Assembly (NCBI GenBank): GCA_963759805.1
Contig: CAVXAT010000005.1
Location: 67,585-131,584 of the forward strand
DNA from: an uncultured bacterium
Lineage (GTDB): Bacteria; Babelota; Babeliae; Babelales; RVW-14
Direction: 5' to 3'
DNA length: 64,000 bases
Translations under genes and position numbers: made by a program
The notes under the pieces: generated by a model
The model's database searches: none
What the model was told of the DNA's origin: nothing
The model's input: only the letters and a program-made list of their open reading frames with translations
Shown here: piece by piece, positions 1 to 64,000 of the stretch
How the letters are laid out: the number at the start of each line of letters is the position of its first letter
How positions within the stretch are numbered: the first letter of the stretch is position 1

Positions 1-604
1 TCTGCTGCTTAGAATATTTTTTGCAAATATGATCGTCAAAAATTTGATACAGTGGACAGCAACACTGCTTGGTTTTTTTGTAACTTCCCGGCACGGAAAA
101 AATGGCATAATTGGTTAATCGGATCATCCCACCGTATGGAAGATTAACACCGTTATTCAGCGCACCCTGCCTATCTGCATTCCATTTTATAAAATTAAAA
201 TTTTCGTTCAAAAAATCCGGATTCAGAATTCTAAATTTCCCGGACGACATATCCTGTTTAATTATCGAAATTATAAATTCAAGCGTATTTTCAACGTTTT
301 TCAAAGTCAAAATATGTGATAAATTCGGTGGAATAATTAAACAACCGGATTTTTTGGCATTTTTACGGACAAAATTCAATGTATCTTGAGCCGCCTGCAT
401 TAAATTATAGGGATTTGTTGCAACAAATTCATGTGAAAATGGAAGCATCACTCCCGGCTCAAAAAATTTATCCGCGTGGTCAACAAGCATCTCTTTTTGT
501 TGAACAGCATAATCTGCAGTATGCACACCATCAATGTGAAAACCAATTAAGTTTACGAAAAACAGATATGAAAAAATCATATTTAAAAGTATAAATTTCT
601 CCAT
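1..604 (-). CDS. MltA-like lytic transglycosylase, partial (runs off the window start)
   Basis: Not in the ORF track. Manual translation from ATG at 604 is open to base 1: MEKFILLNMIFSYLFFVNLIG...IRLTNYAIFSVPGSYKKTKQCCCPLYQIFDDHICKKYSKQQ, resembling the MltA T-x-Y..GS..PLY region. GGGGAGGGA RBS upstream. Confidence 0.5.
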   Translation of the reverse strand, partial: MEKFILLNMIFSYLFFVNLIGFHIDGVHTADYAVQQKEMLVDHADKFFEPGVMLPFSHEFVATNPYNLMQAAQDTLNFVRKNAKKSGCLIIPPNLSHILTLKNVENTLEFIISIIKQDMSSGKFRILNPDFLNENFNFIKWNADRQGALNNGVNLPYGGMIRLTNYAIFSVPGSYKKTKQCCCPLYQIFDDHICKKYSKQQ

Positions 605-643
605 GAGTCCCTCCCCTAAAAAGAGCTGCGTCAACCCTTGCCA

Positions 644-673
644 TGCCCGCCATAGCGTTTCAAACGCGACGGC
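644..673. repeat. GC-rich palindromic element (GCCGTCGC-loop-GCTATGGCGGRCA family)
   Basis: Reverse complement gccgtcgcgtttgaaacgctatggcgggca matches copies at 21266-21294 and 48744-48800. Confidence 0.65.
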
Positions 674-907
674 TGGGTCATTAGCCCCCCTCCCACCCGA
701 AAAGATGTGCCCCTAAATATTTACAAATAATTACATCTATTGTCTAACTCATTAAATCAAATTGACCACTGAATAGTCAATAAAATTTACAAATATAAAT
801 TAATACTATAGGTTTAAGCCTGCTTATCAAGCAATAAAGAGTTACCGGTGGCTGTGGATTTTTGTTATAATCAATTTTTCACGTAAATTTCTAAAGGACG
901 AGCCGTA

Positions 908-1540
908 ATGATACAATCGCAAGCAGGGTTTGTTTTAAAACGCTTCCACCCTAATAAATCAAAAGTTACAATCCTTTCAATGCATGAAGGGAAATTTGAT
1001 CTGTCTTTTAGAAAATTTGATGACTGTTTTAAACTTTGGCCGGGAATGCTTGTATCATTTAATGTAGAAATAATGCATAAAACGCTCTTTGGATCTAACG
1101 TCCAAATTCTAGCCTCACCAAACCTGTCCGAACATCACTCTATTTTTCTTATGCATCATATTTTGGAACTTTGCTATTTCTTTGTCCCAAGCGGTAAGCC
1201 ATGCCCTGAGATTTTTCGGTTTTTAAAACACTTCTTTCTATTTTTTGACCAAGAAACTACATCCCAAAAATACTTAAATTTTACCCGAAAAATATTCATA
1301 ACCAAACTATTTAGCCTTTTCGGATTCTTCTCGTATGACCCGATTTCGAAGTATTTAGCAGTACATGAGACACTTACCACAACTTTTGTTGACTTTTCCA
1401 CTGAACAAAAAGTAGAATTTCTGGAAAAGCATCTAAGCGTACACGAAGAGAAAGATCTGGACGAATGGATTTTGGAAAGCTTAAAGATACATCCCCACAG
1501 TCACCTGTTCAAAACAACATTGTTCGTCTATAAACAGTAA
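908..1540 (+). CDS. recO: DNA repair protein RecO-like
   Basis: N-terminal GFVLKR...VTILSMHEGK OB-fold pattern followed by a helical domain; 210 aa, divergent. Confidence 0.65.
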   Translation: MIQSQAGFVLKRFHPNKSKVTILSMHEGKFDLSFRKFDDCFKLWPGMLVSFNVEIMHKTLFGSNVQILASPNLSEHHSIFLMHHILELCYFFVPSGKPCPEIFRFLKHFFLFFDQETTSQKYLNFTRKIFITKLFSLFGFFSYDPISKYLAVHETLTTTFVDFSTEQKVEFLEKHLSVHEEKDLDEWILESLKIHPHSHLFKTTLFVYKQ

Positions 1541-1556
1541 TTTATTGGAGATTTAT

Positions 1557-4500
1557 ATGAATACACGAAAGATACACAGCAAAATACTTATTATCTTGTT
1601 AGCATGCCTGATAAATTCAGTACCACATTCAGTACATGCAATGCAGTTTTTTAATTTTTCAAAACAGGATAACCCAAAAACCAGCACAGCCCTTCCCTTT
1701 CTAAGCAATATCGAAATGCGTAAAAAACAGATAAGTGACTTAGAAACAGCTTTACGCGAAGTTAGAAGTCGACTTGAAGAATTAAATAAAGAATGCTCAA
1801 ATGCACTCGCACAGATACAAATTGAAGCTACAGAGGTACAGAAAATGGGTGAAACCGCATCTGAAAGGGAAATTGAGTATTTAAATAAAAAAATATCAGC
1901 ATTTAGTGCCAGAAAACAGAATCTGATAAACATTCAGGAAGTCGATCAAGAAACTGTTGGAATAATCGAAAAAAGAATCGAAATATTAAAAGAGATATTA
2001 AATTACATTCAAGTGCCAAAAGCTCAACCTAAGCCAATTTATGCCTGGCAAGAGTTTCAAAATGCTCAAATTAAAACATCCGAGCAAATTGCACAAATTG
2101 ATACAGAAAAGCTAAAATTGGAAAATATTAAGAAACAGATTTTGGCTGAGAAAGGAACTTTGTTATCTTTACAGAAACAGCTTGATGCAAAAGAGAAAGA
2201 ACGCAATAAAATTATCAATCAAACAACCGCACCTAACAAAGATGAGGAGATGTCACCAGAGATAATCAAGCTTGAATCAGAAATCATTGATCATGAAATT
2301 AATCTGTTAAATGAGAAAATAAAATATTCAAATCAAAAAATAGAGAAACTAACCGAGGAAGAAAAACTTAAAGAGACCGAATTTGAACTCTTGCAACTGA
2401 AAATTAATGACCAGAAGAACATATCCCAAGTTATAGAAAAACGACTTTTACTTGATTCAAGAGATGTAGAACTTGCAAAACTGGAGTTAAAAAAAGAGAC
2501 GCATCTATCAATTGATATCAAAAATGAATTAAATAAGCTGCGAGAACCCAAAAAGTACGAAAAAGAAAAAATAAATGGCGAGATTAATAGCCTTCAAGAT
2601 AGACTAAAACAACTTACAAGCAAAGACAAGAAGGACACTTACAACACGCATATTACAAAATCAATGCTACAAAGAACCGAATCGCTCAAAGATCTTGTTG
2701 ACAGAGAGTTACTACTGCTTGACTCAAAAAAAGAGGTAGCAGATATAAGGTTAAAAATTAAAGAGCTTCAATTCAAGATGCTGGAGTTAAGATACAAGCT
2801 GAAAACAGAAAAAGGGAACATACGCGAGCTACTTGCAAGCTACAAAACTCAAAAAGAGCTGGAAACAAGCACTCTGAAAAGTTTTAAAGAGAAGCGAATT
2901 GAGGCCGTAAATTCTCTGGTTGAAACCCAACGCAAAATATCAGGAATCAGCGCTAAAATCGAGACTATGCGTGGCAGCAAGGCTGCCGTGTTCAACCAAC
3001 AACCCGCATACCTAAATACCATCATAAATAATCTTGATGACTCAAGGCGTATCCTAAACGATCTTTCAATCGTAACTCAAGATTTCTTGGCCGTATGCTC
3101 CGATTTAATTCACCAACAAACAACTGTTTTAAACTACTGCGACCTGATTCTTGCTGATCTTGAATCTTACACAACAACGCAGAGTATCTGGAAACGTACT
3201 CCTACTGCAATATCTTATGAAGCGTTAGAAACATCATTGATTGAAGCTGAGGATTTCGTTAAAAAACTTTTTTGGGGGACCCCAGTGCATCTGGGACCTT
3301 TACCAATCTTCCAGTTATTAAAAGAGTTTAGTATTTTTGACTTTTTAATTGCTCTTATTTTCATACTTTTATCTGCAGCCGCATTTATTTTCATCAAGAG
3401 ATGGCTGATCAAGGTCAGTGAAAAATTTGAATATAAATCCCAACACAAGCCCGAACAGGACAAGCGTATTACATACACAATCGCTACAACCCTTTTAAAT
3501 TTTATACTGGAACATTACAATTTGATTTTCGCACTGATCTCAATTTATCTGTATATAAACCTTGAATATCAGGCATGCACACACCAATTTCTCTCTCTCC
3601 CATTTTACACCGCACTGTTCTATTTAACCTGCATACCATTTTTGGTCTTCATATCAACACGGTTACTCACAAAATTAAAGGATTTAAACAAAAAATTGAG
3701 TTTTGTCTTTTTTGCCGAACAGATTCAAGAGAGATTCGTGGTACTAATCGGCATATTTATGTACTCATCTTCCATAATTCTGCCATTCAGGAGTGCATTT
3801 TTGATTTACAGCGATACCACAATGGGTCTGGGTGATGTTCTTATGGCAGGATACTCACTAATTTTGCTGTTAATTTTACTCTTTTTATTCACCAAAGAAG
3901 ATCTGTTCAAATTACTTCCATATACGAAATACCCATTATTTGAATGGCTGAAGAAAAAATTTGAAAATTTTTATTACCCAATATTTTTCTTCATAATGGG
4001 CCTTTTGATTCTGCGCAACCCGTACGTCGGATACTCTAATCTCTCTTGGTACTTGGCATTTGCAATCCCGGCATCAGCAGGGCTTTTATGGGCATTATTT
4101 ATCATACATAATTACATCAGAACATACTCAGTATTCTTATTCATGACCGAAGACGAAGATGAGATAAAGGATAAATTTGAGCATGCCAAAACCTATTATG
4201 GAATATTAGTCATCGCATCATTTCTGTTCCTTTTCTTTATTGATAGCATCTTCATTGCACGCATCTGGGGTTATAGTTATACAACAACCGAGATATGGCG
4301 GTTACTTTCAGAAACATGGACTCTACCATTGGGTGACGCCAACAAACTTGGAGTCGTGCAATTTTTAACACTGGGAATATTCATTTTTTCAGGCTTTTTA
4401 ATATCATCACTGCTTGATAAATTTGTACTGAACAAACTATTTGAAATCCTGCGCACCGAGTCGGGGACCCAAAATACGTTTACAAAAATTTTACACTACG

Positions 4501-5183
4501 TACTGATTTCAACTGCTGTACTGCTCGGATTCCTTTCAATTCACCTTGAACAAACATTCTTTCTTGTGATAGTACCATTGCTAGGCATCGGGCTAGGTCT
4601 TGCTCTTAAAGATGTTCTGGCAGACTTTGTTGCAGGCTTTTTTGTGCTTATCGAACGACCAATTGAGATAGGCAATTATATTCAGATAGATGACGTTGAA
4701 GGAACGGTACAAAAAATCTCACCACGAACAACAACCATTGTTAACTCGCGTAACTTTGCAATATTTATCCCAAACAAAGACCTGCTTGCCAAACAGATTA
4801 CCAACTGGAGCCACCGCAAATTCGCAATTGGATTTGAAATTCACATTCGAGTTACACATGAGGCAGACCCTGAACTTGTACGTAAGATTATTCTTGAGAT
4901 ACTGCAAAGCCACCCTGCCGTGCTTAAACTTCCTGCTTGCATCTGCAGACTTGATGAGATCGAGGCTGATGCACTTTACTTCATGAGCCGCGCGTTTATC
5001 AGCACACAACGGTTGAAAGAGGGTTGGATGATTGCAGCTGAGCTAAGAACTAAGCTTGTCAAAGCATTTAAAGAGAACGGCATCAAATTCGCCAAACCGC
5101 AGAGAGTTGTTTATATCGATGCGCAAACCAATGCGACAAAGGTTGAGGAGAAAAAGCCGCTCGGCATAAAGTTTGATAAGTAA
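1557..5183 (+). CDS. large MscS/MscK-family mechanosensitive channel with long N-terminal coiled coil
   Basis: C-terminal GIGLGLALKDVLADFVAGFFVLIERPIEIGNYIQI..EGTVQKI..RTT..IPNK MscS signature, multiple TM helices, signal peptide. ATG 1557 follows GGAG. Confidence 0.9.
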   Translation: MNTRKIHSKILIILLACLINSVPHSVHAMQFFNFSKQDNPKTSTALPFLSNIEMRKKQISDLETALREVRSRLEELNKECSNALAQIQIEATEVQKMGETASEREIEYLNKKISAFSARKQNLINIQEVDQETVGIIEKRIEILKEILNYIQVPKAQPKPIYAWQEFQNAQIKTSEQIAQIDTEKLKLENIKKQILAEKGTLLSLQKQLDAKEKERNKIINQTTAPNKDEEMSPEIIKLESEIIDHEINLLNEKIKYSNQKIEKLTEEEKLKETEFELLQLKINDQKNISQVIEKRLLLDSRDVELAKLELKKETHLSIDIKNELNKLREPKKYEKEKINGEINSLQDRLKQLTSKDKKDTYNTHITKSMLQRTESLKDLVDRELLLLDSKKEVADIRLKIKELQFKMLELRYKLKTEKGNIRELLASYKTQKELETSTLKSFKEKRIEAVNSLVETQRKISGISAKIETMRGSKAAVFNQQPAYLNTIINNLDDSRRILNDLSIVTQDFLAVCSDLIHQQTTVLNYCDLILADLESYTTTQSIWKRTPTAISYEALETSLIEAEDFVKKLFWGTPVHLGPLPIFQLLKEFSIFDFLIALIFILLSAAAFIFIKRWLIKVSEKFEYKSQHKPEQDKRITYTIATTLLNFILEHYNLIFALISIYLYINLEYQACTHQFLSLPFYTALFYLTCIPFLVFISTRLLTKLKDLNKKLSFVFFAEQIQERFVVLIGIFMYSSSIILPFRSAFLIYSDTTMGLGDVLMAGYSLILLLILLFLFTKEDLFKLLPYTKYPLFEWLKKKFENFYYPIFFFIMGLLILRNPYVGYSNLSWYLAFAIPASAGLLWALFIIHNYIRTYSVFLFMTEDEDEIKDKFEHAKTYYGILVIASFLFLFFIDSIFIARIWGYSYTTTEIWRLLSETWTLPLGDANKLGVVQFLTLGIFIFSGFLISSLLDKFVLNKLFEILRTESGTQNTFTKILHYVLISTAVLLGFLSIHLEQTFFLVIVPLLGIGLGLALKDVLADFVAGFFVLIERPIEIGNYIQIDDVEGTVQKISPRTTTIVNSRNFAIFIPNKDLLAKQITNWSHRKFAIGFEIHIRVTHEADPELVRKIILEILQSHPAVLKLPACICRLDEIEADALYFMSRAFISTQRLKEGWMIAAELRTKLVKAFKENGIKFAKPQRVVYIDAQTNATKVEEKKPLGIKFDK

Positions 5184-5231
5184 ACAGTTTTTACATAAAA
5201 ATTTAGTAATTTAAGAAGAGGGAGAGTAGTA

Positions 5232-6890
5232 ATGAAGCTTTATTTTAAATACTTTATTTTAGTAACTATATTAATTTCATATCAGTCGATTTATTCAGAA
5301 AATAAGGGTCTCGAAAATTGTGGGAATAGCTGCTACTTCAATGCATCATTACAAGCATTATCGCATCTTGATAAATTCAATTCGCTACTTCAGGAAAATT
5401 TATACGCACCTGATGATCTTATTCCACGTTTTTACATAAATCTTATGGAAGAAATAAAGAAGGGGCCTGGAACAATTTCCTGCAATTATAAATATACAAA
5501 TTTGGATAATAAAACTGAACGAAATTTTTATAACTTGGCGGGAGATTTGTTTTTTGGACAACAAGGGCAGCAAGAAGATGCCCCTGAGTTTATACAGAAT
5601 CTTTTTAAAAATATCATAGAAAATTCGTCATACTATAGGACAATTAAAGAATTAATAGAAAAAGAAATCGAACCTATATTCGATACAGCCTTCAATAAAA
5701 TTAGCCCTAATGATAAAAAATTTGCGCAACCTGTTGTAAAGGCAAAGGCATCCTTGTCCGCAAAAGAAAATGAGACTTTACAAAAAATACATTCACGTTT
5801 TTTTGAAAGTTTTGCTAAAGGATTAAAAATAACAAGAGAAGATTTATTAACAAATATCCTAGATCAATGTATAGAACTTTTAGATAGGAATCCCGATATT
5901 TTCCAAGCAAATTTATTTAACAACCTTAAAACATCTGAAACACAAGCAAAAAAGATAATAACTGAAACAGAAGTAAAAAGGATAGCAAAAAGAATAGTAA
6001 AAGCAAAAAGGATAGTCACTGAAACAAAAGCAGAAACCATTGCAAAGAATTATATAAAAACTATAGATGAAACATTTAAAAATGCATTAACTAACTACAA
6101 AAACATACAAATTGATGAAGATCAACCTATAGAAGTTGAAACCTACACAGGTAAAGGGAATCCAACAAGAAAATTTACACCTACTGATGATGGTTTGAAC
6201 AAGGCGACAACCCTCATAAAAAATCTTTCTTTAGCAAAGATGGAGACTAATCTCGAACCAATCTTTAATGGTATTAATGGAACATTTTGGAAATTTCCAG
6301 AAGGGAATTTATCAGAAGTACAAAAAAATTTAACTGCCATAATAAATTTAAAAAAATATTACCCTTATTGGTTACAGTTAAGCATCCCCAATAAAAAAAC
6401 AAATTTAAAAGAGCTAGAAGACCTCGAATCCATTGAATTAGAAAAAGCATTTCCTTATGTTATTGTTTGGCTAAAAAGATACAAAAATGAGGAGGGGAAG
6501 TTACAAAAAAATAGTACCACCATACCTTTTGAAAACCAAATCAATCTAAAACATGTAACCAAATCATTAAAATATAATCTAATTGCTTTTGTAGTTCAAA
6601 GCGGCAGTACCGGCGAAGGCCACTACTGGGCTTACGGAAAGGATAAAGATGATAAATGGTGGCGATATAATGACCCAAACGTAACCGACGCTTCGATAGA
6701 AGACGATGACAAAAAAAGCATTAAGGATATCTTCGAAACTGGCCTAGATCGCAATAAAGCAACCCCTTACGTTCTCTTCTATGAACTTGAAGAACCACTT
6801 AGTCTACTCAAGTCATCATTGCAGAAACTTAAAACAAAAGTGGAAATGTTGCAAGAGAAGTTGGGAACGCTGAGGGGTAAATTGGGATAG
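5232..6890 (+). CDS. secreted eukaryote-like ubiquitin-specific protease (USP, peptidase C19)
   Basis: Cys box KGLENCGNSCYFNASLQAL, QQEDAPEF box, His box QSGSTGEGHYWAY...WWRYND, terminal PYVLFYE; signal peptide; C-terminal leucine zipper. Confidence 0.9.
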   Translation: MKLYFKYFILVTILISYQSIYSENKGLENCGNSCYFNASLQALSHLDKFNSLLQENLYAPDDLIPRFYINLMEEIKKGPGTISCNYKYTNLDNKTERNFYNLAGDLFFGQQGQQEDAPEFIQNLFKNIIENSSYYRTIKELIEKEIEPIFDTAFNKISPNDKKFAQPVVKAKASLSAKENETLQKIHSRFFESFAKGLKITREDLLTNILDQCIELLDRNPDIFQANLFNNLKTSETQAKKIITETEVKRIAKRIVKAKRIVTETKAETIAKNYIKTIDETFKNALTNYKNIQIDEDQPIEVETYTGKGNPTRKFTPTDDGLNKATTLIKNLSLAKMETNLEPIFNGINGTFWKFPEGNLSEVQKNLTAIINLKKYYPYWLQLSIPNKKTNLKELEDLESIELEKAFPYVIVWLKRYKNEEGKLQKNSTTIPFENQINLKHVTKSLKYNLIAFVVQSGSTGEGHYWAYGKDKDDKWWRYNDPNVTDASIEDDDKKSIKDIFETGLDRNKATPYVLFYELEEPLSLLKSSLQKLKTKVEMLQEKLGTLRGKLG

Positions 6891-6906
6891 AAAATAAAAA
6901 ATTAAG

Positions 6907-7276
6907 TGGAGGCGATGGGATTTGAACCCATGTCCGTAATACCCAGCTCTTCGAGCACTACATGCTTAGTTCTTATTTATACTTCTACTATGCTGCAAGA
7001 ACACAGGACAAGTAAAAGCCGGTTCAGTATACAATCCGGATACACTACCAAAAAGTCTTTCCAGAAGGTTCTATCTGATTATACGTGTATGCTAGGCTGA
7101 TAGACACGTCCGCATACAAGCCATAGATGCCCTACTTAATTAAGCAGCTGCAACTAAAGGACTACTCACATTGGAATAGTTTGCATTTATGTTTTTGAAC
7201 GTTGATTAACGAGTTCCATTCAAAACTCGGCATGCTCTCAAAGCTCTTGACACTACGTCGAAGCCAACACGCCCCC
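6907..7276 (-). ncRNA. ssrA: tmRNA; tag peptide (A)ANYSNVSSPLVAAA* at 7184-7140
   Basis: 5' GGGGGCG pairs with 3' CGCCTCC-A including the G3.U wobble; T-arm GGGTTCAAATCCC; ATAAAT-GCA resume context; tag ends AAA-stop; CCA not encoded. Confidence 0.95.
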
Positions 7277-7510
7277 AAATTTTTCAAAGATCAAAAGATT
7301 ATAATAAATATAAGTATAATTATATAAGTATATTTTCTATGTGTCAACAATAGCCCAAATTCAAAAAACAGGTCTTATCGGCTTAAAACCCACCTTTTAA
7401 CCCCAAAAAACAGAGTAAATTAGACTTTGCAGACTGATTATGTAAACTATCTGTAATTAATACAAATTTTATAACTCTAAAAACTAAGGTTTTTTTATTA
7501 AGGGTCTTTT

Positions 7511-8692
7511 ATGAGTAAGAAAAGTACAATTTTCACCCTAGGCCTTGCCACATTCACAATGTTTTTTGGGGCAGGCAACGTCGTATTCCCACTCAGTCTT
7601 GGCAGAGATATGGGGAATATGGTTTTTTATGCAATCCTAGGCTTTTTTGCAACGGCAATTTTTGTTCCGCTACTTGGCCTAATTTCAGTAATGCTTTTTG
7701 AAGGCGATTATAAAAAATTCTTATCTACGATGGGGACAATTCCTGCAAGCTTGATCGCTCTTGTCTGCATGATTTTACTAGGCCCATTCGGATGCATAGC
7801 TCGCTGCATCGTTCTTTCATACTCTGCAATTCAGTGGCATCTTCCAAATATATCACTGTTTACCTACAGCTTGATCGCATCTATTTTTGTGTTTTTGGTA
7901 ACACAGAATAAAGGCAGAATCGTCAATCTGCTTGGCAAATATCTTGGACCTGTAAAATTAACATTACTGCTTTCGGTTATAGCAGTCGGACTTATTTCTC
8001 CATTTATGATGGAGCCAACAACATTCACTGCCGGACAGAGTTTTATGCGCGGTTTTAATGATGGTTACTTCACAATGGATCTGATCGGAGCACTATTTTT
8101 CTCAATGTTAATTTACACCGCATTGAAAAAAATGTTGTCTGAAGAAGGGAAGACGTCAACAAAAGATTTAATCGTTTATGGTATAAAATCAAGTCTTATC
8201 GGTGGTGGGTTGCTCGGAATCGTCTACCTTGGCTTTTGTACAATTTCCGCAATGTACGGCCCACACATCCATGGAATTGGAAGAGATCAAATCTTAAGTG
8301 CTTTGACAACCAAAATCCTTGGCCATGGTGCCGGAATTCTTGCCAACGCCACCGTTGCAATCACATGCTTAACAACAGCAATTGCATTAACAACGGTCTT
8401 TGCCGATTACCTGGCACATGAACTTACAAAGTCTAAAATTCGTTACCCTTATGCACTTTTAATAACAACAGTTATCACATTTGCAATGTCCAATCTCGGT
8501 TTTGAGGGAATTATGAATTTTGTTGAACCGATAATTGTTGTGCTTTATCCTGCTCTTATAGTTTTATGCTTAGCAAATATTGCCAATAAACTCTTTGGTT
8601 TTAAATACATTAAGCTTGTTGTCTTTTCATCTTTGATTGCAAGTTTGGTTCTCAATTATGGACAAGCAATTGCAGGCCTGATGATCAAATGA
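7511..8692 (+). CDS. brnQ: branched-chain amino acid transport system II carrier
   Basis: GLATFTMFFGAGNVVFP, GPFGCIAR, GYFTMD, CLTTAIAL motifs; about 12 TM helices. Confidence 0.93.
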   Translation: MSKKSTIFTLGLATFTMFFGAGNVVFPLSLGRDMGNMVFYAILGFFATAIFVPLLGLISVMLFEGDYKKFLSTMGTIPASLIALVCMILLGPFGCIARCIVLSYSAIQWHLPNISLFTYSLIASIFVFLVTQNKGRIVNLLGKYLGPVKLTLLLSVIAVGLISPFMMEPTTFTAGQSFMRGFNDGYFTMDLIGALFFSMLIYTALKKMLSEEGKTSTKDLIVYGIKSSLIGGGLLGIVYLGFCTISAMYGPHIHGIGRDQILSALTTKILGHGAGILANATVAITCLTTAIALTTVFADYLAHELTKSKIRYPYALLITTVITFAMSNLGFEGIMNFVEPIIVVLYPALIVLCLANIANKLFGFKYIKLVVFSSLIASLVLNYGQAIAGLMIK

Positions 8693-8721
8693 ACTTTAAA
8701 TAGCTTAATTCTTAAATTTTG

Positions 8722-8755
8722 ACAGGCAGGGCGCTAAAAATGCTCTGCCTGTTTT
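8722..8755 (+). terminator. Rho-independent terminator after brnQ
   Basis: acaggcagggcg-ctaaaaa-tgctctgcctgt hairpin followed by T run. Confidence 0.7.
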
Positions 8756-8882
8756 ATTATAAGTTACGGCAAAAACCATCAATTTATATAAACCATGTAC
8801 TATTTTAAGTTGATTTTAATAAATTTAATAAAATTAACAGAATTTAATTAAAGAAAAATTTAATTTAAAGAGAGGGTACTCT

Positions 8883-11102
8883 ATGAAGTTTGTTAAGGCT
8901 ATTTTATTAATATTTTTAATTACAACATCTTTATCTCCGATGAAAAAGCCTGGTAAAAGCGTCATGCCAACGAAAAAGCCTGGTAAAATTGTCGTACCTG
9001 TGAAAAAGCCTAAAAGTGTCGCGCCAATAAAAAAACCTAAAAGTGTCGCGCCTGTAAAAAAACCTAAAAGTGTTGTGCCTGTAAAAAAACCTAAAAGTGA
9101 ATTGCAAGTTAAATTGGAACAACTAAAATCACCCTTGGCCGAATTAAGAACCAAGTTAATGAAATTGCAGGAAAAGCTTGAGTCTTTGAGAATATTTCTA
9201 GACCCGGTAACCGAAGAAAATATCTGGGATAAAATAAAAAACTTGATACAAAACCAAAATGGTAATGAATTTAATCTTAAGCCAGAAATAATCGATGAAT
9301 GGATGTTGCTTGACAATCAACTCGGTACATTAAAAACTGATATGACTAAAATCAAAAATGATATTGTAATCGACAATGAATATTTTAAAGGAATTAGATT
9401 AGCAGATTATGCACCTGTTTTATATGCATTTGGAGATGATGTAAATAAAAGCAACGAAAGAGCCGTAATGCTCTTTAAACGTTTATGTGAAAAGGTAACA
9501 CCTATCATATTGGATACAACTCCAAAATCTTGCAATTCTATAGGCAAACGAATAGAACAACTAGAAACTCATCATGCCGGTATGATTGGATTCTTCGCAA
9601 GGAAAAATGCAGACAAAAGAATACAAGACCTTTATAACAAAAAACACGACCAGCTTAATATCGTGTCTAAATTAATTGATGAAATAAAAATAGGAATGTT
9701 CAATAGATTGCAAGAGGTATTTTTTTATTTATATAAAGGATACACATACAAAAATCAAATGGGTGCCCCAACGCCTATATCTATTATCGACGCTAATATT
9801 GCAAACAAAAAAGCACTCATTGAAAACTTTGCACTACAATTTAACAGAGGGTTTGATGTTATTGATAAAGTATTTATTAATAGTTTTAGCGTTTGGCGTT
9901 ACACGTTTGCAGGACAGCATAACATAGATGATATTGATTCAGGGGGAATACGAAGAGTTGCTATTTCCGACCTTGCTGCTTACTATAATTCGAAAGCAGA
10001 AGAAAATGGATTTGATAATAATGCAACTCGTGAAGCATTTCCAAAACTCATCTGGTTTCTGCTTGCAAATATGTTCAAACCAAGCCGCGACTCTCTTTTA
10101 ATCCAGGCTTGGAACAACAATCATGATGTACAATTTGATGGGTTTTCTGCAATCATAAATCTCCCACTGCCATTTTGGGGCACATTGCTATCTCAAGGCT
10201 CACTTGAGATTTCTGAAGATGATACGAAAAACGTGTTTACAGAACTTGGTATGCAAGGTGCAATAGTAGGCAACCTAAAAGATGCCTTAGGTTGCGATAC
10301 AGACAAAGAAACCATTGATGAATTAAATAAAAAGATCAAACTTAAGGATAAATACATTCAAGCACTCAAATTAAACAAGATCCTTTCGTTTGAGGATAAA
10401 GTAAAAAACATGCTCAGCCGATATTTAGCCTCAAAATATCACATAGATGAGATCAAAAAAGACTTCTGGCAGGATGCCAACCTCGTAAATTTAAGACGGG
10501 ATGCAGGTGTGGATGAAGACACCTTATTATCAACCGGCGCATTTCTTGATAATAACGAAATTCAACGCCATCTGAATAATGGCAACGTACAGTTTTTACT
10601 CATGAGGAAGTTTCTTAAAGAATTAAATTCTCAACACTTGTTCAATATGTTTAATAAACCACCAATGGCTCAAGAAATTAAAGATATGATTGTTGAAGGA
10701 GTTAGACAGAATAGATATGCTATCAGTTCAGAAGTGACTGATGCAATCACCCTATCAGAAACATTCATAAGGGATTTATTCGCAAGAAAACGATTAGAGC
10801 TACAGGCTAACAGCACAGATCCCTCCCTCCAAGCACAAGTTTTGATACTCAAAGCAATTGTATGGACTTTTAACTTTATCAACGAAAATGCTGGTGATGA
10901 AAAAGAACAAATAGATATTCGTACTGGATTTGTAAAATTTGTTACTGGTCAATCACGCCCAGCATATATGGTAGTCACTACACAAACAATTGGAAACTTA
11001 GAAGCTCATACCTGCTTTAAAACGATAAACATTCCTGAGCAGTTGCTACAAGCAGATGATTATAATTCATTCAAAATCGCTCTTATAGGTGTTGTAAAGT
11101 AA
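8883..11102 (+). CDS. secreted HECT-type E3 ubiquitin ligase-like effector
   Basis: C-lobe FVKFVTGQSR...AHTCFKTINIP (Cys codon 11013-11015); N-lobe-like FAGQ..IDSGGIRR; signal peptide, basic repeats, leucine zipper. Confidence 0.8.
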   Translation: MKFVKAILLIFLITTSLSPMKKPGKSVMPTKKPGKIVVPVKKPKSVAPIKKPKSVAPVKKPKSVVPVKKPKSELQVKLEQLKSPLAELRTKLMKLQEKLESLRIFLDPVTEENIWDKIKNLIQNQNGNEFNLKPEIIDEWMLLDNQLGTLKTDMTKIKNDIVIDNEYFKGIRLADYAPVLYAFGDDVNKSNERAVMLFKRLCEKVTPIILDTTPKSCNSIGKRIEQLETHHAGMIGFFARKNADKRIQDLYNKKHDQLNIVSKLIDEIKIGMFNRLQEVFFYLYKGYTYKNQMGAPTPISIIDANIANKKALIENFALQFNRGFDVIDKVFINSFSVWRYTFAGQHNIDDIDSGGIRRVAISDLAAYYNSKAEENGFDNNATREAFPKLIWFLLANMFKPSRDSLLIQAWNNNHDVQFDGFSAIINLPLPFWGTLLSQGSLEISEDDTKNVFTELGMQGAIVGNLKDALGCDTDKETIDELNKKIKLKDKYIQALKLNKILSFEDKVKNMLSRYLASKYHIDEIKKDFWQDANLVNLRRDAGVDEDTLLSTGAFLDNNEIQRHLNNGNVQFLLMRKFLKELNSQHLFNMFNKPPMAQEIKDMIVEGVRQNRYAISSEVTDAITLSETFIRDLFARKRLELQANSTDPSLQAQVLILKAIVWTFNFINENAGDEKEQIDIRTGFVKFVTGQSRPAYMVVTTQTIGNLEAHTCFKTINIPEQLLQADDYNSFKIALIGVVK
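8943..9098 (+). repeat. tandem 27-30 nt repeats encoding KKP(G)KSV(A/V/M)P(V/I/T), five full units plus a partial one
   Basis: aaaaa(g/a)cct(ggt)aaaagtgtcgcgcc units seen directly. Confidence 0.9.
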
Positions 11103-11275
11103 AAAAAGGCATGCAGAATTAAGATTTACCAACAGCCAATCTAGATCTGGCTAATTTTTATCTTTTTATCTCCAAACATTGACGAATTTTGCAATATCAG
11201 GCATCTTCTGAATGTTTTAATAGGCAATTTTCCAAGGGTTATTTTAAATATTTTATTTTAATATGGGCTGATTCT

Positions 11276-13681
11276 ATGAAACTCTCGCTTGCATGGATAT
11301 TCGATCACATTAATGCGGACTGGAAAAAACAGGATATAGATCAAATTTTTTCAAAATTTAATACCACAACAGCCGAAATTGAAGATTTTCATAAACTGAA
11401 AATCGACTTGCAAAACTTCTTTCTTGGGAAAATTGTTGCAAGCACCAATAATAAAATAATTTTTTTGGTGCCGGAGTTAAAAAAAGAGATTGAGTTGGCG
11501 CAACCCCAAGCGCAAACCGATGGGACTTTTACACATACCCCAAATCCTGTTGTCCCAAATCCTATCTTAATGATCAAAAAAGTTAATGGCGTTTTTTACT
11601 GGGCAAATTTAGTTGATTTTGGAATGGAAAAGGACGGCCTCTTACCTGCATTTGATATAAAAGAGGAAGATCTGTCCGGAAACTGGCGCAATCAATTTGA
11701 AAACGAAGACATCATTCTTGAAATCGACAACAAATCAATCACACACAGACCGGATATGTGGGGGCACAGGGGCTTTGCTCGAGAAATTGCCATGATTATG
11801 GATCTACCATTTAAAGAACAATCTGAATTTTTAAAAGATATTCCAGTGCAGTGCTTTGATGGTCAAAGTAGAGCAACACAAACTAATCCAATCACAATCG
11901 AAAATCAGGCACCTGAAGGCTGCAAAAGATTCACAGGGCTTTATTTTAAATCAATTGAAAACAGACCATCCAACATTTTTATTGCAAGCAGGCTGCTCAA
12001 AATTGGGCAACGACCAATTAATGGAATAATAGATCTAACAAACTACATTGCCCAAGAGTGGGCACAGCCCGTTCATGCTTATGACACAGAAAAAATTACA
12101 GACAAAAAAATCATTATTAGATTAGCTAAAAAAGGCGAAAAGATTGAGCTCCTGGACGGAAATAGCATCGAACTAACCAATCACGACATGGTCATCGCAG
12201 ACAGTAAACATGCAATGTGCTTGGCAGGAGTCAGAGGTGGGATAAGCAGTGCTATAAGCGGCGCAACAAACTCTATCCTTTTTGAATCGGCAACCTTTGA
12301 TGCCGGGACGGTTCGACGCAGCGCCTTAAGACACAAAACCCGCACCGACTCTTCTGCAAGATTTGAGAAAACACTTGATCCAAACCAAACAACTCAAGCA
12401 ACCCAAAGATTTTTGAAATTACTGGATGAGTATGGAATAAAAGCTGAATATGCTCCGGAAATTATCTCAATTGGGCATCCGGTTGCAGAAAATGTAATTG
12501 AGCTAAGTCACGACTTTTTAGAAAAACGCTCAGGAATTAGCTTGCAAGAAAGCGATGTCATCAGGCCTCTTACAAAACTAGGTTTCACAGTTTCAGTGAA
12601 AAAAACGCCGGCTTCAATACTTTATGATATTAAAATTCCTACTTTTCGAGGTAGCAAAGATATCAAAATAAAAGAGGACATACTTGAAGAAGTGGCGCGC
12701 TGTTATGGTCTTAATAACATTCCTCTGAATTTGCCTGTTTTTATTAGAAAGCCTTACGATCTGAAATCCCAAGCAAGACTACGCTTAATTAAAGATTACC
12801 TGTCCAGCGAGGCCAAAATGTCCGAACAACAAAATTATGTGTTCTTTGATGAGGATTTTTTGACCGAAGTAAATTTGGCTGGAGCAAATCTGAATGAGCA
12901 GAACATAGTCAGCGTGGTTAATCCGGTTTCGCAAAACAACTTTAGGTTGGTTTGTTCACTTGTCCCGGGACTGCTTAAAAATATAAAAAATAATCATATA
13001 CATCACGATAAACTTGCTTTTTTTGAATTCGCACGCGTCTGGAATGTGGAAAAGAATAAAGTTGTTGAGCATAAGTCTCTTGCCGGCATATTTTTTGAAA
13101 AATACACAGAGATAGATTTTTACAGATGCAAACAACACATAATTGATCTGTTTTTAGCTCTTGGATTTGATGTAAAAAAACTTGAATGGCAAAAAATTGA
13201 TAAGCCTGCCACTGATTGGTACAGGGAGTATCAGACTGCAGAAATTATATTTGATGGCAAAAAAGTTGGCATTGCAGGTAACGCAGATCCGGTCTTTTTA
13301 AGTAAACTTAAAATTCACGAACAAAACTCGGCATTCATTTTTGAAATTGATGGAAAGTGGCTTTTAGAAGGCAAAACCAAGGCAAAACGTTACTCTGCAT
13401 TTTCAAAATTTCAGGAAACATACTTTGACTTGAGCATTCTTGTACCATTAACCGTAACCACAAAATTTGTCGAAGATAAGTTAGAAAAAGTAAACACACT
13501 TATTAAAAAAGTTGAATTAATCGACTTTTTTGAAAAAGCTGAATGGACTGACTCTCGATCACAAACATTTAGAATTTGGCTTGAACATCCGGATAAAACA
13601 CTAGAAAAAGAGGATATCGACAACACAATGCAATTGGCAATCAAGGCGATAGAATCATTTGGTGCAAAACTCAGATCCTAG
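11276..13681 (+). CDS. pheT: phenylalanine--tRNA ligase beta subunit
   Basis: MKLSLAWI start, THRPDMWGHRGFARE, B3/B4 RTDSSARFEK, B5 EDILEEVARCYG, C-terminal FDX-ACB domain; B2 region divergent. Confidence 0.95.
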   Translation: MKLSLAWIFDHINADWKKQDIDQIFSKFNTTTAEIEDFHKLKIDLQNFFLGKIVASTNNKIIFLVPELKKEIELAQPQAQTDGTFTHTPNPVVPNPILMIKKVNGVFYWANLVDFGMEKDGLLPAFDIKEEDLSGNWRNQFENEDIILEIDNKSITHRPDMWGHRGFAREIAMIMDLPFKEQSEFLKDIPVQCFDGQSRATQTNPITIENQAPEGCKRFTGLYFKSIENRPSNIFIASRLLKIGQRPINGIIDLTNYIAQEWAQPVHAYDTEKITDKKIIIRLAKKGEKIELLDGNSIELTNHDMVIADSKHAMCLAGVRGGISSAISGATNSILFESATFDAGTVRRSALRHKTRTDSSARFEKTLDPNQTTQATQRFLKLLDEYGIKAEYAPEIISIGHPVAENVIELSHDFLEKRSGISLQESDVIRPLTKLGFTVSVKKTPASILYDIKIPTFRGSKDIKIKEDILEEVARCYGLNNIPLNLPVFIRKPYDLKSQARLRLIKDYLSSEAKMSEQQNYVFFDEDFLTEVNLAGANLNEQNIVSVVNPVSQNNFRLVCSLVPGLLKNIKNNHIHHDKLAFFEFARVWNVEKNKVVEHKSLAGIFFEKYTEIDFYRCKQHIIDLFLALGFDVKKLEWQKIDKPATDWYREYQTAEIIFDGKKVGIAGNADPVFLSKLKIHEQNSAFIFEIDGKWLLEGKTKAKRYSAFSKFQETYFDLSILVPLTVTTKFVEDKLEKVNTLIKKVELIDFFEKAEWTDSRSQTFRIWLEHPDKTLEKEDIDNTMQLAIKAIESFGAKLRS

Positions 13682-13701
13682 GATATTTCGAGATAAACAT
13701 T

Positions 13702-14181
13702 ATGAATAGAAGTTCGTCTTTTGTTTTATATTTATTTTTAATTTCAACAATTATAACAGCCGATCAAGCTGCAAAACGCTGGGCTCTGGCAAACCTGGCT
13801 AACAATGCAGATATGCCAATTAACGGATGGTGCAATTTGTCATTTTCTGCCAACCGTGGCATAAGCTGGAGCTTGTTTAATAATTTAAAATCAGATTTTG
13901 GATTTTATATCCTCACATTCATTATTTCAACAGTAATTCTTGCATTTGCATTTTATGCTGTAATTAAACATTTAAATAAAAAACCAATTTATTTTGAAAG
14001 CTTCGTAATCGGAGGTGCGATTGCAAATATTATTGACAGAATCACCCACGGTTTTGTTATAGATTTTATAGACGTACATTTAGGCATCTGGCACTGGCCA
14101 ACATTTAACATTGCGGATATTTTTGTAGTAATAGGAGTTTTGGGAGTATTATTTAAAGAATTGCGGAAAAAACATGTTTGA
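13702..14181 (+). CDS. lspA: lipoprotein signal peptidase II
   Basis: NRGISWS, GGAIANIIDR, VIDFI, WPTFNIADIF motifs. Confidence 0.95.
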   Translation: MNRSSSFVLYLFLISTIITADQAAKRWALANLANNADMPINGWCNLSFSANRGISWSLFNNLKSDFGFYILTFIISTVILAFAFYAVIKHLNKKPIYFESFVIGGAIANIIDRITHGFVIDFIDVHLGIWHWPTFNIADIFVVIGVLGVLFKELRKKHV

Positions 14182-14647
14182 AAAAATAAAAAATTTTTTT
14201 ATCAAAATCGCAACCTTGGATTCGCTCGGTAACTGGTTTTTTGGTGGTGTAATTTCAGCATTGCTGGCCATTCCATTTTTATATATTTTACAGTTTTTAT
14301 ATGGCAAATTTCCATACATATTCCATTCACTCTGGATTGCAATCGTCTTGTTATGCCTGGTATCAATTTACATCGCACTCAAAGAGTTCAAAAGTAGCAT
14401 TGTTCTTCATAAATTCATTGGAGTAATGATCGCATTTTACTGCGTTCCATTAACATTGAGAATTGTCTTTTCCGGAATACTTCTATTTTATCTTTGGGAT
14501 TTTTTGATACCCCTAATAATCTTTAAAAATCATAATCATAATGAGCTTGGTAAAATCAAACAGATGTTTTATCTGATAATCCCCGCTGTTGCATCAGGAA
14601 TTATTGTAAATGCCTTCTTACACCTTGTAATCTGGATCGCCCATTAA
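14174..14647 (+). CDS. membrane protein, degenerate PgpA (phosphatidylglycerophosphatase A)-like
   Basis: Topology and spacing resemble PgpA (IVLHKFIG for IVIDEVxG; FYLWDFLIP for FRxxDIxKP), but acidic catalytic residues are missing. Confidence 0.45.
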   Translation: MFEKIKNFFIKIATLDSLGNWFFGGVISALLAIPFLYILQFLYGKFPYIFHSLWIAIVLLCLVSIYIALKEFKSSIVLHKFIGVMIAFYCVPLTLRIVFSGILLFYLWDFLIPLIIFKNHNHNELGKIKQMFYLIIPAVASGIIVNAFLHLVIWIAH

Positions 14648-14766
14648 TACTATTAATACTAATTCAATTAAATTACATAATTTTGTTTTAGACCAGATCA
14701 AAAAGCATCTGGCCCTATATAATTTTTCTGAAATAAAGACTCAAGAACTGGGGGCATCCTGACGCA

Positions 14767-15519
14767 ATGAGTCGGCAACTCTTGAGTTCGGCTCTTGAAC
14801 AAGCAGCTAAAGTTTATTCACATAACCAAACGCAAGAATCAGACCAGCTTGGCATTGAGATACTAAACACAAATAATATAGAACAATATGCATATCTCAT
14901 CAAAATGCTTGATTCACTTTGCATGGAAAGGCTCAGGCTTGAAAATTATGCTATAAAGCTAAATTTACAAAACGATAGCCAAGAATGGAACGAGTTGACT
15001 AAGCTGCTGCAAATATTGTCAGTCAGCTATGTTGCTGCGCCCAATCTCACTAAAAATCTTGAAAACCCCAATGAAATGAGCTTTGAATTTGTTTCGCGCG
15101 ATCTTGGTGCAGACATAACATTTATTTGCGGTAAATGCTACGCCATCAACAATAATATTCAAAATATTCAAGCAAAAATTGACATAAACAAGTTGATTAT
15201 ACTTGTTGAAAAACAGCAAAGCAGGCTGTTAATTCCTGAAAATCTCCCCCTGCATGTTGTCATTCCAATCGGCAAAGAACAGAGGGCTTTGGCCTTACTG
15301 TTGGCAGATAAATTACAATCAAACTCATTGAGCACAGATGTGATTTTGGAAGATATATCATTGCCAGATATGATGGCAAAAGCAAATAAGCTCGGTGCAA
15401 AATATGTTTTGATTGTTGGACAAGACGAACAAAGGGACGGCACCGTCACAATCAAAAACATGCAAAAAGGTGATAGCACCACTGTTAAGCAGTCCGAAAT
15501 AATTTCGTATTTAAAATAA
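14767..15519 (+). CDS. shortened histidyl-tRNA synthetase paralogue retaining the anticodon-binding domain
   Basis: C-terminal ANKLGAKYVLIVGQDE..GTVTIKNM HGTP anticodon domain; degenerate core QLGIEIL, FEFVSRDLGA. Confidence 0.75.
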   Translation: MSRQLLSSALEQAAKVYSHNQTQESDQLGIEILNTNNIEQYAYLIKMLDSLCMERLRLENYAIKLNLQNDSQEWNELTKLLQILSVSYVAAPNLTKNLENPNEMSFEFVSRDLGADITFICGKCYAINNNIQNIQAKIDINKLIILVEKQQSRLLIPENLPLHVVIPIGKEQRALALLLADKLQSNSLSTDVILEDISLPDMMAKANKLGAKYVLIVGQDEQRDGTVTIKNMQKGDSTTVKQSEIISYLK

Positions 15520-15520
15520 T

Positions 15521-16222
15521 CTATTTTTCTTCAACTTGTTTTGCTTGTGCAGGAGCCTGTTTAGATTTGATATACGCTTCAACAATCGTGAGATGCTTCA
15601 GCTGCTCATCGAAACCAAAAGTGTATCTTGAAAAACTGATAGCAATATCACGTTTAACGTTTTTTAGATAGCGCTTAACTCCGTTCATTTGCAGTTCAAG
15701 ATAGTCTTCTATTTTGTCAGGAGCCTGAAGCGGAACAACAACTTTATCCATTGGTGGGGCCTCATCTGAAACAAAAACATTATAATAAGCAATTTCACCA
15801 CTTAATTCATTTATGATTCCATCCAACAAATGCGTGTAACTTTGAGCGCTTTTTTCTGATCTTTCAAATTCAGCCTTATCTATGCGAACTTTTTTAGATT
15901 CGCTCAAAAATGTGATTTTTTCTTTTATAAGTTTTTGTTTGGTAATAATTTCTACTTTTTTATTGAAGATATCTAATCTCATTAATGCCAGCTCTTCAAC
16001 TACTTTTTTTAATTTTATTTTGAAATCTTGGGGAACAGGCTTAATGTAAAGATATTTTTGGGTTTTTGAATCAAGCTCTTCGATTTTCTTTTCAACTCCG
16101 CTTTTCCCCGTTTCAGTCTGGGAAGAATTTTCCAACACACCCTGAGAACTGTCTTGGGCTACCTCTCCCCCCTTCTCATTCGATTTCAAATTATCAAGTT
16201 CTAAATTATCAAGATTAAGCAT
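15521..16222 (-). CDS. hypothetical coiled-coil protein
   Basis: Long open frame, charged helical composition; ATG at 16222 preferred. Confidence 0.7.
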   Translation of the reverse strand: MLNLDNLELDNLKSNEKGGEVAQDSSQGVLENSSQTETGKSGVEKKIEELDSKTQKYLYIKPVPQDFKIKLKKVVEELALMRLDIFNKKVEIITKQKLIKEKITFLSESKKVRIDKAEFERSEKSAQSYTHLLDGIINELSGEIAYYNVFVSDEAPPMDKVVVPLQAPDKIEDYLELQMNGVKRYLKNVKRDIAISFSRYTFGFDEQLKHLTIVEAYIKSKQAPAQAKQVEEK

Positions 16223-16454
16223 AAAAACACCATAATTAAATTCTACCAATTAAAACGCTACCATTTTAAATAAAATTGAGACAAAGCAAGTGTACTTTAC
16301 ATATGGGAAAATAGCAAAATGATTACTATTTTTCCATTATTTAAACCAACCCTGGTATAGCTCGCCAACATTATTTCAAACATTAGATTAAATTCATGGT
16401 TAAGTCTCGCTATATTCTGCTAGAAATAAAGTTGGGAGCATGTGAGGGATTTGT

Positions 16455-16482
16455 TTGATTTTAAGCCTATAAAATGTAGTAT
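16455..16482 (+). promoter_or_regulatory. putative sigma70-like promoter TTGATT-N16-TAGTAT
   Basis: Same motif and spacing upstream of paralogues at 57069-57096 and 60559-60586. Confidence 0.55.
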
Positions 16483-16531
16483 TAAACATTATTGGTTAGC
16501 ATTGGAGGCCCGTCTTTAAAGGAACATAACT

Positions 16532-17242
16532 ATGATTTTAAAAAAATTGATTTCAGGTTTAATTGTAGTACTTATTAGTTTAAATTTTGCCATGTATCCG
16601 GTAGACGGTGAGTCGGAGAATTTAAATTTGGTTCATGGTTGTAAGGAAGACAGCAAAGATCAAAATTTGGATGGCAATGAAGGTGGTAAACCAGCCTGTA
16701 ATGATGAGTGTACAGGTGCCGATATCGATAAACAGCTTTTGAATTTTATATATACAATCTTTACAGAAGATGAAATAAATGAGATGAATCAATCTGCCAA
16801 AGACAAGAGTTATACAGATTTGAAAAAAAAATGTGGATGCAGAATGTGGTTTAACAAAAATTATGATTGTGCAGAAGTATACTTATGTGATGAACATTTC
16901 CGATATTTTGAGCTTTTGCATGCGCCAGAATCAGATTCAGAGAATTCCAATGGTACAAGTAGCAAACCAACGATCAAAAACGAGGCGCTACAAATCAGTA
17001 ATGAAGGCAGGGCTACACAAGGTAACACAAGTATTAATAGGGGCATTTGTAACAGTGATTTGTGTAAAGGTGATATAGATTTAGAAAATATAAATATGGA
17101 GGATTTTCGTGAATATAATTGCACAGATCACGCAGGCAGTAATATGGGAAACAAAACAACTGGAGCTGTAAATAGCCATAAAAACTATGATGCATCAGGT
17201 ATAGGCTTTACTGATATAACCTTGGAAGATATAGATCATTAG
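16532..17242 (+). CDS. small secreted Cys-rich protein (CxC..CxxH family), copy 1
   Basis: Signal peptide nearly identical to that of 57141; CGCRM..DCAEVYLCDEH motif. Confidence 0.8.
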   Translation: MILKKLISGLIVVLISLNFAMYPVDGESENLNLVHGCKEDSKDQNLDGNEGGKPACNDECTGADIDKQLLNFIYTIFTEDEINEMNQSAKDKSYTDLKKKCGCRMWFNKNYDCAEVYLCDEHFRYFELLHAPESDSENSNGTSSKPTIKNEALQISNEGRATQGNTSINRGICNSDLCKGDIDLENINMEDFREYNCTDHAGSNMGNKTTGAVNSHKNYDASGIGFTDITLEDIDH

Positions 17243-17247
17243 ACTAA

Positions 17248-19779
17248 TTAAACTGCACCTGTTAATTGTTTATTCAATAGTTCCAATTTTGAACTTAGCA
17301 TTAAAAGTTTTTGTTTGAGCATGCCCAGCGAAGTTTTAAGGCGTCTGAGGTTCATTTGTAATCGAAATTGTTGTTCAAGTCTCAGCTCTAATTGGGTTCG
17401 ATCTTTAAGCTTTTGATGTAATTCAAATTGATTTTTTTGTTGTTCAAACTGTATCCATTCGTCCGCTGTTATGACAGGAGTTTGTATCATTGTCTGTTTA
17501 ATTACAACAGGATTAAGTTTTTCAATAAAATCCTTAAACGACAATGTTGCTGATGGATTTTGGAGCTTGATGTTTGTTTTTTCACTTTGAAAAATATATC
17601 TTACTACAGGTAGCTGTGCATAGTAATCTGCGAGATTTAGTTCCGCCAAATATGTGAGATTAGCAGATTTCAGGTTGTTTTTATGTAATAATTCGGATTC
17701 TTTAAAGCGCCAAAGAGATTGCGATTTATCGGCAGGCAGAGTGGCCCATTCAAGGTTTAGATCTTTTGTTATATAGGACAAATTCCATGCTTTACCACTA
17801 AAATTGAAGGATATAGTTATATGCGTAAGAAAATTCTCTGATTTCGTTTTTGATTTTACTCTTGAGGTTCTAATAAAGGTATTTTGCAAAATTATTTGCT
17901 TCGTCTCTAGCTTTTTCTTGCCCAAAAATTTTTTAAATTCATCTTGATCATCCAAAATTTGGGAAAAATCATTGAAACCCTCAAGTTCTTTGATGAAAAA
18001 TGTTTTTTCAGATTTTCTATTTCGTAAGATTAAGAAACTATCCCGCAAAAAATTAAGTATTCCAGTTTCAGTAGTTGGTTCGCCTGCATTTGGAATATTT
18101 ATTTTGGCAAAAAGGTTAAGACTGTCACCTCTTTGCATTGAAATAAATTGTGGATAGACATAAAAATTTTTTTCTACTGGATTGGCGCTATAAACTGTGT
18201 TAAAGCATGAAATTGAGGGAAAGTATTTATAAAGATTAACAAGCCATCTAGATAAATTGTTTTGATACAAAATTTTGGTGTTTAGTTGGGTGTTCGGAAT
18301 TATATTGATATTGGCAAAAACAATTTCTGAATATAACAGTAAGGCTAGCCTCTGCTTAATGTCAAGTGTTCCAGCTTCTGCAAAGTACATTTTTTTTAGG
18401 CGATCTATTATTACTTTCTTAGTTTGGGGTGTTTTTCCCATTGTATCCTCTATTTCCACCTCCTCCCCCTCAATAAGTTCAGGTTTTGCTAAAGTCTTTA
18501 TAATTCTAGCGTCAGTTATTTTCTCAAAATTAAATGTCTGAAACCAGCCAACTTCCGGAATCAAAATTTGAGAGATACCGTTGGGTCCTTCAGGGAAAAT
18601 ATACCATGAAGGAGGTAATGATAATTTTTCTAAAACTCCCTCAAGCCCGCTATTTTTCTCTAACCTTTTAATTTCTGATTTTATTACTTTGGGAGGTTCT
18701 GTGGTTTTAGATTTGATTGTCTTTATTTTATCGCTAAATGACTCAGTGCTATCTTGAAATTTCTCTATAGCCTCAAAATATCCATTAAAATCAAGCCCAC
18801 TGTACCCCTTGGGGTTAACGGGAAAGGTTCCATATGATGGTGCATCTGTGATAGAATCAACTATGAAAAGATACTTTATTCTTATTGGTATATAGTTTTT
18901 AACTTGTATTAGATCTAAAATTTTTCCGCCAGAATAGCACGAGAGGAGTCGTACGGATTTAGTGTTAAGCTTATCATTGAAAAAAATTAGCATGTTGGCC
19001 ATATCCTCAATCGACATGCCAGCTACAGTAAACTTTTCCGGTTCAATATAAATTTCCCCCACCTTTTTTCCTGGTGAGTAACTGCCATGTCCATTTATGA
19101 ATATGTTACATGGCTGCAATAAACTTAATTTTTCATAATCTTCAAGTGGTTTAAAAATTAAAGATAATTGAGTAGGATCAAATTTTTTATGAATGGTTGT
19201 TTCGGGTGCTTTCAAATCTTTTATATCAGTATTTGTGTCTTTAGCGTAAGTGATATACTTCATATTTTCATTAGACAGCAATCTTTTGGCCTCAATTGGG
19301 ATGTCTTTTGCCCAAGGTATTATTGGAAAGTCTTTATTCCCTTTGCCATTGTATTCGTCGCCAGCAGAAAGATTAATTTTGGTCCATAAAGTTTTATTAA
19401 AAATCGGATTGTCGTAATCTCTCGAAGCAAAAATAAAAAAATGAGTATTTTTAACCTGATAAATATCCCAGTCATTTAAGTCTATAGTTAGGCTATCAAG
19501 AAACGGATCTGGATTTTCTGTATATTTTCTCAGAATCATATTTTTTAAGACATAATTTGAAACGATAGTAACATGCGAAGTTTTTTTCGAGAGTGTACGT
19601 GCAAATTCTCCCGTTATGGCACCACGTTTTCCAGAGCCAAACCTTTCGCTATGATCATCAATAAAAAAAGCAATTCTAACTGGTTTAATATTTTCCTCAG
19701 CTGTGGGCACCTGAGTTTTTACAGCAGCAAAAATATTTGAACTTAAGATAAACACCAACAATACTACTATCTTACGCAT
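17248..19779 (-). CDS. large secreted protein with clan CD (caspase/CHAT/C80-like) His-Cys dyad, copy 1
   Basis: Signal peptide MRKIVVLLVFILSSNIFA; CNIFINGHGS...VRLLSCYSGG; C-terminal leucine zipper; paralogous to 57853-60359 and 61450-63927. Confidence 0.75.
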   Translation of the reverse strand: MRKIVVLLVFILSSNIFAAVKTQVPTAEENIKPVRIAFFIDDHSERFGSGKRGAITGEFARTLSKKTSHVTIVSNYVLKNMILRKYTENPDPFLDSLTIDLNDWDIYQVKNTHFFIFASRDYDNPIFNKTLWTKINLSAGDEYNGKGNKDFPIIPWAKDIPIEAKRLLSNENMKYITYAKDTNTDIKDLKAPETTIHKKFDPTQLSLIFKPLEDYEKLSLLQPCNIFINGHGSYSPGKKVGEIYIEPEKFTVAGMSIEDMANMLIFFNDKLNTKSVRLLSCYSGGKILDLIQVKNYIPIRIKYLFIVDSITDAPSYGTFPVNPKGYSGLDFNGYFEAIEKFQDSTESFSDKIKTIKSKTTEPPKVIKSEIKRLEKNSGLEGVLEKLSLPPSWYIFPEGPNGISQILIPEVGWFQTFNFEKITDARIIKTLAKPELIEGEEVEIEDTMGKTPQTKKVIIDRLKKMYFAEAGTLDIKQRLALLLYSEIVFANINIIPNTQLNTKILYQNNLSRWLVNLYKYFPSISCFNTVYSANPVEKNFYVYPQFISMQRGDSLNLFAKINIPNAGEPTTETGILNFLRDSFLILRNRKSEKTFFIKELEGFNDFSQILDDQDEFKKFLGKKKLETKQIILQNTFIRTSRVKSKTKSENFLTHITISFNFSGKAWNLSYITKDLNLEWATLPADKSQSLWRFKESELLHKNNLKSANLTYLAELNLADYYAQLPVVRYIFQSEKTNIKLQNPSATLSFKDFIEKLNPVVIKQTMIQTPVITADEWIQFEQQKNQFELHQKLKDRTQLELRLEQQFRLQMNLRRLKTSLGMLKQKLLMLSSKLELLNKQLTGAV

Positions 19780-20056
19780 TCCATTCTCCTTTTTAACAAA
19801 ATAACCCAAAATAAGTCTTGGGGATTTTAGCATTATGCAGCTGAAGAAATAAAGCTTAAGTTAGAAATTATTTTTTTTAGCGCATGTACAGGTAAAAATA
19901 GTTTACTTGAAATGTTTTTGCAGACTTTTTTTAAGTTTTACCTAAGCTTATTGAGCAGTTACCAACCCTGATTTAAATAACCTTGCTTTATTATTGCGCT
20001 TTGGTATTCTCCAAAAAGATAGCTTTATAAACCAAAATTACGCATATGGGTGAAAG

Positions 20057-21227
20057 ATGGAGAGACCTGTTGTTGTGTTGGTAGGTACAAGGCCGGAAGC
20101 ACTAAAGCTGCTGCTCTTGCACAAAAGATTGCAGGCAGAAGGTTTTTCGTCTCTTCTTTGTTCAACAGAACAACACTCAGAGCTCCTAAATCAAGTCTTA
20201 AAAATTTTCGATATTCTGCCTGATATTTCGCTTGGCATAATGAGACCAAACCAAGATCTATTCGACATAACCTCTTCAATCTTAACCAAATTCAAAGAAG
20301 TTTTAATTAAGCTCAATCCCAAATTACTGATAGTCCAGGGGGATACTACATCCGCCTTTGCCGCGGCATTATCGGCCTTTTATCTAAAAATTCCCATAGC
20401 CCATGTTGAAGCCGGGCTAAGAAGCGGCAACATGTATGCTCCTTATCCTGAGGAGTTAAACCGTACAGTAATCTCAAAAATTGCAGACTACAACTTTGCC
20501 CCAACAGCGCGAAGTTGTGCAAACTTACTAAACGAAGGAGTTGCCAGAGAGAAGATATTTTGCACGGGCAACACAGTCGTTGATTCTCTATTCTGGATAA
20601 GAGATAAAATAAGTTCCGGACAGATAAAAGTAGATAAAAATTTAGTTGAGAAAGTTGCAGAATGCAAAAAATTAAATACAAAAATTGCGCTACTCACAGC
20701 CCATCGACGAGAGTCTTTTGGCGGCGGGCTTTTGCAAATATTTAGATCCATCAAAAAATTTGCACAGGGCCACAAAGACTTATTTATCTTTTACACTTTA
20801 CATCCAAATCCCAATGTCATTGCAGAATTTGAAAAATCAGGGTTGGGAGAGCTTGAGAATGTTTTTGTTAGTAATCCACCTGGGATACACGGAACTTGTG
20901 TATCTCTTAACAAATTCATCTTTTGTTATAACAGATTCTGGCGGAATTCAGGAGGAAGCGATGAGCTTGGGAAAGAGAGTAATTGTACTTCGAGATGTCA
21001 CGGAAAGAGTTGAAGGGTTATGGGAAGGACTTGGAAAACTTGTGGGAACAGATGACCATTTAATTAATCAAGGATTGCAGACATTTTATTCAACAGATTT
21101 TCAAGATAAAACATCGACGGTTTTTGGTGATGGGAAAGCGGTCGAACGAATCTGCAATATTTTAAAAGAAAAACTAAATATGACGGAAAAACGAACAGGA
21201 AGAGTTGTTATAGGCACGAATGGTTGA
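20057..21227 (+). pseudogene. wecB: UDP-N-acetylglucosamine 2-epimerase, frameshifted (real or assembly error)
   Basis: GTRPEALK, QGDTT, HVEAGLRS, PEELNR in one frame; TDSGGIQEEA and FGDGKA in another. Removing one C at about 20880 restores SNPLGYTEL. Confidence 0.85.
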
Positions 21228-21232
21228 GGAAG

Positions 21233-21307
21233 TTTATTAATCCATGGATCCTGAAATAAATTTCAGCCGTCGCACCTGGAGTGCTATGGCCGACAGGCAG
21301 GATGACA
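21233..21307. repeat. ATCCATGGATCCTGAAA..TTCAGGATGACA palindromic element interrupted by a second element
   Basis: Outer element matches 29132-29164 and 54357-54396; inner gccgtcgc..gctatggccgaca matches 644-673. Confidence 0.75.
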
Positions 21308-21323
21308 TAAGCGGGGAACACAA

Positions 21324-22631
21324 ATGAGACGCATTTCAGTTGTTGGACTAGGATACATAGGATTGCCAACTGCAATTCTTGCTGCCCAATCTGATTTTGA
21401 AGTTTTTGGCTTTGATATCGATCAGGAAAAAGTAAAAAAAATAAACGCTGGGCAAGCTCCAATCGTAGAACCCGGTATGACCGAACACTTATGGAATGTT
21501 TTGAGTAAGGGAACATTTAAGGCGTTCAAAGATTTGCAGTATGCGGACTGTTTTGTTATCACAGTTCAAACACCAATCAAAGAGAATAAAATTGCAGATC
21601 TGAGCCACGTTTTTGCGGCGGGAGAACTGGTTGCCAAAAGACTCATGCCCGGCAACTTGGTCATACTGGAATCAACCGTTCCGGTTGGAACAACAGAGGC
21701 ACTAGCAACACAACTTGAAGAAATATCAGGGTTAAAACTCGGAATAGATTTTTTTGTGTCACACTGCCCTGAACGCGTAATTCCGGGGAAAATACTAAAA
21801 GAGTTAATAGATAATGATCGCGTAATTGGCGGAATGTGCGACAAGGCTTGCAAATTATCCAAAATATTTTATTCAAAGTTCGTAAAAGGTTTTTTACATA
21901 TCACTGATGATAAAACTGCTGAGTTGGTCAAACTGGTTGAAAATAGCTGCCGCGACGTTCAAATCGCATTTGCAAATCAAGTTGCGGCAATGGCCATGCA
22001 TGCAGGCGTTAATCCTTTTCAAGTCATAGAATTTGCCAACAAACATCCACGTGTCAAAATACTGTCTCCGGGAACGGGAGTCGGTGGGCACTGCGTAGCA
22101 GTTGATCCATATTTTTTAATTGAGGGCTTTCCTGATCATACTGCACTTTTGCAAACAGCAAGACAGGTAAACAACGACAAACCTTCCCAGGTCCTTAACC
22201 TGATTTTAGAAAAAATTGAAGGCCTAAAAACACGCGGGATTGAAAAGCCAAAGGTCTGCGTTTTGGGGATTACATTTAAACCAAATGTAGATGATATACG
22301 AGAATCTCCGTCTCTCAAAATTGCACTTGAATTAAATAGAAAAAAAGATTCTATGGATCTGTGTATATTCGATCCCAATATCCCGGCGGCAACCATGCAA
22401 AAATTGGGCTTAAACCCAAAACTCGATCTATTCGAAATATTAAGCGATTCTGATTTGATCGCAATTTTGGTTAAACATAAAGAATTTGAATTTTTACCAG
22501 AGAGTATTTTTGATGGCAAAGTAATAATAGATCCATGTGGTCTTCTGTATGATATGCATATGAAAAAATCCAAAGATCTTTTAAGTGGGTTAATGCGCGT
22601 TAAAGAAACGCTTGGGCAACTAGGAATTTGA
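21324..22631 (+). CDS. wecC: UDP-N-acetyl-D-mannosamine dehydrogenase / nucleotide sugar dehydrogenase
   Basis: VVGLGYIGLPTA, ILESTVPVGTT, HCPERVIPG, KLVEN, GVGGHC, TFKPNVDDIRESP; follows wecB. Confidence 0.9.
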   Translation: MRRISVVGLGYIGLPTAILAAQSDFEVFGFDIDQEKVKKINAGQAPIVEPGMTEHLWNVLSKGTFKAFKDLQYADCFVITVQTPIKENKIADLSHVFAAGELVAKRLMPGNLVILESTVPVGTTEALATQLEEISGLKLGIDFFVSHCPERVIPGKILKELIDNDRVIGGMCDKACKLSKIFYSKFVKGFLHITDDKTAELVKLVENSCRDVQIAFANQVAAMAMHAGVNPFQVIEFANKHPRVKILSPGTGVGGHCVAVDPYFLIEGFPDHTALLQTARQVNNDKPSQVLNLILEKIEGLKTRGIEKPKVCVLGITFKPNVDDIRESPSLKIALELNRKKDSMDLCIFDPNIPAATMQKLGLNPKLDLFEILSDSDLIAILVKHKEFEFLPESIFDGKVIIDPCGLLYDMHMKKSKDLLSGLMRVKETLGQLGI

Positions 22632-22642
22632 AAAAAAATTAC

Positions 22643-24814
22643 ATGAAACAAGTTTTTTTGAAAAAAGGGCAGGTCAAGCTTTATCAAGTCGATATCCCAC
22701 TACTTAATCAAAACAGTATTTTAGTAAGAGTCGACTACTCCTTTATTAGCAGTGGAACAGAATTTGCAACTGTTGCAGCATCAGGCAAATCACTCTTTGA
22801 GAAAGCGTATTCAAATTTCAACCAGAATATGCAAAAGGTTACCGGAGCAATTAAGGATAACGGGCTTGCCGCAACTTTTGCCCTAATTCGTGAAAAACTT
22901 GATACGGTAATGCCACTTGGATATTCATGCTCAGGACAGGTTATATCTGTTGGGAAAAATGTTGAAGGTTTTTTCGTAGGCGATTATGTCGCATGTGCTG
23001 GATCCGGACATGCAAACCACGCAGATGTGGTAGTTGTACCCCAAAATTTAGCTGTAAAAATTCAAAATCCCGAGATGCTTAAACAGGCAAGTCTCACTAC
23101 CATTGGAGCCATCGCCCTGCAAGGAATCCGACGTGCAAATCTTGAGTTGGGTCAAAAAGTTTGCGTTGTCGGCCTTGGCTTGATCGGACAGCTAACATTG
23201 CAGTTGGCAAAACTCTGCGGATGCCAGGTTTATGGGATTGACATTCAAGAATCTCGTTTGAATTTGGCAAAAAATCTAGGCGCTGATTTTGCTTTTAACC
23301 CCGCAACTAGTAACATTATAAAAGAGATAGAATGGGCAACTGCAAATCACGGAGTTGACGTAACCATAATTACAGCTGCCGGTAAAGACGGACATATAAT
23401 CCAGCAAGCAATGCAAATGACTCGTCGCAAAGGAAAAGTCGTTCTGGTCGGTGACGTAAAAATTGATTTCGATCGTGACCCTTTTTATTCAAAAGAGATT
23501 GATTTTTTAATATCGTGTTCCTACGGCCCGGGCCGTTATGATGATGTTTATGAAAAACGCGGTGTTGACTACCCTTATGACTATGTTCGCTGGACAGAAA
23601 ACAGGAATATGGAACTGTTTTCAAAACTCGTTCAAGAAAAAAAGATTTTAATTGACCCACTTGTCTCACAAGAGTTTGATTTAAGCGGCGTTGAAGCAGC
23701 TTATCAGTCACTACAAACAAAAGAGTCGCTAGGTATAGTGCTTTGCTACAAAACAGCTAGAGAGAATTTAGAGCAAGAGATAGGCGCTAAGTTAAATCAA
23801 AATGAGCCCTGCGCAACCAGTTTCGTACCCAGCAACAGTATAAACACAGGTTTTATTGGCATTGGTGGATTTAGCAAAACAAAACTGCTGCCAATTATTT
23901 CTAAAATTAAAAATGTACAAATGCAAGCTATGGTAGATGCCAACTCAACAACTTTAATCAACGCTTCAAATTTGTACAAAGTCAAAAACACAAGCAATGA
24001 TTATAAAACACTGATTAATGACAAAACCATAAATGCCGTCATAATCGCAACACCACATTATTTGCATGCAGACCAGGCAATTGATTGCATGACCGCAGGC
24101 AAGGCAGTTTTTGTTGAAAAACCCGCAGCGGTAAATTATGAACAACTCGAAAAATTAAAGCTGTTTTTGAATAACAACAGAGACGTTCTTTACTGCGTAG
24201 ACTTCAACCGTTCTTTTTCGCCATTTATCAAAAAAATTAAAGCGACAGTCAACACCCGAAATAACCCATTAATCGTACACTACCGCATGAATGCCGGATT
24301 TATTCCCAAAGATCACTGGTTAAACTCTCCCGATAATGGCGGCAGAATTATAGGCGAAGCTTGTCATATTTTTGAACTGTTCTGCTTTTTAACAAATTCA
24401 GAACCGGTATCCATATCAGTTGAATCAATTAACTCAAATAATGATTCAGTTAAATCGGCTGACAACTTTGTTGCACAAATTCGCATGCAAGACGGATCCT
24501 GCTGCTCCCTACTTTACACATCAGTTGGAAATGCAGAATCAGGAAAGGAACGAATGGAGCTCTTCTTCGACGGAAATTCAATTATTATGAACGACTTTTA
24601 TGAACTTAATGGATTTGGCCTACCTAAAAATTTTGATATGCGTAGCAAAACCCAAGATAAAGGGCATGAATGTTTGTTACGTGAATTTTTTACCGCAGCT
24701 CAAATGCCAAATTTTCAACCACCTATCCCATTTGAACGAATCTTGCTGGCCACTGAAATCAGCTTGATTGTCGATGGGCTTGTCAGGGATGGCGGTGGGC
24801 ACAGGCCATTGTAG
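22643..24814 (+). CDS. bi-domain oxidoreductase (Zn-ADH-like plus Gfo/Idh/MocA)
   Basis: ISSGTE, PLGYSCSG, GLGLIGQL, SYGPGRYD..YVRWTENRNM, VFVEKP, GGRIIGEACH; typical of polysaccharide loci. Confidence 0.9.
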   Translation: MKQVFLKKGQVKLYQVDIPLLNQNSILVRVDYSFISSGTEFATVAASGKSLFEKAYSNFNQNMQKVTGAIKDNGLAATFALIREKLDTVMPLGYSCSGQVISVGKNVEGFFVGDYVACAGSGHANHADVVVVPQNLAVKIQNPEMLKQASLTTIGAIALQGIRRANLELGQKVCVVGLGLIGQLTLQLAKLCGCQVYGIDIQESRLNLAKNLGADFAFNPATSNIIKEIEWATANHGVDVTIITAAGKDGHIIQQAMQMTRRKGKVVLVGDVKIDFDRDPFYSKEIDFLISCSYGPGRYDDVYEKRGVDYPYDYVRWTENRNMELFSKLVQEKKILIDPLVSQEFDLSGVEAAYQSLQTKESLGIVLCYKTARENLEQEIGAKLNQNEPCATSFVPSNSINTGFIGIGGFSKTKLLPIISKIKNVQMQAMVDANSTTLINASNLYKVKNTSNDYKTLINDKTINAVIIATPHYLHADQAIDCMTAGKAVFVEKPAAVNYEQLEKLKLFLNNNRDVLYCVDFNRSFSPFIKKIKATVNTRNNPLIVHYRMNAGFIPKDHWLNSPDNGGRIIGEACHIFELFCFLTNSEPVSISVESINSNNDSVKSADNFVAQIRMQDGSCCSLLYTSVGNAESGKERMELFFDGNSIIMNDFYELNGFGLPKNFDMRSKTQDKGHECLLREFFTAAQMPNFQPPIPFERILLATEISLIVDGLVRDGGGHRPL

Positions 24815-24916
24815 ACGCAAATTGCTGGAAATTCAAAGAAGTTATGCTATACTAGCCTGACTTTCATGCTGAATATATTGTATTAATAACAAATAGCTTA
24901 AATTTCAGAAGTTTTT

Positions 24917-25597
24917 ATGATAAAAAAATTAAAAATTTTATTATTTGGCTTAGCTTTAGTTTTGGCTCAACCTGCAACATTTGCACAAAGTGCTGAAAAA
25001 ACACAAACCGTAGATATTAAAGAAGAAACAGAAAAATGGCAGTTTATCGAAAAACATTTCGCCTCAGATTTGAATGCATTAAAATTTCAGCAAAAAATGG
25101 GTTCTTTTTGGGGGAAGCACTCTTCTTATGTGGCAGCTCCCACAGCCTGCGCACTTGCATCCTTTATGGCTCTACATTTAGATAAAAAGGATAGCATCTT
25201 CGCAAAACTAGATGACAAAATTCTTGATACAATAGGGTATGCTTTTAATATAATCATAAATAGAGACGATCGACGCTATGCAGCTCTTACGATTATTACT
25301 ATTGTAGAATTCATAATTATTTTTTTAGTTATAAAGACAACACTAAAAGCTATCGGCAAAAGACTTGAAAATAAAGATGAACATTGTCTGCAACTATTAA
25401 CAAATTTTTTAAACAACTGGGAAAAAAATAAAGCACAAACTCCAGCATCGTTAATACCCATGTTCGAAACATTGGCAACATACAATCACATATCACGAAA
25501 ACTCTTGCAAAAAACGGTTGATAAAGCTCTCGCAAAAAAGGTAGTAGACACCCTAATTGCAACTTCGTTAATATTCGTTAATAACAAATATTGCTAG
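24917..25597 (+). CDS. secreted/membrane paralogue array, member 1
   Basis: Signal peptide; EETEKWQFIEKxF and LQLLTNFLNNWEKNKAQTPASLIPMFE blocks. Confidence 0.85.
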   Translation: MIKKLKILLFGLALVLAQPATFAQSAEKTQTVDIKEETEKWQFIEKHFASDLNALKFQQKMGSFWGKHSSYVAAPTACALASFMALHLDKKDSIFAKLDDKILDTIGYAFNIIINRDDRRYAALTIITIVEFIIIFLVIKTTLKAIGKRLENKDEHCLQLLTNFLNNWEKNKAQTPASLIPMFETLATYNHISRKLLQKTVDKALAKKVVDTLIATSLIFVNNKYC

Positions 25598-25626
25598 TAA
25601 TTCAAAAAAATGAGAATTTCATCTTT

Positions 25627-26280
25627 ATGATAAAATTAAGAGTTTTTTTATTTAGTTTGGTCTTGGCTTTGACACAATTTACAATATTCGCACAAGACGA
25701 AATAACAAATTCAGAAATAACCAATACCAAATATGAAACGGAAAAATGGCAATATATCGAAAAATATTTCGCCTCAGATTTGAATACATCAAAATTACAG
25801 CAAAAAGTGGGTGCTTTTTTGGATAAGCACTCTTCTTATGTGGCAGCTCCCGCTGCATGCGCAATTGCGTTCTTTATGGCTCTCTATTCAAATAACATAG
25901 ATGATAACATTTTCGCACAACTAGATTTCAAAATTCTTGAGACAATAGAGTACGCCTTTAAGATAACCCCGGAGAAAGACGAAAGACTCTACGCAGCATT
26001 AGCGAGTATTATTATTGTGAGACTCATAATTATTTTTTTAATTACAAACAAAATACTAAAAGATATAGGCAAAAGACTTGAAAATGAATATAGGCCTTGT
26101 CTACAACTATTAACAAATTTTTTAAACAACTGGAAAGAAAATAAAGAGCAAACGCCAGCATCGTTAATCCCTATGTTCGAAAAATTAGCAACTGGTGATA
26201 ACATATCAAAAGTAGATGAAGCTCTTGCGAAAAAAATAGTAGATGCAATAATCACAACTTCGTTAATGAGACCTTTATGA
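25627..26280 (+). CDS. secreted/membrane paralogue array, member 2
   Basis: Same conserved blocks. Confidence 0.85.
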   Translation: MIKLRVFLFSLVLALTQFTIFAQDEITNSEITNTKYETEKWQYIEKYFASDLNTSKLQQKVGAFLDKHSSYVAAPAACAIAFFMALYSNNIDDNIFAQLDFKILETIEYAFKITPEKDERLYAALASIIIVRLIIIFLITNKILKDIGKRLENEYRPCLQLLTNFLNNWKENKEQTPASLIPMFEKLATGDNISKVDEALAKKIVDAIITTSLMRPL

Positions 26281-27071
26281 TGATAAAAAAATTAAAGATT
26301 TTGTTATTTGGTTTAGTTTTGGTTTTGACACAATTTGCAATATTTGCACAAAGTGAAGCCCCCAGTACAACGGACTTGGGTAATGAAGTAGAAATAACAC
26401 CTGAAATTGTAACGCAGGCGATTAACGCTGCCACACAAGAAACACAAATAACAGCTGTTAAAGAAGAAACAGAAAAATGGCAGTTTATCGAAAAATACTT
26501 TGCTTCAGATTTGAATACGTCAAAATTACAACAAAAAGTGGGATTTTCTTTAAATAATTACTCATCTTATATAGCATTTCCTACCACATTCACATTGTCA
26601 TGTTTTATGGCTCTCTATGCAAGAGGTAGTGGTTATGATAATATTTTCGAAAAACTAGATAACAAGTTTCTTGATGCAATAAAGTACATTACAAAGCTAA
26701 TTACAGATGCGCCAACAACATCCGACTGGGAGGCTGAAAGGAACGCTAGGTGTTATACCGTTGGGGGGATGGGTAAAGTTTTGAGACCCATAATTATTTT
26801 TTTAGTTATAAACAAAATACTAAAAGCTATCAGCAAAAAACTTGAAAATGAAGATGAACGCTCTCTGCAACTATTAACAGATTTTTTAAACAACTGGGAA
26901 AAAAATAAAGCACAAACACCAACATCATTAATCCCTATGTTCGACGCATTGACAACAGAAAACAATATATCACGAAAGCCCTTCCAAAAAACGGTTGATA
27001 AAGCTCTTGCAAAAAAGATTGTAGCCGCAATAAGTGCAACCTCATTAATAATGAGGAGTTCATTATCATGA
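26277..27071 (+). CDS. secreted/membrane paralogue array, member 3
   Basis: Same conserved blocks; ATGA overlap with previous gene. Confidence 0.85.
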   Translation: MMIKKLKILLFGLVLVLTQFAIFAQSEAPSTTDLGNEVEITPEIVTQAINAATQETQITAVKEETEKWQFIEKYFASDLNTSKLQQKVGFSLNNYSSYIAFPTTFTLSCFMALYARGSGYDNIFEKLDNKFLDAIKYITKLITDAPTTSDWEAERNARCYTVGGMGKVLRPIIIFLVINKILKAISKKLENEDERSLQLLTDFLNNWEKNKAQTPTSLIPMFDALTTENNISRKPFQKTVDKALAKKIVAAISATSLIMRSSLS

Positions 27072-27727
27072 AAAATTTAAAATTTTTTTTATTTGGTTTG
27101 GTTTTTGTTTTGACACAATTTACAATATTTGCACAAGATGAAATAACAAATACAGAAACAACAAATGTTAAAGAAGAAACAGAAAAATGGCAGTTTATAG
27201 AAAAATATTTTACTTCAGATTTGAATCCATCAAAATTACAAAAAGTGGGGCTTTCTTTAAATAATTACTCATCTTACATAGCAGTTCCTACCACATGCAG
27301 ATTGTTATGGTTTCCTGATAACATTTTCACAAAACTAAATATCCCAATTATTAATGCAATAAACGAAATTTTCTATAAAAACCTAAATATAAACATCGCA
27401 AACTATACTGAGTTTAGTCTTACTATTTTGGAATCTATAATTGTTTTTTTAATTACAAACAAGGTACTACAAGCTATCGGCAAAAGACTTGAAAATGAAG
27501 ATGAACGTTGTCTGCAACTATTAACGGATTTTGTGAATGGCTGGAAAGAAAATAAAGAGCAAACACCGGCATCGTTAATACCTATGTTCGAAACATTGAC
27601 AACAGACGATAACATATCACGAAAACCCTTGCAAAAAACGATTGATAAAGCTCTTGCAAAAAAAGTAGTCGCTGCTATAATTGCAACTTCGTTAATGATA
27701 GATAGTGCTAGTAATTCAAGAAAATAA
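27068..27727 (+). CDS. secreted/membrane paralogue array, member 4
   Basis: Same conserved blocks; ATGA overlap. Confidence 0.85.
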   Translation: MKNLKFFLFGLVFVLTQFTIFAQDEITNTETTNVKEETEKWQFIEKYFTSDLNPSKLQKVGLSLNNYSSYIAVPTTCRLLWFPDNIFTKLNIPIINAINEIFYKNLNINIANYTEFSLTILESIIVFLITNKVLQAIGKRLENEDERCLQLLTDFVNGWKENKEQTPASLIPMFETLTTDDNISRKPLQKTIDKALAKKVVAAIIATSLMIDSASNSRK

Positions 27728-27740
27728 GGAGTTTATTATT

Positions 27741-28403
27741 ATGAAAAATTTAAGATTTTTTTTATTTGGTTTGGTTTTGACGCAATTTACAATATTTGCA
27801 CAAGAAGCAACGCCCAAAGCTGTGGAAGATGCCCAAACAGAAAGCATTGCATCTGAAGCAACACAAATCATTGAAGAAATCGCAACAAGCTCTGATGAAA
27901 CAGAAAAATGGCAATTTATCGAAAAATATTTCGCCGCAGATTTGAACATATTAAAAATTCATCAAAAATTAGGTCGTTTTTTAGATAACTACTCTTCTTA
28001 CATGGCAGCCTGTGTCACGCCTTGGTCGGCATTGGTAGCAGTTGGAATTTTTGATAAAATTGAGAAGAAAATTAACATTAACATTAAAAATAATCGTGCT
28101 TGGGATTTATTTGAGCTGACAAATTGTTGTTGTATAGCACCTATAATTGGTTTTTTAATTACAAACAAAATACTAAAAGCTATCGGCGAAAAGCTTGAAA
28201 ATGAAGATGAACGTTGTCTGCAACTATTAACAGATTTCTTAAACAACTGGGAAAAAAATAAAGCACAAACTCCCGCATCATTAATACCTATGTTCGAAAA
28301 ACTAGCAACTGATAATAACATATCAAAGGGTGATAAAGCTTTTGCACAAAAAATTGTGGAAACAATAATTGCAACTTCTTTAATGATAAATTCGGTCAAA
28401 TGA
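27741..28403 (+). CDS. secreted/membrane paralogue array, member 5
   Basis: Same conserved blocks; AAGGAG RBS. Confidence 0.85.
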   Translation: MKNLRFFLFGLVLTQFTIFAQEATPKAVEDAQTESIASEATQIIEEIATSSDETEKWQFIEKYFAADLNILKIHQKLGRFLDNYSSYMAACVTPWSALVAVGIFDKIEKKININIKNNRAWDLFELTNCCCIAPIIGFLITNKILKAIGEKLENEDERCLQLLTDFLNNWEKNKAQTPASLIPMFEKLATDNNISKGDKAFAQKIVETIIATSLMINSVK

Positions 28404-28444
28404 TCTAAATAAAAGAACAAAATAGTTGATACAGCGCATAATCG

Positions 28445-30379
28445 TTAACGACGTTTAAAATTTTTCTCGACTTCAAACTTACTTATAACCCATGTCGTTG
28501 GACGGCCGTGTACACAGATGATACGATTTTCGCATTTATTCAGGTCATCAATCAATTGCTGTACCTGAGTGAGTGTTAACTCATCACCGGCCTTGATTGC
28601 AGATTTGCAAGCAATCTGTGAATGCATGTGTTCATTAAGTTTTTTGCGAAAGATTTCCCGATCAAGCCTCTCATTCTCTTGGATGAATTCTATGGCTTGC
28701 ATGAAAAACTCTTTTAAAGATGTTTTTGAAATTTTTGGGGGACTGGTTTTAATGTTGATATCATTTTTACCAATCACTTCGAAATCAATCCCTTGATCAT
28801 TAAAAAAGTCTTTACACTCAAGCAACGATTTGATTTGGGATTCAGTGAGAGTTAAAAATTCAGGGAATAGAAGTCGCGTACCCTGTTTTTGCTCAAAATT
28901 TTTTAACAAATTTTCATAGATAATTCGCTCATGTGCCGCATGCTGATCAATGATCACAAAATTATCTTTGTTTTCAATTAAAATATATGTTTTAAAAAGC
29001 TGCCCGATAATTTTGTATGATTGCGTTTCAGGCTGGATAGTCGACGCCTGCACAGCTTTTGACTGAACACTCTGTCCATAAACCGGCAAATTAGTTTGTC
29101 CTTGTATTGGTTCTAACGGGGTACTTATTTGATCCATGGATCCTGAAATAAATTCAGGATGACAAAATGAGGTAGACACAAAAAAATCTGGCTTTGGCCT
29201 TAGGCTAGGAAACAGTTCAAAGGTTTGAGAACTCGAAAGCTCAGATATGTTATCATGCACAGCATCTTGATTTATAAAATTTGAATTCGCAAAACTCTGG
29301 TCCGTACAACTTGGCATAATCTGCTTTGACAAACTTTGAGTCAGCGTATTTTTTACAACCTCCTGCAGCATATTTTGAACAGTAACTGGCTTTATAAACC
29401 TGACCTCTTCCTTTTTTGGATGACAGTTAATATCAACAAGCGTTTTATCGATATTAATAAAAATGAATGCTGCCGGGAATTTGTCAGGCGGCAAAACATT
29501 TAAATAACCCTTGAGCAAGCCCTTGCTAAGCTCAGAATTTTTTACCCATCGATTATTCACGAAAAAAAAGATGTGAGTGCGACCGTAGCGCCAAAAATTG
29601 TGGTTTGATATATACCCACTGAATTGAATCCAACGCACTGGCTTTGACATATCAGATCGAGACGCGCCTGTGTTTGACTGGGCGCTAAGCGACAAATCAT
29701 TTAGTTCAATTAAATTTTGTGAAAAGTTATGATCCCAAACTTGCGTTGTCCTGTCCTGAATACTATTAACAGGGGGTGCATTAAGCACAAGCTTACCATC
29801 ATTGAAAAGTTTAAAATGGATTTTAGTGTGGCTCAGGCAAAAAGCATAAAAAAGCATCTGAATCTGATTCCACTCTGTCTCGTCATGCTTTAAAAATTTC
29901 TTACGCACTGGAATATTATAAAACAGGTCACGAATTACAAGATCAGTTCCAAAATTACACGCAATAGATTTTTCTGAGATTAGTTTTGAGTCTTCGTACT
30001 CTATCTGAGTACCAAGTTCAATATTCTCCTGATTTAAACGCGTAATTAATTTTATTTTGCTAATTGCGCTGATACTTGCAAGAGCCTCTCCTCGAAATCC
30101 ATATGAGTCGATAGACTCCAACTCGTCTATGTTAGATATTTTGCTGGTAGCATGCGATAAAAAACAATTCTTGGCATCAGGCACAGACATTCCGCAACCA
30201 TTGTCCACAATTCGAATTAATTGCTTGCCGGCCTTTTCGATATACAAAGAAATTTGAGAGGCCCCCGCATCAATAGAGTTTTCAACAATCTCTTTAACAA
30301 CATTTACAGGACGCTCTATAACCTCTCCGGCTGCAATCTTTTGCGCCTGATCGGGAGACAAGACTTTGATTTTGTTCAT
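28445..30379 (-). CDS. mutL: DNA mismatch repair endonuclease MutL
   Basis: IAAGEVIERP, GFRGEALASI, DINCHPKKEEV, DQHAAHER, ACKSAIKAG, CVHGRP. Confidence 0.97.
   Translation of the reverse strand: MNKIKVLSPDQAQKIAAGEVIERPVNVVKEIVENSIDAGASQISLYIEKAGKQLIRIVDNGCGMSVPDAKNCFLSHATSKISNIDELESIDSYGFRGEALASISAISKIKLITRLNQENIELGTQIEYEDSKLISEKSIACNFGTDLVIRDLFYNIPVRKKFLKHDETEWNQIQMLFYAFCLSHTKIHFKLFNDGKLVLNAPPVNSIQDRTTQVWDHNFSQNLIELNDLSLSAQSNTGASRSDMSKPVRWIQFSGYISNHNFWRYGRTHIFFFVNNRWVKNSELSKGLLKGYLNVLPPDKFPAAFIFINIDKTLVDINCHPKKEEVRFIKPVTVQNMLQEVVKNTLTQSLSKQIMPSCTDQSFANSNFINQDAVHDNISELSSSQTFELFPSLRPKPDFFVSTSFCHPEFISGSMDQISTPLEPIQGQTNLPVYGQSVQSKAVQASTIQPETQSYKIIGQLFKTYILIENKDNFVIIDQHAAHERIIYENLLKNFEQKQGTRLLFPEFLTLTESQIKSLLECKDFFNDQGIDFEVIGKNDINIKTSPPKISKTSLKEFFMQAIEFIQENERLDREIFRKKLNEHMHSQIACKSAIKAGDELTLTQVQQLIDDLNKCENRIICVHGRPTTWVISKFEVEKNFKRR
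29132..29164. repeat. palindromic element inserted in frame in the mutL linker (reads CHPEFISGSMD)
   Basis: atccatggatcctgaaataaattcaggatgaca, near-identical to intergenic copies at 21240 and 54357. Confidence 0.8.
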
Positions 30380-31002
30380 TTTTTAGGTTGCTTTTTCTTA
30401 GAAGACATAACATTCTTGTTAAGTTCGATTACGGTACTTACCGGCTCTTGACTACTTCCCAACAGTGTGACCTGGGAAGTCTTAAGATTAATTAATGCCT
30501 GAGCACTTTGCACATCAATGGGAACATCATTTTGTGCCATCTTTGTCTGTTTAATTTTTACATTGCCATCAAGTAAACACGTATTATCAAAAAGATTAAT
30601 TACTGCAGAATCTGAGTGCGCACACCTATTTTGATTAGAAATTTGAACATCATTTTTGAATGTAATCTGCTTTATGTGAGATAGACTGTTTGCTTTAGAC
30701 TCTTTTGATTTATCTTCTGTTTTTTTCTTTTCATGTTTTTTATCTGACTTTTTATCTGACTCATCAAATAGTTTAACCCTTTTTGTATCCAGGATAATTT
30801 CAAGCGATTCAGCTGTAATCTGACTGCCATCTGCCAACAACACATTAACTTTTCCAAGATAATTAAATGTAAAAGAATGCGGGTTATCTTTGGATTTTTG
30901 GCAAACAGCTTTGTTGCTGGTTATTTTTATATGTGAAAATGGATCAATCGCACTAAGCGAGTATGTTATCAAACAAACTAAGATAAAAACTTTTTTTAAC
31001 AT
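30376..31002 (-). CDS. LptA/OstA-like beta-jellyroll periplasmic protein
   Basis: Signal peptide; repeated beta pattern YLGKVNV..ITAESL..FKNDVQI..SDSAVI..LLDGNVKIKQ. Confidence 0.6.
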   Translation of the reverse strand: MLKKVFILVCLITYSLSAIDPFSHIKITSNKAVCQKSKDNPHSFTFNYLGKVNVLLADGSQITAESLEIILDTKRVKLFDESDKKSDKKHEKKKTEDKSKESKANSLSHIKQITFKNDVQISNQNRCAHSDSAVINLFDNTCLLDGNVKIKQTKMAQNDVPIDVQSAQALINLKTSQVTLLGSSQEPVSTVIELNKNVMSSKKKQPKK

Positions 31003-31093
31003 TTTTTATTACAATTCTATGGTTTATTTCGAGTTATCGAACTGAAGCTATTTACCAATCTATACAGGTTTTTTTTAAAAATCCAATAAAAAG

Positions 31094-31121
31094 GCGTTAG
31101 CGTCAAAAAAAGTGCTAACGC
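31094..31121. terminator. hairpin, probable terminator for the 31753-31145 gene
   Basis: gcgttagcg..aaaaaaa..tgctaacgc inverted repeat with an A run on the left. Confidence 0.55.
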
Positions 31122-31144
31122 TCAACTAATTTAATGATTTTTAT

Positions 31145-31753
31145 TTAACGAGCCTCTTTTTCAGATTCAGTAACATCATCAAACCAGCTCTTTAAAAATT
31201 TAACCGTAGCAACTGCAGCCTTTTTTAATAAAATCGCAGTACCAAATCCAAAATTGGCACTACCCTTTATCAATTCTATGCCACCTTCTTGCATATATTT
31301 CAAACCATCAGATACACCACCATCAAAAAAATCGACTGACAATTGAGCTAAAAAACTAATTTCTTCTGGTCTAAAAGCCTCTCGTCTTAAAATCTGTAAC
31401 TCGCTTGGAGAAATTCCGGCGTTTACAAAATCCTCTGGCCGGATTCCAGCTCGTTCAATAATTTCAGGATGTTGAACTATAAGTTTGAGAATTGTTTTTT
31501 TAACATCGAGAAGAACAACGGGGGCTCCTGAATTGTTTGGATCAAACATTGCAGCAACTTGTGGTAACATAACCCATTTTGATCCGGGAGTTAAATCACT
31601 TTTCACATTCAAAAATTCTGCACGTGGATTGTTTGGATCTTGAATGTCTATAGCCAACTCAACCGGCATTTGAACACGTATTGTATTAAAAGCTTTGACA
31701 TTCACAGATGACGCAAACAGTATCGAACAAATAATCGCAACCTTTTTCTCCAT
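31145..31753 (-). CDS. hypothetical secreted protein
   Basis: Signal peptide ending VKA; AAGGAAAGGA RBS. Confidence 0.75.
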   Translation of the reverse strand: MEKKVAIICSILFASSVNVKAFNTIRVQMPVELAIDIQDPNNPRAEFLNVKSDLTPGSKWVMLPQVAAMFDPNNSGAPVVLLDVKKTILKLIVQHPEIIERAGIRPEDFVNAGISPSELQILRREAFRPEEISFLAQLSVDFFDGGVSDGLKYMQEGGIELIKGSANFGFGTAILLKKAAVATVKFLKSWFDDVTESEKEAR

Positions 31754-31926
31754 GAGATCTTCCTTTCCTTCTACTATTTATATTATTTCGGAAGCAATAC
31801 TACTCTTTATTTCTATCAAGCACAAGTAATTTTTTAATTTTTTTATATTTAATTTTGTTGCATAAAAATTTGGCTGTGCTACTATTTGAGCTTCAAAATT
31901 GGAACAGTTTATTTAAAAAAAGTATC

Positions 31927-32574
31927 ATGCTAAGCAATATTTTACGTCTGATCTACCCATCACTTTGCCAATCGTGCACCTCAATTATTGATCAAGGGCA
32001 AACCTTTTGCTTTTCATGCCAAAGTAAAATAAAACCGGTTGTACCAATCTTTCTTGCATTAACAAAAAAGTATACGCTGAACGTCCATGCTGCTTGTGCA
32101 TATGACTATCCCGTTAAAGCATTGATCTTTAAAAAATTTTCACATGACACTCTTGCATGTAAACAACTTGCAAATTTGATGATTGATTTTGTCCCATTCG
32201 ATTCCATAAAAGCAGATTTTTTAATTCCTGTCCCCCTCCATTGGTCAAGATTCGCGTGGAGAGGATACAACCAAGCTGACTTGATTGCAAAGCAAATAAG
32301 CAAAAAACTTGGTATTCCAATGTTGAATATAGTTAAAAGAAAACGAAGAACAAATTTTCAATCCAAACTAAACACAAGTCAACGACAAGAAAATGTCGAG
32401 AACGTATTTTCTGTGAATAAGAATGCCAAAATTGGCAATCCAATAAAAGACAAAAATATTGTGATCATCGATGATCTTTTTACAACCGGAGCAACGGTGA
32501 AGAGCGTTGCTAAATCGTTAATTCACTTGCAGCCGGCTTCAATCTGCATTGTCGTTGCCTGCAGGACCATTTAA
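31927..32574 (+). CDS. comF: ComF family amidophosphoribosyltransferase-like protein
   Basis: YPSLCQSC..FCFSC, IPVPLH..RGYNQA, IIDDLFTTGAT. Confidence 0.9.
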   Translation: MLSNILRLIYPSLCQSCTSIIDQGQTFCFSCQSKIKPVVPIFLALTKKYTLNVHAACAYDYPVKALIFKKFSHDTLACKQLANLMIDFVPFDSIKADFLIPVPLHWSRFAWRGYNQADLIAKQISKKLGIPMLNIVKRKRRTNFQSKLNTSQRQENVENVFSVNKNAKIGNPIKDKNIVIIDDLFTTGATVKSVAKSLIHLQPASICIVVACRTI

Positions 32575-34002
32575 AAATTCGCTTCTAACGCCACCACTCA
32601 TTACAATTTTGCTGTTTTTAAGATCTACATAACTTTTTTGAGCAATAAGAGAAAAAAACTTGTGAGTATAACTTACCTCTTTGTTTGTAGTAAGCATGTG
32701 ACTGGAATAGTTATAACTAATATCATTCCCATTAACAGTCATGTCGTAAGTGTGCCCCACCGTCGTCCCTGAAAGAAAAATATTTTTAGTCGTTTTATGT
32801 ATGATTGCATTATTGGCTCGTAAATCTGCTATTTTTCTGGAACCATTATTTAGCGAGCAGGATATATTTTTACATTCTATCTTATCTGTAGAATTTAAAA
32901 TTTTACCCTCACTTGCATTAATAATAACCTCCAACCCTTTGTGTTTTTCAACCTCTTTTAAAATCAGATCTTTAATTACTATCTCAGCATTCTCATCCGA
33001 GCAAGTATTCTGCTTAGCTTTAGATTGAATAATTTTTAGAGGGCTCTTTTGCTGTTCCTTTTTATAGAATAAAAACCAGCAGACTCCCGCAGCAAATATA
33101 GTTATCCCAAAAAATACCATCACAAACAGATATAAGCTCTTATTTTTAGTATTTTTAACAAGCATCACAACTCTGACATTATAACTCTTTGACGGTTTTA
33201 TATTCCATGCGACAAGTTTAGGGCTAGTACCGTTACAGTCAATAACACATGCATTGCCCGTACCAACTTTTACATTAAACTCGCATCCTTCGACAGGCTC
33301 CCAGGCTTCGCCCTTCCCGCTCCGCTCCGGTAGCTCCGAGGGACAGGTCGTGGCTACGCCGGGCACCGCAGGACGATCCTTCGACAGGCTCAGGATGAGC
33401 GGCCAGCTTGCCTGGGCGCCGAAGCCTTGGCGAAGGCGGCTCGAACCATCACCCCTGGGTGACGCGCCAGACTTCAACCTACCCTCAAATTCATTTTCAA
33501 TTAATTTTAAAAAGTATCTTAACTTCCCGTTGCTACTAACGGCAATGACAACATCTTCCGGCTTATATTTTTCTATTAAATCTTGATAAAATGATCGAAT
33601 AGCCACAACAACCTCTTTTTCAGTTTCCGGCCATTTTGAATTTTCAGGCCATTTCCCACTTTTTTCCCAATCATCAAGCTCTGTGCCAAATTTGGACCTT
33701 ACCTGCTCGTCATCAAGACCGGCCCAATCCCCATAATTCAGCTCATTTAAGCGTTCATCAATGATGGGCGCCTGCAATGAATTAAATCGATCCACAATAA
33801 TTTGCGCAAATTTTCTTGTTCTTTGCAGCGGCCCACAGTAGACAGCCACCGGTTTTACATGCTTTTCGATCAAAGCTTGCGCAAAAGTGCGTGCCTGCTC
33901 TAAGCCCTTTTCAACCAACGGCAGATCGTTGGCATTCCCAACTCGATATGTCTTTTCTCCTTTATTGAAAGTGTTGCCATGACGAGCAAGAATTAAAAGC
34001 AT
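32539..34002 (-). CDS. histidine phosphatase (PGM family) read in frame into an LptC-like protein (LptC-like part 33165-32539)
   Basis: ARHGNT, PLQRT, LNELNYGDWAG; then a TM anchor and beta-jellyroll starting MLVKNTK. The fusion may be a 1-nt artefact. Confidence 0.7.
   Translation of the reverse strand: MLLILARHGNTFNKGEKTYRVGNANDLPLVEKGLEQARTFAQALIEKHVKPVAVYCGPLQRTRKFAQIIVDRFNSLQAPIIDERLNELNYGDWAGLDDEQVRSKFGTELDDWEKSGKWPENSKWPETEKEVVVAIRSFYQDLIEKYKPEDVVIAVSSNGKLRYFLKLIENEFEGRLKSGASPRGDGSSRLRQGFGAQASWPLILSLSKDRPAVPGVATTCPSELPERSGKGEAWEPVEGCEFNVKVGTGNACVIDCNGTSPKLVAWNIKPSKSYNVRVVMLVKNTKNKSLYLFVMVFFGITIFAAGVCWFLFYKKEQQKSPLKIIQSKAKQNTCSDENAEIVIKDLILKEVEKHKGLEVIINASEGKILNSTDKIECKNISCSLNNGSRKIADLRANNAIIHKTTKNIFLSGTTVGHTYDMTVNGNDISYNYSSHMLTTNKEVSYTHKFFSLIAQKSYVDLKNSKIVMSGGVRSEFLNGPAGNDNAD
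33284..33470. repeat. nested GC-rich palindromic element cluster inserted in frame in the phosphatase gene
   Basis: Two ccttcgacaggctc copies, ccaggcttcgccct..gtggctacgccgggca, gccgaagccttggcgaaggc; about 62 extra codons. Confidence 0.85.
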
Positions 34003-34103
34003 ACAGTCTATCCTTTGTACATTTTTGACTAAATTTGTTAAGTTTCATTACAATCCATATTGATTTAAGTTTTTAAAGTAGCAGATTTAGAGGGGTTTAT
34101 AAA

Positions 34104-34808
34104 GTGTATTTATCCAAATTTTTGTCCACAAGCGGAGTTTGCTCACGACGCAAAGCCACTGACGCGGTAAAATCAGGGCTTGTCACAATAAACGACAAAG
34201 TTGTCTTAGAGCCTTTTTATGTCGTAAAACCAAATGATGAGGTCTGTTTTGAGGGACAACTTGTACAGCAAAGCAAAAAATTTATTTATATTCTTTTAAA
34301 TAAACCGGAAAACTGCATCACAACAGTATCAGATGAAAATTCAAGACAAACTGTATTCGATATAATTAATTTTAAAACTGACCTGCGAATTTATCCCGTT
34401 GGTCGGCTTGACCGCATGACCACGGGGCTTTTAATTTTAACCAACGATGGTGAGCTAACCAAAAAACTAACCCACCCTCGTTACGAATTTACAAAAAAGT
34501 ACTGCGTTACTCTTGATAGATTATTTCAAAGAGATGATCTGGAAAAACTCCAGCAGGGCATTACTCTTGCCGACGGCTTCATCAAGCCAGATGCCATCTA
34601 CTACAAGCACAATAAAATTGATTGCAAAGTGATTGTAGAGATTCACAGCGGTAAAAATCGAATCGTCAGACGTATGTTTGAACATTTTGGATATCAGGTT
34701 TTAAAACTTGATCGCTTTTTCTATGCAGGACTAACTACCAAGGGCTTAGAAGTTGGGAAATGGCGTCATTTAACAACCAGAGAGGTTGCAAGTTTAAAGG
34801 GTAAGTAA
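34104..34808 (+). CDS. rRNA pseudouridine synthase, RsuA/RluB family with S4 domain
   Basis: LSKFL..GVCSRRKA, LLNKP, YPVGRLDRMTTGLLILTNDG, GKNRIVRRMF. Confidence 0.93.
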   Translation: MYLSKFLSTSGVCSRRKATDAVKSGLVTINDKVVLEPFYVVKPNDEVCFEGQLVQQSKKFIYILLNKPENCITTVSDENSRQTVFDIINFKTDLRIYPVGRLDRMTTGLLILTNDGELTKKLTHPRYEFTKKYCVTLDRLFQRDDLEKLQQGITLADGFIKPDAIYYKHNKIDCKVIVEIHSGKNRIVRRMFEHFGYQVLKLDRFFYAGLTTKGLEVGKWRHLTTREVASLKGK

Positions 34809-35082
34809 TTCACGATAATTCGCCCGGGGTTTAGCAACCTGAGCCAAAAACTCTCAGCCCGCCTAGTCTGGCGCCACCATTAAAACAGCAATTTTATGCG
34901 ATTTTGCATGTTTCGATGTATTTTATTCAATAAAATATTAATATTTTATATAACATAAAAATTCAATTTATCTTACTATTTGCAATTATAAATATTGCGT
35001 GATATCATTAGTAGTAGTTGGGTGCCATGTATTTGGCTCCAGTAAAATCTAAAACCGTGTTTCTGATGAAAGGTTATTGATC

Positions 35083-36138
35083 ATGGAGTGTATAAAAAAA
35101 TTAATATTGACAGCAATGCTTGCCGGTCTACCTGTAACACCTGGTTACGGAATGCAAGAAACAACGGACATTTTTGATATGACGCTTTTGCATTATGCTG
35201 TGATAAATGAAAATATAAATGCCGTAAAAGAACTTCTTGAATCCGGTGCCGATGTTAATCAAGCAGATAAACGCGGTGATACACCTTTGCATTTGCTGCG
35301 CGAAATGGATTCTTGAAGATTGCAGAAATTCTTATTGCACACAACGCTGATGTTAATGCAATAACGCAAATTATATGTATGATTATACACCCTACTGCAA
35401 CCTACTGATAGAATCGCAAGAAACAGAAACACAACCCAAGGTTGAGTTACCCACTGCTTTGTATGTTGCTGAGTTAAATGAACATCCTGAGACTGTAGGA
35501 ATATCTATTAAAATCGATACTAATGTTAATCACGCATATGATAGCGGTTTTACGCCTTTGATTTTTGCTACAGTAATGGACACCTAAATGTTGTAGACTT
35601 GCTTATTCGCAAGAGAGCCAATGTTAATCAAGCAAGCACGAAAGGCTTAACTCCTTTGATTCGTGCTGCAATGAATGATAGACACGCGATGGTTGTAGGA
35701 AGACTTCTTAAAGCCCATGCTGGTATTGATCAAGCAGATATTTGGGGTATGACATCTTTGCATTATGCTGCGGCAAGAGGACACTCAGATATTGTAAGAG
35801 TACTTCTTCGTGCCCACGCTAATGTTAATAAAGCAGATAATTGGGGAATGACGCCTTTGCATTTTGCTGCACTAAATGGACACTCGAATATTGTCAAGAT
35901 GCTTCTTGGCGCCCATGCTAATCTTAATCTAAAAAACAATATTGGAAAAACCCCTCTGGATTGTGCACGTAAATCAAAGGATAAAGAAACCATAGGGCTA
36001 CTCATTAGTCATAGTTCCACATCAGATGCCTCCATATCAGATACATCCATATCAGACTCCATGTCAGATACCTCCATGTCAGGGGCCTCCACACCAGAAG
36101 AGACAGAAGACGTAGAATCCACCCCTCTGCTCCATTAG
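35083..36138 (+). pseudogene. ankyrin repeat protein, frameshifted copy
   Basis: Split over three ORFs; indels versus the intact copy near 35294, 35375 and 35576. Confidence 0.85.
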
Positions 36139-36181
36139 ACCAAGTTTTAAAAGTAATAATTCCAAATTAAAATATTTGGAT

Positions 36182-36219
36182 AAAAAGAAGGTCCCGTATA
36201 AAAACGAGACCTTCTTTTT
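36182..36219 (+). terminator. Rho-independent terminator
   Basis: aaaaagaaggtcccg-tataaaaa-cgagaccttcttttt. Confidence 0.75.
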
Positions 36220-36538
36220 ATGCGCTTGAATGCTTCTCATAATAAACTTTTCTTATCCATCTTTAAAGCAACACCAACTCGCCTTCACACTGTATAATCT
36301 CTTCAACCTTTTGGCATTCTGCGGGTTGTCGCCACCATTAAAACAGCAATTTTATGCGATTTTGCATGTTTCGATGTATTTTATTCAATAAAATATTAAT
36401 ATTTTATATAACATAAAAATTCAATTTATCTTACTATTTGCAATTATAAATATTGCGTGATATCATTAGTAGTAGTTGGGTGCCATGTATTTGGCTCCAG
36501 TAAAATCTAAAACCGTGTTTCTGATGAAAGGTTATGTT

Positions 36539-37690
36539 ATGGAGTGTATAAAAAAATTAATATTGACAGCAATGCTTGCTGGTCTACCTGTAACACCTGG
36601 TTACGGAATGCAAGAAACAACGGACATTTTTGATAGGACACTTTTGATTTTTGCTGTGATAAATGAAAATATAGATGCCGTAAAAAAACTTCTTGAATCC
36701 GGTGCCGATGTTAATCAAGCAGATAAACGCGGTGATACACCTTTGCATTATGCTGCGCGAAATGGATTCTTGAAGATTGCAGAAATTCTTATTGCACACA
36801 ACGCTGATGTTAATGCAATAACACGAATTACTCGTATGATTATACCCCCTCAACCTACTGATGGAAAAACACAACACAGGGTTGAGTTAGCCACTGATTT
36901 GTATGTTGCTGAGTTAAATAAACATCCTGAGACTGTAGGAATATCTACTAAAATCGATACTAAAGTTAGCCAAGCATATGATAGTGGTGGCCGTACACCT
37001 TTGATTTTTGCTGCAATAAATGGACACGTAAATGTTGTAGACTTACTTATTCGCAAGAGAGCCAATGTTGATCAAGCAAGCACGGAAGGCTTAACTCCTT
37101 TGATTTGTGCTGCAATGAATGATAGATACGCGATGGTTGTAGGAAGACTTCTTAAAGCCCATGCTGGCATTGATCAAGCAGATATTTGGGGTATGACATC
37201 TTTGCATTATGCTGCGGCAAGAGGATGCTCAGATATTGTAAGAATACTTCTTCGATACCATGCTGATGTTAATAAAGCAGATAATTGGGGAATGACGCCT
37301 TTGCATTTTGCTGCACTAAATGGACACTCGAATATTGTCAAGATGCTTCTTGACGCCCATGCTAATCCTAATCTAAAAAACAATATTGGGAAAACCCCTC
37401 TGGATTGTGCACGTAAATCAAAAGATAAAGAAACCATAGGGCTACTCATTAGTCATAGTTCCAAGCAATCAGAAGGGTCCTCCACATCAGATACCTCCAC
37501 ATCAGATACCTCCACATCAGATACACCCATGTCAGATACCTACACATCAGAGACCTCTATATCAGGGGCCTCCACACCAGATACCTCCATGTCAGGGGCC
37601 TCCACATCAGGCACTTCCACACCAGAAGAAACAGAAGGCTCAGAAGAAGAGGCCACCCCCCTGCTCCATATAACCAAGTTTAAAAAGTAA
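36539..37690 (+). CDS. secreted ankyrin repeat protein with Ser/Thr-rich tail
   Basis: Signal peptide; multiple G-x-TPLHxAA ankyrin repeats; STSDT pentapeptide tail. Confidence 0.92.
   Translation: MECIKKLILTAMLAGLPVTPGYGMQETTDIFDRTLLIFAVINENIDAVKKLLESGADVNQADKRGDTPLHYAARNGFLKIAEILIAHNADVNAITRITRMIIPPQPTDGKTQHRVELATDLYVAELNKHPETVGISTKIDTKVSQAYDSGGRTPLIFAAINGHVNVVDLLIRKRANVDQASTEGLTPLICAAMNDRYAMVVGRLLKAHAGIDQADIWGMTSLHYAAARGCSDIVRILLRYHADVNKADNWGMTPLHFAALNGHSNIVKMLLDAHANPNLKNNIGKTPLDCARKSKDKETIGLLISHSSKQSEGSSTSDTSTSDTSTSDTPMSDTYTSETSISGASTPDTSMSGASTSGTSTPEETEGSEEEATPLLHITKFKK
37480..37625 (+). repeat. 15-bp tandem repeat (tccacatcagatacc)n, about 10 degenerate units
   Basis: Seen directly; fewer units in the first copy (36015-36095). 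Confidence 0.85.
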
Positions 37691-37716
37691 TAATTCCAAA
37701 TTAAAATATTTAGGCA

Positions 37717-37754
37717 ACAAAGAAGGTCTCGTATAAAAACGAGACCTTCTTTGT
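37717..37754. terminator. bidirectional terminator between the ankyrin gene and kdsB
   Basis: acaaagaaggtctcg-tataaaaa-cgagaccttctttgt perfect stem. Confidence 0.75.
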
Positions 37755-37797
37755 ATGCACTTGAATGCTTCTCATAATAAACTTTTCTTATCCATCT

Positions 37798-38592
37798 TTA
37801 AAGCAACACCAACTCGCCCTCTCTCTCAATAATCTCCCCAACCTTTTCGGCATCCTGTGGACTGTCGACACTCCACATCGTGTGGCCCTTTGCATCGACA
37901 ACAACAACTTTTATTTTTATGCCATTTTCAAGCATTCTAAGCTGTTCTAAACTTTCAATCTTCTCCAATGGAGACTGTGGCAAGTTAACAAATTCTTTAA
38001 GCGCATCGTAGCGATATCCATACATGCCAACGTGCTTGAATACAGGCGACATTAAACTCTTTTCATTTCGATTTCTTACAAACGGAATTACGTTTTTGGA
38101 AAAATAAAGAGCATCGCCGTTTTTATCAAAGGTAACTGTCGTACCGCTGCTCTTGCTGGTAGCTTTTGATTTGACCAGATCATCGTACTGCACCCAAGTT
38201 AAATGTGTTGCCAATGTAGCCATTTTGGTATTTGAATCATTAACCAACGCGTCTACCAAACTCTGGATAATCCAAGGTGGCGTCAAAACGGCATCACCCT
38301 GCAGGTTAATAATGATATCCGGCTTTTGTGGCAACTGTTCAATTGCGCCAAAAACACGGTCAGTCCCTGTTGGATAATCTGATGCTGTCATGAGCACCTG
38401 CGCCCCAAAATCTTGCGCATGTTTTTGAATTCTTTGATCATCTGTTGCAATAAAAACTTCATCAATATTTTGCGCATTTTTTGCAAGCATCCACACACGA
38501 TAAAGTAGGCTATGGCCTTTGATTTGAACCAATGGTTTGCCGAGAAGACGTGTCGATCCGTACCTGGCCGGAATTACGATTATATTTTTCAT
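37798..38592 (-). CDS. kdsB: 3-deoxy-manno-octulosonate cytidylyltransferase
   Basis: VIPARYGSTRLLGKPL, TGTDRV, INLQGD, ALYFS, HVGMYGY, LEKIESLEQLRMLENG. Confidence 0.96.
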   Translation of the reverse strand: MKNIIVIPARYGSTRLLGKPLVQIKGHSLLYRVWMLAKNAQNIDEVFIATDDQRIQKHAQDFGAQVLMTASDYPTGTDRVFGAIEQLPQKPDIIINLQGDAVLTPPWIIQSLVDALVNDSNTKMATLATHLTWVQYDDLVKSKATSKSSGTTVTFDKNGDALYFSKNVIPFVRNRNEKSLMSPVFKHVGMYGYRYDALKEFVNLPQSPLEKIESLEQLRMLENGIKIKVVVVDAKGHTMWSVDSPQDAEKVGEIIEREGELVLL

Positions 38593-38782
38593 AAGTTGAT
38601 TGGTCCCATAAAATAGTGCTTAAAACACACAGCCTTTAAATTTTAGTTCACCCAAAATAAGCTGAATTTTCAAGCTGAATTTATAAAATATTTTTTACTT
38701 TAAACGTTGATTTCCCTTATTTTATCGCTATATTTCTAATCTGCATAGGGGGGAAGGTAACAGCGACTTTTGGGGAACTTAA

Positions 38783-38992
38783 GTGGAAACAAATACGCAA
38801 CAAACTAACGTTAAAAACGCACAACAAACCAACAGTAAAAATTTCTATTATTTTTCATATGATACCGGATACGAAGAAATTTACGAATCTAGCTACGGTG
38901 CCAGCTTCATCTTCGTAGATGAAGACGAAGAGGCACCGGATTTCGATTTTGATTCGATATTTCCATCAGGCGATATGCCTGGAATGAGCTAA
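38783..38992 (+). CDS. small acidic aromatic-rich protein (69 aa)
   Basis: GTG start with GGGGA RBS; its duplicated 3' part differs only by two synonymous changes. Confidence 0.65.
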   Translation: METNTQQTNVKNAQQTNSKNFYYFSYDTGYEEIYESSYGASFIFVDEDEEAPDFDFDSIFPSGDMPGMS

Positions 38993-39074
38993 CCACATGC
39001 TAAGTAGCGCCAGCTCGATAACTATAGTTAAAGACAAAACATCCCATAGATATTCATAGAAACCTAACTCGTCT

Positions 39075-39428
39075 TTATCTGTGAACATACCCATGACTAG
39101 CACCCACGGTGTCAACGCTGACGCATCCGATTTTTCTCGTACGTGATGATTTTGGTTTAACATTAATAGTCACATCTTGGCCAAGTTTATTTAAAAATCT
39201 AAACAATCTTTCCAATGAAAAACCAGAAAGCTTTCCGCTTACGAGGGCTGAGATTTTAGGTTGATCTATTCCAAGAGTAAGCGCCGCTTGCTCTTGGGTA
39301 AGCTTCTTTTCCTTAATAATATCGGAAATCTTTTGAGCCAATTCTGATTTAGCTAAAAGTTCTTCTGGATTAGGCAGATTTAAGTCTGCGAAAACATTTC
39401 CACTACTACGTTCAAATTTCTTTTCCAT
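39075..39428 (-). CDS. XRE-family HTH antitoxin (HigA2-like)
   Basis: SSGNVFADL..LTQEQAA..LGIDQPKIS..FSLERL. Confidence 0.9.
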   Translation of the reverse strand: MEKKFERSSGNVFADLNLPNPEELLAKSELAQKISDIIKEKKLTQEQAALTLGIDQPKISALVSGKLSGFSLERLFRFLNKLGQDVTINVKPKSSRTRKIGCVSVDTVGASHGYVHR

Positions 39429-39780
39429 TTTCTAACTCCTTATAAATTTTCTGTGCTTCTTTAAGCCGTTTTTTAATTAAATCAATATCCTTTTGAGGTG
39501 TTGCTATTCCATGCTTTGATTTTTTTTGAAATGCATGAAGCACAAATATAGCCTTAGGCATTTTCACTGTATAAACGACTCGAAACGTTCCCGATGTATC
39601 ATTTTCAATTATTTCGACTACACTTGCCCCGGAAAAACCTTTAAGCACTTTTGCGTGAACATGCTGCTTGCCATTTTGGGCAAGACAAAGAGCGTACCCC
39701 ATGCTATGTTTAACCTCGCGAGGGAAATCACTTAAATCATATTTGCTTGATCCAACCCAGATTAAAGGTTTTAGCTTCAT
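39412..39780 (-). CDS. RelE/ParE-superfamily toxin (Gp49/HigB-like)
   Basis: WVGSSKYDL..FP, FRVVY, VLHAFQKKS..IATP..DIDLIKKRL; overlaps the antitoxin, toxin first. Confidence 0.9.
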   Translation of the reverse strand: MKLKPLIWVGSSKYDLSDFPREVKHSMGYALCLAQNGKQHVHAKVLKGFSGASVVEIIENDTSGTFRVVYTVKMPKAIFVLHAFQKKSKHGIATPQKDIDLIKKRLKEAQKIYKELENGKEI

Positions 39781-39995
39781 AAAGCGCTTCCATATGTAGG
39801 CGATATAAGAACGTTTTATGCTATATTTAGTATATCAGCAAAACATGTAAGTACAAGTGATACCGGATACGAAGAGATTTACGAATCTAGCTACGGTGCC
39901 AGCTTCATCTTCGTAGATGAAGACGAAGAGGCACCGGATTTCGATTTTGATTCGATATTTCCATCAGGCGACATGCCTGGAATGAGCTAACGCGT

Positions 39996-42900
39996 CTAGT
40001 CCGTCGCGTATGATACAATTCCGTTAACAATTACCAGGCCGCTTCCAAGCACATTTGCATCAACTAAACTTTCTATACTTAACCCGTTGGCGCTCTGGCG
40101 ATTTATGTTAATTAAATTATCCACCTCAAACACAGCTATCTGCGGCGCATTTGTATCAACATTATAAGCGCCTACTGCCAGAAATTTACTGTCAGGCCGC
40201 CAAGCAAGTGACCCGATACTAAAAATTCCATTTATTTTTTGATAATAAAAATTAGGATTTTGCATGTTAAAGTCATCTACTGCAAGATAGCCAAAATTAT
40301 TTGCAGCTCCATTGCTGGCGGTATTTGCAATCTTTGTACCATCCGGACTAAACTTCACATTGGTGTCCAAGAAATTAACGTTAGATGATCCAACGTAATT
40401 GCCCCATGTGTTTATCTGCTCAAGTAAGCTACCTGTGAAATAAAGAATTCCATAAGATAAAGGATTGTAGTTGTCGTTGTATGTTACGGCAATATATCTG
40501 TCATCAAATTGCCAATTGACGCTCAACAGAGCAGTAGCGCCACTCAGCCCATTCCAACTTGCTCTTTGAACCAGACTGTTACTGTTTTGAAACTCAAATA
40601 CTGTTAAACCGGTACCGGTTGTTGGGCATAAAGATAAATCGAACTTTGTGGCCGGTTGACCCAAACAAGTCCCAACAGCCAAATATTTGCCGTCAGGGCT
40701 CCAGCTAAGTCCTGCAGGAGTTAGGTTGTTGCTATAATAAACAAAGTTGCGCCCTACAACCGGAGCTAATCTTATTCCATCAAAAGAGTAAATTCTCAAG
40801 TTTGTTCCGGCAAGAAATCCTCCAACCGACGCGGTGTTATAGCAACCCAGCGCAAGGTACTCTCCGCTTGGATGCCATGCCAAGCTGTACAATGCTGCAG
40901 CGTTTGCTCCGGATGTTGGACCCAGTGGGACACTTGTTATTGCAGACATAGCGCTATCCACAAACGAATATATTCTAACTTGATCAAAATTATTGAATCC
41001 ACCGGCTCCATAAGTAGGATTAATTCCACCAAGCGCTAAATAATCACCATCAGGACGCCAGGACATTGCGCTAACTGTGGTATTAGCTGCTGTTCCATAA
41101 CTTTCACTTGCATTTGCATACAATGCATTATTTCCACCACCAAAACGATAAACTCTTATCTGATCTGTGTTGCTAAATCCACCAACAACTGCGCCGGCCC
41201 CATGTCCTGCAACTGCCAGATAATTTCCTCCGGGATGCCAATCAATGGAAAACACACCGTCAACTGATGATGTATAATTAGTTGTATAATTTTGGCTGGC
41301 AACAAGTGCAGGACTTACACCCTCCAAAGAGTTAACATTTATACCATTATTCAGGCTTGTTGCAAATAAAATACCGTTAGGATTCCATGCTGATGCGTAC
41401 TGCGCAGAACTGATTGCTGCATGACTCATCTGCTTTAGTTCGCTCAATATTATGTCAGCCGTCGAATCAAAAACATAGATATCACTGGACCATTTTCCTG
41501 ATCCGGGGTTGATTCCACTGTAAAGTAAAAGTTGATTAGCCGAACCCCAGCTCAAATTTTGGATTTGAATGTAATCTGTGCTTGCCGTTTCTACCGGAGC
41601 GGCAAAGGTTAAAAATGTAAGTGGAGGAGTAGACGGAATATTTGCAGGATTAAATTGATAGATAGCTAAATTTTGAATTGATGTTGCGTAACTGCTGTAA
41701 CTTCCACCACCAACTGCCAAAAACTGGCTGTCACTAGTCCAAGCAATAGAATTAATTGAAGTGGTAGTAGCAGTATCAAAGCTGATTGTTTGAATTGACT
41801 TTAATGAATTAGTAACAGGGTCAAGACTGAAGAGTTTTAAATTGCAACTTCCTGAGGTCTGGTATCCACCAACAGCCAGATAAGTTCCACTAAAATCCCA
41901 TTGGGCAGCATTTACACTTCGGCCAAATGGATAGCTGGTAACGGTGGTTAATGTATCTTGTATCGAATCAAAGTGGTAAATTCTTAAATTATTATTATCA
42001 CTAAAACCTCCAACAGGAAGAGCTCCCATTCCTCCAACTGCCAAATAGTAGTTATCAAGTCCACCCCAATCAATTGAGCTAATCGTTGCGGTGCTCCCAA
42101 AATCAACACTTGCAACCGGATTATTACTCAGATTAAGTGTCGCCGGATTAAAATAATAAATTCTTAAACTATTATTATTAGTAAAACCGCCTGTAATCCC
42201 TGCCCCAGCTCCACCAACTGCCAAATATTTACCGTCAGGACTCCAAACCGCCGAGTAAACAATTGAAGACAAAGACCCATACTTTACAGTATCCAGTTGA
42301 GATAAAGTTGTTGAACTCAATTGATAAATTTGCACCTGATTTGTATTTCCACTAACCGCCTGCCCGGAAGCAGCTAGATACTGCCCTGTAAAATCCCAAT
42401 CCAAAGAACGCAAAGATATGTTGATATTATTTGTATTTAAAGTAAATACACTTGTGTTAAACATAGTCCCAACATCAAAATTGACTTGATTTTCAAAGAA
42501 CATCTGTCCATCCGTCAAGCTTAAGCCTGTCGGAGTAACCTGAAAAGTAGAACCGTCAAAATAGATAGTAGAGGTAGGATCTTGTTGAACAATTAGCCCA
42601 TTATTTGTACTTGCAGGATTATAAAAAAAGGTCGTTCCCTTATCAAATAACAGTGTACTATTTGGAGCTATATAACTTGATTGTGGTGAACAGTAAAGAA
42701 ATTTTGAACTGCCTGAATATAAGACATTGTTATTAAAGAACATATGCCCACGATTAAACCAAAAGTCATCAGCAAATCTGAGATTTACACCATCCAGAGT
42801 AATAGTGCTGTCAGACCCATTTGCCGCAATTGCCGGTCTTTGCGATGTATTAATCGCATTTTCAATAATTAAATTTCTTAACGTTAACGTTGCATGTGTA

Positions 42901-43319
42901 TCCGTTAAAATTTGTGCAAAATTATCAATGAATAGAGTATGGCCGTTGCCCTCTATCAATAAGGTTGATGTAATTTTTAACGTGGTCATAGCAGGAATTG
43001 TTAAGTCACCATTCATAATCATTGAATAACCATTGCCTTGAACCGTGCAGCTCACGCTGGATAAAAAACCGGATGCAAGTTCAAAATTGTCATCCATTAT
43101 AAGAACATTATTGGTTGAATTAACAAAATCAATGTTGTTTAAATTATTTATGATGCCAAGATCTAGCTCGTTATATGTTCCCGTATTTTTTATTCGAATT
43201 TCTGAGCTGGCATTTTGCAAAATAAACTCAGATTCATTATTTGAAAAATTTAATGTCGCATGTGCAACACAAACCATTAACAAACAAACAGCTAAACCAA
43301 TTAATTTTAATATTCTCAT
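39996..43319 (-). CDS. secreted solenoid plus WD40-like beta-propeller protein
   Basis: Signal peptide; LDGVNL/FSG-type solenoid N-terminus; about 14 W-x-P-x-G-x-YLAVG repeats. Confidence 0.85.
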   Translation of the reverse strand: MRILKLIGLAVCLLMVCVAHATLNFSNNESEFILQNASSEIRIKNTGTYNELDLGIINNLNNIDFVNSTNNVLIMDDNFELASGFLSSVSCTVQGNGYSMIMNGDLTIPAMTTLKITSTLLIEGNGHTLFIDNFAQILTDTHATLTLRNLIIENAINTSQRPAIAANGSDSTITLDGVNLRFADDFWFNRGHMFFNNNVLYSGSSKFLYCSPQSSYIAPNSTLLFDKGTTFFYNPASTNNGLIVQQDPTSTIYFDGSTFQVTPTGLSLTDGQMFFENQVNFDVGTMFNTSVFTLNTNNINISLRSLDWDFTGQYLAASGQAVSGNTNQVQIYQLSSTTLSQLDTVKYGSLSSIVYSAVWSPDGKYLAVGGAGAGITGGFTNNNSLRIYYFNPATLNLSNNPVASVDFGSTATISSIDWGGLDNYYLAVGGMGALPVGGFSDNNNLRIYHFDSIQDTLTTVTSYPFGRSVNAAQWDFSGTYLAVGGYQTSGSCNLKLFSLDPVTNSLKSIQTISFDTATTTSINSIAWTSDSQFLAVGGGSYSSYATSIQNLAIYQFNPANIPSTPPLTFLTFAAPVETASTDYIQIQNLSWGSANQLLLYSGINPGSGKWSSDIYVFDSTADIILSELKQMSHAAISSAQYASAWNPNGILFATSLNNGINVNSLEGVSPALVASQNYTTNYTSSVDGVFSIDWHPGGNYLAVAGHGAGAVVGGFSNTDQIRVYRFGGGNNALYANASESYGTAANTTVSAMSWRPDGDYLALGGINPTYGAGGFNNFDQVRIYSFVDSAMSAITSVPLGPTSGANAAALYSLAWHPSGEYLALGCYNTASVGGFLAGTNLRIYSFDGIRLAPVVGRNFVYYSNNLTPAGLSWSPDGKYLAVGTCLGQPATKFDLSLCPTTGTGLTVFEFQNSNSLVQRASWNGLSGATALLSVNWQFDDRYIAVTYNDNYNPLSYGILYFTGSLLEQINTWGNYVGSSNVNFLDTNVKFSPDGTKIANTASNGAANNFGYLAVDDFNMQNPNFYYQKINGIFSIGSLAWRPDSKFLAVGAYNVDTNAPQIAVFEVDNLININRQSANGLSIESLVDANVLGSGLVIVNGIVSYATD

Positions 43320-43336
43320 CTCTCTCCTAATTTTTT

Positions 43337-43364
43337 GCGCTCATCCTGAGCCTGTCGAAGGATC
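43337..43364. repeat. palindromic element gcgctcatcctgagcctgtcgaaggat
   Basis: Reverse complement of the copy at about 33376-33401. Confidence 0.8.
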
Positions 43365-43385
43365 ATCTTTCTCCTAACTCCTTTT

Positions 43386-46300
43386 TTATACAACACAGTC
43401 ATAATTTAACAAACCATTAACGTTTACATTAGCCCCCAAAACGTTTACCGTGGCGTCATACGCAGACCCTAGATTTGAATTTCCAAACACCACACCGTTT
43501 GAGATTGCTTGGACAGATCGGTCTGGAACGTTGTTTACTTTAAATACTTGCACTGAAGTTGTACCAAAATCAAATCCAGCAATAAAGCGACCGTCCGGCG
43601 ACCATATGTTTGTAAATAAGAAGTCTCCAGCACTTATGTCACTCCCAACCTGTATTGGGGTCTCCGATCCATTAAATGATAATATTTTTGTCACACCATA
43701 ACTAGTACCTACAGCAATAAATTTACCATCTGGTGACCATGATACTGCAAGTGGACCACTTATTATCACATCCCTACCAACTTTTGTTATGGTACTGGAT
43801 CCATTAAATGAAAACACTTGCACTGTCTCCGAACGGTTGTTGGCTACAGCTATAAATCTTCCATCTGGGGACCATGCAACCGATTCCGAGTTATTCCCGG
43901 TACTCACAGTGCCAATTAGAGTTAATGTATTTAATCCATTAAACGAAAACACTTGCAGTGTACCTGTGATTACAGCTATAAACTTTCCATCTGAGGACCA
44001 TGAAACCGCATTTCCAAAGCCTGGTATAGTTGCACTGATAACTGGAGTTGGTGCACCTGACCCACTAAACGAAAAAATTTGAAACGCACCAGATTCACCT
44101 ACGGCTATAAAATTTCCATCCGGCGACCATGATACTGCTCCTGGATAGTCTAAGTCCGTAACCGTTCCAACTAATGATGGGTTTGCGGTTCCTGTAAAAC
44201 TGTATACATATAATGTATCCCCATTATTGGTAAACGCAAAAAACCTTCCATCAGGTGACCATACGGCTGAATATGGGTTGTATAGTAAGCCCGCAATTGA
44301 TCCAACTAATGATGGATTTCCACTCCCTGTAAAACTATATATTTGTAATGTAGGTTCCTGACCACTAGCAACCATTATAAATCTTCCATTCGGCGACCAT
44401 GATAGTGATGAATTGTTGCCAAGGTAGCCGGGATTAACGCTACCTACCTGTGTTACTATCGAAGGATATTGAATTTGAAAGAATTGAACTTCATCTGAAT
44501 TACTGCTAGTAACAGCAACATGTTCATCATCGGAAGCCCATGACATTGAAGATGGTGCATTTTGAGTGGAAATATCTCCCGTCATTTGAGATGCATTAAA
44601 ATACACGTTAAGCGAATACACCTCCAACAATTGAGCATTTTTGCTAACAACTGCTATAAAATTCCCTGTCGGCGACCATGATGCCGACATAGGGAGAACT
44701 CCGTCGGGAACTATATAAGAGCCAACTTCACTTGGAGCAACTTGAGTTGGAGTGCCGGATCCGTTAAATGAATATATTTGTAGTACATCCGGTTGTCCTC
44801 CAAAACCCCCATTATTAGTAACAAAAACAATAAATCTCCCATCCGGGGACCAAGATATTGAAACTGGGGTACCAACAACAAGAGGACTAGTTACAAGACC
44901 GCCAACTGCAGTTGGGTTACTGGACCCATTAAACGAAAACATTCGAAATGAAACATGTACTAGATTGGCAACTGCTATAAAATTACCTGTTGGAGACCAT
45001 GATACTATACCCGGATCTGATAAGATAGCAGGAGATGTATATGGACTTCCAATGCTAGGCCCCGTAAATGGAAATACCTGTAATGTATTTGAACCGTAGT
45101 TGGCTACAGCTATAAAATTACCTGATGGCGACCATGCCACTGAATAGGGATGAGTGCCAGTAGAGGCGGTATATGTAGCTCCAAATCCAGATCCGGTAAA
45201 TGTAAACACCTGCAATGTATTTGCCCCGTAATTGGCTACTGCTATAAAATTACCCGTTGGAGACCATGATACTGAATATGGCGATGATAAGGTAGCAGGA
45301 GATGTATATGTAGTTCCAAAGCCGGACCCAGTAAATGTAAATACCTGCAATGTATTTGAAACCTCATTAACAACAGCTATAAAATTACCTGTGGGAGCCC
45401 ATGATACTGAATATGGATGAGTGCCTGTAGAAGTTGTATATGGAGCTCCAATGCTAGAACCAGTAAATGGAAATACTTGTAATGAATTTGAAATCTCATT
45501 AACAACAGCTATAAAATTACCTAATGGAGACCATGATACCGAATATGGCGTATTTTGGGTAGATGCGCTTCCACCGACTTGAACGGGGACACTTTGATTA
45601 TAAAACTGTAAAAATTGTACTGTGTTTGAGCTATAATTTATAACGCCAAGAGAACCTCCATCAGGAGTCCATGCCGTAGAAATAGGTTCATAATCTGTAG
45701 GAACTGTATCAATGAGGGTTAGCATGGAATTCGCATCAAAAGAAAATATTTGCACAGTGTTCGAATTACTGTTAGCAACTGATAAAAATATTCCGTTCTG
45801 TGCCCATGACACAGACGAAGGGGTAATCCCTGTGGCACTACTTGCAATTGGCGTGGGAGTACCGGATCCGTTGAAGGAAAAAATTTGCAGTGTATTTGAA
45901 CCTGAACTTGTCACGGCCAGAAGTCTGTCCGCTGGAGCCCAGGCAGCTGAAGAGGGAGAAGTTCCCGTAGGAGCGCTGCTTCCGATTGGGGACAAAGTCC
46001 ACGCTTTGAAAATTCGCAAATTATTTGATCCGGAATTGGTTACGGCGATATAGCCACCGTACAAAGACCATGCTACACATGATGGGCTTGAGCCTAAAGT
46101 AGATTTACTTACCGAAAGAAGAGGAGTCCCCCCACTGAAGTTAAACACTGCTACTGTACTGTCCCCAGAGTTAGCAACTGCTAGCTGCGTACTGGTGTTT
46201 GACCACGAAACTGCAACCGGCGAACTTCCGGTCGCAGCATTGCTGCCGACTTGTGTAAGATATACAGAATCAAAAATCTGTAATGTATTTGAAGCCTGAT

Positions 46301-47343
46301 TTACAACAGCCAAATAGTTTCCGTCAGGAGAATAAGCCACACTTGCGGGCAAATTTCCTGTCGAAATAGTTTGATTAGTATTTACAAAATATGGTTGAGG
46401 CAGGGCAAGTGCACTGTTACTTTTCACCGGACACTGATTTTCAAAATTTACAGTTCCACTTGTAAACCTGCATCCGGTAGGAGTTGCGCACAAAGAAGAT
46501 TGATTAAAATATAAATTAGATGTTGCATCTGACATTAAAATAAAACTGTTTGATGTGTACGTTGGCATTTGGTCAAATCTACAGTCAGTAATAGTTGCAG
46601 GCGTAACAGAAAATGTTGTTCCTACATCAAAATAAAATGTGCTGTCCGGTGTTATAAAACTGTGCTGTGTTGACTGGTAAATAAATGCAGAAGTTCCTGT
46701 TACGGCAACATCTCCATGGACAAACAGTTGCCCCTGACCAAATAAAAAATTCTGTGATAATGCAAACTCAACGTTTTTAAGTGCTAGCTGACTTTTGAAT
46801 GCTGCAAGCCTGATACATGGATCAGAAAAATCGTTATATGTTTGTACAATGCGCATATTTTGCAGTGTAAGCGTCACATTTGTATCGACAAAAATTCTAC
46901 CTCTTTTCCCAAAAACTAAATCTTTGCCTTGCCCGTCAATTATTGTGTTTGAATTTATGTGTAAAACAGAGTTATCAGGAAGTGTTAAGTTACTATTCAG
47001 AAATATCGTGTTTCCATTTCCACTGATTACACCACTGCCGGAAAGTGTGAAATTGGAATCAAGATAAAGATCTTCTTGAAGATCAATGTTCCTGTTCCAC
47101 GTAAATCAAGCCCACCTGAAAATGGAAATTCTATGCTAAAAACAGCAGAGGCATTACTTAAAATTGTTGCCCCTGCATTAAATTTTACAAATCCATTAAC
47201 ATATTGATTATCTTATGAAAGACTTGATTTGATGCTAAATATGAAACTGTTGTTGTTACATCAAATGGAGAAGTTGCAAAAATGTTTGAGAAAAAAAACA
47301 GTACATTTAAAATAAAACATAATAATGTTACTAAAAATTTCAT
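43386..47343 (-). CDS. secreted solenoid plus beta-propeller protein with about 20 SVSWSPxGxFIAV repeats; two 5' frameshifts
   Basis: Manual reading from ATG 47343 gives MKFLVTLLCF (signal peptide). Single-base shifts near 47212 and 47086 join it to ORF 46877-43386. Confidence 0.75.
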
Positions 47344-47364
47344 ACTACTCTACCTATCGACTAA

Positions 47365-48610
47365 CTAATTCACATCCGCATAAGCAAGTACTCCGGACAT
47401 TAAGTCCAAATTACCGCCAGGCAGTATCTCTATATCAAGATCCTTGCCTGCATTCCCATTTCCAAACATTATCCCTTGAGAAACGCTTGTTGCTCCGATG
47501 TTATTAAACTGGTTATAAAGGTAGTTCTGTCCGTTAACTACCAAAGTTCCTGTCGTCAAACGCATTCCTGTCAACGATGAACTCAGTGTACAGCCATTTA
47601 AATAAAGTATTGAGCTATCCTCTGTCATGTAAATTAAATCACGATTGTTAGTTACCAGGGCTGTAGCTAAATGTAATACCCGTATCAATTGTAACAGTAC
47701 GTGAAATGGAGCAGGTCAACGATGACTCATAGTTAAAACCAAAGCCGTAAATACCTGAAATTTTGGAATCAATCAGCTGTAATCCACCATACTTAAATCT
47801 GTAATTATTCGTTAAGAACAGACTACAATTCTGTAAAATAAGGCTGCAGTCATTGTTCAAGTTTGTTACATTTTGCCCTTTCACCCCGTACAGATTCATA
47901 TTATTTATAGTTAACTGTCCGGTTGTTAGATTTATTCCCCCGCCCGAAGTAAACGAAACAGTGTAGCCATATGCATCGATTGAAACAAAGCCTGAAAGAT
48001 TCAATGGGCTTGAAAAGGTTTGATTCTCTATTATTCCTAAGGAGGAGTTTAAAAAGCTTAAGCTAGCACCCGAACCAAGATATATGCCAAATTCGTTGTA
48101 GTTTCCGATAACGGCATTTGCTATTTCAAGTGTTTGACCGGGAGCAATTTTAATTAAATTCTGATACCCCTGTGCCAAATTTATTGCATAACCGTTTCCA
48201 TTTATAAATGTATAATTTGAATTCGCTGACGGCTCTATTACTAAATTTCGATTCGGACCAAGAAATAGATCGTCTGTTAGCTCATAATAATAAGTTTGTA
48301 GGGTTATAGTCCCGGGATTTACGGGTAAGTCCGGTACGGGCGCAGCCGCGTAAGTAACAGTATTATTTCCAGTCCAACTTGGATCCCAATCAAATGGAGA
48401 GTTATTTCCTACCGACTGAACAATTGACTCTCGGCTCCAACCTTTTATTGAATCGGTTTGTCCAAGATATATTTTGCCGCTAGGCAGAACAGCCATTGAT
48501 GAACTGCGATTTGAAAATACTAAACCGCCAAAAAGTGGCATATTTATTAGATACAAAAAACCAACCGCGATACATACAAACGTCATACTTAGTCTGTAAA
48601 ATCCATTCAT
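47365..48610 (-). CDS. secreted solenoid protein of the same family with no propeller; frameshift near 47655
   Basis: ORFs 48610-47648 and 47688-47365 together align with the paralogues (TFSYSP..NNRDLI..SSILYLNG..TGMRLTTG..QGIMFGNG..GVLAY). Confidence 0.75.
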
Positions 48611-48630
48611 TACCTATCTCCCTTTTTTTA

Positions 48631-48803
48631 CCCGTCTTCGCTCTTCCGTCTACGTTAACCGTCTTCGCCAAGGCTACGCCAGTCAAGAAACTACGACGGG
48701 ACACGTCGAGCTACGTCGGGCACGCCCTAGGCTTCGCCCTTCCGCCGTCGCTAACCGTCTTCGCCTAAGGCTACGAACGATCAAGAAGCTATGGCGGACA
48801 AGC
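48631..48803. repeat. nested cluster of GC-rich palindromic elements
   Basis: taaccgtcttcgcc(t)aaggctacg..tcaagaa twice, each inside ccgtc..ctacg/gctatggcggaca arms; ggcttcgccct. Confidence 0.8.
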
Positions 48804-48811
48804 CGAGTTTA

Positions 48812-50368
48812 CTACTTACCAGCCTTTCCTGGTGATAAGTAAGAAATAAAGTATTTCAAATCATCATCACCAAACCTGAATCCGCCTCCAAAGAACGGAT
48901 TAAATTGAGTCTTACTAACTATATCGTCAATACCAAACGTGGTATAAATATTTTTCAAGAAGAATGCTCTGTTCAACCACTTCAAGTGAGGACGAGGATC
49001 ATTGAGCCTGTTAACTCCTCGTAAGTCGAATGCCTCAAATGTCGTAATCCAATGCAGCTTGTCAGTATTCAAAGGAACACTGTAATCAACACCCATTCCA
49101 AATGAATTTTCAAACACTCCTATGCGAAATGCAAGCCGATCAAAGCGCTTACCAAATTGTAAACTGTATAAAACATCATACTTCTTTTGTACTGTCTTCT
49201 CAATCCGTTCGGCAAGCTCAATTTTTTTCCACTGAGGAATACTTAAATCTGTCGGGCTAAGCTCAGATCCATTTGCATCACGGCGTTTATAATAAGTTAT
49301 CTCACGCGAAACGGCACCCAGCTCTGCCCCTACCAGCTGAATGCTATAGAAACAATCATTATTTGGTCGTAACCTCAAATCAAAATATCCCTTTGAATTG
49401 GTATCTCTTAACATCGTTTCAGAGTGCATGTCGACATTTAACATCATAGCTTGTGTTTTACCAACATAATTCTTGAAGCCTTTGATTGTCTTTTTCAAAT
49501 CAGTATAAGTTTCATCTTCGTTAACAAGTTTACCAATGACTCCCTTACCCGTGTTAATTTTTTCTACCACCTGCCCAGCTTCTCTGAACGTATCACGAGC
49601 CTGAACGGCAGTATCTTCAATCTGCTCAAATGCACCCGATGCCTTCTGTCCGGCACCACCAATGTCCGTAGAAATTCTTTCCATGCTATTTTTAACTGAG
49701 TCGGTAACTTCCGGAATACGAAGCTTAAGTGATTCGGCTGTAGCACGAAAATCGGAAAGCATAACATTGATATTCTCTTCATTTTTATGCATTGTATTTT
49801 GCAAAACTTGAGAAAAGTCAGCCATTCGCTCCGATGCTCGGGCAATTGAATTAAGAGCTGTTTTAAGATTATCTTCGCCTTGGCGCGAAGCAAAAACATT
49901 TTTTAAAGAGGAAGTAATATCTTGAATAGTTGCGGCAATGTCACGAAACTGGTCCAAAAGTTCACCAACACTTGCAGGTGTTTTTCCGGGCATGGATAGA
50001 GTCCCACCAGGTAGAATATATCCGGTAGCTGGACTTCCCGGATCAATTTCAAGAGTTTTTGCACCAATCAATCCATCTTGATGAATCATTGCAAAAGCAT
50101 TTTTTGAAAGTTTGTTATCTCTGCTTACACGCATAACAACTTCAGCCTTACCATTATCAAGAAGATTAATGGTATCAACCCAACCAACATCAACACCGGC
50201 AATCTTAACGGAAGACTTGGTTGTCAGTCCACCGGTATCATCAAAATAAGCCTTGTACGTATAATACTGATTTTTATCAAAGCGAAAGGCTCTGATGTTA
50301 AGACTCAGATACAGAAATACACTGATAGCAATTAAAATAAATATTCCAACACGCGTTTCTGTGTTCAC
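48812..50368 (-). CDS. MlaD/MCE family protein
   Basis: ETRVGIF, FDDTGGL..SVKIAGVDVGWV, GLIGAKTLEIDPG, GKGVIGKLVNEDETY; beta-rich C-terminus. Confidence 0.9.
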   Translation of the reverse strand: MNTETRVGIFILIAISVFLYLSLNIRAFRFDKNQYYTYKAYFDDTGGLTTKSSVKIAGVDVGWVDTINLLDNGKAEVVMRVSRDNKLSKNAFAMIHQDGLIGAKTLEIDPGSPATGYILPGGTLSMPGKTPASVGELLDQFRDIAATIQDITSSLKNVFASRQGEDNLKTALNSIARASERMADFSQVLQNTMHKNEENINVMLSDFRATAESLKLRIPEVTDSVKNSMERISTDIGGAGQKASGAFEQIEDTAVQARDTFREAGQVVEKINTGKGVIGKLVNEDETYTDLKKTIKGFKNYVGKTQAMMLNVDMHSETMLRDTNSKGYFDLRLRPNNDCFYSIQLVGAELGAVSREITYYKRRDANGSELSPTDLSIPQWKKIELAERIEKTVQKKYDVLYSLQFGKRFDRLAFRIGVFENSFGMGVDYSVPLNTDKLHWITTFEAFDLRGVNRLNDPRPHLKWLNRAFFLKNIYTTFGIDDIVSKTQFNPFFGGGFRFGDDDLKYFISYLSPGKAGK

Positions 50369-50417
50369 GAATAATCCTTAAAAATATATTAGAAATCGTG
50401 TTACTAAAACTAAAAAA

Positions 50418-51647
50418 CTAAAGCCAATAAATTCTTTCAATTCTAAAAACTTTCTTGTTCTTTTTTTGTTCGGTTTTTGACTGTTCAGTCGATGACTGTT
50501 CAGCTGATGTCCCACCAGTTTGAGCAGACTGTTCATTACTACTACTCTTTTCATTCTGAACTCCCGATTTTGACTTTCTGCTCTTAACTTCAATCTCCCT
50601 TATCACTGCAAGAACTCGCTGCTCAACCTGTCCCACTTTACCATACGATAGAACAGAATAGACTTTCGGATTAAATTTTTCAACTAAAATGTCTTTTATG
50701 TTGGATAAGTCCTTTGGCTTGGTGTCATAAATGCCTTCAAGATTCTTCCAATTTGCATCCCAATCTTTACCCCAATCATCCTTAAATTCCATCGCAAGTT
50801 TTTTAAATCGCTCTTTATATTTTTTTGCGTCATCTGCCCGGGGTCTTCGAATGACCAAAAAAGCACATAACGCATCAGAAAGTAGCATTGGATCAATTTT
50901 TGCATCATCAGTCCATGTGGTAAAAATATCCTGTATAGCAACATCTCGGCTTTCCTGCGCTCCCTCTTTCTTTAAAAGAACTGGCGGCTCATAAAAAATA
51001 TCTGTTGTAAGAGCTTCGAGCCCTGGAACATTTAGCAACTCGGAGACATCATAAAGTTTTTTTTCTCGTTTTTTCAAGAACTCTGAAATTTTGTTAAAAA
51101 ACTCGCCAGGTTTAAGTTTTCCTGGAATTTCAAGTCCCACTAACAAACGTTCAAATTCTTTTTTGAACTCCTGTTTTTTAAAATCAAAAGCGTTATTTAT
51201 ATTTATTTTTCCATGCTCACTTGTAATACATATTTTTACGGTACCTGCAATCCCATCAATTTTGCGATCAAGCTCAAAGGTCTGCCACCTATTTAAATTT
51301 GAGAGCAAATTAAAAACAAAACGCTGCAGAGGCGTAACTTTTTTCCCATCAGCATCTAGTTCAGTTTCAGTTCCTGTTTCACTCTGTCTTGCTGGGGTCT
51401 TATCTTTATCCGAATTCTTATCTTTATCTTTTTCAGGTTTATTTTTTTTATCTTTGTTATATGTAAGTTGGGCAATTGCTATGTTGATGCCGCCAAGAGC
51501 AAGCATTTGGGCGTGTTCACGATTAACCATGGCCTTGGTAAACCCGGCTCCAACCATGACACCACGAATCATCTGCTCGGTCATCATAACGATGATTGAG
51601 ATTATCATTAACGAGAAAAGTAAAACTGCCGCATTAGACTTTTTCAT
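50418..51647 (-). CDS. gspK: T2SS minor pseudopilin GspK-like
   Basis: N-terminal hydrophobic helix, ALGGINIAIA, SEHGKININ, VSELLNVPG; position after gspF-J. Confidence 0.75.
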   Translation of the reverse strand: MKKSNAAVLLFSLMIISIIVMMTEQMIRGVMVGAGFTKAMVNREHAQMLALGGINIAIAQLTYNKDKKNKPEKDKDKNSDKDKTPARQSETGTETELDADGKKVTPLQRFVFNLLSNLNRWQTFELDRKIDGIAGTVKICITSEHGKININNAFDFKKQEFKKEFERLLVGLEIPGKLKPGEFFNKISEFLKKREKKLYDVSELLNVPGLEALTTDIFYEPPVLLKKEGAQESRDVAIQDIFTTWTDDAKIDPMLLSDALCAFLVIRRPRADDAKKYKERFKKLAMEFKDDWGKDWDANWKNLEGIYDTKPKDLSNIKDILVEKFNPKVYSVLSYGKVGQVEQRVLAVIREIEVKSRKSKSGVQNEKSSSNEQSAQTGGTSAEQSSTEQSKTEQKKNKKVFRIERIYWL

Positions 51648-51654
51648 AAATTCT

Positions 51655-51816
51655 GCCCGCCGCCCTCCGGGCGATGGTTCGATACGCGCACAGAGTGCGC
51701 ACTCACCACGAGCGGGCCTTTAAATTCGCTCGTCCTGCTGTGCCCGGCGTAGCCACGTAGGGCGAAGCCTGGGAGTGTTTTGCGAGGCAACGCTGAGCAA
51801 AATGTATCGAAGGATG
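51655..51816. repeat. nested palindromic element pair between gspJ and gspK
   Basis: ttcgatac..ctcaccacgagcg and cgctcgtcctg[tgcccggcgtagccacgtagggcgaagcctgg]gagtg..gtatcgaagg. Confidence 0.8.
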
Positions 51817-51852
51817 CGAATGTAGAAGCGATAAGTTTATTACTTCTTTTCA

Positions 51853-52905
51853 TCACTGACCTCCTGAAGTTGCTGGTACACCTGCACCAGGCTGGGCCGA
51901 TGCTGGAGCTTTTTTACCCGAACTGTCTTTTTTCTTTTCAATCTCTTTTAATAACGAAAAACTCATAACAGGAAACGTTGCTTGTAAAGACTGCGTCTTT
52001 ACAAGCTTTTCATACCAAAACGTTATATATACATTAACTCTGTTTGGTACAACCCCCATGGTTTGGCTATTCTCGCCCCACACATCAAAAACTTTTTCTT
52101 CGATTTTTTCTTCATCTTCATCACTCTCGCCTGCCTCAATCTGGGCAGCCGTAAGCTTTTCTTTGCTTTTTGGCCTACCTTGATAAACATACTGAACAAA
52201 AAACTCTTTGATCCCGTCTGCCACTAAAATTTTTCTGATCTGAGTCGCTTTGCTTCTTGTTGTAAGTCCAACCTCATCCTCTTTCAATTTAATATTTTCA
52301 AGGTTTTCCGTCTCTTTACGCCACAGGTCATAACAATATATATCACCTTTACTGCGTTTTTTATCAAGCACAAGCTCATACATAACACGCACAAAGCGTA
52401 CTCTACTTTGTCCATAGACCTGAAAAGGATTTGTATTAATAAATGTTACATTTTTAAACTGATAAGTGCGAGTGCCGTCTATTTTTTTTGCCACACCATT
52501 GTCATTGATACTTGCAAGAAAGTATTTTTTTAAAGTCTCACGCCGTTTCTCTTCGGTTTTTTTCTTCTCTTCAGGGGACTTGTCCCCTGTTTTATCTGAA
52601 TCTTCTTCATCAGAAGGCTCCTTTCCCTGATCACTTTTTTCAGCAGATTTGTCACCTTTTGCATGAGCCTCTTTTTCCGGAGTAATTCTTTTTAAAATGG
52701 GGGGAATAAGGGCACTGGTGAAATCACACTCCATCTGATTAAACAGTAAACAGGCTTTCTTATTGACAGCCTGCATCTCTTGAATCGTTTTTAAGTAGGA
52801 CATTATATTGTTATAAGCTTGCATCAAGCCCACAATAACTATGCTGGACAGCGCAATTACGAGTATAAGTTCAATAATTGTGAATCCGGGCCTGGCTAAT
52901 TTCAT
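51853..52905 (-). CDS. T2SS pseudopilin GspJ-like
   Basis: Prepilin motif PGFTIIELILVIAL. Confidence 0.75.
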   Translation of the reverse strand: MKLARPGFTIIELILVIALSSIVIVGLMQAYNNIMSYLKTIQEMQAVNKKACLLFNQMECDFTSALIPPILKRITPEKEAHAKGDKSAEKSDQGKEPSDEEDSDKTGDKSPEEKKKTEEKRRETLKKYFLASINDNGVAKKIDGTRTYQFKNVTFINTNPFQVYGQSRVRFVRVMYELVLDKKRSKGDIYCYDLWRKETENLENIKLKEDEVGLTTRSKATQIRKILVADGIKEFFVQYVYQGRPKSKEKLTAAQIEAGESDEDEEKIEEKVFDVWGENSQTMGVVPNRVNVYITFWYEKLVKTQSLQATFPVMSFSLLKEIEKKKDSSGKKAPASAQPGAGVPATSGGQ

Positions 52906-53303
52906 TTTTTCTGCTCTTCTTTTTTAGGCTGAAAAACAAAACTCACCATTGATGATTCCCTAATGTTTTTATTCATCTTCCAAATTGCATCAGATCTAAC
53001 TATTTTTAGATTCTTGGACAGATCATGCAGACTAGATTTTTTGTTTATATCACCAAGTTCGGATGTAATTGTTATGGCCGGCTCTTCTATTTTCTGTACG
53101 TTTTTTTTACCTTTACGTGGGGGTTTGAAATAATTTGCATAAAGTTCACGTTTGATTAAAAAAACCTTTTCTATATCATCTCGATTTTCTTGTACTCGCA
53201 AAAATGAACGCATCATGAGACCTGAAATAATAAAAACAGTCGTCGTAAGGACACCCATTGCAAGAATGACTTCGATTAACGTGAAACCTGGCGAATGCTT
53301 CAT
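52902..53303 (-). CDS. T2SS pseudopilin GspI-like
   Basis: Prepilin motif PGFTLIEVILAM. Confidence 0.75.
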   Translation of the reverse strand: MKHSPGFTLIEVILAMGVLTTTVFIISGLMMRSFLRVQENRDDIEKVFLIKRELYANYFKPPRKGKKNVQKIEEPAITITSELGDINKKSSLHDLSKNLKIVRSDAIWKMNKNIRESSMVSFVFQPKKEEQKK

Positions 53304-53890
53304 TACAACTCCGGCTTTATAAAATCATCATACTGTTCAAATTTTCCATAAAACGGTAACATCTTGAAACTTACACGCGACTCAACGCCTTTTTCTGTTC
53401 TTACAAGATGTATAAGAACGTCCTGGACAAGACCGTCATGAACAATGTAGCAGCATGGATCGCCAAATTTGTCTTCCAACTCATTCTTTTTACCATGATA
53501 AAAAGCTTTTATTTTAACTGACGGATGAAACTTATATGGAAGTTTTAAGTAATATGATGAAACAGGCGTATATATTTTCTTTCCCGGTTTTTCCGGATCT
53601 AGTTCCTCTTTTTCTATGATCATTAAATCAGGTGCATTACTGTTTGATTTAAATTTAAGCCGATAAACAGCCTGATTTGAAATGGCTTCCTGCCGTGCAA
53701 AAAGAGCAAGATTATTAAGATCATACAAAATGGTACTCCAATCAGACTGCGGATTTTTATATGCAAGCCTTGGAATAATAAAGGTTGCCATCACTCCTAT
53801 CAGGAAGATGACAACCATCATTTCAATCATTGTGAATGCACGTTGCTTTGTAAACGCATGTCGCTTTGCAAACAGATGCGCAACCGTCAC
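53303..53890 (-). CDS. T2SS pseudopilin GspH-like
   Basis: RAFTMIEMMVVI..ARQEAI. Confidence 0.75.
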   Translation of the reverse strand: MTVAHLFAKRHAFTKQRAFTMIEMMVVIFLIGVMATFIIPRLAYKNPQSDWSTILYDLNNLALFARQEAISNQAVYRLKFKSNSNAPDLMIIEKEELDPEKPGKKIYTPVSSYYLKLPYKFHPSVKIKAFYHGKKNELEDKFGDPCCYIVHDGLVQDVLIHLVRTEKGVESRVSFKMLPFYGKFEQYDDFIKPEL

Positions 53891-53893
53891 TCT

Positions 53894-54340
53894 TTATTCT
53901 CCGATATGCATTTGGGGCTCTTCTTCAGTGCCTTTGCCAATCCAGATAATTTCATAAGAACGATATTTATCTTTAAACTTTTCAGGAGGGCAGTTGTAAA
54001 TAAGTTCAATGCCATCACTGTCGAGAATACCCTTTTCGCCCTCTGCAATGTAAGGCCATCTGCCCAAGCGCTCAAACTTGCGATACTCCTCGTCATTTGG
54101 TCTTGGATTTTCAATCAATGCCCTTAACCCTTCGCGAGAAGAAGGACAAGATCCAAAATCCATTCGATATCCCATTAATGCAGACTTAATTGTCGACATT
54201 CTAAGTTGCATCTTGGCCTCGGTTGCTCTCTGCATATATTTTGTAACTTGAGGGACAACTATTGCAGCAATAAACCCGATAATGAGAAGAACAACCAACA
54301 TCTCTATCATCGTAAAAGCCTTACTTGATCTTATTTTCAT
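53894..54340 (-). CDS. gspG: T2SS major pseudopilin GspG
   Basis: KAFTMIEMLVVLLIIG..VVP, ALMGYRMDFG.CP..EGLRALIENP. Confidence 0.85.
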   Translation of the reverse strand: MKIRSSKAFTMIEMLVVLLIIGFIAAIVVPQVTKYMQRATEAKMQLRMSTIKSALMGYRMDFGSCPSSREGLRALIENPRPNDEEYRKFERLGRWPYIAEGEKGILDSDGIELIYNCPPEKFKDKYRSYEIIWIGKGTEEEPQMHIGE

Positions 54341-54356
54341 AAAATTCTCCAAATCC

Positions 54357-54396
54357 TGTCATCCTGAACTCGTTTCAGGATCCATGGATTAATAAA
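54357..54396. repeat. palindromic element tgtcatcctgaactcgtttcaggatccatggattaataaa
   Basis: Reverse complement of the elements at 21233 and 29132. Confidence 0.8.
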
Positions 54397-54402
54397 AATT
54401 CC

Positions 54403-55623
54403 CTAAATTCCTGCCAAGTCAGTCATACTCATAATTGGCAAGAAGATAGACGCCATAATAAATACAACAACAACACCCATCACGACTGTCATGACAGGAT
54501 TAATTTTTGCAGTTAACCCTTCGGTCAACTCTGTTAACTCCTTATCATAATCACTTCCCACACTTGAAAGCATTTCCCCAAGCTTGCCTGATTGTTCACC
54601 CGTTGAGATCATATAAATTGCAATATTGGGAAAAATCCCCGTCTCACGCAAGTATTTTGAAATTTTACCCTCTTTGATAATTTTGTCACGAGCCTGGTTT
54701 AACTCCTTAACAAGAACGGCATTATCAACAATATTACAAACAATATCCAAAGCTTCAGATAAGTTTACACCACTTTCAAGAAGCATACCCAAAGTTTTGC
54801 AAAATTGCACAACGGCCCGAGTTTTTGAAAAATACGCTGTCAATGGAAAGCGTAACAAAATAGAATCAAACTTGTACTTGCCCGATGGCGTTGATTTCCA
54901 GTACATAAAAAATATAACGGCTAAAATTAACCCGACCCCCAAAAGTATAAAATTATTAACAAAAAAATCAGACGTAGCAATCAGTATACGAGTAGGTAGT
55001 GGTAAATCTTTACCCATCTGCACAAACATATCTTTTAATTTGGGAACCAAGCCAACAAGAAGTCCGACTACCACAAGTACTGCAAACGACATCACAACAA
55101 TCGGATAGGACATCGCCTTTTTTACATTTTTTTTCGTCTCTTCTGCCCGCTCAAGATACTCGGTTAATCGAAGTAAAATCAGATCAAGCTTTCCACTTGC
55201 TTCACCCGCTCGAACAAGTTGAACATAAACATTTGTAAATATCTTTGGATATCGTGCAAGCTCTTTGGCCAAAGACTGTCCGGATTTAATCCCATCCTTA
55301 ACGCGTATCAGTATTCGGCGAAAGGCTCCTTCAAACTGTTCGGTCAGAAGCTCTATCGCTTGTAAAAGAGGAACAGAAGATTTCAAGAGGACAGATAACT
55401 GTTTTGTAAAAAGAATTGTACTGCGTGAATCTACCTTTTTTTCAAACAAGCTTTTGAAAGAAAAGCCGGTCTGCCCTTCTATCGCCTGGACTTCCTTAAT
55501 ATTTATCGGCAAAAGGCCTTGCCCCTGCAAAATTTCTTTTGCCATCTGTAGCGAATTGGCATCTACCGTCCCGGTAACTTTATTTCCACGTCTACTATAA
55601 GACTCATACTGATAAAGAGGCAT
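54403..55623 (-). CDS. gspF: T2SS inner-membrane platform protein GspF/PilC
   Basis: FTKQLSVLLKSSVPL, RAGEASGKL, AMSYP, GEQSGKL. Confidence 0.92.
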   Translation of the reverse strand: MPLYQYESYSRRGNKVTGTVDANSLQMAKEILQGQGLLPINIKEVQAIEGQTGFSFKSLFEKKVDSRSTILFTKQLSVLLKSSVPLLQAIELLTEQFEGAFRRILIRVKDGIKSGQSLAKELARYPKIFTNVYVQLVRAGEASGKLDLILLRLTEYLERAEETKKNVKKAMSYPIVVMSFAVLVVVGLLVGLVPKLKDMFVQMGKDLPLPTRILIATSDFFVNNFILLGVGLILAVIFFMYWKSTPSGKYKFDSILLRFPLTAYFSKTRAVVQFCKTLGMLLESGVNLSEALDIVCNIVDNAVLVKELNQARDKIIKEGKISKYLRETGIFPNIAIYMISTGEQSGKLGEMLSSVGSDYDKELTELTEGLTAKINPVMTVVMGVVVVFIMASIFLPIMSMTDLAGI

Positions 55624-55797
55624 GGCTTAAACTCCAATTTTAAAAGAGTCTTACAACTCATTCAAAAAAAACTTGCCAACAAATTTGGTTCCTTGATATC
55701 CTGGCTCCAAGGTTCACCCCAGTTGTTTATAAAATATTACTCTTGAAAATGTCCCAGGTAAACACTTTCGTTTTAATCTATCAGAAAGGATTAGGTT

Positions 55798-56889
55798 ATG
55801 AAAACAAAAAATTTGTTTTATGTAATCTTCATCTTAATTACTAGTTTTTTGACTAGTTTTTTTACATGCAATGCCAACATGGCAAAGGCAGTTGATTTCG
55901 AAAATGAACTTAGCGACGGAACCCCATTGCAATCGAGCACACTGCCTTTAAAATGTTACTTTGATGAACAAGCAGATCAATCTCAAACACATGCATGCGA
56001 CCTTGTTTCAAGAACGGCAATTTTAAATCAAACATTTTTACAACAGTATGTCAAAGAAGATTATAATAAGCCTGAGCTAACAGAGGTTTTTTCTCGCGAT
56101 GGATCAGACATTACACTGTTCTTAAAAATTACGTCCGATTTAAATCTTGATGATTCTGTAGCATATGTTGGATTACGACTTTTCCATAATAAGATAAAGT
56201 CCTGCGATCTAATACTTGGAAAAGTAACCAACTGTATAATTGAAAACTTTAATGAATACTTAGGCAGATACTTTGATAACACAGATGATAATTTCAAAAC
56301 AGAGCTTGAAATCATACGCAAAAATCTTGAAAAAATCGTACTGAGTCAGCTTAACGACCAATTTGCAAAACAAGAAACATTTAATAAATCAAAAGTCACA
56401 CAACAAATTTCTGATGATATTTTTGAATTAATTACACAAAGCGTCAATCGAATTCAGAAAAAATTTGATGCTTACCAAGCAAAGGAACGACTCAGACATG
56501 TTATATTACGTTTTGTTGAAACGTTACTTGATAAAACAGTATGGGACGATAACAGTGCTGAAGAAATTTGGCCATCATTTATATCAATATCAAATAACAT
56601 ACAAAAGATGGCAGGCACCGGAATAATTGATCACTTTGATGATCTTGACGACTTATTATGGTCACTAACACACTGTTTTTGCAGGTATTTTACCTCATTT
56701 GGAATATCAGTTCCCACCACTGTATATGAAACAATTGAACGTGATTTAAGACAAAATTCAGTCTCATTTCTGGAAGAACCGGAACAGGATGAATGCATAA
56801 AAACCAAAAAAGAGCATATCCACGAAGCATTAATGAAAGCTAAATTTAAAGCTTATGCTTACGAGAAAAAGGGAATAATATCCCAGTAA
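55798..56889 (+). CDS. hypothetical secreted helical protein
   Basis: Signal peptide; 363-aa open frame; no recognisable motif. Confidence 0.75.
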   Translation: MKTKNLFYVIFILITSFLTSFFTCNANMAKAVDFENELSDGTPLQSSTLPLKCYFDEQADQSQTHACDLVSRTAILNQTFLQQYVKEDYNKPELTEVFSRDGSDITLFLKITSDLNLDDSVAYVGLRLFHNKIKSCDLILGKVTNCIIENFNEYLGRYFDNTDDNFKTELEIIRKNLEKIVLSQLNDQFAKQETFNKSKVTQQISDDIFELITQSVNRIQKKFDAYQAKERLRHVILRFVETLLDKTVWDDNSAEEIWPSFISISNNIQKMAGTGIIDHFDDLDDLLWSLTHCFCRYFTSFGISVPTTVYETIERDLRQNSVSFLEEPEQDECIKTKKEHIHEALMKAKFKAYAYEKKGIISQ

Positions 56890-57068
56890 TATCCCAGTTG
56901 CTTCGTACCCAACATTTTTTAATGCTTAAATGCAGCAAAAACTCGTATCTCTGCACGTTATTTTTGCATCCTGCGGCTTGTGATATTATTTCAACCATGA
57001 AATTAAGCCGACAATCTGAATTAGCTATATTCAACTCGAAATTATATAGATTTTGCGGGTGGATTTAG

Positions 57069-57096
57069 TTGATTTTAAGACCATAAACGGTAGTAT
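57069..57096 (+). promoter_or_regulatory. putative promoter TTGATT-N16-TAGTAT
   Basis: Conserved with 16455-16482 and 60559-60586. Confidence 0.55.
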
Positions 57097-57140
57097 TAAA
57101 TATAATAATGTTTTTGGGCTTTAGATTGGAGGAAATATAA

Positions 57141-57842
57141 ATGTTTTCAAAAAAAATCGCTTCAGGGTTAATCGTAATCCTTATTAGTTTAAATTTTTCT
57201 ATTTATGCAGTCGAAATGGATTTAGAAAAGATAATCCAGGATGTTTCATACGAATATTTTTCCAAAGGCTATAGTAAGTCCTTCGAAAGTATTGACAGCA
57301 TGAAAGATTGCGAATGCACAATGGAGGAACCCGAAGCTTCTGATTACATAAAAATATGTCTATGCAAAAAATTTTTTCAAATTTTGGATATTTGGTGGAG
57401 TATATTTTCAAAATCAGATAAGAATGAAGAAAAAAGAAACAAAGCCATTATTGACGGAGATTTAAATACAAAACCATTGATAAAGGATTTGAGAAATATA
57501 TTCCTGGGTTTTTTGTGCAAATTTTTTTTAGTAGATAGTAGCAAATCATTGAAAGATGGTGACTGTACAAAAAGTTGCGGATGTAAAATGCTGCAAAACA
57601 AAGATTCTGATTGTGCAGATATATATATATGCAAAGAGCATTGCCTTGTTGTGGAAACATGGGGCGAGCAGGTGTTAAAATTAACAGAAGATTCAGGAAA
57701 GGAAGCTGAAAGCGAGACTCTATCAGATGGCTGTGGGTGCAAGATGGCAACAGATCGTTGTTGTTGCCAAACCATATACATATGTGAAAAGCATCTTCTA
57801 GACCTAGAAGCTTTGGGCCAACATCGCTCAGATTCTGACTAG
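57141..57842 (+). CDS. small secreted Cys-rich protein (CxC..CxxH family), copy 2
   Basis: Three CxC(T/K)M..I(Y/C)(I/L)CxxH/F units; GGAGG RBS. Confidence 0.8.
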   Translation: MFSKKIASGLIVILISLNFSIYAVEMDLEKIIQDVSYEYFSKGYSKSFESIDSMKDCECTMEEPEASDYIKICLCKKFFQILDIWWSIFSKSDKNEEKRNKAIIDGDLNTKPLIKDLRNIFLGFLCKFFLVDSSKSLKDGDCTKSCGCKMLQNKDSDCADIYICKEHCLVVETWGEQVLKLTEDSGKEAESETLSDGCGCKMATDRCCCQTIYICEKHLLDLEALGQHRSDSD

Positions 57843-57852
57843 AATTGGCTAA

Positions 57853-60359
57853 TCAATTTGCGCCATGTAGACAATCTGTTAACACTTGCAATTTCGAGCT
57901 TAATATTAAAAGTTTTTCCTTAAGTATGCCCAGTGAATTTTTAAGTTTTTTAAGTTTTAGTTTTAATTGTGTTTGTTGTTCAAAACTTGCCCATTCACTT
58001 GGTGTAATGTCAATCCCCTTATTCATTGCTTTTTTAATATCTTCAGGATCAAGCCTAACAATAAAGTCTTTAAGTGATAAAACACCTGATGGATTTTTAA
58101 TTTTGATGTTTGTATTTTGATATTGGAAAAGATCCTTAATTATTGGTAGTTGCGTGTAATATTCAGTTGGACTCAATTTGGCTAAGAATGTAAGGCCTGC
58201 GCTGGCAATATATTTTTCATATTTATCTTTAGAGTTTTCAAATCGCCAAAGAGATTGTGATTTGTTTGCAAGCAAATCAGGCTTCTGATTTAAGTAAAGT
58301 TCCTTATTTAAACTTTTAAGAGTCCAATATTCCCCTTCAAACTCAAATGCTATATCCACATTTAGAATCGTTCCGATTGATTTCACTGATGATGTTTTAA
58401 TAAAAACATTCTTTAAAATTATTTGTTGCTTTCTAATATTTTTCGACTCCAAGAATATTTTGAAGCTGTCGTTTCCATCCAAAATTTGAGAAAAATCATT
58501 AAATCCTTCAAGCTCTTTTATAAAGAATGTCTTTTCAGATTCTCTTCCACGTAAAATTAAAAAACTATCACGTAAAAAATTAAGAATGCCGGTTGCTACT
58601 GGTGTTTCTTTCGAATTAGCAATAGTGATTTTTGCAAATAGATTAATGCTGTCTCCTCGCTGCATAGAAATAATTTGTGGATAGATATAAAAATTTTTCT
58701 CTATTTGCATATCGCTATAAATAGTGTCCAAGCATGGAATTGATGGAAAGTATTTATAAGTATTAAAGAGCCACCAAGTTACATAATTTTGGCAAAAAGC
58801 TTTGGCAGTTATATGGTATTTTGCGGGAAATATATTAAGATTAGCAAATACAATTTCTGAATATAAAAGTAAAGCCCATTTTTTGTTGATATCAACTGTT
58901 CCTATTCCTGCAAAATCCATTTTTTTTAGGCGGGTTATTATTGTTACTTTTTTAACTTCCGGTGGATTTTTCCTTATTCAACCTCTTCGTTTTTAACGAA
59001 TTCTGGCTTTGCTAATGCCTTCATAATGGTGGCGTCGGTTATTTTTTGTATATCGGGACTGATATCAAAAGTCTGAATCCAGCCGACTTCCGGAATCCAA
59101 ATTTGTGGAAAATTAGAAGGTCCATATAATACAGAATACCAATCTTCAATAAGGCATAATTGTTGTAAAATTCCATTAAGTCCGCTGTTTTTTTCTAATT
59201 TTTTAAGTTTAGCCTTTATTTCAACGGATTCTGTTGTTTTAGATTTTATAGCATTTATTTTGTCTCTAAACAATTCATAGCGATCTTGAAAGTTATCCAA
59301 AGCTTCGAAATACTTGTCAATACGATTAAAATTTTTAAATTTTTCTGCAGTAACTCTAAATATTGTGGTATCCGTGATCGAATCAACTATTAACATGTAT
59401 TTCATTCTAATTGGTATATCGTTTTTGATTTGCATCAAATCTAAATTTTTCCCACCAGAATAACACGAGCTTATACGTAACGATTTGGTATTAAGTTTAT
59501 CATTGAGAAAGAGCAGGGTATTAACAATATTATCAACAGACATTCCTGCTATCGTAATATCCTCTTTTTTTGAAGAATAGCTTCCATGCCCAAATATATA
59601 TATATTGCATGGTGGTAATGAGCTTAATTCGTATAATTCATATTTAAAAGGCTTATTATCAACTGTTACAGTTTTTACCTCTTTTATCGGAAGTTCATTG
59701 AAAATCAAAGATAGCTGATTGGAATTAAAATTTTTATGCTCCGGAGATAATAAATCTTCTACATCCGTTTTTACATCCTCCGCATAAGGAATATATTTCA
59801 AATTTTTATTTGATAGCAATCTTTTGGCTTCGATTGGTGCATCATCAGCCCATGATATTTTGGGAAAATTATTTACAACATCAATTAGCTTATTCACCAT
59901 TGCAAATATTGGAGATGCCCCATTGTATTCTTTGCCAGAAGAAAGATCAATTTGGGTCCATTTGCTTTTATTAAAAACAGTGTTGTGGTAATTTCTTGGA
60001 ACAAAAACAAAAAATTGGGTATCGTTGATTGTGTAAATGTCCCACTTGTTTAAGTCTACATCAAAACGCTTAAGATATGTGTCTGGATTTTTGGTATATC
60101 TTCTCAGTATCATATTTTTCAAAATATAATTTGAAACGATTATTGCGCATGATTTGCATTGAGAGAGTGTACGTGCAAATTCGCATGCTGCGGCATCATA
60201 TCCATTGCTACCAAATTTTTCGTTATGCTCATCAATGAAAAAAGCAATTCTAACTGGCTTGATATTTTCAATAGTTGTAGTGTCTAGTGTTTTTGCAGCA
60301 AAAATATTTGAACTTAAGAAAAGCCCCAACAATATCATTATCTTACGCATATTATTCAT
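57853..60359 (-). pseudogene. large secreted clan-CD-like protease, copy 2, split by a frameshift at about 58975
   Basis: ORFs 60380-58974 and 58920-57853 align end to end with the paralogues; GAAGAGGTTGAA-TAAGGAAAAATCCA lacks about 10 nt relative to copy 3. Confidence 0.8.
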
Positions 60360-60558
60360 TCCCCTGCTCCTTTTTAACAAAATAATTAAAAGTAAGTTTT
60401 GGGTATTCTAGTATTATGATGTCGCATAAATAAAGTAAATTTATAAAATTAGAATGGTATTAGCCATCGATATTATTTCAAATGAGCAATTGTTATAAGA
60501 GTAAATTTTACATCAAACTCTTTCCGAAATAAAACAGTGGTGTTAACAATGGGGGTGC

Positions 60559-60586
60559 TTGATTTTAAGCTTATAACCTATAAAAT
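60559..60586 (+). promoter_or_regulatory. putative promoter TTGATT-N16-TAAAAT
   Basis: Conserved with the two other Cys-rich gene promoters. Confidence 0.5.
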
Positions 60587-60636
60587 TAATATTGTCTTGA
60601 GGTTATTTTTTATCTACTTAAACGATAAAGGCAATC

Positions 60637-61287
60637 ATGTTCAATAAAAATATTTTTTTAGCTTTGATAACAATTTTTACGTATTTAAATTTTGTCACCT
60701 GCACAACAGGAGAGAATCTTAGTATTCCTAAAACAGGAGATACTGTAACTAATATTTCTAGCGATGGAGAATGTGATTTGGAAAGCCTAATTCAGTTTAA
60801 AAGCATAATCCAGTTTGTTGTGGATAAGTTTTTAGCGCTTGATCAAAAAAGCGTAGAGGGTTTCATGAATGACTTAAGGTGTAATGGTTGTAACTGTGAT
60901 TTTTTCAACTATGATTTTTTCGAGGAACATGATTCTTCAGAAAATACAAAGATTATTATTTGTAAAGGACATAGCAAGCAAATAGATATTTGGGGAAAAT
61001 TGTTTTCAAGTGATAAAAAGTCAAATTGTACATGTGAAAAAACAAAGAAATCGCTTCGATGGATTGGTGGTATTAGGGATATTGTAACTATAGGTATTTT
61101 TTATAAATACTTTTATTTTTATAACAGTGATCATTGCAAAGATGGAAGCGATGTTAAAAAATGCGAATGCAAAATATTGAAAAATGCAACAGCTGAATGT
61201 ATGGAAGTATGCTTATGCAAAAAACATTTTGAAGCTTTGAAAGCCTGGGAACACCAAATGTTCCATTTACGTATGGTGAAAGGTTAA
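60637..61287 (+). CDS. small secreted Cys-rich protein (CxC..CxxH family), copy 3
   Basis: CNC..IIICKGH and CECKI..ECMEVCLCKKH units; signal peptide. Confidence 0.8.
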   Translation: MFNKNIFLALITIFTYLNFVTCTTGENLSIPKTGDTVTNISSDGECDLESLIQFKSIIQFVVDKFLALDQKSVEGFMNDLRCNGCNCDFFNYDFFEEHDSSENTKIIICKGHSKQIDIWGKLFSSDKKSNCTCEKTKKSLRWIGGIRDIVTIGIFYKYFYFYNSDHCKDGSDVKKCECKILKNATAECMEVCLCKKHFEALKAWEHQMFHLRMVKG

Positions 61288-61449
61288 GCCACTAGTTTGA
61301 ATAGTTGGACTCCCAAGGCTTGGCCTCAAGATTTAGTTTGAAAACGATGATGCTGCGCTATGCTTATTCTTCAGCGGCTTGATACGCTTTAAAGCAAGGT
61401 GAATACTACTTTCTAAACCCGGTCATGAATTTGAAAAGTGATAAAAAGC

Positions 61450-63927
61450 TTAATGATGTAATTTAATTTCCAACTGCTCTAAACGAGTCCTTAAAATTGA
61501 GAATTTTTCCTTAAGGTTTATCAAAGAATTTTTTAATGTTTTGAGTTTTATTTGCAGGCGAGTTTGTTGTTCTAGGCCTACTTCTGATTGAGTCTTATCT
61601 TTAAGTTTTTGTCTTAATTCAGACTGATTTTTTTCAAGTTCAAATTCTTTCCATTGTTCAGCTTTAATTACAGGAGCTTGCTGAATTTCTTTTTGAATGT
61701 CATCAGGCTTTAGTTTAATAATAAAATCTTTTAATGATAAGGTTTGAGCTGGTTTTTTTATTTGGATATTTGTTTTTTCACGATGAAACATATCTCTAAT
61801 TACTGGTAATTTAGCATAATATTCGGCAGGGTTTAAATTGGCTAAATATGATAGATTTGATGATTTAATATTTTCCTCATGTTCAGTACTGCTTTGTTTA
61901 AAATGCCAAAGAGATTGAGATGGGATGGCGCTTGATATTGAAAGATGTAAATCTTGTTTCTTATAAATAAGAAACCATGGCTTTCCGTTAAATTCAAATG
62001 AAAGCTTGATGCTTGTAAATTCTTCACTTACGAATTCCATTGAAGTTTCGATGAAAACATTTTGCAATGTTATCTGTTTTTGCTTCAAATTTTGCGAATC
62101 TAGTTCTTTTTTGAATGGATCATTTTTATCCAAAACTTCCGAGAAGTCGTTAAATCCTTCAAGCTCTTTGATAAAAAATGTTTTTAATGAAATTCTATCA
62201 CGTAAAATAAAAAAGCTGTCACGCAAAAAATTAAGAATTCCATTTTCAATAAGTGGTTCTTCAGAATTTTTCAAAATACTTATTTTTGCAAATAGATTAA
62301 GACTATCGCCCCTTTGCATGGATATGATTTGTGGATAAATGCAGAAATCATTTTGAGATGGAAAATATTCATGTAAATTTGGTAACCATGGAGATTTGAA
62401 TGATAATAACCATAGAGGTAATTTTTTTTGTGAAATATTGGAACTTATTCCTAGTGTGACATAAATGATTTCAGAATACAAAAGTAAAGCAAATTTTCCC
62501 TTAACATCAATGGTTCCAGATTCTGCAAAATTCATTTTGTCTAGCCGGCTTTTTATTATTACCTTCTTAACAATCGGTGGATTTTTCCTTACATCTTCTA
62601 TCTCTACCTCTTCATTCTTAACAAACGTCGGTGCCGCCAATGCGTTGATAATCGTAGCGTCAGTTATTTTCTTGACATACGGGTCAACATTAAATGTTTG
62701 AAACCACCCAATTTCAGGAATCCAAATTTGTGGAAAATTATTAAGCCCATAAAGTTCGTAGTACCAGTCTTTCGTTAAAGGTAAACTTTTTAGAATTCCA
62801 TTAAACCCGCTATTTTCTTCCCGTTCCTGTATTTCCGTTTTTATCTCTTTTTCAGCTTCACCTGAAAGTAGTCGTCTTTTTGCTTTAATAGCTTTTAATT
62901 TTTTTACAAAAATATCATAACCTCCCTGAAATTCTTCTAATGCTTCAAAATAGCCTTTTATGTCAACTCGTGAGTAGTCTTTTGCGGCTTTTAACGTAGC
63001 CACATTTGGAGCATCTGTAATTGACTCAACAATTAATAGATACTTTATTCTAATTGGTATGTCATTTTTTATTCGCATTAAATCCAATCCTTTACCACCT
63101 GCAAAGCAGGCAGATATTCGTATGGATTTTGTATTTAGCTTATCATTGAAAAAAAGCAATAAATTTGCCATCTCATCTGATTGGATTCCTGCAATAAAAT
63201 GTTTTTTGTCGTATGATCCCCCATGGCCTGCTATGTATATATTACAAGGCTGTGCTAAGCTCAGTTCCTCATAATTTTCAACTGGCTTAAAAATCCAAGA
63301 TAATTGAATTGGCTCAAATTTTTTCTCTGGCAGTTTGTTTGTATCTATATTATAAGAACGCCAATCTTTGGTATATGGAATATATTTTAAACCTTCATGT
63401 GATAATAATTTTTTTGCCTTAATTGCAGCCGTATCTTTCCACTGTATAATGGATCTGTCCTCATCGTCTTTATCACCTTTATATTCTTTAAGTTTATCGA
63501 AATCAATCTTATTCCATATTAAATTGCCATCGATTCTTAATGTTTTGTTTAAAATTGGACTGTCATAGCCAGGTCGAACAAAAACAAAGAATTGAGTATT
63601 TTCAATATAGTAAATATCCCAATCATTTAAATCAAAGTTAATTGTTGTAATATCCGGATCTGAAGTTTTTGTATATTTTCTTAAAATCATGTTTTTTAAA
63701 ATGTAATCTGAAACAATTATGATATCTAAAAATTTTTGGTGAAGTTCTGCGGCAAATTCACGTGTCATTGCGACACTCCCATTACTAGAATATGTCTCAT
63801 CATGATTGTCAATATAAAAACCCATTCTGATAGGTTTGATATTTTCACCAGATGCAGCCTTCTGATCTTGCATTGCAAAAATATTTGTACTTAGTAAAAG
63901 CACCAACAACATTACTCTCTTAAACAT
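61450..63927 (-). CDS. large secreted clan-CD-like protease, copy 3
   Basis: MFKRVMLLVLLLSTNIFA; CNIYIAGHGG...IRISACFAGG; C-terminal leucine zipper. Confidence 0.78.
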   Translation of the reverse strand: MFKRVMLLVLLLSTNIFAMQDQKAASGENIKPIRMGFYIDNHDETYSSNGSVAMTREFAAELHQKFLDIIIVSDYILKNMILRKYTKTSDPDITTINFDLNDWDIYYIENTQFFVFVRPGYDSPILNKTLRIDGNLIWNKIDFDKLKEYKGDKDDEDRSIIQWKDTAAIKAKKLLSHEGLKYIPYTKDWRSYNIDTNKLPEKKFEPIQLSWIFKPVENYEELSLAQPCNIYIAGHGGSYDKKHFIAGIQSDEMANLLLFFNDKLNTKSIRISACFAGGKGLDLMRIKNDIPIRIKYLLIVESITDAPNVATLKAAKDYSRVDIKGYFEALEEFQGGYDIFVKKLKAIKAKRRLLSGEAEKEIKTEIQEREENSGFNGILKSLPLTKDWYYELYGLNNFPQIWIPEIGWFQTFNVDPYVKKITDATIINALAAPTFVKNEEVEIEDVRKNPPIVKKVIIKSRLDKMNFAESGTIDVKGKFALLLYSEIIYVTLGISSNISQKKLPLWLLSFKSPWLPNLHEYFPSQNDFCIYPQIISMQRGDSLNLFAKISILKNSEEPLIENGILNFLRDSFFILRDRISLKTFFIKELEGFNDFSEVLDKNDPFKKELDSQNLKQKQITLQNVFIETSMEFVSEEFTSIKLSFEFNGKPWFLIYKKQDLHLSISSAIPSQSLWHFKQSSTEHEENIKSSNLSYLANLNPAEYYAKLPVIRDMFHREKTNIQIKKPAQTLSLKDFIIKLKPDDIQKEIQQAPVIKAEQWKEFELEKNQSELRQKLKDKTQSEVGLEQQTRLQIKLKTLKNSLINLKEKFSILRTRLEQLEIKLHH

Positions 63928-64000
63928 CTCCTGCTCCTTTTTAACAAAATAATTAAAAGTAAGTTTTGGGTATTCTAGCATTATGATGTCGCATAAATAC

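Follow-up and report, generated by a model that had tools for sequence, protein, structure and literature searches.

One short, basic, leucine-rich motif, here termed the tag, was found to be shared by unrelated proteins with signal-peptide-like starts in Babelota, which are widespread obligate intracellular parasites of protists. We identified 140 carriers in 14 genomes of one family, belonging to 64 unrelated cargo clusters. A sequence-only reading of the DNA described below had proposed an interchangeable module on unrelated, signal-peptide-bearing enzymes, and the carriers bear this out. Judged from sequence, the tag is most likely a basic half-zipper used for docking, with lipid binding and a signal for vacuole crossing as serious alternatives. 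The tag predicts an effector repertoire and gives a sequence handle on how the eukaryote-like enzymes of Babelota reach or find their host targets.

The window, i.e., the whole stretch of 64,000 nucleotides that was analysed, comes from a Ca. Babeliales (TM6) genome with 1237 genes that is 88.7% complete. Signal peptides were called by an in-house hydrophobicity rule, not by SignalP. The relevant features are:

5232-6890, forward strand: USP-family (C19) deubiquitinase, 552 aa, signal-peptide-like N-terminus, C-terminal tag (Pfam UCH, E 3.7e-29)
6786-6884, forward strand: tag copy 1, residues 519-551, one residue short of the stop (62.8 bits)
8883-11102, forward strand: likely HECT-type ubiquitin ligase, 739 aa (Atlas features, motifs)
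9102-9200, forward strand: tag copy 2, residues 74-106, near the mature N-terminus (57.6 bits)
17248-19833, reverse strand: likely clan-CD (caspase/legumain-fold) cysteine protease with further domains, signal-peptide-like start, C-terminal tag (His/Cys, fold)
17263-17361, reverse strand: tag copy 3, residues 825-857 (58.1 bits)
50418-55623, reverse strand: T2SS gspF, gspG, and minor pseudopilin genes (Pfam T2SSF, T2SSG, N_methyl)
57853-58920, reverse strand: downstream piece of a broken clan-CD paralogue, bearing the tag
57868-57966, reverse strand: tag copy 4 (55.1 bits)
58974-60380, reverse strand: upstream piece of the same paralogue, with signal-peptide-like start and His/Cys words, without tag
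61450-63981, reverse strand: third clan-CD paralogue, signal-peptide-like start, C-terminal tag (weak Peptidase_C80, E 0.012)
61459-61557, reverse strand: tag copy 5, residues 809-841 (54.9 bits)

The pattern given in the sequence-only reading had exactly five matches in the six frames of the window (6798-6884 and 9114-9200 on the forward strand; 17349-17263, 57954-57868, and 61545-61459 on the reverse strand) and no match in 200 residue shuffles of the 1237 genes; chance does not explain it. The five segments share one motif, which comprises 33 residues in five heptads and extends the pattern by one Leu upstream. Used unchanged, the pattern matched five further ORFs in the genome beyond the window. 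All five window carriers had been described as signal-peptide proteins. Four are intact and agree with this description; the product of 57853-58920 lacks a signal peptide and is a fragment of a broken gene whose two pieces lie in different frames. The window therefore contains four intact carriers and one broken carrier.

The enzyme labels proposed for these genes were retained. The USP has a UCH domain, with a Cys box at residue 31 and a His word at residue 463. In the 8883-11102 product, a signal-peptide-like start is followed by Lys/Pro-rich repeats and then the tag. This protein is likely a HECT-type ligase as judged by language-model features and motifs: 28 of its 30 Atlas matches (language-model features) were HECT clusters (top score 0.91), HECT-like words were present, and Cys711 was kept in 3/3 homologues. 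Pfam gave no HECT match, and Foldseek found nothing significant with a poor model (pLDDT 49.8). In the 17248-19833 product, His and Cys were invariant in 27/27 aligned homologues. Its structure model (pLDDT 80.5) had C11, legumain, and GPI transamidase structures as its top eight matches, though with Z of only 6.9-7.5 (rmsd 3.9-4.5 over 177-209 residues). The model and the invariant pair suggest that this protein and its paralogues are likely clan-CD cysteine proteases with a His-Gly/Cys dyad and caspase-hemoglobinase fold.

A profile of the tag gave scores of 53.5-71.4 for real carriers, vs. a best score of 10.8 in 10 locally shuffled proteomes. The source genome has 13 carriers, clearly apart from housekeeping coiled coils (gap, 53.5 vs. 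8.4 bits). The sequence-only reading had named equal matching of such coiled coils, or a lack of further secreted carriers, as outcomes that would speak against it. Neither occurred; MscS, its example of a coiled coil, scored -3.8. Leave-one-family-out scores were 30-53 bits, vs. ≤10.1 for non-members. The scan of the genome and its relatives, which the same reading had proposed as a check, revealed many further carriers, and in four genomes outside training 36/40 carriers were signal-peptide-like, vs. a background of 459/1237 (37%). A word-indexed protein search with the profile gave 14 matches, of which those named were known carriers, and a species-genome scan with the window's USP gave one locus.

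A compositional or repeat artefact, or a generic coiled coil without shared function, could account for some matches: 20 of the 106 new matches in the 1.84-billion search were simple heptad repeats or long coiled coils, and reversed tags also scored, because the motif is nearly palindromic. However, the score gap within the genome, the signal-peptide enrichment in the held-out genomes, terminal placement, single copy number, and near-restriction to one family largely refute this explanation, which we consider very improbable. The tag also matches no described family, as had been suspected. No Pfam or NCBIfam model matched more than 8/92 tags, and all such matches were weak. The bZIP leucine zipper was rejected: bZIP_1 matched 1/92 tags (E 0.009), and the tag is flanked by Pro-rich linkers or signal peptides. 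The literature searched, articles mostly from outside subscription journals and without their supplements, contained no account of the motif.

The tag was present in 15/35 genomes of the family to which it is nearly confined. Cargo types included USP, HECT-like proteins, clan-CD protease, PLA2, phosphatases, ankyrin proteins, and others. The cargo domains (UCH, RING, dual-specificity [DSP] and metallo-phosphatases, Macro, NADAR, ADP-ribosylglycohydrolase, PLA2, WH2, and ankyrin) are predicted from sequence to act on eukaryotic cytosolic substrates. Most carriers (62/82) had no Pfam match; the tag therefore flags proteins that may harbour novel ubiquitin, ADP-ribose, phosphatase, and protease activities. 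None of the 140 carriers had two copies. Among 132 complete carriers, the tag was terminal in 115, vs. 25 expected (48 N-terminal, 67 C-terminal, 17 internal), and this distribution rules out a fixed PEXEL/RXLR-type place just after the signal peptide. The tag can also sit between fused domains: genome G001 encodes a USP-tag-HECT fusion with a single tag, vs. two tagged genes in the window. Met at the predicted cleavage site was rejected as a carrier hallmark (31/132 carriers vs. 81/358; not specific).

The composition of the tag fits the basic half of a coiled coil. In 92 unique tags, Leu accounted for 89% of residues at a/d and aromatics for 1-2%, Lys/Arg for about 60% at e/g, and Asp/Glu for 3% at e/g vs. 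15-18% at b, c, and f; net charge was +4.7. Lys16 (94%), Lys18 (91%), and a small residue at position 11 (g11; 79%) were nearly fixed and were kept across the 64 cargo clusters, and e23 likewise had a conserved small residue. The hydrophobic moment had its maximum at 101-104 degrees, the coiled-coil periodicity, in 136/139 tags and at ≤100 degrees in only 2/139, a measure that is partly circular because a heptad profile had been used to pick the carriers. In the PDB, the profile matched designed basic zipper halves best.

These matches were IAAL-K3 (1u0i_B), the basic helices of sc-apCC3 (9rgy, 9rgv), and receptor-fused basic zippers (2lq4, 9nmw); Base-p1 of the "peptide Velcro" is another designed basic half. 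The tag resembles them in having Leu or another aliphatic residue at a/d and Lys at e and g, in K-coil-type heptad register, over several heptads. Unlike them, it is natural, has five heptads with small g11 and e23, and occurs in lineage dialects. We tentatively favour, at somewhat less than even chances, the reading that the tag is a basic coiled-coil half through which every enzyme docks on the same acidic partner at its site of action in the host cell. A carrier would use Sec to pass the inner membrane and the T2SS to pass the outer one. The free tag would self-pair poorly, because both of its flanks are basic, and would fold upon binding. It would then zip onto an acidic helix, which probably belongs to a protein of the host or of the vacuole surface. 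In this way, enzymes of ubiquitin, phosphate, ADP-ribose, and lipid chemistry may gather at one place. New enzymes would enter the repertoire through recombination that supplies the tag. If this reading is true, a natural basic half-zipper that can be plugged in at either end of a protein as an address label would be a novel principle for organising a set of effectors.

Pairing of tags with one another, giving oligomers of one enzyme or mixed ligase/DUB/protease complexes, is improbable. Ten Leu at a/d over five heptads would form a strongly hydrophobic seam, small g11 and e23 may remove two of the four Lys-Lys clashes in a parallel pair, and 38/143 carriers adjoin another carrier. However, there is no acidic tag class to complement the basic ones, and tags form no g-e' salt bridges with each other because all flanks are basic, with 3% acidic residues at e/g. 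The basic residues at both flanking positions speak against the earlier idea of an assembly handle, if tags are to join with each other.

A search of the 1237 genes of the source genome for an acidic partner zipper found none. On a charge-swapped profile, the top non-carriers reached 15.2 and 12.4, which is less than the basic tags themselves scored. The most acidic heptad was in a three-gene helical operon (G000:C10:32231-35537) whose first gene occurs in 243/261 genomes of the phylum. We set this operon aside as a tag-specific receptor because it is phylum-wide and its acidic heptad is unchanged with or without tags. It was also rejected as a candidate translocon, since it does not follow the tag distribution.

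A class-A amphipathic helix that binds anionic lipid, of a host vacuole or organelle or of the bacterium's own outer membrane or vesicles, and thereby anchors the enzymes, is a possible explanation, which we consider less likely than docking. Lys residues lie beside the Leu face, at the polar/nonpolar boundary, and acidic residues lie on the far, polar face. Lys was preferred over Arg at e/g (688:91, vs. 8310:2449 in the remainder of the carriers), and 109/139 tags exceeded 1.34, the threshold of the lipid-binding discriminant. The lack of a protein partner in the source genome fits this explanation as well. According to the available part of one report, the designed K peptide, which is among the PDB look-alikes of the tag, forms a coiled coil with an acidic partner and also adsorbs to anionic (PG) bilayers (PMC6531448). 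In the available part of another, a basic amphipathic helix sends Shigella IpgB1 to acidic lipids (PMC5599653). However, the periodicity of the tag is 102-103 degrees, not the ~100 degrees over full length of a straight class-A helix, on a measure biased by heptad-profile selection. If the helix were straight, positions 4 and 30, where Lys/Arg make up 43% and 65%, would lie no more than 40 degrees from the hydrophobic axis. The nearly all-Leu face, lack of aromatics, and position-specific conservation are probably tighter than lipid binding usually needs. Counted against the docking reading are the missing acidic partner in the genome, the lipid-binding features, and the existence of a non-basic (G010) and a less basic (g7) version of the tag.

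PEXEL in Plasmodium is a second-step export signal. A signal of this kind, by which a post-Sec receptor routes a subset of proteins via a secretin or across the vacuole membrane to the host cytosol, is an unlikely function for the tag. It would suit the occurrence of a single copy per protein at either end, lineage dialects that fit a co-evolving bacterial receptor, and the presence of two GspD secretins in one operon. In the available text of a paper on it, Babela massiliensis grows in a vacuole with the T2SS as the only secretion system detected and presumed export route (PMC4378268), yet the cargoes appear to need cytosolic substrates. However, secretins were present in 35/35 family genomes, the T2SS operon did not differ between 11 tagged and 9 untagged genomes, and no tag-specific gene or GspC feature was found in these operons. 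GspC has no acidic zipper, and the helical operon is distributed differently from the tag. Of the 367 proteins of the source genome that look secreted, only 9 carry the tag. USPs and clan-CD homologues with signal-peptide-like starts but no tag exist in tagged genomes and at 22 loci elsewhere. When 300 non-carrier neighbour genes were clustered, the resulting families were ankyrin proteins, ATPases, small phosphatases, and housekeeping genes; none stood out as a dedicated chaperone. A more speculative form, to which we give slightly less credence, is that the tag is a position-independent bacterial counterpart of PEXEL, by which enzymes secreted via Sec and the T2SS would cross the vacuole membrane to the host cytosol without a needle. 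A translocon not yet described would recognise the tag and evolve together with the dialects.

The T2SS does not differ between genomes that have the tag (15/35) and those that lack it, and untagged paralogues occur; both points disfavour the earlier suggestion of a general T2SS export signal. The T2SS is likely the export route of carriers without being tag-specific. The T2SS that had been placed at 50418-55623 was confirmed for gspF and the pseudopilin genes; gspC, D, E, L, and M are encoded on other contigs, and 50418-51647 has no Pfam match and is gspK-like from position alone.

Shared effector signatures are known in eukaryotic parasites (PEXEL, RXLR) and bacteria (BID, MIX, T9SS C-terminal domains), and each has a fixed position and a dedicated machine; terminal reassortment of effectors is also a known process. 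Like these signals, the tag marks an effector repertoire with unrelated cargoes and is probably spread by domain shuffling. Unlike them, it has no fixed place, lying at one end or the other or between domains, and the search for a co-distributed machine revealed none. The membrane localisation domain of large toxins is a folded four-helix bundle of about 80 residues, whereas the tag is one helix. The IpgB1 helix, as described in the available text, is similarly a short basic hydrophobic module that lies apart from the catalytic domain and positions a host-directed enzyme (PMC5599653); it is known from one effector, whereas the tag occurs on at least 64 unrelated cargo clusters, at either end, in Sec-type proteins. 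B. massiliensis belongs to the same order as the source genome and has the same kind of secreted ubiquitin-system proteins (C19 hydrolases, RING, and Ulp1-like proteins); the available text describes no shared terminal motif, with "leucine zipper" occurring 0 times and "coiled" only in methods and references (PMC4378268).

The tag sequence, as far as sequence comparison indicates, tracks genome lineage and not cargo. In 53/58 cases a tag was closer to other-cargo tags of the same genus than to same-cargo tags of other genera, as expected if all tags meet one lineage-specific partner. FastTree was used as the tree program. In the g7 dialect, the tag is shorter and has a lower positive charge (net +2.3). 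A search for other dialects in untagged genomes revealed no variant at E up to 1 in G012, G015, G150, and G151, and the G011 matches turned out to be long coiled coils. It did reveal one non-basic copy on a G010 USP, a G027 USP with a shorter helix, a possible single copy in G155, and four in G108. As a test of copying between unrelated genes, we compared synonymous Leu codons, which were shared beyond permutation in 3/9 genomes; the dialects could have arisen from such copying instead of from a partner.

The sequence-only reading had placed one Leu/Lys heptad pattern in five proteins of the window, and a search with that pattern matched exactly those sites. Alignment with further copies extended it to a tag of 33 residues, with Leu at positions 1, 5, 8, 12, 15, 19, 22, 26, 29 and 33.

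Tag copies in the window (alignment-extended 33-residue version)
6786-6884, + strand, in the USP protein (5232-6890)
9102-9200, + strand, in the HECT-like protein (8883-11102)
17263-17361, - strand, in the clan-CD protease at 17248-19833
57868-57966, - strand, in the clan-CD protease ORF at 57853-58920
61459-61557, - strand, in the clan-CD protease at 61450-63981

The ORF at 57853-58920 had been counted as an intact carrier of the tag; it is instead a fragment of a broken gene whose upstream piece lies at 58974-60380. The genome assembly comprises 1.5 Mb in 21 contigs and is 88.7% complete. The unchanged pattern matched five additional ORFs elsewhere in it, and 200 shuffles of its 1237 genes gave no match. 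An HMM built from the five window copies alone retrieved the same five outside ORFs (E at most 3e-6) and a sixth with E 0.04; the MscS housekeeping coiled coil, named beforehand as a possible refuter, was absent from its matches. The final profile found 13 carriers at 53.5-71.4 bits, the next score being 8.4. When one cargo family (the part of the carriers outside the tag) was left out in turn, the tag of the omitted family scored 30-53 bits, compared with at most 10.1 for non-members. The 13 carrier ORFs held 11 distinct tags. Nine had signal-peptide-like starts, and the other four were fragments of broken or contig-cut paralogues. Signal peptides were called by our own rule (a basic residue followed by a hydrophobic 9-mer), by which 459 of the 1237 genes were flagged. 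In four genomes outside training, 36 of 40 carriers among the matches listed (40 of 80) were signal-peptide-like; the significance of the enrichment in these held-out genomes (Fisher p 1e-11) is overstated because related carriers are not independent.

Across 14 genomes, 140 carriers fell into 64 clusters after masking of the tag and N-terminus. Among 132 complete carriers, the tag lay within 80 residues of the start in 48, within 15 residues of the end in 67 and internally in 17; the random expectation for terminal tags was 25. No carrier had two copies (0/140), and the tag flanks were ~2.8-fold enriched in Pro. The ankyrin, HD, metallophosphatase and PLA2 clusters each included both N- and C-tagged members. 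Carrier domains included UCH, PLA2_B, PPDK_N, DSP phosphatase, ankyrin, metallophosphatase, Macro, EEP, WH2, C48, RING, NADAR and ADP-ribosylglycohydrolase; the majority of carriers had no Pfam match. In one related genome (G001), USP, tag and HECT-like domain were combined in a single chain, which shows a possible origin of internal tags. The tag is optional on its cargo families: this genome has two further, untagged USP proteins, and clan-CD homologues are untagged in G002, G006, G144 and 22 loci of other genomes, some of them cut at locus ends. We regard it as nearly certain that the tag is a portable module under selection. Five tagged proteins of 1500-2150 aa (L006, L093, L147, L161 and L167) contained a PPDK_N ATP-grasp-like domain, which one of them joined to a DSP phosphatase, and a small related gene often adjoined; these proteins may be unusual secreted kinases.

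In 92 unique tag copies, heptad positions a and d were 89% Leu, positions e and g were ~60% Lys/Arg and 3% Asp/Glu, and positions b, c and f varied, acidic residues making up 15-18%; net charge was +4.7. Self-assembly of tags is improbable, since they have no charge complementarity. The Lys:Arg ratio at e/g was 688:91. Small residues occupied positions 11 and 23, and the tag was nearly palindromic around position 17, so that reversed tags also scored. No Pfam or NCBIfam family matched more than 8 of the 92 copies, and the closest PDB matches of the profile were designed basic zipper halves.

The tag occurred in lineage-specific versions (dialects). Sharing of e/g residues was 0.44 between tags on unrelated cargoes of the same genome, vs. 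0.32 for tags on the same cargo in different genera. In 53 of 58 testable cases, a tag was nearer to those on other cargoes of its own genus than to those on the same cargo elsewhere in the set of genera. In three smaller genera, the nearest other-cargo tag came from the same genus in 7/7, 8/9 and 16/18 cases (expected 0.3, 0.5 and 2.2). Either a single partner specific to the lineage or the copying of tags from gene to gene would fit this pattern; in 3 of 9 genomes, shared synonymous codons favoured copying.

We tentatively favor a reading of the tag as a basic half-zipper that would dock, where the carrier acts, on an acidic partner protein, because of its heptad geometry, near-exclusive Leu, fixed Lys and small positions, and dialects. 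No acidic partner was found in the genome (88.7% complete), and this is the main weakness of the docking reading. Direct binding of the tag to anionic lipid is somewhat unlikely; the charge layout agrees with it. For 136 of 139 copies the hydrophobic moment had its peak between 101 and 104 degrees, a value biased by heptad-profile selection, and 109 of 139 copies exceeded a lipid-binding threshold. Precedents for lipid binding are a designed K peptide with both coiled-coil pairing and lipid binding (PMC6531448) and the basic helix of IpgB1 (PMC5599653).

The boldest reading, a second-step export or vacuole-crossing signal, was considered against the export genes.

T2SS loci and a candidate translocon-like operon (G000, this genome; C, contig; L, individual locus)
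G000 C21:1-3579 and C13:12093-17728; L198-L217: T2SS operon gspC-gspD1-gspL-gspM-gspD2, whose two secretins differ, and a third, shorter secretin beside gspE
G000 C10:32231-35537 (L260, L268): three apparently paralogous, helical-looking genes of 441, 183 and 427 aa with signal-peptide-like starts

Secretins were present in 35/35 family genomes, nearly all with three; two gspD copies are noted in PMC4776705. The genes gspD1, gspL, gspM and gspD2 were found in 20/20 loci with no tag-specific difference, and gspC in 19/20, the remaining locus beginning inside gspD1. The C10 genes had no confident Pfam match. The first of them, with a C-terminal aromatic amphipathic helix, occurred in 243/261 phylum genomes, mostly as a single copy, and the operon is a candidate phylum-core envelope or translocon-like operon. 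Machinery distributed so widely makes a second-step signal rather unlikely.

A profile built from the 92 tags (cut-off E 0.001) had matches in 17 of the 261 genomes of the phylum. Fifteen of these were among the 35 genomes of the window's family, one of them with a single weak match only, and 2 lay outside it. Matches per genome reached 27; G108, outside the family, had four terminal copies. Tagged genomes fell into three clades on a FastTree phylogeny of 21 genomes of the family (midpoint root, supports 0.92-1.0), and every clade had an untagged sister; one such sister, G010, retained a single non-basic copy on a USP. We infer an old origin with later losses; transfer between lineages may also have shaped the distribution. 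USPs of G010 (L017) and G027 (L018), one per genome, had terminal non-basic or shortened Leu heptad helices, possibly decayed tags. A search of 1.84 billion representatives with the profile yielded 140 matches, of which 34 were in existing carrier sets, 20 were long coiled coils or simple repeats, and 86 were tag-like proteins new to the analysis. The tag was terminal in 79 of the 86; 54 were signal-peptide-like, many of the rest appearing fragmentary, and 43 had bodies resembling Babeliales proteins of the comparison set. Untagged genome G011 encoded adjoining, very long Gln/Asp-rich coiled-coil ORFs on contig C4 (L189-L191; frames 1300-3200 aa).

In NCBI, proteins of related genomes go under the names Candidatus Babeliales or candidate division TM6. 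Babeliales are intracellular parasites of protists, and shared targeting modules on effectors are already known. New here is a natural, proposed basic half-zipper that is position-independent and borne by a Sec-type repertoire in Babelota. The largely open-access literature searched, including accessible text of PMC6561590, PMC4776705, PMC12172432 and PMC4378268, gave no description of the motif. Babela has vacuolar growth, T2SS as its sole detected secretion system and three encoded secreted C19 hydrolases (PMC4378268). Chromulinavorax gains access to the cytoplasm, 44% of its proteins bear signal peptides, and it seems to release vesicles (PMC6561590).

For the window cargoes, Pfam and catalytic words bore out the assignment of the USP protein. 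Atlas features of the HECT-like protein gave 28 of 30 matches to HECT (top score 0.91), and we take its motifs, with a conserved Cys711, to be those of HECT; neither Pfam nor a poor structure model confirmed this. The His and Cys of the window proteases were invariant in 27/27 homologues. A protease model (pLDDT 80.5) had its eight best matches in C11, legumain and GPI transamidase, with middling Z of 6.9-7.5, and a predicted long terminal helix finishing in the tag. Three broken or contig-cut copies of one clan-CD paralogue in this genome (C3:1762-4095, C9:137-697 and C15:10403-12437) and an intact 782-aa gene of G003 (L089) had one identical tag in common, attributable to recent duplication, transfer or redundant assembly. 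Small Cys-rich genes with signal-peptide-like starts and no confident Pfam match (16532-17242, 57141-57842 and 60637-61287) lay tail to tail with each clan-CD family gene of the window, possibly as partners or co-duplicated units. At 32539-34002, an ORF that by eye is phosphoglycerate-mutase-like contained a stretch resembling a translated GC-rich insertion and continued into an LptC-like region. Three paralogous-looking secreted genes lay at 39996-48610, two of them with WD40-like beta-propellers within a common N- and C-terminal frame.

Follow-up and report, generated by a model that had tools for sequence, protein, structure and literature searches.

Gene organization at the locus

The window, that is, the whole 64,000-nucleotide stretch of DNA analysed here, belongs to a metagenome-derived genome of 1.5 Mb that is 88.7% complete. 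The genes around the feature under study are ordered recO, mscS, a USP deubiquitinase gene, brnQ, the HECT gene and pheT. The HECT gene (8883..11102, plus strand) is an open reading frame of 739 aa on a 131-kb contig, and its product is described as a divergent HECT-domain protein from the structural model and Foldseek matches. It is flanked on the left by a brnQ-type transporter gene (7511..8692) and on the right by pheT (11189..13681), both on the plus strand. The gene is unfused; 2 kb upstream lies a gene for a USP-type deubiquitinase (5232..6890, plus strand; Pfam UCH 102.5 bits) with Cys and His boxes, a signal-peptide-like start and a C-terminal zipper.

The position between brnQ and pheT varies among close relatives. 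In two of the three congeners brnQ and pheT are adjacent, and the matches flanking window positions 8698-11172 are only 88 bases apart. An independent metagenome contig carries brnQ followed by a HECT orthologue. In the third congener, G151, the orthologue is located near mscS, behind a complete USP domain in one chain, and is followed by another USP gene. As the site is empty in two congeners and the orthologue lies elsewhere in G151, it is a bacterial chromosomal site with a variable set of ubiquitin-directed genes and no contaminant. The metagenomic origin of the genome and the lack of a direct Pfam match could be taken to mean that the gene is misassembled or misbinned eukaryotic or viral DNA, or that its motifs are chance look-alikes. 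This reading is scarcely credible and largely refuted by the location on a 131-kb contig with brnQ on one side and pheT on the other, the same brnQ-HECT order on the independent contig, the absence of introns, a GC content of 33-36% like that of the flanks, and the position of relatives among bacterial housekeeping genes in several genera.

Domain layout and motifs

All features of the protein described below are encoded on the plus strand. The N-terminus (aa 1-21; 8883..8945) appears signal-peptide-like when read from the sequence and by crude hydropathy, with two Lys residues followed by a hydrophobic run. A Lys/Pro-rich repeat of six P.KKP units follows (8943..9095), and the family members P0002 and L094 lack the units past the first one. 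The next segment (aa 72-104; 9096..9194) has leucine-zipper-like heptads and resembles terminal segments of other exported-looking proteins of the same genome, including the upstream USP; a reversed-sequence control gave 7 matches against 11, indicating no specificity beyond a coiled coil. The protein body after this segment is largely helical. It begins with a region (aa 105-244; 9195..9614) that evolves fast by its dN/dS and is a candidate substrate-binding part. A long lead helix and the HECT N-lobe (aa 245 to ~590, with an estimated lobe boundary; 9615..10652) were assigned from the model and motifs, and the C-lobe region (~aa 591-739; 10653..11099) from the model (pLDDT blocks 75-96) and profile comparison. 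The latter carries the FVTG motif and an insertion of ~45 aa; its cysteine is surrounded by three strands, and the chain closes with a final helix and no C-terminal tail.

The initial annotation had recognized HECT motifs of both lobes in this protein. Its C-lobe motif was confirmed, with FVKFVTG at aa 683 (10929-10949) and AHTCF at aa 708 (11004-11018), and the predicted catalytic cysteine, Cys711 (TGC, 11013..11015), lies where it had been placed. The N-lobe motif (9906-9956) agreed in part: FAGQ at aa 342 (9906-9917) and IDSGGIRR at aa 351 (9933-9956) are present, but the spacing is longer, and where the canonical GG..RE has Glu, Val is found. The two elements are separated by five residues (HNIDD), and the equivalent gap of canonical HECT N-lobes is three residues shorter. 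Across the family, the Asp and second Gly of this motif are nearly invariant, while every one of the 13 sequences extending into the C-lobe has the cysteine, as do 12 of 12 rows of alignment A4. The suggested expansion of the lobes was also borne out, since the D.GG motif and the cysteine are 359 residues apart in the query and 257 in its relative G156. Similarly, the Phe expected at position -4 is indeed missing; the chain stops 28 residues past Cys711 and the tail contains no Phe. A loose C-lobe pattern matched only the query among 1699 ORFs of the genome and gave 2 matches in 50 shuffled proteome copies, never together with the N-lobe pattern; the pattern was composed after the family had been seen, so this chance test is partly circular.

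Homology to eukaryotic HECT domains

The initial annotation had proposed a search with the Pfam HECT model (PF00632) as a check, and for the query itself this failed: alone it remained below the gathering cut-off of 23.9 bits and was unmatched even at E 10. No HECT sequence was matched among PDB sequences either, so routine annotation would miss the gene. The link to HECT domains is made through relatives. In a search of 261 genomes of the phylum, the query matched G151 (E 8e-185) and G156 (E 2.9e-13), and the cores of G156 and G146 scored 35.5 bits (over the C-lobe) and 27.2 bits against Pfam HECT, respectively. When 13 family members were scanned (as cores, except P0016 and L094, which were scanned whole), two passed, four scored 17.9-21.5 bits and the others were unmatched. 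A DEAD-box helicase of G199 (L018:5524-7281) reached 29.9 bits and was rejected as a false positive, which calls for caution in bacterial HECT surveys; given this helicase score, those of G156 and G146 count only because the match contains the catalytic motif. A leave-out profile built without G156 and G119 did not find the query, so its link to subgroup B (described below) goes through these two members.

Profile and language-model comparisons pointed in the same direction. The family profile matched a profile of nine giant-virus HECT-motif proteins over the C-lobe with an hhalign probability of 95.7; seven of the nine are Pfam HECT proteins, and their selection by the cysteine motif favours the match. 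In the ESM Atlas, 28 of 30 matches by language-model features were HECT proteins with scores up to 0.91, which we treat as a lead only. The structure of aa 245-739 was predicted by AlphaFold2 without templates from an alignment of 14 bacterial sequences only (pLDDT 77.1, pTM 0.76). The model has the two-lobe HECT fold with an alpha/beta C-lobe, and the cysteine lies between strands of this high-confidence lobe. The expected E2-binding subdomain (~aa 435-510) is of low confidence, with pLDDT of about 45-65. The lack of a HECT fold on modelling was one of the two refuting results named by the initial annotation; the model is HECT-like, and eukaryotic HECT E3 entries make up all 42 Foldseek matches listed from the first 49 ranks. 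SMURF2 was the best of the matches listed (E 2.8e-6), aligned across both lobes. Among these matches the TM-scores by query length were 0.20-0.40 at 9-14% identity, and the modest scores probably reflect the insertions and lobe orientation. Three of the five top viral fold matches carry the name HECT.

Bacterial HECT-like ligases are known that are not homologous to HECT domains. SopA, NleL, PvHECT, PsHECT and VsHECT are described as mimics of unrelated origin, having beta-repeat N-termini and a helical C-lobe (PMC13720258), and they resemble the present protein only in its proposed role as a secreted effector using a Cys thioester and a host E2 (PMC13720258). Unlike the all-helical C-lobe of SopA and NleL, that of the query model is alpha/beta, with three strands around the cysteine. 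None of these mimics, SopA and NleL included, was among the 42 Foldseek matches listed, and no Pfam match to pentapeptide or beta-strand repeats of their type was obtained in the query. The protein is not a SopA/NleL-type mimic. The preference of the initial annotation for eukaryotic HECT homology over such mimicry is supported by the transitive sequence link, the profile comparison, the language-model features and the predicted fold, and we regard true homology to eukaryotic HECT domains as highly probable.

With eukaryotic HECT E3s (PF00632; SMURF1/2, WWP1/2, NEDD4, HUWE1, E6AP, UBR5) the protein shares the predicted two-lobe fold, the D.GG and F.TG motifs, the HTCF cysteine loop between strands, the C-terminal position of the domain and a variable N-terminal part. 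Cys711, 28 residues from the end, also agrees with the HECT feature of an HTC(F)-loop cysteine ~30 residues from the end. It differs from them in its 9-14% identity, sub-threshold Pfam score, large insertions and missing tail Phe, and also in being encoded by a bacterial gene with a signal-peptide-like start and having relatives with USP fusions. By fold and motifs it derives from the eukaryotic HECT ligases and would work in their manner; it is a divergent variant of them, and it falls outside standard membership because it lacks a Pfam score above the cut-off and the tail Phe.

A rare family with USP fusions

At E <=0.01, the Pfam HECT search of the 261 genomes hit 11 places distributed over 10 genomes, and six of these places were kept. 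With profile searches G142 and G119 joined the set, which then settled at 10 genes in 9 of the 261 genomes. These genes occur in the window's genome, in 7 of 34 others of its family and in 1 of 2 genomes of another family; P0002, P0004, P0016 and L094 are members from other collections. The proteins form a rare Babeliales family of HECT proteins of the eukaryotic type, in which USP fusions occur and one subgroup lacks the tail. A hydrophobic N-terminal run was found by crude hydropathy in 11 of 11 members tested, against a genome background of 453 of 1090 ORFs by a similar test.

Two family genes code for USP-HECT fusions. In G151 the USP domain is fused to HECT. The single 1568-aa chain of G156 (L005:4168-8874) opens with a signal-like start, continues with glutamine repeats and a USP domain that scores 31.2 bits and has both Cys and His boxes, and then carries a cysteine cluster, RING-like by eye, ahead of HECT. 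The N-terminal part of G119 has HEAT-like repeats that score below the cut-off. Only few bacterial USPs are known according to a 2026 review (PMC13720258), and in this phylum USP-type deubiquitinase domains were detected in 90 of 261 genomes, often in several copies, with four matches in the window's genome. Because USP domains are this common in the phylum, fusion in 2 of 10 genes suggests, without proving, that USP and HECT domains cooperate. Other USP-type loci were seen at G000:C10:7130-8389 and C2:54922-58512.

The phylogenetic tree, built from 12 bacterial rows and 8 viral ones and including no cellular eukaryotic HECT, has several long branches; it parted the bacterial from the viral rows with support of 97/96. 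Within the bacterial rows, subgroup A (the query, G151, P0002, G156 and G119) had support of 93/90 (not starred), and subgroup B 99/98. In subgroup A and P0004 the chain ends 26-29 residues past the cysteine, so that the tail is absent in 6 of 6. In subgroup B the alignment shows a Phe past the last helix in all 7 rows (6 of 7 by pattern), and in G155b it stands exactly at -4. The simplest reading is that a single lineage lost the Phe. The initial annotation had noted neither this restriction to one of the two subgroups nor the family with its USP fusions. The patchy distribution suggests acquisition from a eukaryote or giant virus, and the tree names no donor. Giant-virus HECTs (Tupanvirus, Pithovirus, Fadolivirus, mimivirus R349) are likewise divergent, come from parasites of protists, match the family over the C-lobe profile and supply the top viral fold matches; they differ in their separate position in the tree and in keeping the tail after the last helix.

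Selection and possible activity

Selection differs along the protein. Pairwise counts against L094 gave dN/dS values of 0.74 over aa 109-264 and 0.34 over aa 336-404, and of 0.04 for brnQ; the counts against G151, which are near saturation, gave 0.51 over aa 109-264 and 0.20-0.35 across the HECT region. Judged from these sequence comparisons, the HECT region is under purifying selection. Fast change ahead of a conserved catalytic part would fit an effector with a host-facing binding region. The protein might otherwise be an inactive relic or binding scaffold that keeps the HECT fold and leaves the cysteine unused. It is very divergent, its site is empty in two of three congeners, and the G153 member (L020:4333-7194) has a single in-frame stop just ahead of the N-lobe motif. 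The cysteine conserved in 13 of 13 sequences, the low dN/dS across the domain and the open frames of 9 of the 10 genome-located family genes make this very improbable.

The consequences of the missing tail can be judged from E6AP, in which Cys820 and Phe849 are the corresponding residues (PMC6463701). The F849A variant and a four-residue deletion of E6AP keep thioester formation and lose chain elongation and K48 specificity, and the same variants form di-ubiquitin at near wild-type efficiency (PMC6463701). As such mutants still form the thioester, the absence of the Phe alone need not mean a dead enzyme. By analogy with these variants, the protein would likely add ubiquitin singly or as short, mixed chains, and not as long chains of a specific linkage. 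The tail missing from all six members could also point to a HECT-derived trap or drain, in which Cys711 would accept ubiquitin from E2, transfer it poorly, and discharge or sequester E2~ubiquitin, dampening host ubiquitination like the neighbouring USPs. Such a function would accord with the failure of the E6AP F849A and delta-4 thioester-forming variants to elongate chains (PMC6463701), and the deubiquitinase fusion would be easily explained if both parts removed the ubiquitin signal. We consider it unlikely, since these variants do yield di-ubiquitin efficiently and the variable upstream region resembles a substrate-binding part.

The choice of partner and linkage depends on the tail and on the region where E2 binding is expected, and these are the most altered parts of the protein. 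This could indicate an active HECT transferase for another, ubiquitin-like modifier, or one whose acceptors are not lysines, for example lipids or sugars of the vacuole or of the bacterial surface. Two genes downstream of the G156 member lies a weakly Ulp1-like protease gene (Peptidase_C48 19.2 bits, below the cut-off) that might be read in the same way. USP domains act mostly on ubiquitin. As the fusion partners are USP domains and direct evidence for another modifier is lacking, this alternative is quite unlikely.

Proposed role in the host

Our preferred reading, which we hold to be probable, is that this divergent protein with a predicted HECT fold is exported into a protist host, accepts ubiquitin on Cys711 from a host E2 and transfers it to host or vacuole proteins. 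Proteins of two genomes from the same family bear the label Candidatus Babeliales, which places the organism in Babelota/Dependentiae, bacteria described as intracellular parasites of protists (PMC6561590, PMC12172432). In C. destructans, signal peptides were reported in 44% of proteins, putative effectors included (PMC6561590), and type II secretion components are reported as core in TM6 (PMC4776705). T2SSF and T2SSG genes are present in the window. The protein would leave the cytoplasm through Sec by its N-terminal signal, and then probably through type II secretion or outer-membrane vesicles. The N-lobe would then bind host E2~ubiquitin. No E2 or ubiquitin gene was matched in the genome, so that the protein would depend on E1, E2 and ubiquitin of the host; the genome is 88.7% complete and the E2 control also matched nowhere, so their absence is unproven. 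A thioester is predicted on Cys711 from the fold and the invariance of the residue, and ubiquitin may be passed to a substrate picked by the fast-evolving upstream region (aa 105-264). The protein likely works alongside the USP deubiquitinases of the same locus.

A wider scenario, which we offer tentatively and regard as rather doubtful, is that Babeliales acquired a true HECT ligase of eukaryotic type, making this the first such family in bacteria, and built from it exported ubiquitin editors of USP and tail-less HECT. These would be joined in one chain (G151, and G156 with the RING-like cluster between them) or encoded by neighbouring genes whose products could pair through a shared zipper, as in the window, and would strip host chains and rewrite them as short marks. 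A20/TNFAIP3 and Legionella LotA-type proteins are ubiquitin editors, and A20 unites deubiquitinase and ligase in one chain by means of an OTU domain and zinc fingers. The G151 and G156 fusions would parallel A20 editing, but with USP and HECT; the window's protein is unfused. If so, the fusions of USP with HECT would represent a new architecture for ubiquitin editing.

The 2026 review states that bacterial HECT counterparts are not yet identified and that bacteria evolved unrelated thioester ligases (PMC13720258). An active member of the present family would, if true, overturn this statement (PMC13720258). The nearest published precedent that we found is Legionella MavJ (Lpg2498), reported to show remote similarity to E6AP by HHpred and ubiquitination in transfected cells (PMC5819833; also listed in PMC7542358). 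It is likened here by its published description, and does not appear as a HECT protein in the ligase section of the review (PMC13720258). Ehrlichia TRP120 is called a HECT ligase in the title of a reference. The claims for MavJ and TRP120 count against full novelty; no report of HECT in Dependentiae was found in our literature searches. By differing in the tail Phe, the two subgroups provide a natural experiment on how the HECT tail affects chain type, and the family offers a testable handle on host manipulation by Dependentiae, a widespread and barely studied phylum of protist parasites.

Other features of the window and genome

Leucine/lysine heptad segments occur at the N- or C-termini of many exported-looking proteins, including USPs, the HECT protein, a phospholipase A2-like protein and a PPDK_N-domain protein. 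They were seen at 9096-9194 and at the ends of 5232-6890, 17248-19833, 57853-58920 and 61450-63981, and in G000 at C5:46847-50461, C21:12465-17099 and C1:322589-323920. The segment could be a shared export or pairing tag, for which the high reversed control has to be borne in mind.

Several other gene groups were observed. At 50418-55623 an MlaD protein is next to a gene cluster for type II secretion or pseudopilins (T2SSF, T2SSG, N-methyl pilins). Paralogues of ~850 aa without a Pfam match are located at 17248-19833, 57853-60380 and 61450-63981, one copy being split into two ORFs; each adjoins a small Cys-rich ORF, and a His-Gly motif with a later Ser-Cys motif, read by eye, is suggestive of a cysteine protease. 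Five tandem paralogues of ~220-265 aa with signal-like starts lie at 24917-28403, and the first had no significant Pfam match. Large proteins with beta-propeller-like repeats are encoded on the minus strand at 39996-48610, and ankyrin proteins at 35599-37690. GC-rich in-frame stretches were noted at 32539-34002 and within 28445-30379, inside a phosphoglycerate-mutase-like gene and possibly mutL. In the 250-aa ORF at 14767-15519, Pfam finds an HGTP anticodon-binding domain only, with no synthetase catalytic domain.

What the first reader, a model, noticed from the sequence alone, without database searches (positions are those of the whole stretch)
16455..63927. Thrice-repeated tail-to-tail module: large clan-CD-like protease plus small CxC..CxxH protein
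Seen: 16532-17242 with 19779-17248, 57141-57842 with 60359-57853, and 60637-61287 with 63927-61450. Each is a small Cys-rich secreted gene converging on a large secreted gene (gaps 5, 10 and 162 nt). Both partners keep conserved upstream DNA: TTGATT-N16-TA(G/A)(T/A)AT for the small genes, and an ~70-nt block at 19790-19855, 60365-60435 and 63932-64000 for the large ones. The pair is therefore duplicated and moved as a unit, 40 kb apart, despite having separate promoters. Inference: an effector/metaeffector or protease/inhibitor pair with co-diversifying partners. In two copies there is no room for a terminator, so antisense overlap may also couple expression.
Basis: partly seen in the sequence, partly recalled or inferred. 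Interest (0 to 1): 0.82.

Follow-up and report, generated by a model that had tools for sequence, protein, structure and literature searches.

The report
Mobile caspase-fold protease with swappable partner
In a bacterium whose relatives live inside protists, a predicted exported caspase-fold protease from an unnamed, phylum-wide family moves around the genome as a two-gene cassette with a small cysteine-rich exported gene facing it, and that partner, which comes in two unrelated types, likely helps control or aim the protease, though no binding or activity has been shown.

Summary
The three tail-to-tail pairs are real, but the middle large gene is frameshifted. The genome is Ca. Babeliales. 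The large protein has a predicted clan CD (legumain/clostripain-like) fold, with His231 and Cys281 invariant in 86 of 86 aligned relatives. Its family has no Pfam or NCBIfam model, occurs in 154 of 251 phylum genomes, and is distinct from the C11 peptidases already reported there. Only one narrow subfamily is paired: 12 of 14 loci with a visible downstream flank face a Cys-rich, signal-peptide gene. Partners occur in only 3 of 251 genomes, always at such a locus. Module 1 is a 3.6-kb insertion between 10-bp direct repeats at a site empty in three congeners, so the pair moves as a unit. Against a strict cognate inhibitor: two unrelated partner folds fill the slot, one clade has none, and partner type follows the adjacent 3' half of the protease gene better than its catalytic half. 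Short convergent gaps are ordinary here (52 of 178). Best reading: a mobile co-exported effector pair with a likely regulatory partner (0.45); hitch-hiking independent effectors 0.35. The scan's earlier notes did not hold this.

The parts
16345..16354 (+). Left copy of 10-bp direct repeat ACCAACCCTG bounding module 1 (target-site-duplication-like)
   Evidence: site empty in G001, G002, G003
16355..19960 (.). Module 1 insertion (3,606 nt, GC 0.331 vs genome 0.375) holding only S1, L1 and their upstream regions
16455..16482 (+). Conserved promoter-like box of S1 (TTGATT-N16-TAGTAT)
16532..17242 (+). S1, 236 aa, signal-peptide-like N-terminus, one CxC-x15-CxxH motif, acidic [IV]xLED[IF] tail repeats
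17248..19779 (-). L1, 843 aa from the ATG behind the AAGGAG site; predicted clan CD domain (about residues 30-412), second conserved domain (about 400-720), C-terminal long helix
19087..19089 (-). Codon of His231 (GHG), predicted catalytic His
   Evidence: invariant in 86 of 86 aligned proteins; follows strand 223-229 in the model
18937..18939 (-). Codon of Cys281 (SCxxGG), predicted catalytic Cys
   Evidence: invariant in 86 of 86; follows strand 272-279 in the model
19780..19860 (-). Conserved upstream block of L1 (-10-like CATAAT, leader, ribosome-binding site)
19961..19970 (+). Right copy of the 10-bp direct repeat
56877..56898 (+). Tandem 11-bp duplication AATATCCCAGT at the left junction of the module 2/3 array; G002 and G003 have a different gene here
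57069..57096 (+). Promoter-like box of S2
57141..57842 (+). S2, 233 aa, three CxC...Cxx[H/F] repeats (predicted beta-hairpin plus helix); lacks the acidic tail of its closest relative P0142
57853..58920 (-). L2 C-terminal piece (355-aa ORF) of a frameshifted gene
58974..60359 (-). L2 N-terminal piece (461 aa) with signal-peptide-like start and the whole His/Cys core, ending at TAA
60360..60432 (-). Upstream block of L2, 97% identical to that of L3
60559..60586 (+). Promoter-like box of S3 (TTGATT-N16-TAAAAT), back to back with L2's upstream block
60637..61287 (+). S3, 216 aa, CxC...CxxH motif, no acidic tail; 62% identical to G003's orphan S208
61279..61342 (+). 64-nt repeat in the S3-L3 gap, also on C12 and just upstream of a small IS200-TnpA-like ORF on C8 (family recognised from memory)
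61450..63927 (-). L3, 825 aa, intact paralog with His/Cys dyad
63927..63999 (-). Upstream block of L3; contig C5 ends here, so the array may continue

Best explanation
Each module is a mobile two-gene cassette in which a predicted exported clan CD cysteine protease faces a separately promoted, predicted exported Cys-rich protein that likely acts on or with the protease after export, as a regulator or adaptor of the metaeffector kind and likely not as an active-site-specific inhibitor. Shown: gene layout, His/Cys invariance, pairing counts, insertion of module 1 between direct repeats, two partner types. Predicted: clan CD fold, signal peptides, a CCCH zinc-site-like motif. Inferred: both proteins leave by Sec and work in the vacuole or cytoplasm of a protist host; tandem L-S-L-S arrays recombine inside the large gene, so the 3' half of the protease gene and its partner are exchanged together; any contact would then involve the non-catalytic C-terminal half. 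Untested: proteolysis, binding, expression, host target.
For: Fold: ranks 1-12 of a search over 48,161 chains are all clan CD (C11 6n9j Z 8.6, rmsd 3.9, 199 aligned; legumain, GPI8, metacaspase, CHAT); one search agrees (Z up to 8.4). His231 and Cys281 are invariant in 86 of 86. Pairing: 12 of 14 close-subfamily loci with a visible 3' flank face an S- or M-type gene (G000 6 of 6, G003 3 of 3, G027 1 of 1, L039 1 of 1, L040 1 of 1, G002 0 of 1, L041 0 of 1). In 251 genomes S is found in 3 (6 genes, 5 facing a protease gene, 1 upstream of another S at the same locus) and M in 2 (5 genes, all facing one). A 1,203-nt contig of a separate run bridges S2-like and L2-like sequence. Four more pairs share a longest-contig length to the base (4747, 24921, 160733, 149275), which is indirect. 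The cassette sits at unrelated sites without shared ends yet keeps both genes. Both genes show crude pN/pS of 0.19-0.61 in 8 comparisons.
Against: The protease family occurs in 154 of 251 genomes while partners occur in 3, so the enzyme does not need one in general. No distant-family locus inspected had a downstream convergent ORF with 3.5% Cys or more. One close clade (G002, L041) is intact and unpaired. S and M share only the 26-residue signal region. Physical linkage alone explains co-occurrence and matching trees. A signal peptide is weak evidence here: 493 of 1,097 ORFs pass my crude N-terminal hydrophobicity test. The partner has no structural match that suggests a mechanism (best Z 3.6).
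Confidence: 0.45

Rival explanations
1. The two genes are independent host-directed effectors that travel together only because they were once captured side by side and are copied as one block.
For: Two unrelated partner folds and one partner-less clade; separate promoters; the wider family is unpaired; partner type follows the physically adjacent 3' half; the blocks are demonstrably mobile, with the C15/C3/C9 segment 96% identical in DNA to G003 C41 while shared flanking loci are 79-83% identical.
Against: Pairing persists across protease clades about 45-65% identical and across unrelated insertion sites with no shared ends; no S or M gene was found away from a protease locus in 251 genomes.
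Confidence: 0.35
2. The small protein is a cognate inhibitor or detached prodomain that blocks the active site and protects the bacterium's periplasm during export.
For: Clan CD enzymes are commonly self-inhibited (PMC4357240, passages); in G000 the protease is broken while the partner is intact at 3 loci (L2/S2, C15, C9), both are broken at 1 (C3), and the reverse occurs at none; G003 has an orphan S208.
Against: The same M-type partner sits with catalytic halves from distant clades, and clade B catalytic halves sit with both S and M types. Holding the M-type/unpaired group together on the catalytic-half tree was rejected (p-AU 0.004; group named after seeing the trees and including rows of unknown partner). 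An intact unpaired copy exists. The protease gene is 2-3 times longer than its partner, so more breaks in it are expected.
Confidence: 0.12
3. The small protein is the dedicated substrate: the protease matures or destroys it, for example at the repeated acidic xLED[IF] tail.
For: 7 of 11 aligned S proteins end in [IVL]xL[EAD]D[IVF]-type repeats, which resemble acidic cleavage sites of Asp-specific clan CD enzymes (resemblance recalled, not tested).
Against: S2, S3, S208 and S134 lack the tail; the P1 preference of this family is unknown.
Confidence: 0.06
4. Convergent transcription couples the two genes through antisense overlap.
For: Gaps of 5 and 10 nt; no terminator-like site between the genes.
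Against: 52 of 178 convergent pairs genome-wide have gaps of 10 nt or less; Rho is present; the third gap is 162 nt and holds a dispersed repeat.
Confidence: 0.02

Closest known systems
Clan CD peptidases: clostripain family C11 (B. thetaiotaomicron iotapain 6n9j/6nag), legumain/GPI8 family C13, metacaspase C14B, CHAT (PMC4357240, passages read)
   Same: Predicted alpha/beta core aligning over about 200 residues (Z 7.4-8.6); His and Cys at the ends of two strands, 50 residues apart; signal-peptide-like N-terminus as in secreted C11.
   Different: 5-12% structural identity; no Pfam, NCBIfam or PDB-sequence hit; extra conserved domain at about 400-720 and a C-terminal long helix; specificity and activation unknown.
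C11 peptidases reported in Babela massiliensis (PMC4378268) and Chromulinavorax destructans (PMC6561590)
   Same: Secreted clan CD proteases of the same phylum, proposed there as part of the host-degrading enzyme set.
   Different: Those are PF03415 proteins of about 430-480 aa; PF03415 matches in G000 listed lie on contig C4, and none of the family proteins scanned hits PF03415.
Legionella effector-metaeffector pairs (RavJ-LegL1, SidL-LegA11, SidI-MesI; PMC5199130 and PMC7911563, passages read)
   Same: Adjacent genes in a protist parasite, sometimes on opposite strands; some pairs occasionally occur singly; RavJ is a putative cysteine protease blocked by its partner.
   Different: No sequence or fold relation; Sec-type signal peptides, not Dot/Icm substrates; binding and regulation, the two defining criteria, are not shown; partner slot holds two folds; cassette is visibly mobile.
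Polymorphic toxin/immunity cassettes (e.g. CdiA-CT/CdiI; from general knowledge)
   Same: Tandem arrays, exchange of 3' parts by recombination, orphan partner genes; a CdiA-CT/CdiI pair lies on the same G003 contig.
   Different: Partner is convergent with its own promoter and signal peptide, not co-transcribed; the catalytic domain is the conserved N-terminal part; unpaired intact copies exist.

Membership tests
Clan CD cysteine peptidases | Caspase/haemoglobinase alpha/beta core | tested here: met
   Predicted model (pTM 0.67); top 12 of 48,161 chains are clan CD, best Z 8.6, rmsd 3.9, 199 aligned; one search agrees. Z is middling, but the ranking is consistent.
Clan CD cysteine peptidases | His then Cys dyad at the C-terminal ends of two core strands | tested here: met
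   H231 after strand 223-229 and C281 after strand 272-279; both invariant in 86 of 86; feature as stated in PMC4357240.
Clan CD cysteine peptidases | Proteolytic activity with strict P1 specificity | not testable with these tools
   No assay possible.
Peptidase C11 (PF03415) | Match to the family profile | tested here: not met
   No hit at E 0.01-0.05 for the window proteins or 40 relatives, while other genes in 61 of 61 genomes hit it.
Peptidase C13 / C14 / C80 / CHAT | Match to the family profiles | tested here: not met
   No Pfam or NCBIfam hit; the Atlas gave only a weak lead to a cluster with 13% Peptidase_C80 (score 0.86).
Effector-metaeffector pair | Genomic proximity and co-occurrence (typical, not defining) | tested here: met
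   12 of 14 subfamily loci paired; partners only at such loci in 251 genomes.
Effector-metaeffector pair | Direct binding of the cognate effector | not testable with these tools
   Needs co-purification or a similar experiment.
Effector-metaeffector pair | Regulation of the effector's activity | not testable with these tools
   Needs a suppression or activity assay.
Effector-metaeffector pair | Delivery of both proteins into the host cell | tested here: inconclusive
   Hydrophobic N-termini in all S/M proteins checked and 72 of 86 family proteins, but also in 493 of 1,097 genome ORFs (crude test); no signal-peptide predictor was available.
Non-autonomous mobile cassette (transposon-like) | Empty site in relatives and flanking direct repeat | tested here: met
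   Module 1: empty in G001, G002, G003; 10-bp repeat at both junctions, chance 21 of 20,000 random window pairs.
Non-autonomous mobile cassette (transposon-like) | Terminal inverted repeats or ends shared with an autonomous element | tested here: not met
   Only a weak GTA..GCTC resemblance between the ends; no match of module 1's ends to another element in G000 or the fetched loci beyond the S upstream region.

The most novel reading that the evidence does not exclude
Babelota carry a phylum-wide, undescribed family of secreted caspase-fold proteases, and one lineage has turned it into a mobile, recombining cassette in which exchangeable zinc-finger-like (S) or helical (M) partners bind the protease's non-catalytic half and set its target or timing inside the protist host: a modular protease-adaptor effector system, and the first metaeffector-like pairs outside Legionella-type secretion.
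Probability: 0.25. Interest if true: 0.8.

Novelty: new variant of a known kind. Interest (0 to 1): 0.57.

Why it matters
Babelota are a whole phylum of protist parasites whose host-manipulating proteins are mostly unannotated. A clan CD protease family found in at least 154 of 251 genomes, often in several copies and missed by Pfam and NCBIfam, is a concrete candidate for a core host-interaction enzyme with a ready catalytic-mutant test. The paired subfamily gives natural cognate and non-cognate combinations for asking whether effector-regulating partners exist outside Legionella, and shows that such cargo moves between species.

Tried and rejected
Complex prediction of L1 (28-720) with S1 (25-236): no verdict (score 0.00, controls not folded, partner fold uncertain); not used as evidence. 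Fold of S2 (pTM 0.57): no Foldseek match at E 0.001 and best Z 3.6; Atlas blank; PDB sequence searches gave only chance-level rows. The 400-720 domain of L was not folded alone, so its fold is untested. No RNA holder listed; the three runs laid were contigs of relatives. No relative in plasmids or viral contigs. Single-protein scans of metagenome and genome contigs found nothing; alignment scans did. The cluster look-up that would have tied P0005/P0140, P0007/P0143 and others to contigs could not be made, so those four pairs rest on equal contig lengths. Promoter and terminator scans were at chance level. Considered and dropped: dif/Xer-type sites at the ends (arms face the wrong way; by eye); a translated 18-residue N-terminal extension of L (L2 has ATA at that codon and a ribosome-binding site precedes the second ATG); identity with published C11 peptidases. 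Six peptide motifs of the family were not found in the Babela annotation table, which does not show absence.
Full report
Observation. The window is contig C5 of a 1.50-Mb, 21-contig genome (88.7% complete). A congener's record is titled Candidatus Babeliales, a phylum known so far only as parasites of protists (PMC12172432, passages). Three small genes (S1 16532-17242, S2 57141-57842, S3 60637-61287) converge on large genes (L1 17248-19779, L2 57853-60359, L3 61450-63927) with gaps of 5, 10 and 162 nt. L2 is not one reading frame: it stops at 58974 and continues in another frame. A contig of a relative has 189 letters where the window has 179 across this stretch, so the break looks specific to this copy, though an assembly error is not excluded. 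The contig ends inside L3's upstream block, so the array may go on.

The large protein. Pfam and NCBIfam give no hit, nor does a PDB sequence search. A search of 1.84 billion representatives found 125 relatives. In an alignment of 86 proteins (the two intact window proteins and 84 chosen, mostly the near-full-length ones) His231, Cys281 and Pro543 are the only invariant columns, in the contexts GHG and [ST]CxxGG. The AlphaFold2 model (pTM 0.67) places both residues just after core strands. Foldseek gave no match at E 0.001, though legumain and metacaspase led its list. The wide structural search ranked clan CD enzymes 1 to 12: C11 (Z 8.6, rmsd 3.9, 199 aligned), legumain, GPI8, metacaspase and CHAT; a second look agreed. 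These Z values are middling, but the uniform ranking plus the dyad fits the clan definition in PMC4357240 (passages). A second conserved domain (about 400-720) and a C-terminal long helix follow; that domain was not folded alone. A 45-row profile matched 154 of 251 genomes drawn across the phylum, many with several matches; at most four candidates were scored per genome, so this is a floor. The C11 peptidases named in the Babela and Chromulinavorax papers (PMC4378268: passages, section 15 and supplement searches; PMC6561590: passages) are other genes: PF03415 matched 61 of 61 genomes, and its listed matches in this genome lie on C4.

The small proteins. Eleven S proteins were aligned. They share an N-terminal signal-like segment, one to three repeats of C-x-C-x(13-16)-C-x-x-H (Cys146, Cys148, Cys164 and His167 of S2 invariant), and in 7 of 11 an acidic [IVL]xL[EAD]D[IVF] tail. 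The model shows each repeat as a beta-hairpin followed by a helix (pTM 0.57); a CCCH zinc site is my inference. No known fold matched.

Pairing. This genome has six close protease loci: three in the window and three on C15, C3 and C9. The last three face a different Cys-rich secreted gene, M442. A shorter form, M300/M288, occurs in G003, L039 and L040. S and M share only 26 residues of signal region, and M300 carries the S-type promoter, so the slot has been refilled behind a kept promoter and signal. Of 14 close loci whose 3' flank can be read, 12 are paired; the two unpaired (G002 and L041) are 100% identical proteins of one clade. Two further copies (second genes of L039 and L040) run off their contigs and were not counted. 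In 251 genomes S occurs in 3 and M in 2 of those same 3, and all 11 genes lie at a protease locus, 10 of them directly facing the protease gene. A contig from a separate run bridges S2-like and L2-like DNA. Four more pairs are suggested only by equal longest-contig lengths; three S proteins (P0139, P0141, P0142) have no known context. The wider family is unpaired: among the distant loci inspected none had a downstream convergent ORF with 3.5% Cys or more. These genomes are close kin and not independent samples.

Mobility. In G001, G002 and G003 the genes flanking module 1 are neighbours. In the window 3,606 nt lie between two copies of ACCAACCCTG (16345-16354, 19961-19970); two random 30-nt windows share a 10-mer in 21 of 20,000 draws. 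The insert holds only S1, L1 and their upstream DNA. At the module 2/3 site G002 and G003 have another gene, which was not found in this assembly, and the junction shows an 11-bp tandem duplication. G003's S-S-L-M-L array lies between restriction-modification genes and a YafQ pair, a large serine recombinase and tRNA-Asp. The M442-protease segment is 96% identical in DNA between this genome and G003, whereas shared flanking loci are 79-83% identical, which points to recent transfer; the three copies here are 95-99% alike, lie at contig ends, and may be strain variants. G002's lone protease gene also sits at a site that lacks it in this genome. I found no shared cassette ends or terminal repeats, so the moving enzyme is unknown.

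Co-diversification. Partner type broadly tracks protease clades, as linkage predicts. The halves disagree: the M300-paired proteases group with the S2-paired clade in the N-terminal half (89/98) but apart from it in the C-terminal half, and M442-paired proteases group with the unpaired clade. Holding the M-type, unpaired and context-unknown rows together was rejected for residues 30-345 (p-AU 0.004) and was already the best tree, weakly (support 49), for 470-780. That group was named after seeing the trees and outgroups were left out, so the p value is only indicative. The S tree is poorly resolved, with long branches. The reading is that recombination inside the large gene swaps its 3' half together with the partner. 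This argues against an inhibitor tuned to the active site, and fits either contact with the C-terminal half or plain linkage. Both genes look conserved by selection (crude pN/pS 0.19-0.61 in 8 comparisons, flanking control 0.15; uncorrected).

Antisense coupling. 52 of 178 convergent ORF pairs in this genome have gaps of 10 nt or less and Rho is present, so the short gaps carry no signal.

Mechanism. Most likely both proteins are exported through Sec, as many proteins of this phylum are predicted to be (44% in Chromulinavorax, PMC6561590), and the protease cleaves host or vacuolar proteins. I put 0.45 on the partner regulating or aiming it, because both genes stay together across deep divergence and unrelated insertion sites and the partners were never found away from it. 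I put 0.35 on independent effectors hitch-hiking, 0.12 on a classical cognate inhibitor, 0.06 on partner-as-substrate and 0.02 on antisense coupling. Metaeffector status needs binding and regulation (PMC7911563, passages; PMC5199130, passages), and neither is shown.

Novelty. Searches for Dependentiae with protease/signal peptide, Dependentiae with caspase, Babela massiliensis with gene families, Babelota with effector, TM6 lineage-specific families, Vermiphilus/Babeliales with peptidase, and caspase-hemoglobinase with protist (listings, plus passages of PMC4776705) turned up no description of this family or pairing. The library lacks most subscription papers, and supplements other than Babela's were not read. 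The scan's own notes held nothing on this sequence. Verdict: a real, mobile, tightly paired cassette inside a new clan CD family, function of the partner open; new variant of a known kind, interest 0.57.

Noticed in passing
window 20057-21227: UDP-GlcNAc 2-epimerase gene next to module 1 is frameshifted by one base relative to G002 and G003, where it is a 389-aa ORF; may be decay or an assembly error.
   Followed up: partly
window 61279-61342; G000 C12:4909-4972; C8:142315-142398: A 64-nt dispersed repeat sits in the S3-L3 gap; on C8 it lies just upstream of a small IS200-TnpA-like ORF (family recognised from memory), so it may be an IS end left behind.
   Followed up: partly
G000 C1:117120-119300: A distant, conserved-type paralog of the protease family has PGFG where the family has GHG, so it looks catalytically dead; unpaired.
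   Followed up: no
L031 3930-7700, L032 5383-9114, L034 4006-7557: Long (about 1,200 aa) members of the protease family with helical C-terminal extensions sit at fixed chromosomal sites in G002, G003 and G023 and form the outgroup of the mobile subfamily.
   Followed up: partly
L036 2581-11088 (G012 C1): Four tandem, unpaired members of the protease family (640-690 aa); G144 gave 49 first-look candidates, suggesting large expansions elsewhere in the phylum.
   Followed up: no
window 5232-6890: Ubiquitin C-terminal hydrolase (PF00443, E 4e-29) gene followed by tmRNA at 6906-7276; a eukaryote-like effector candidate.
   Followed up: no
window 36476-37690, 39996-46877: Ankyrin-repeat gene and two large WD40 beta-propeller genes, typical of the phylum.
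   Followed up: no
window 16337-16344 and 19971-19980: The empty target of module 1 reads as a near-palindrome (TTATTTAAA ... TTTAAATAA) between two divergent genes; possibly a regulator site or a recombinase target.
   Followed up: partly
L037 27-2194 (G003 C14): CdiA-CT RNase A domain and CdiI immunity genes on the same contig as G003's protease array, upstream of the restriction-modification genes.
   Followed up: no
P0148: A 575-aa partner joins an S-type signal, an M300-like part and an M442-like part, showing that the M family is modular.
   Followed up: partly
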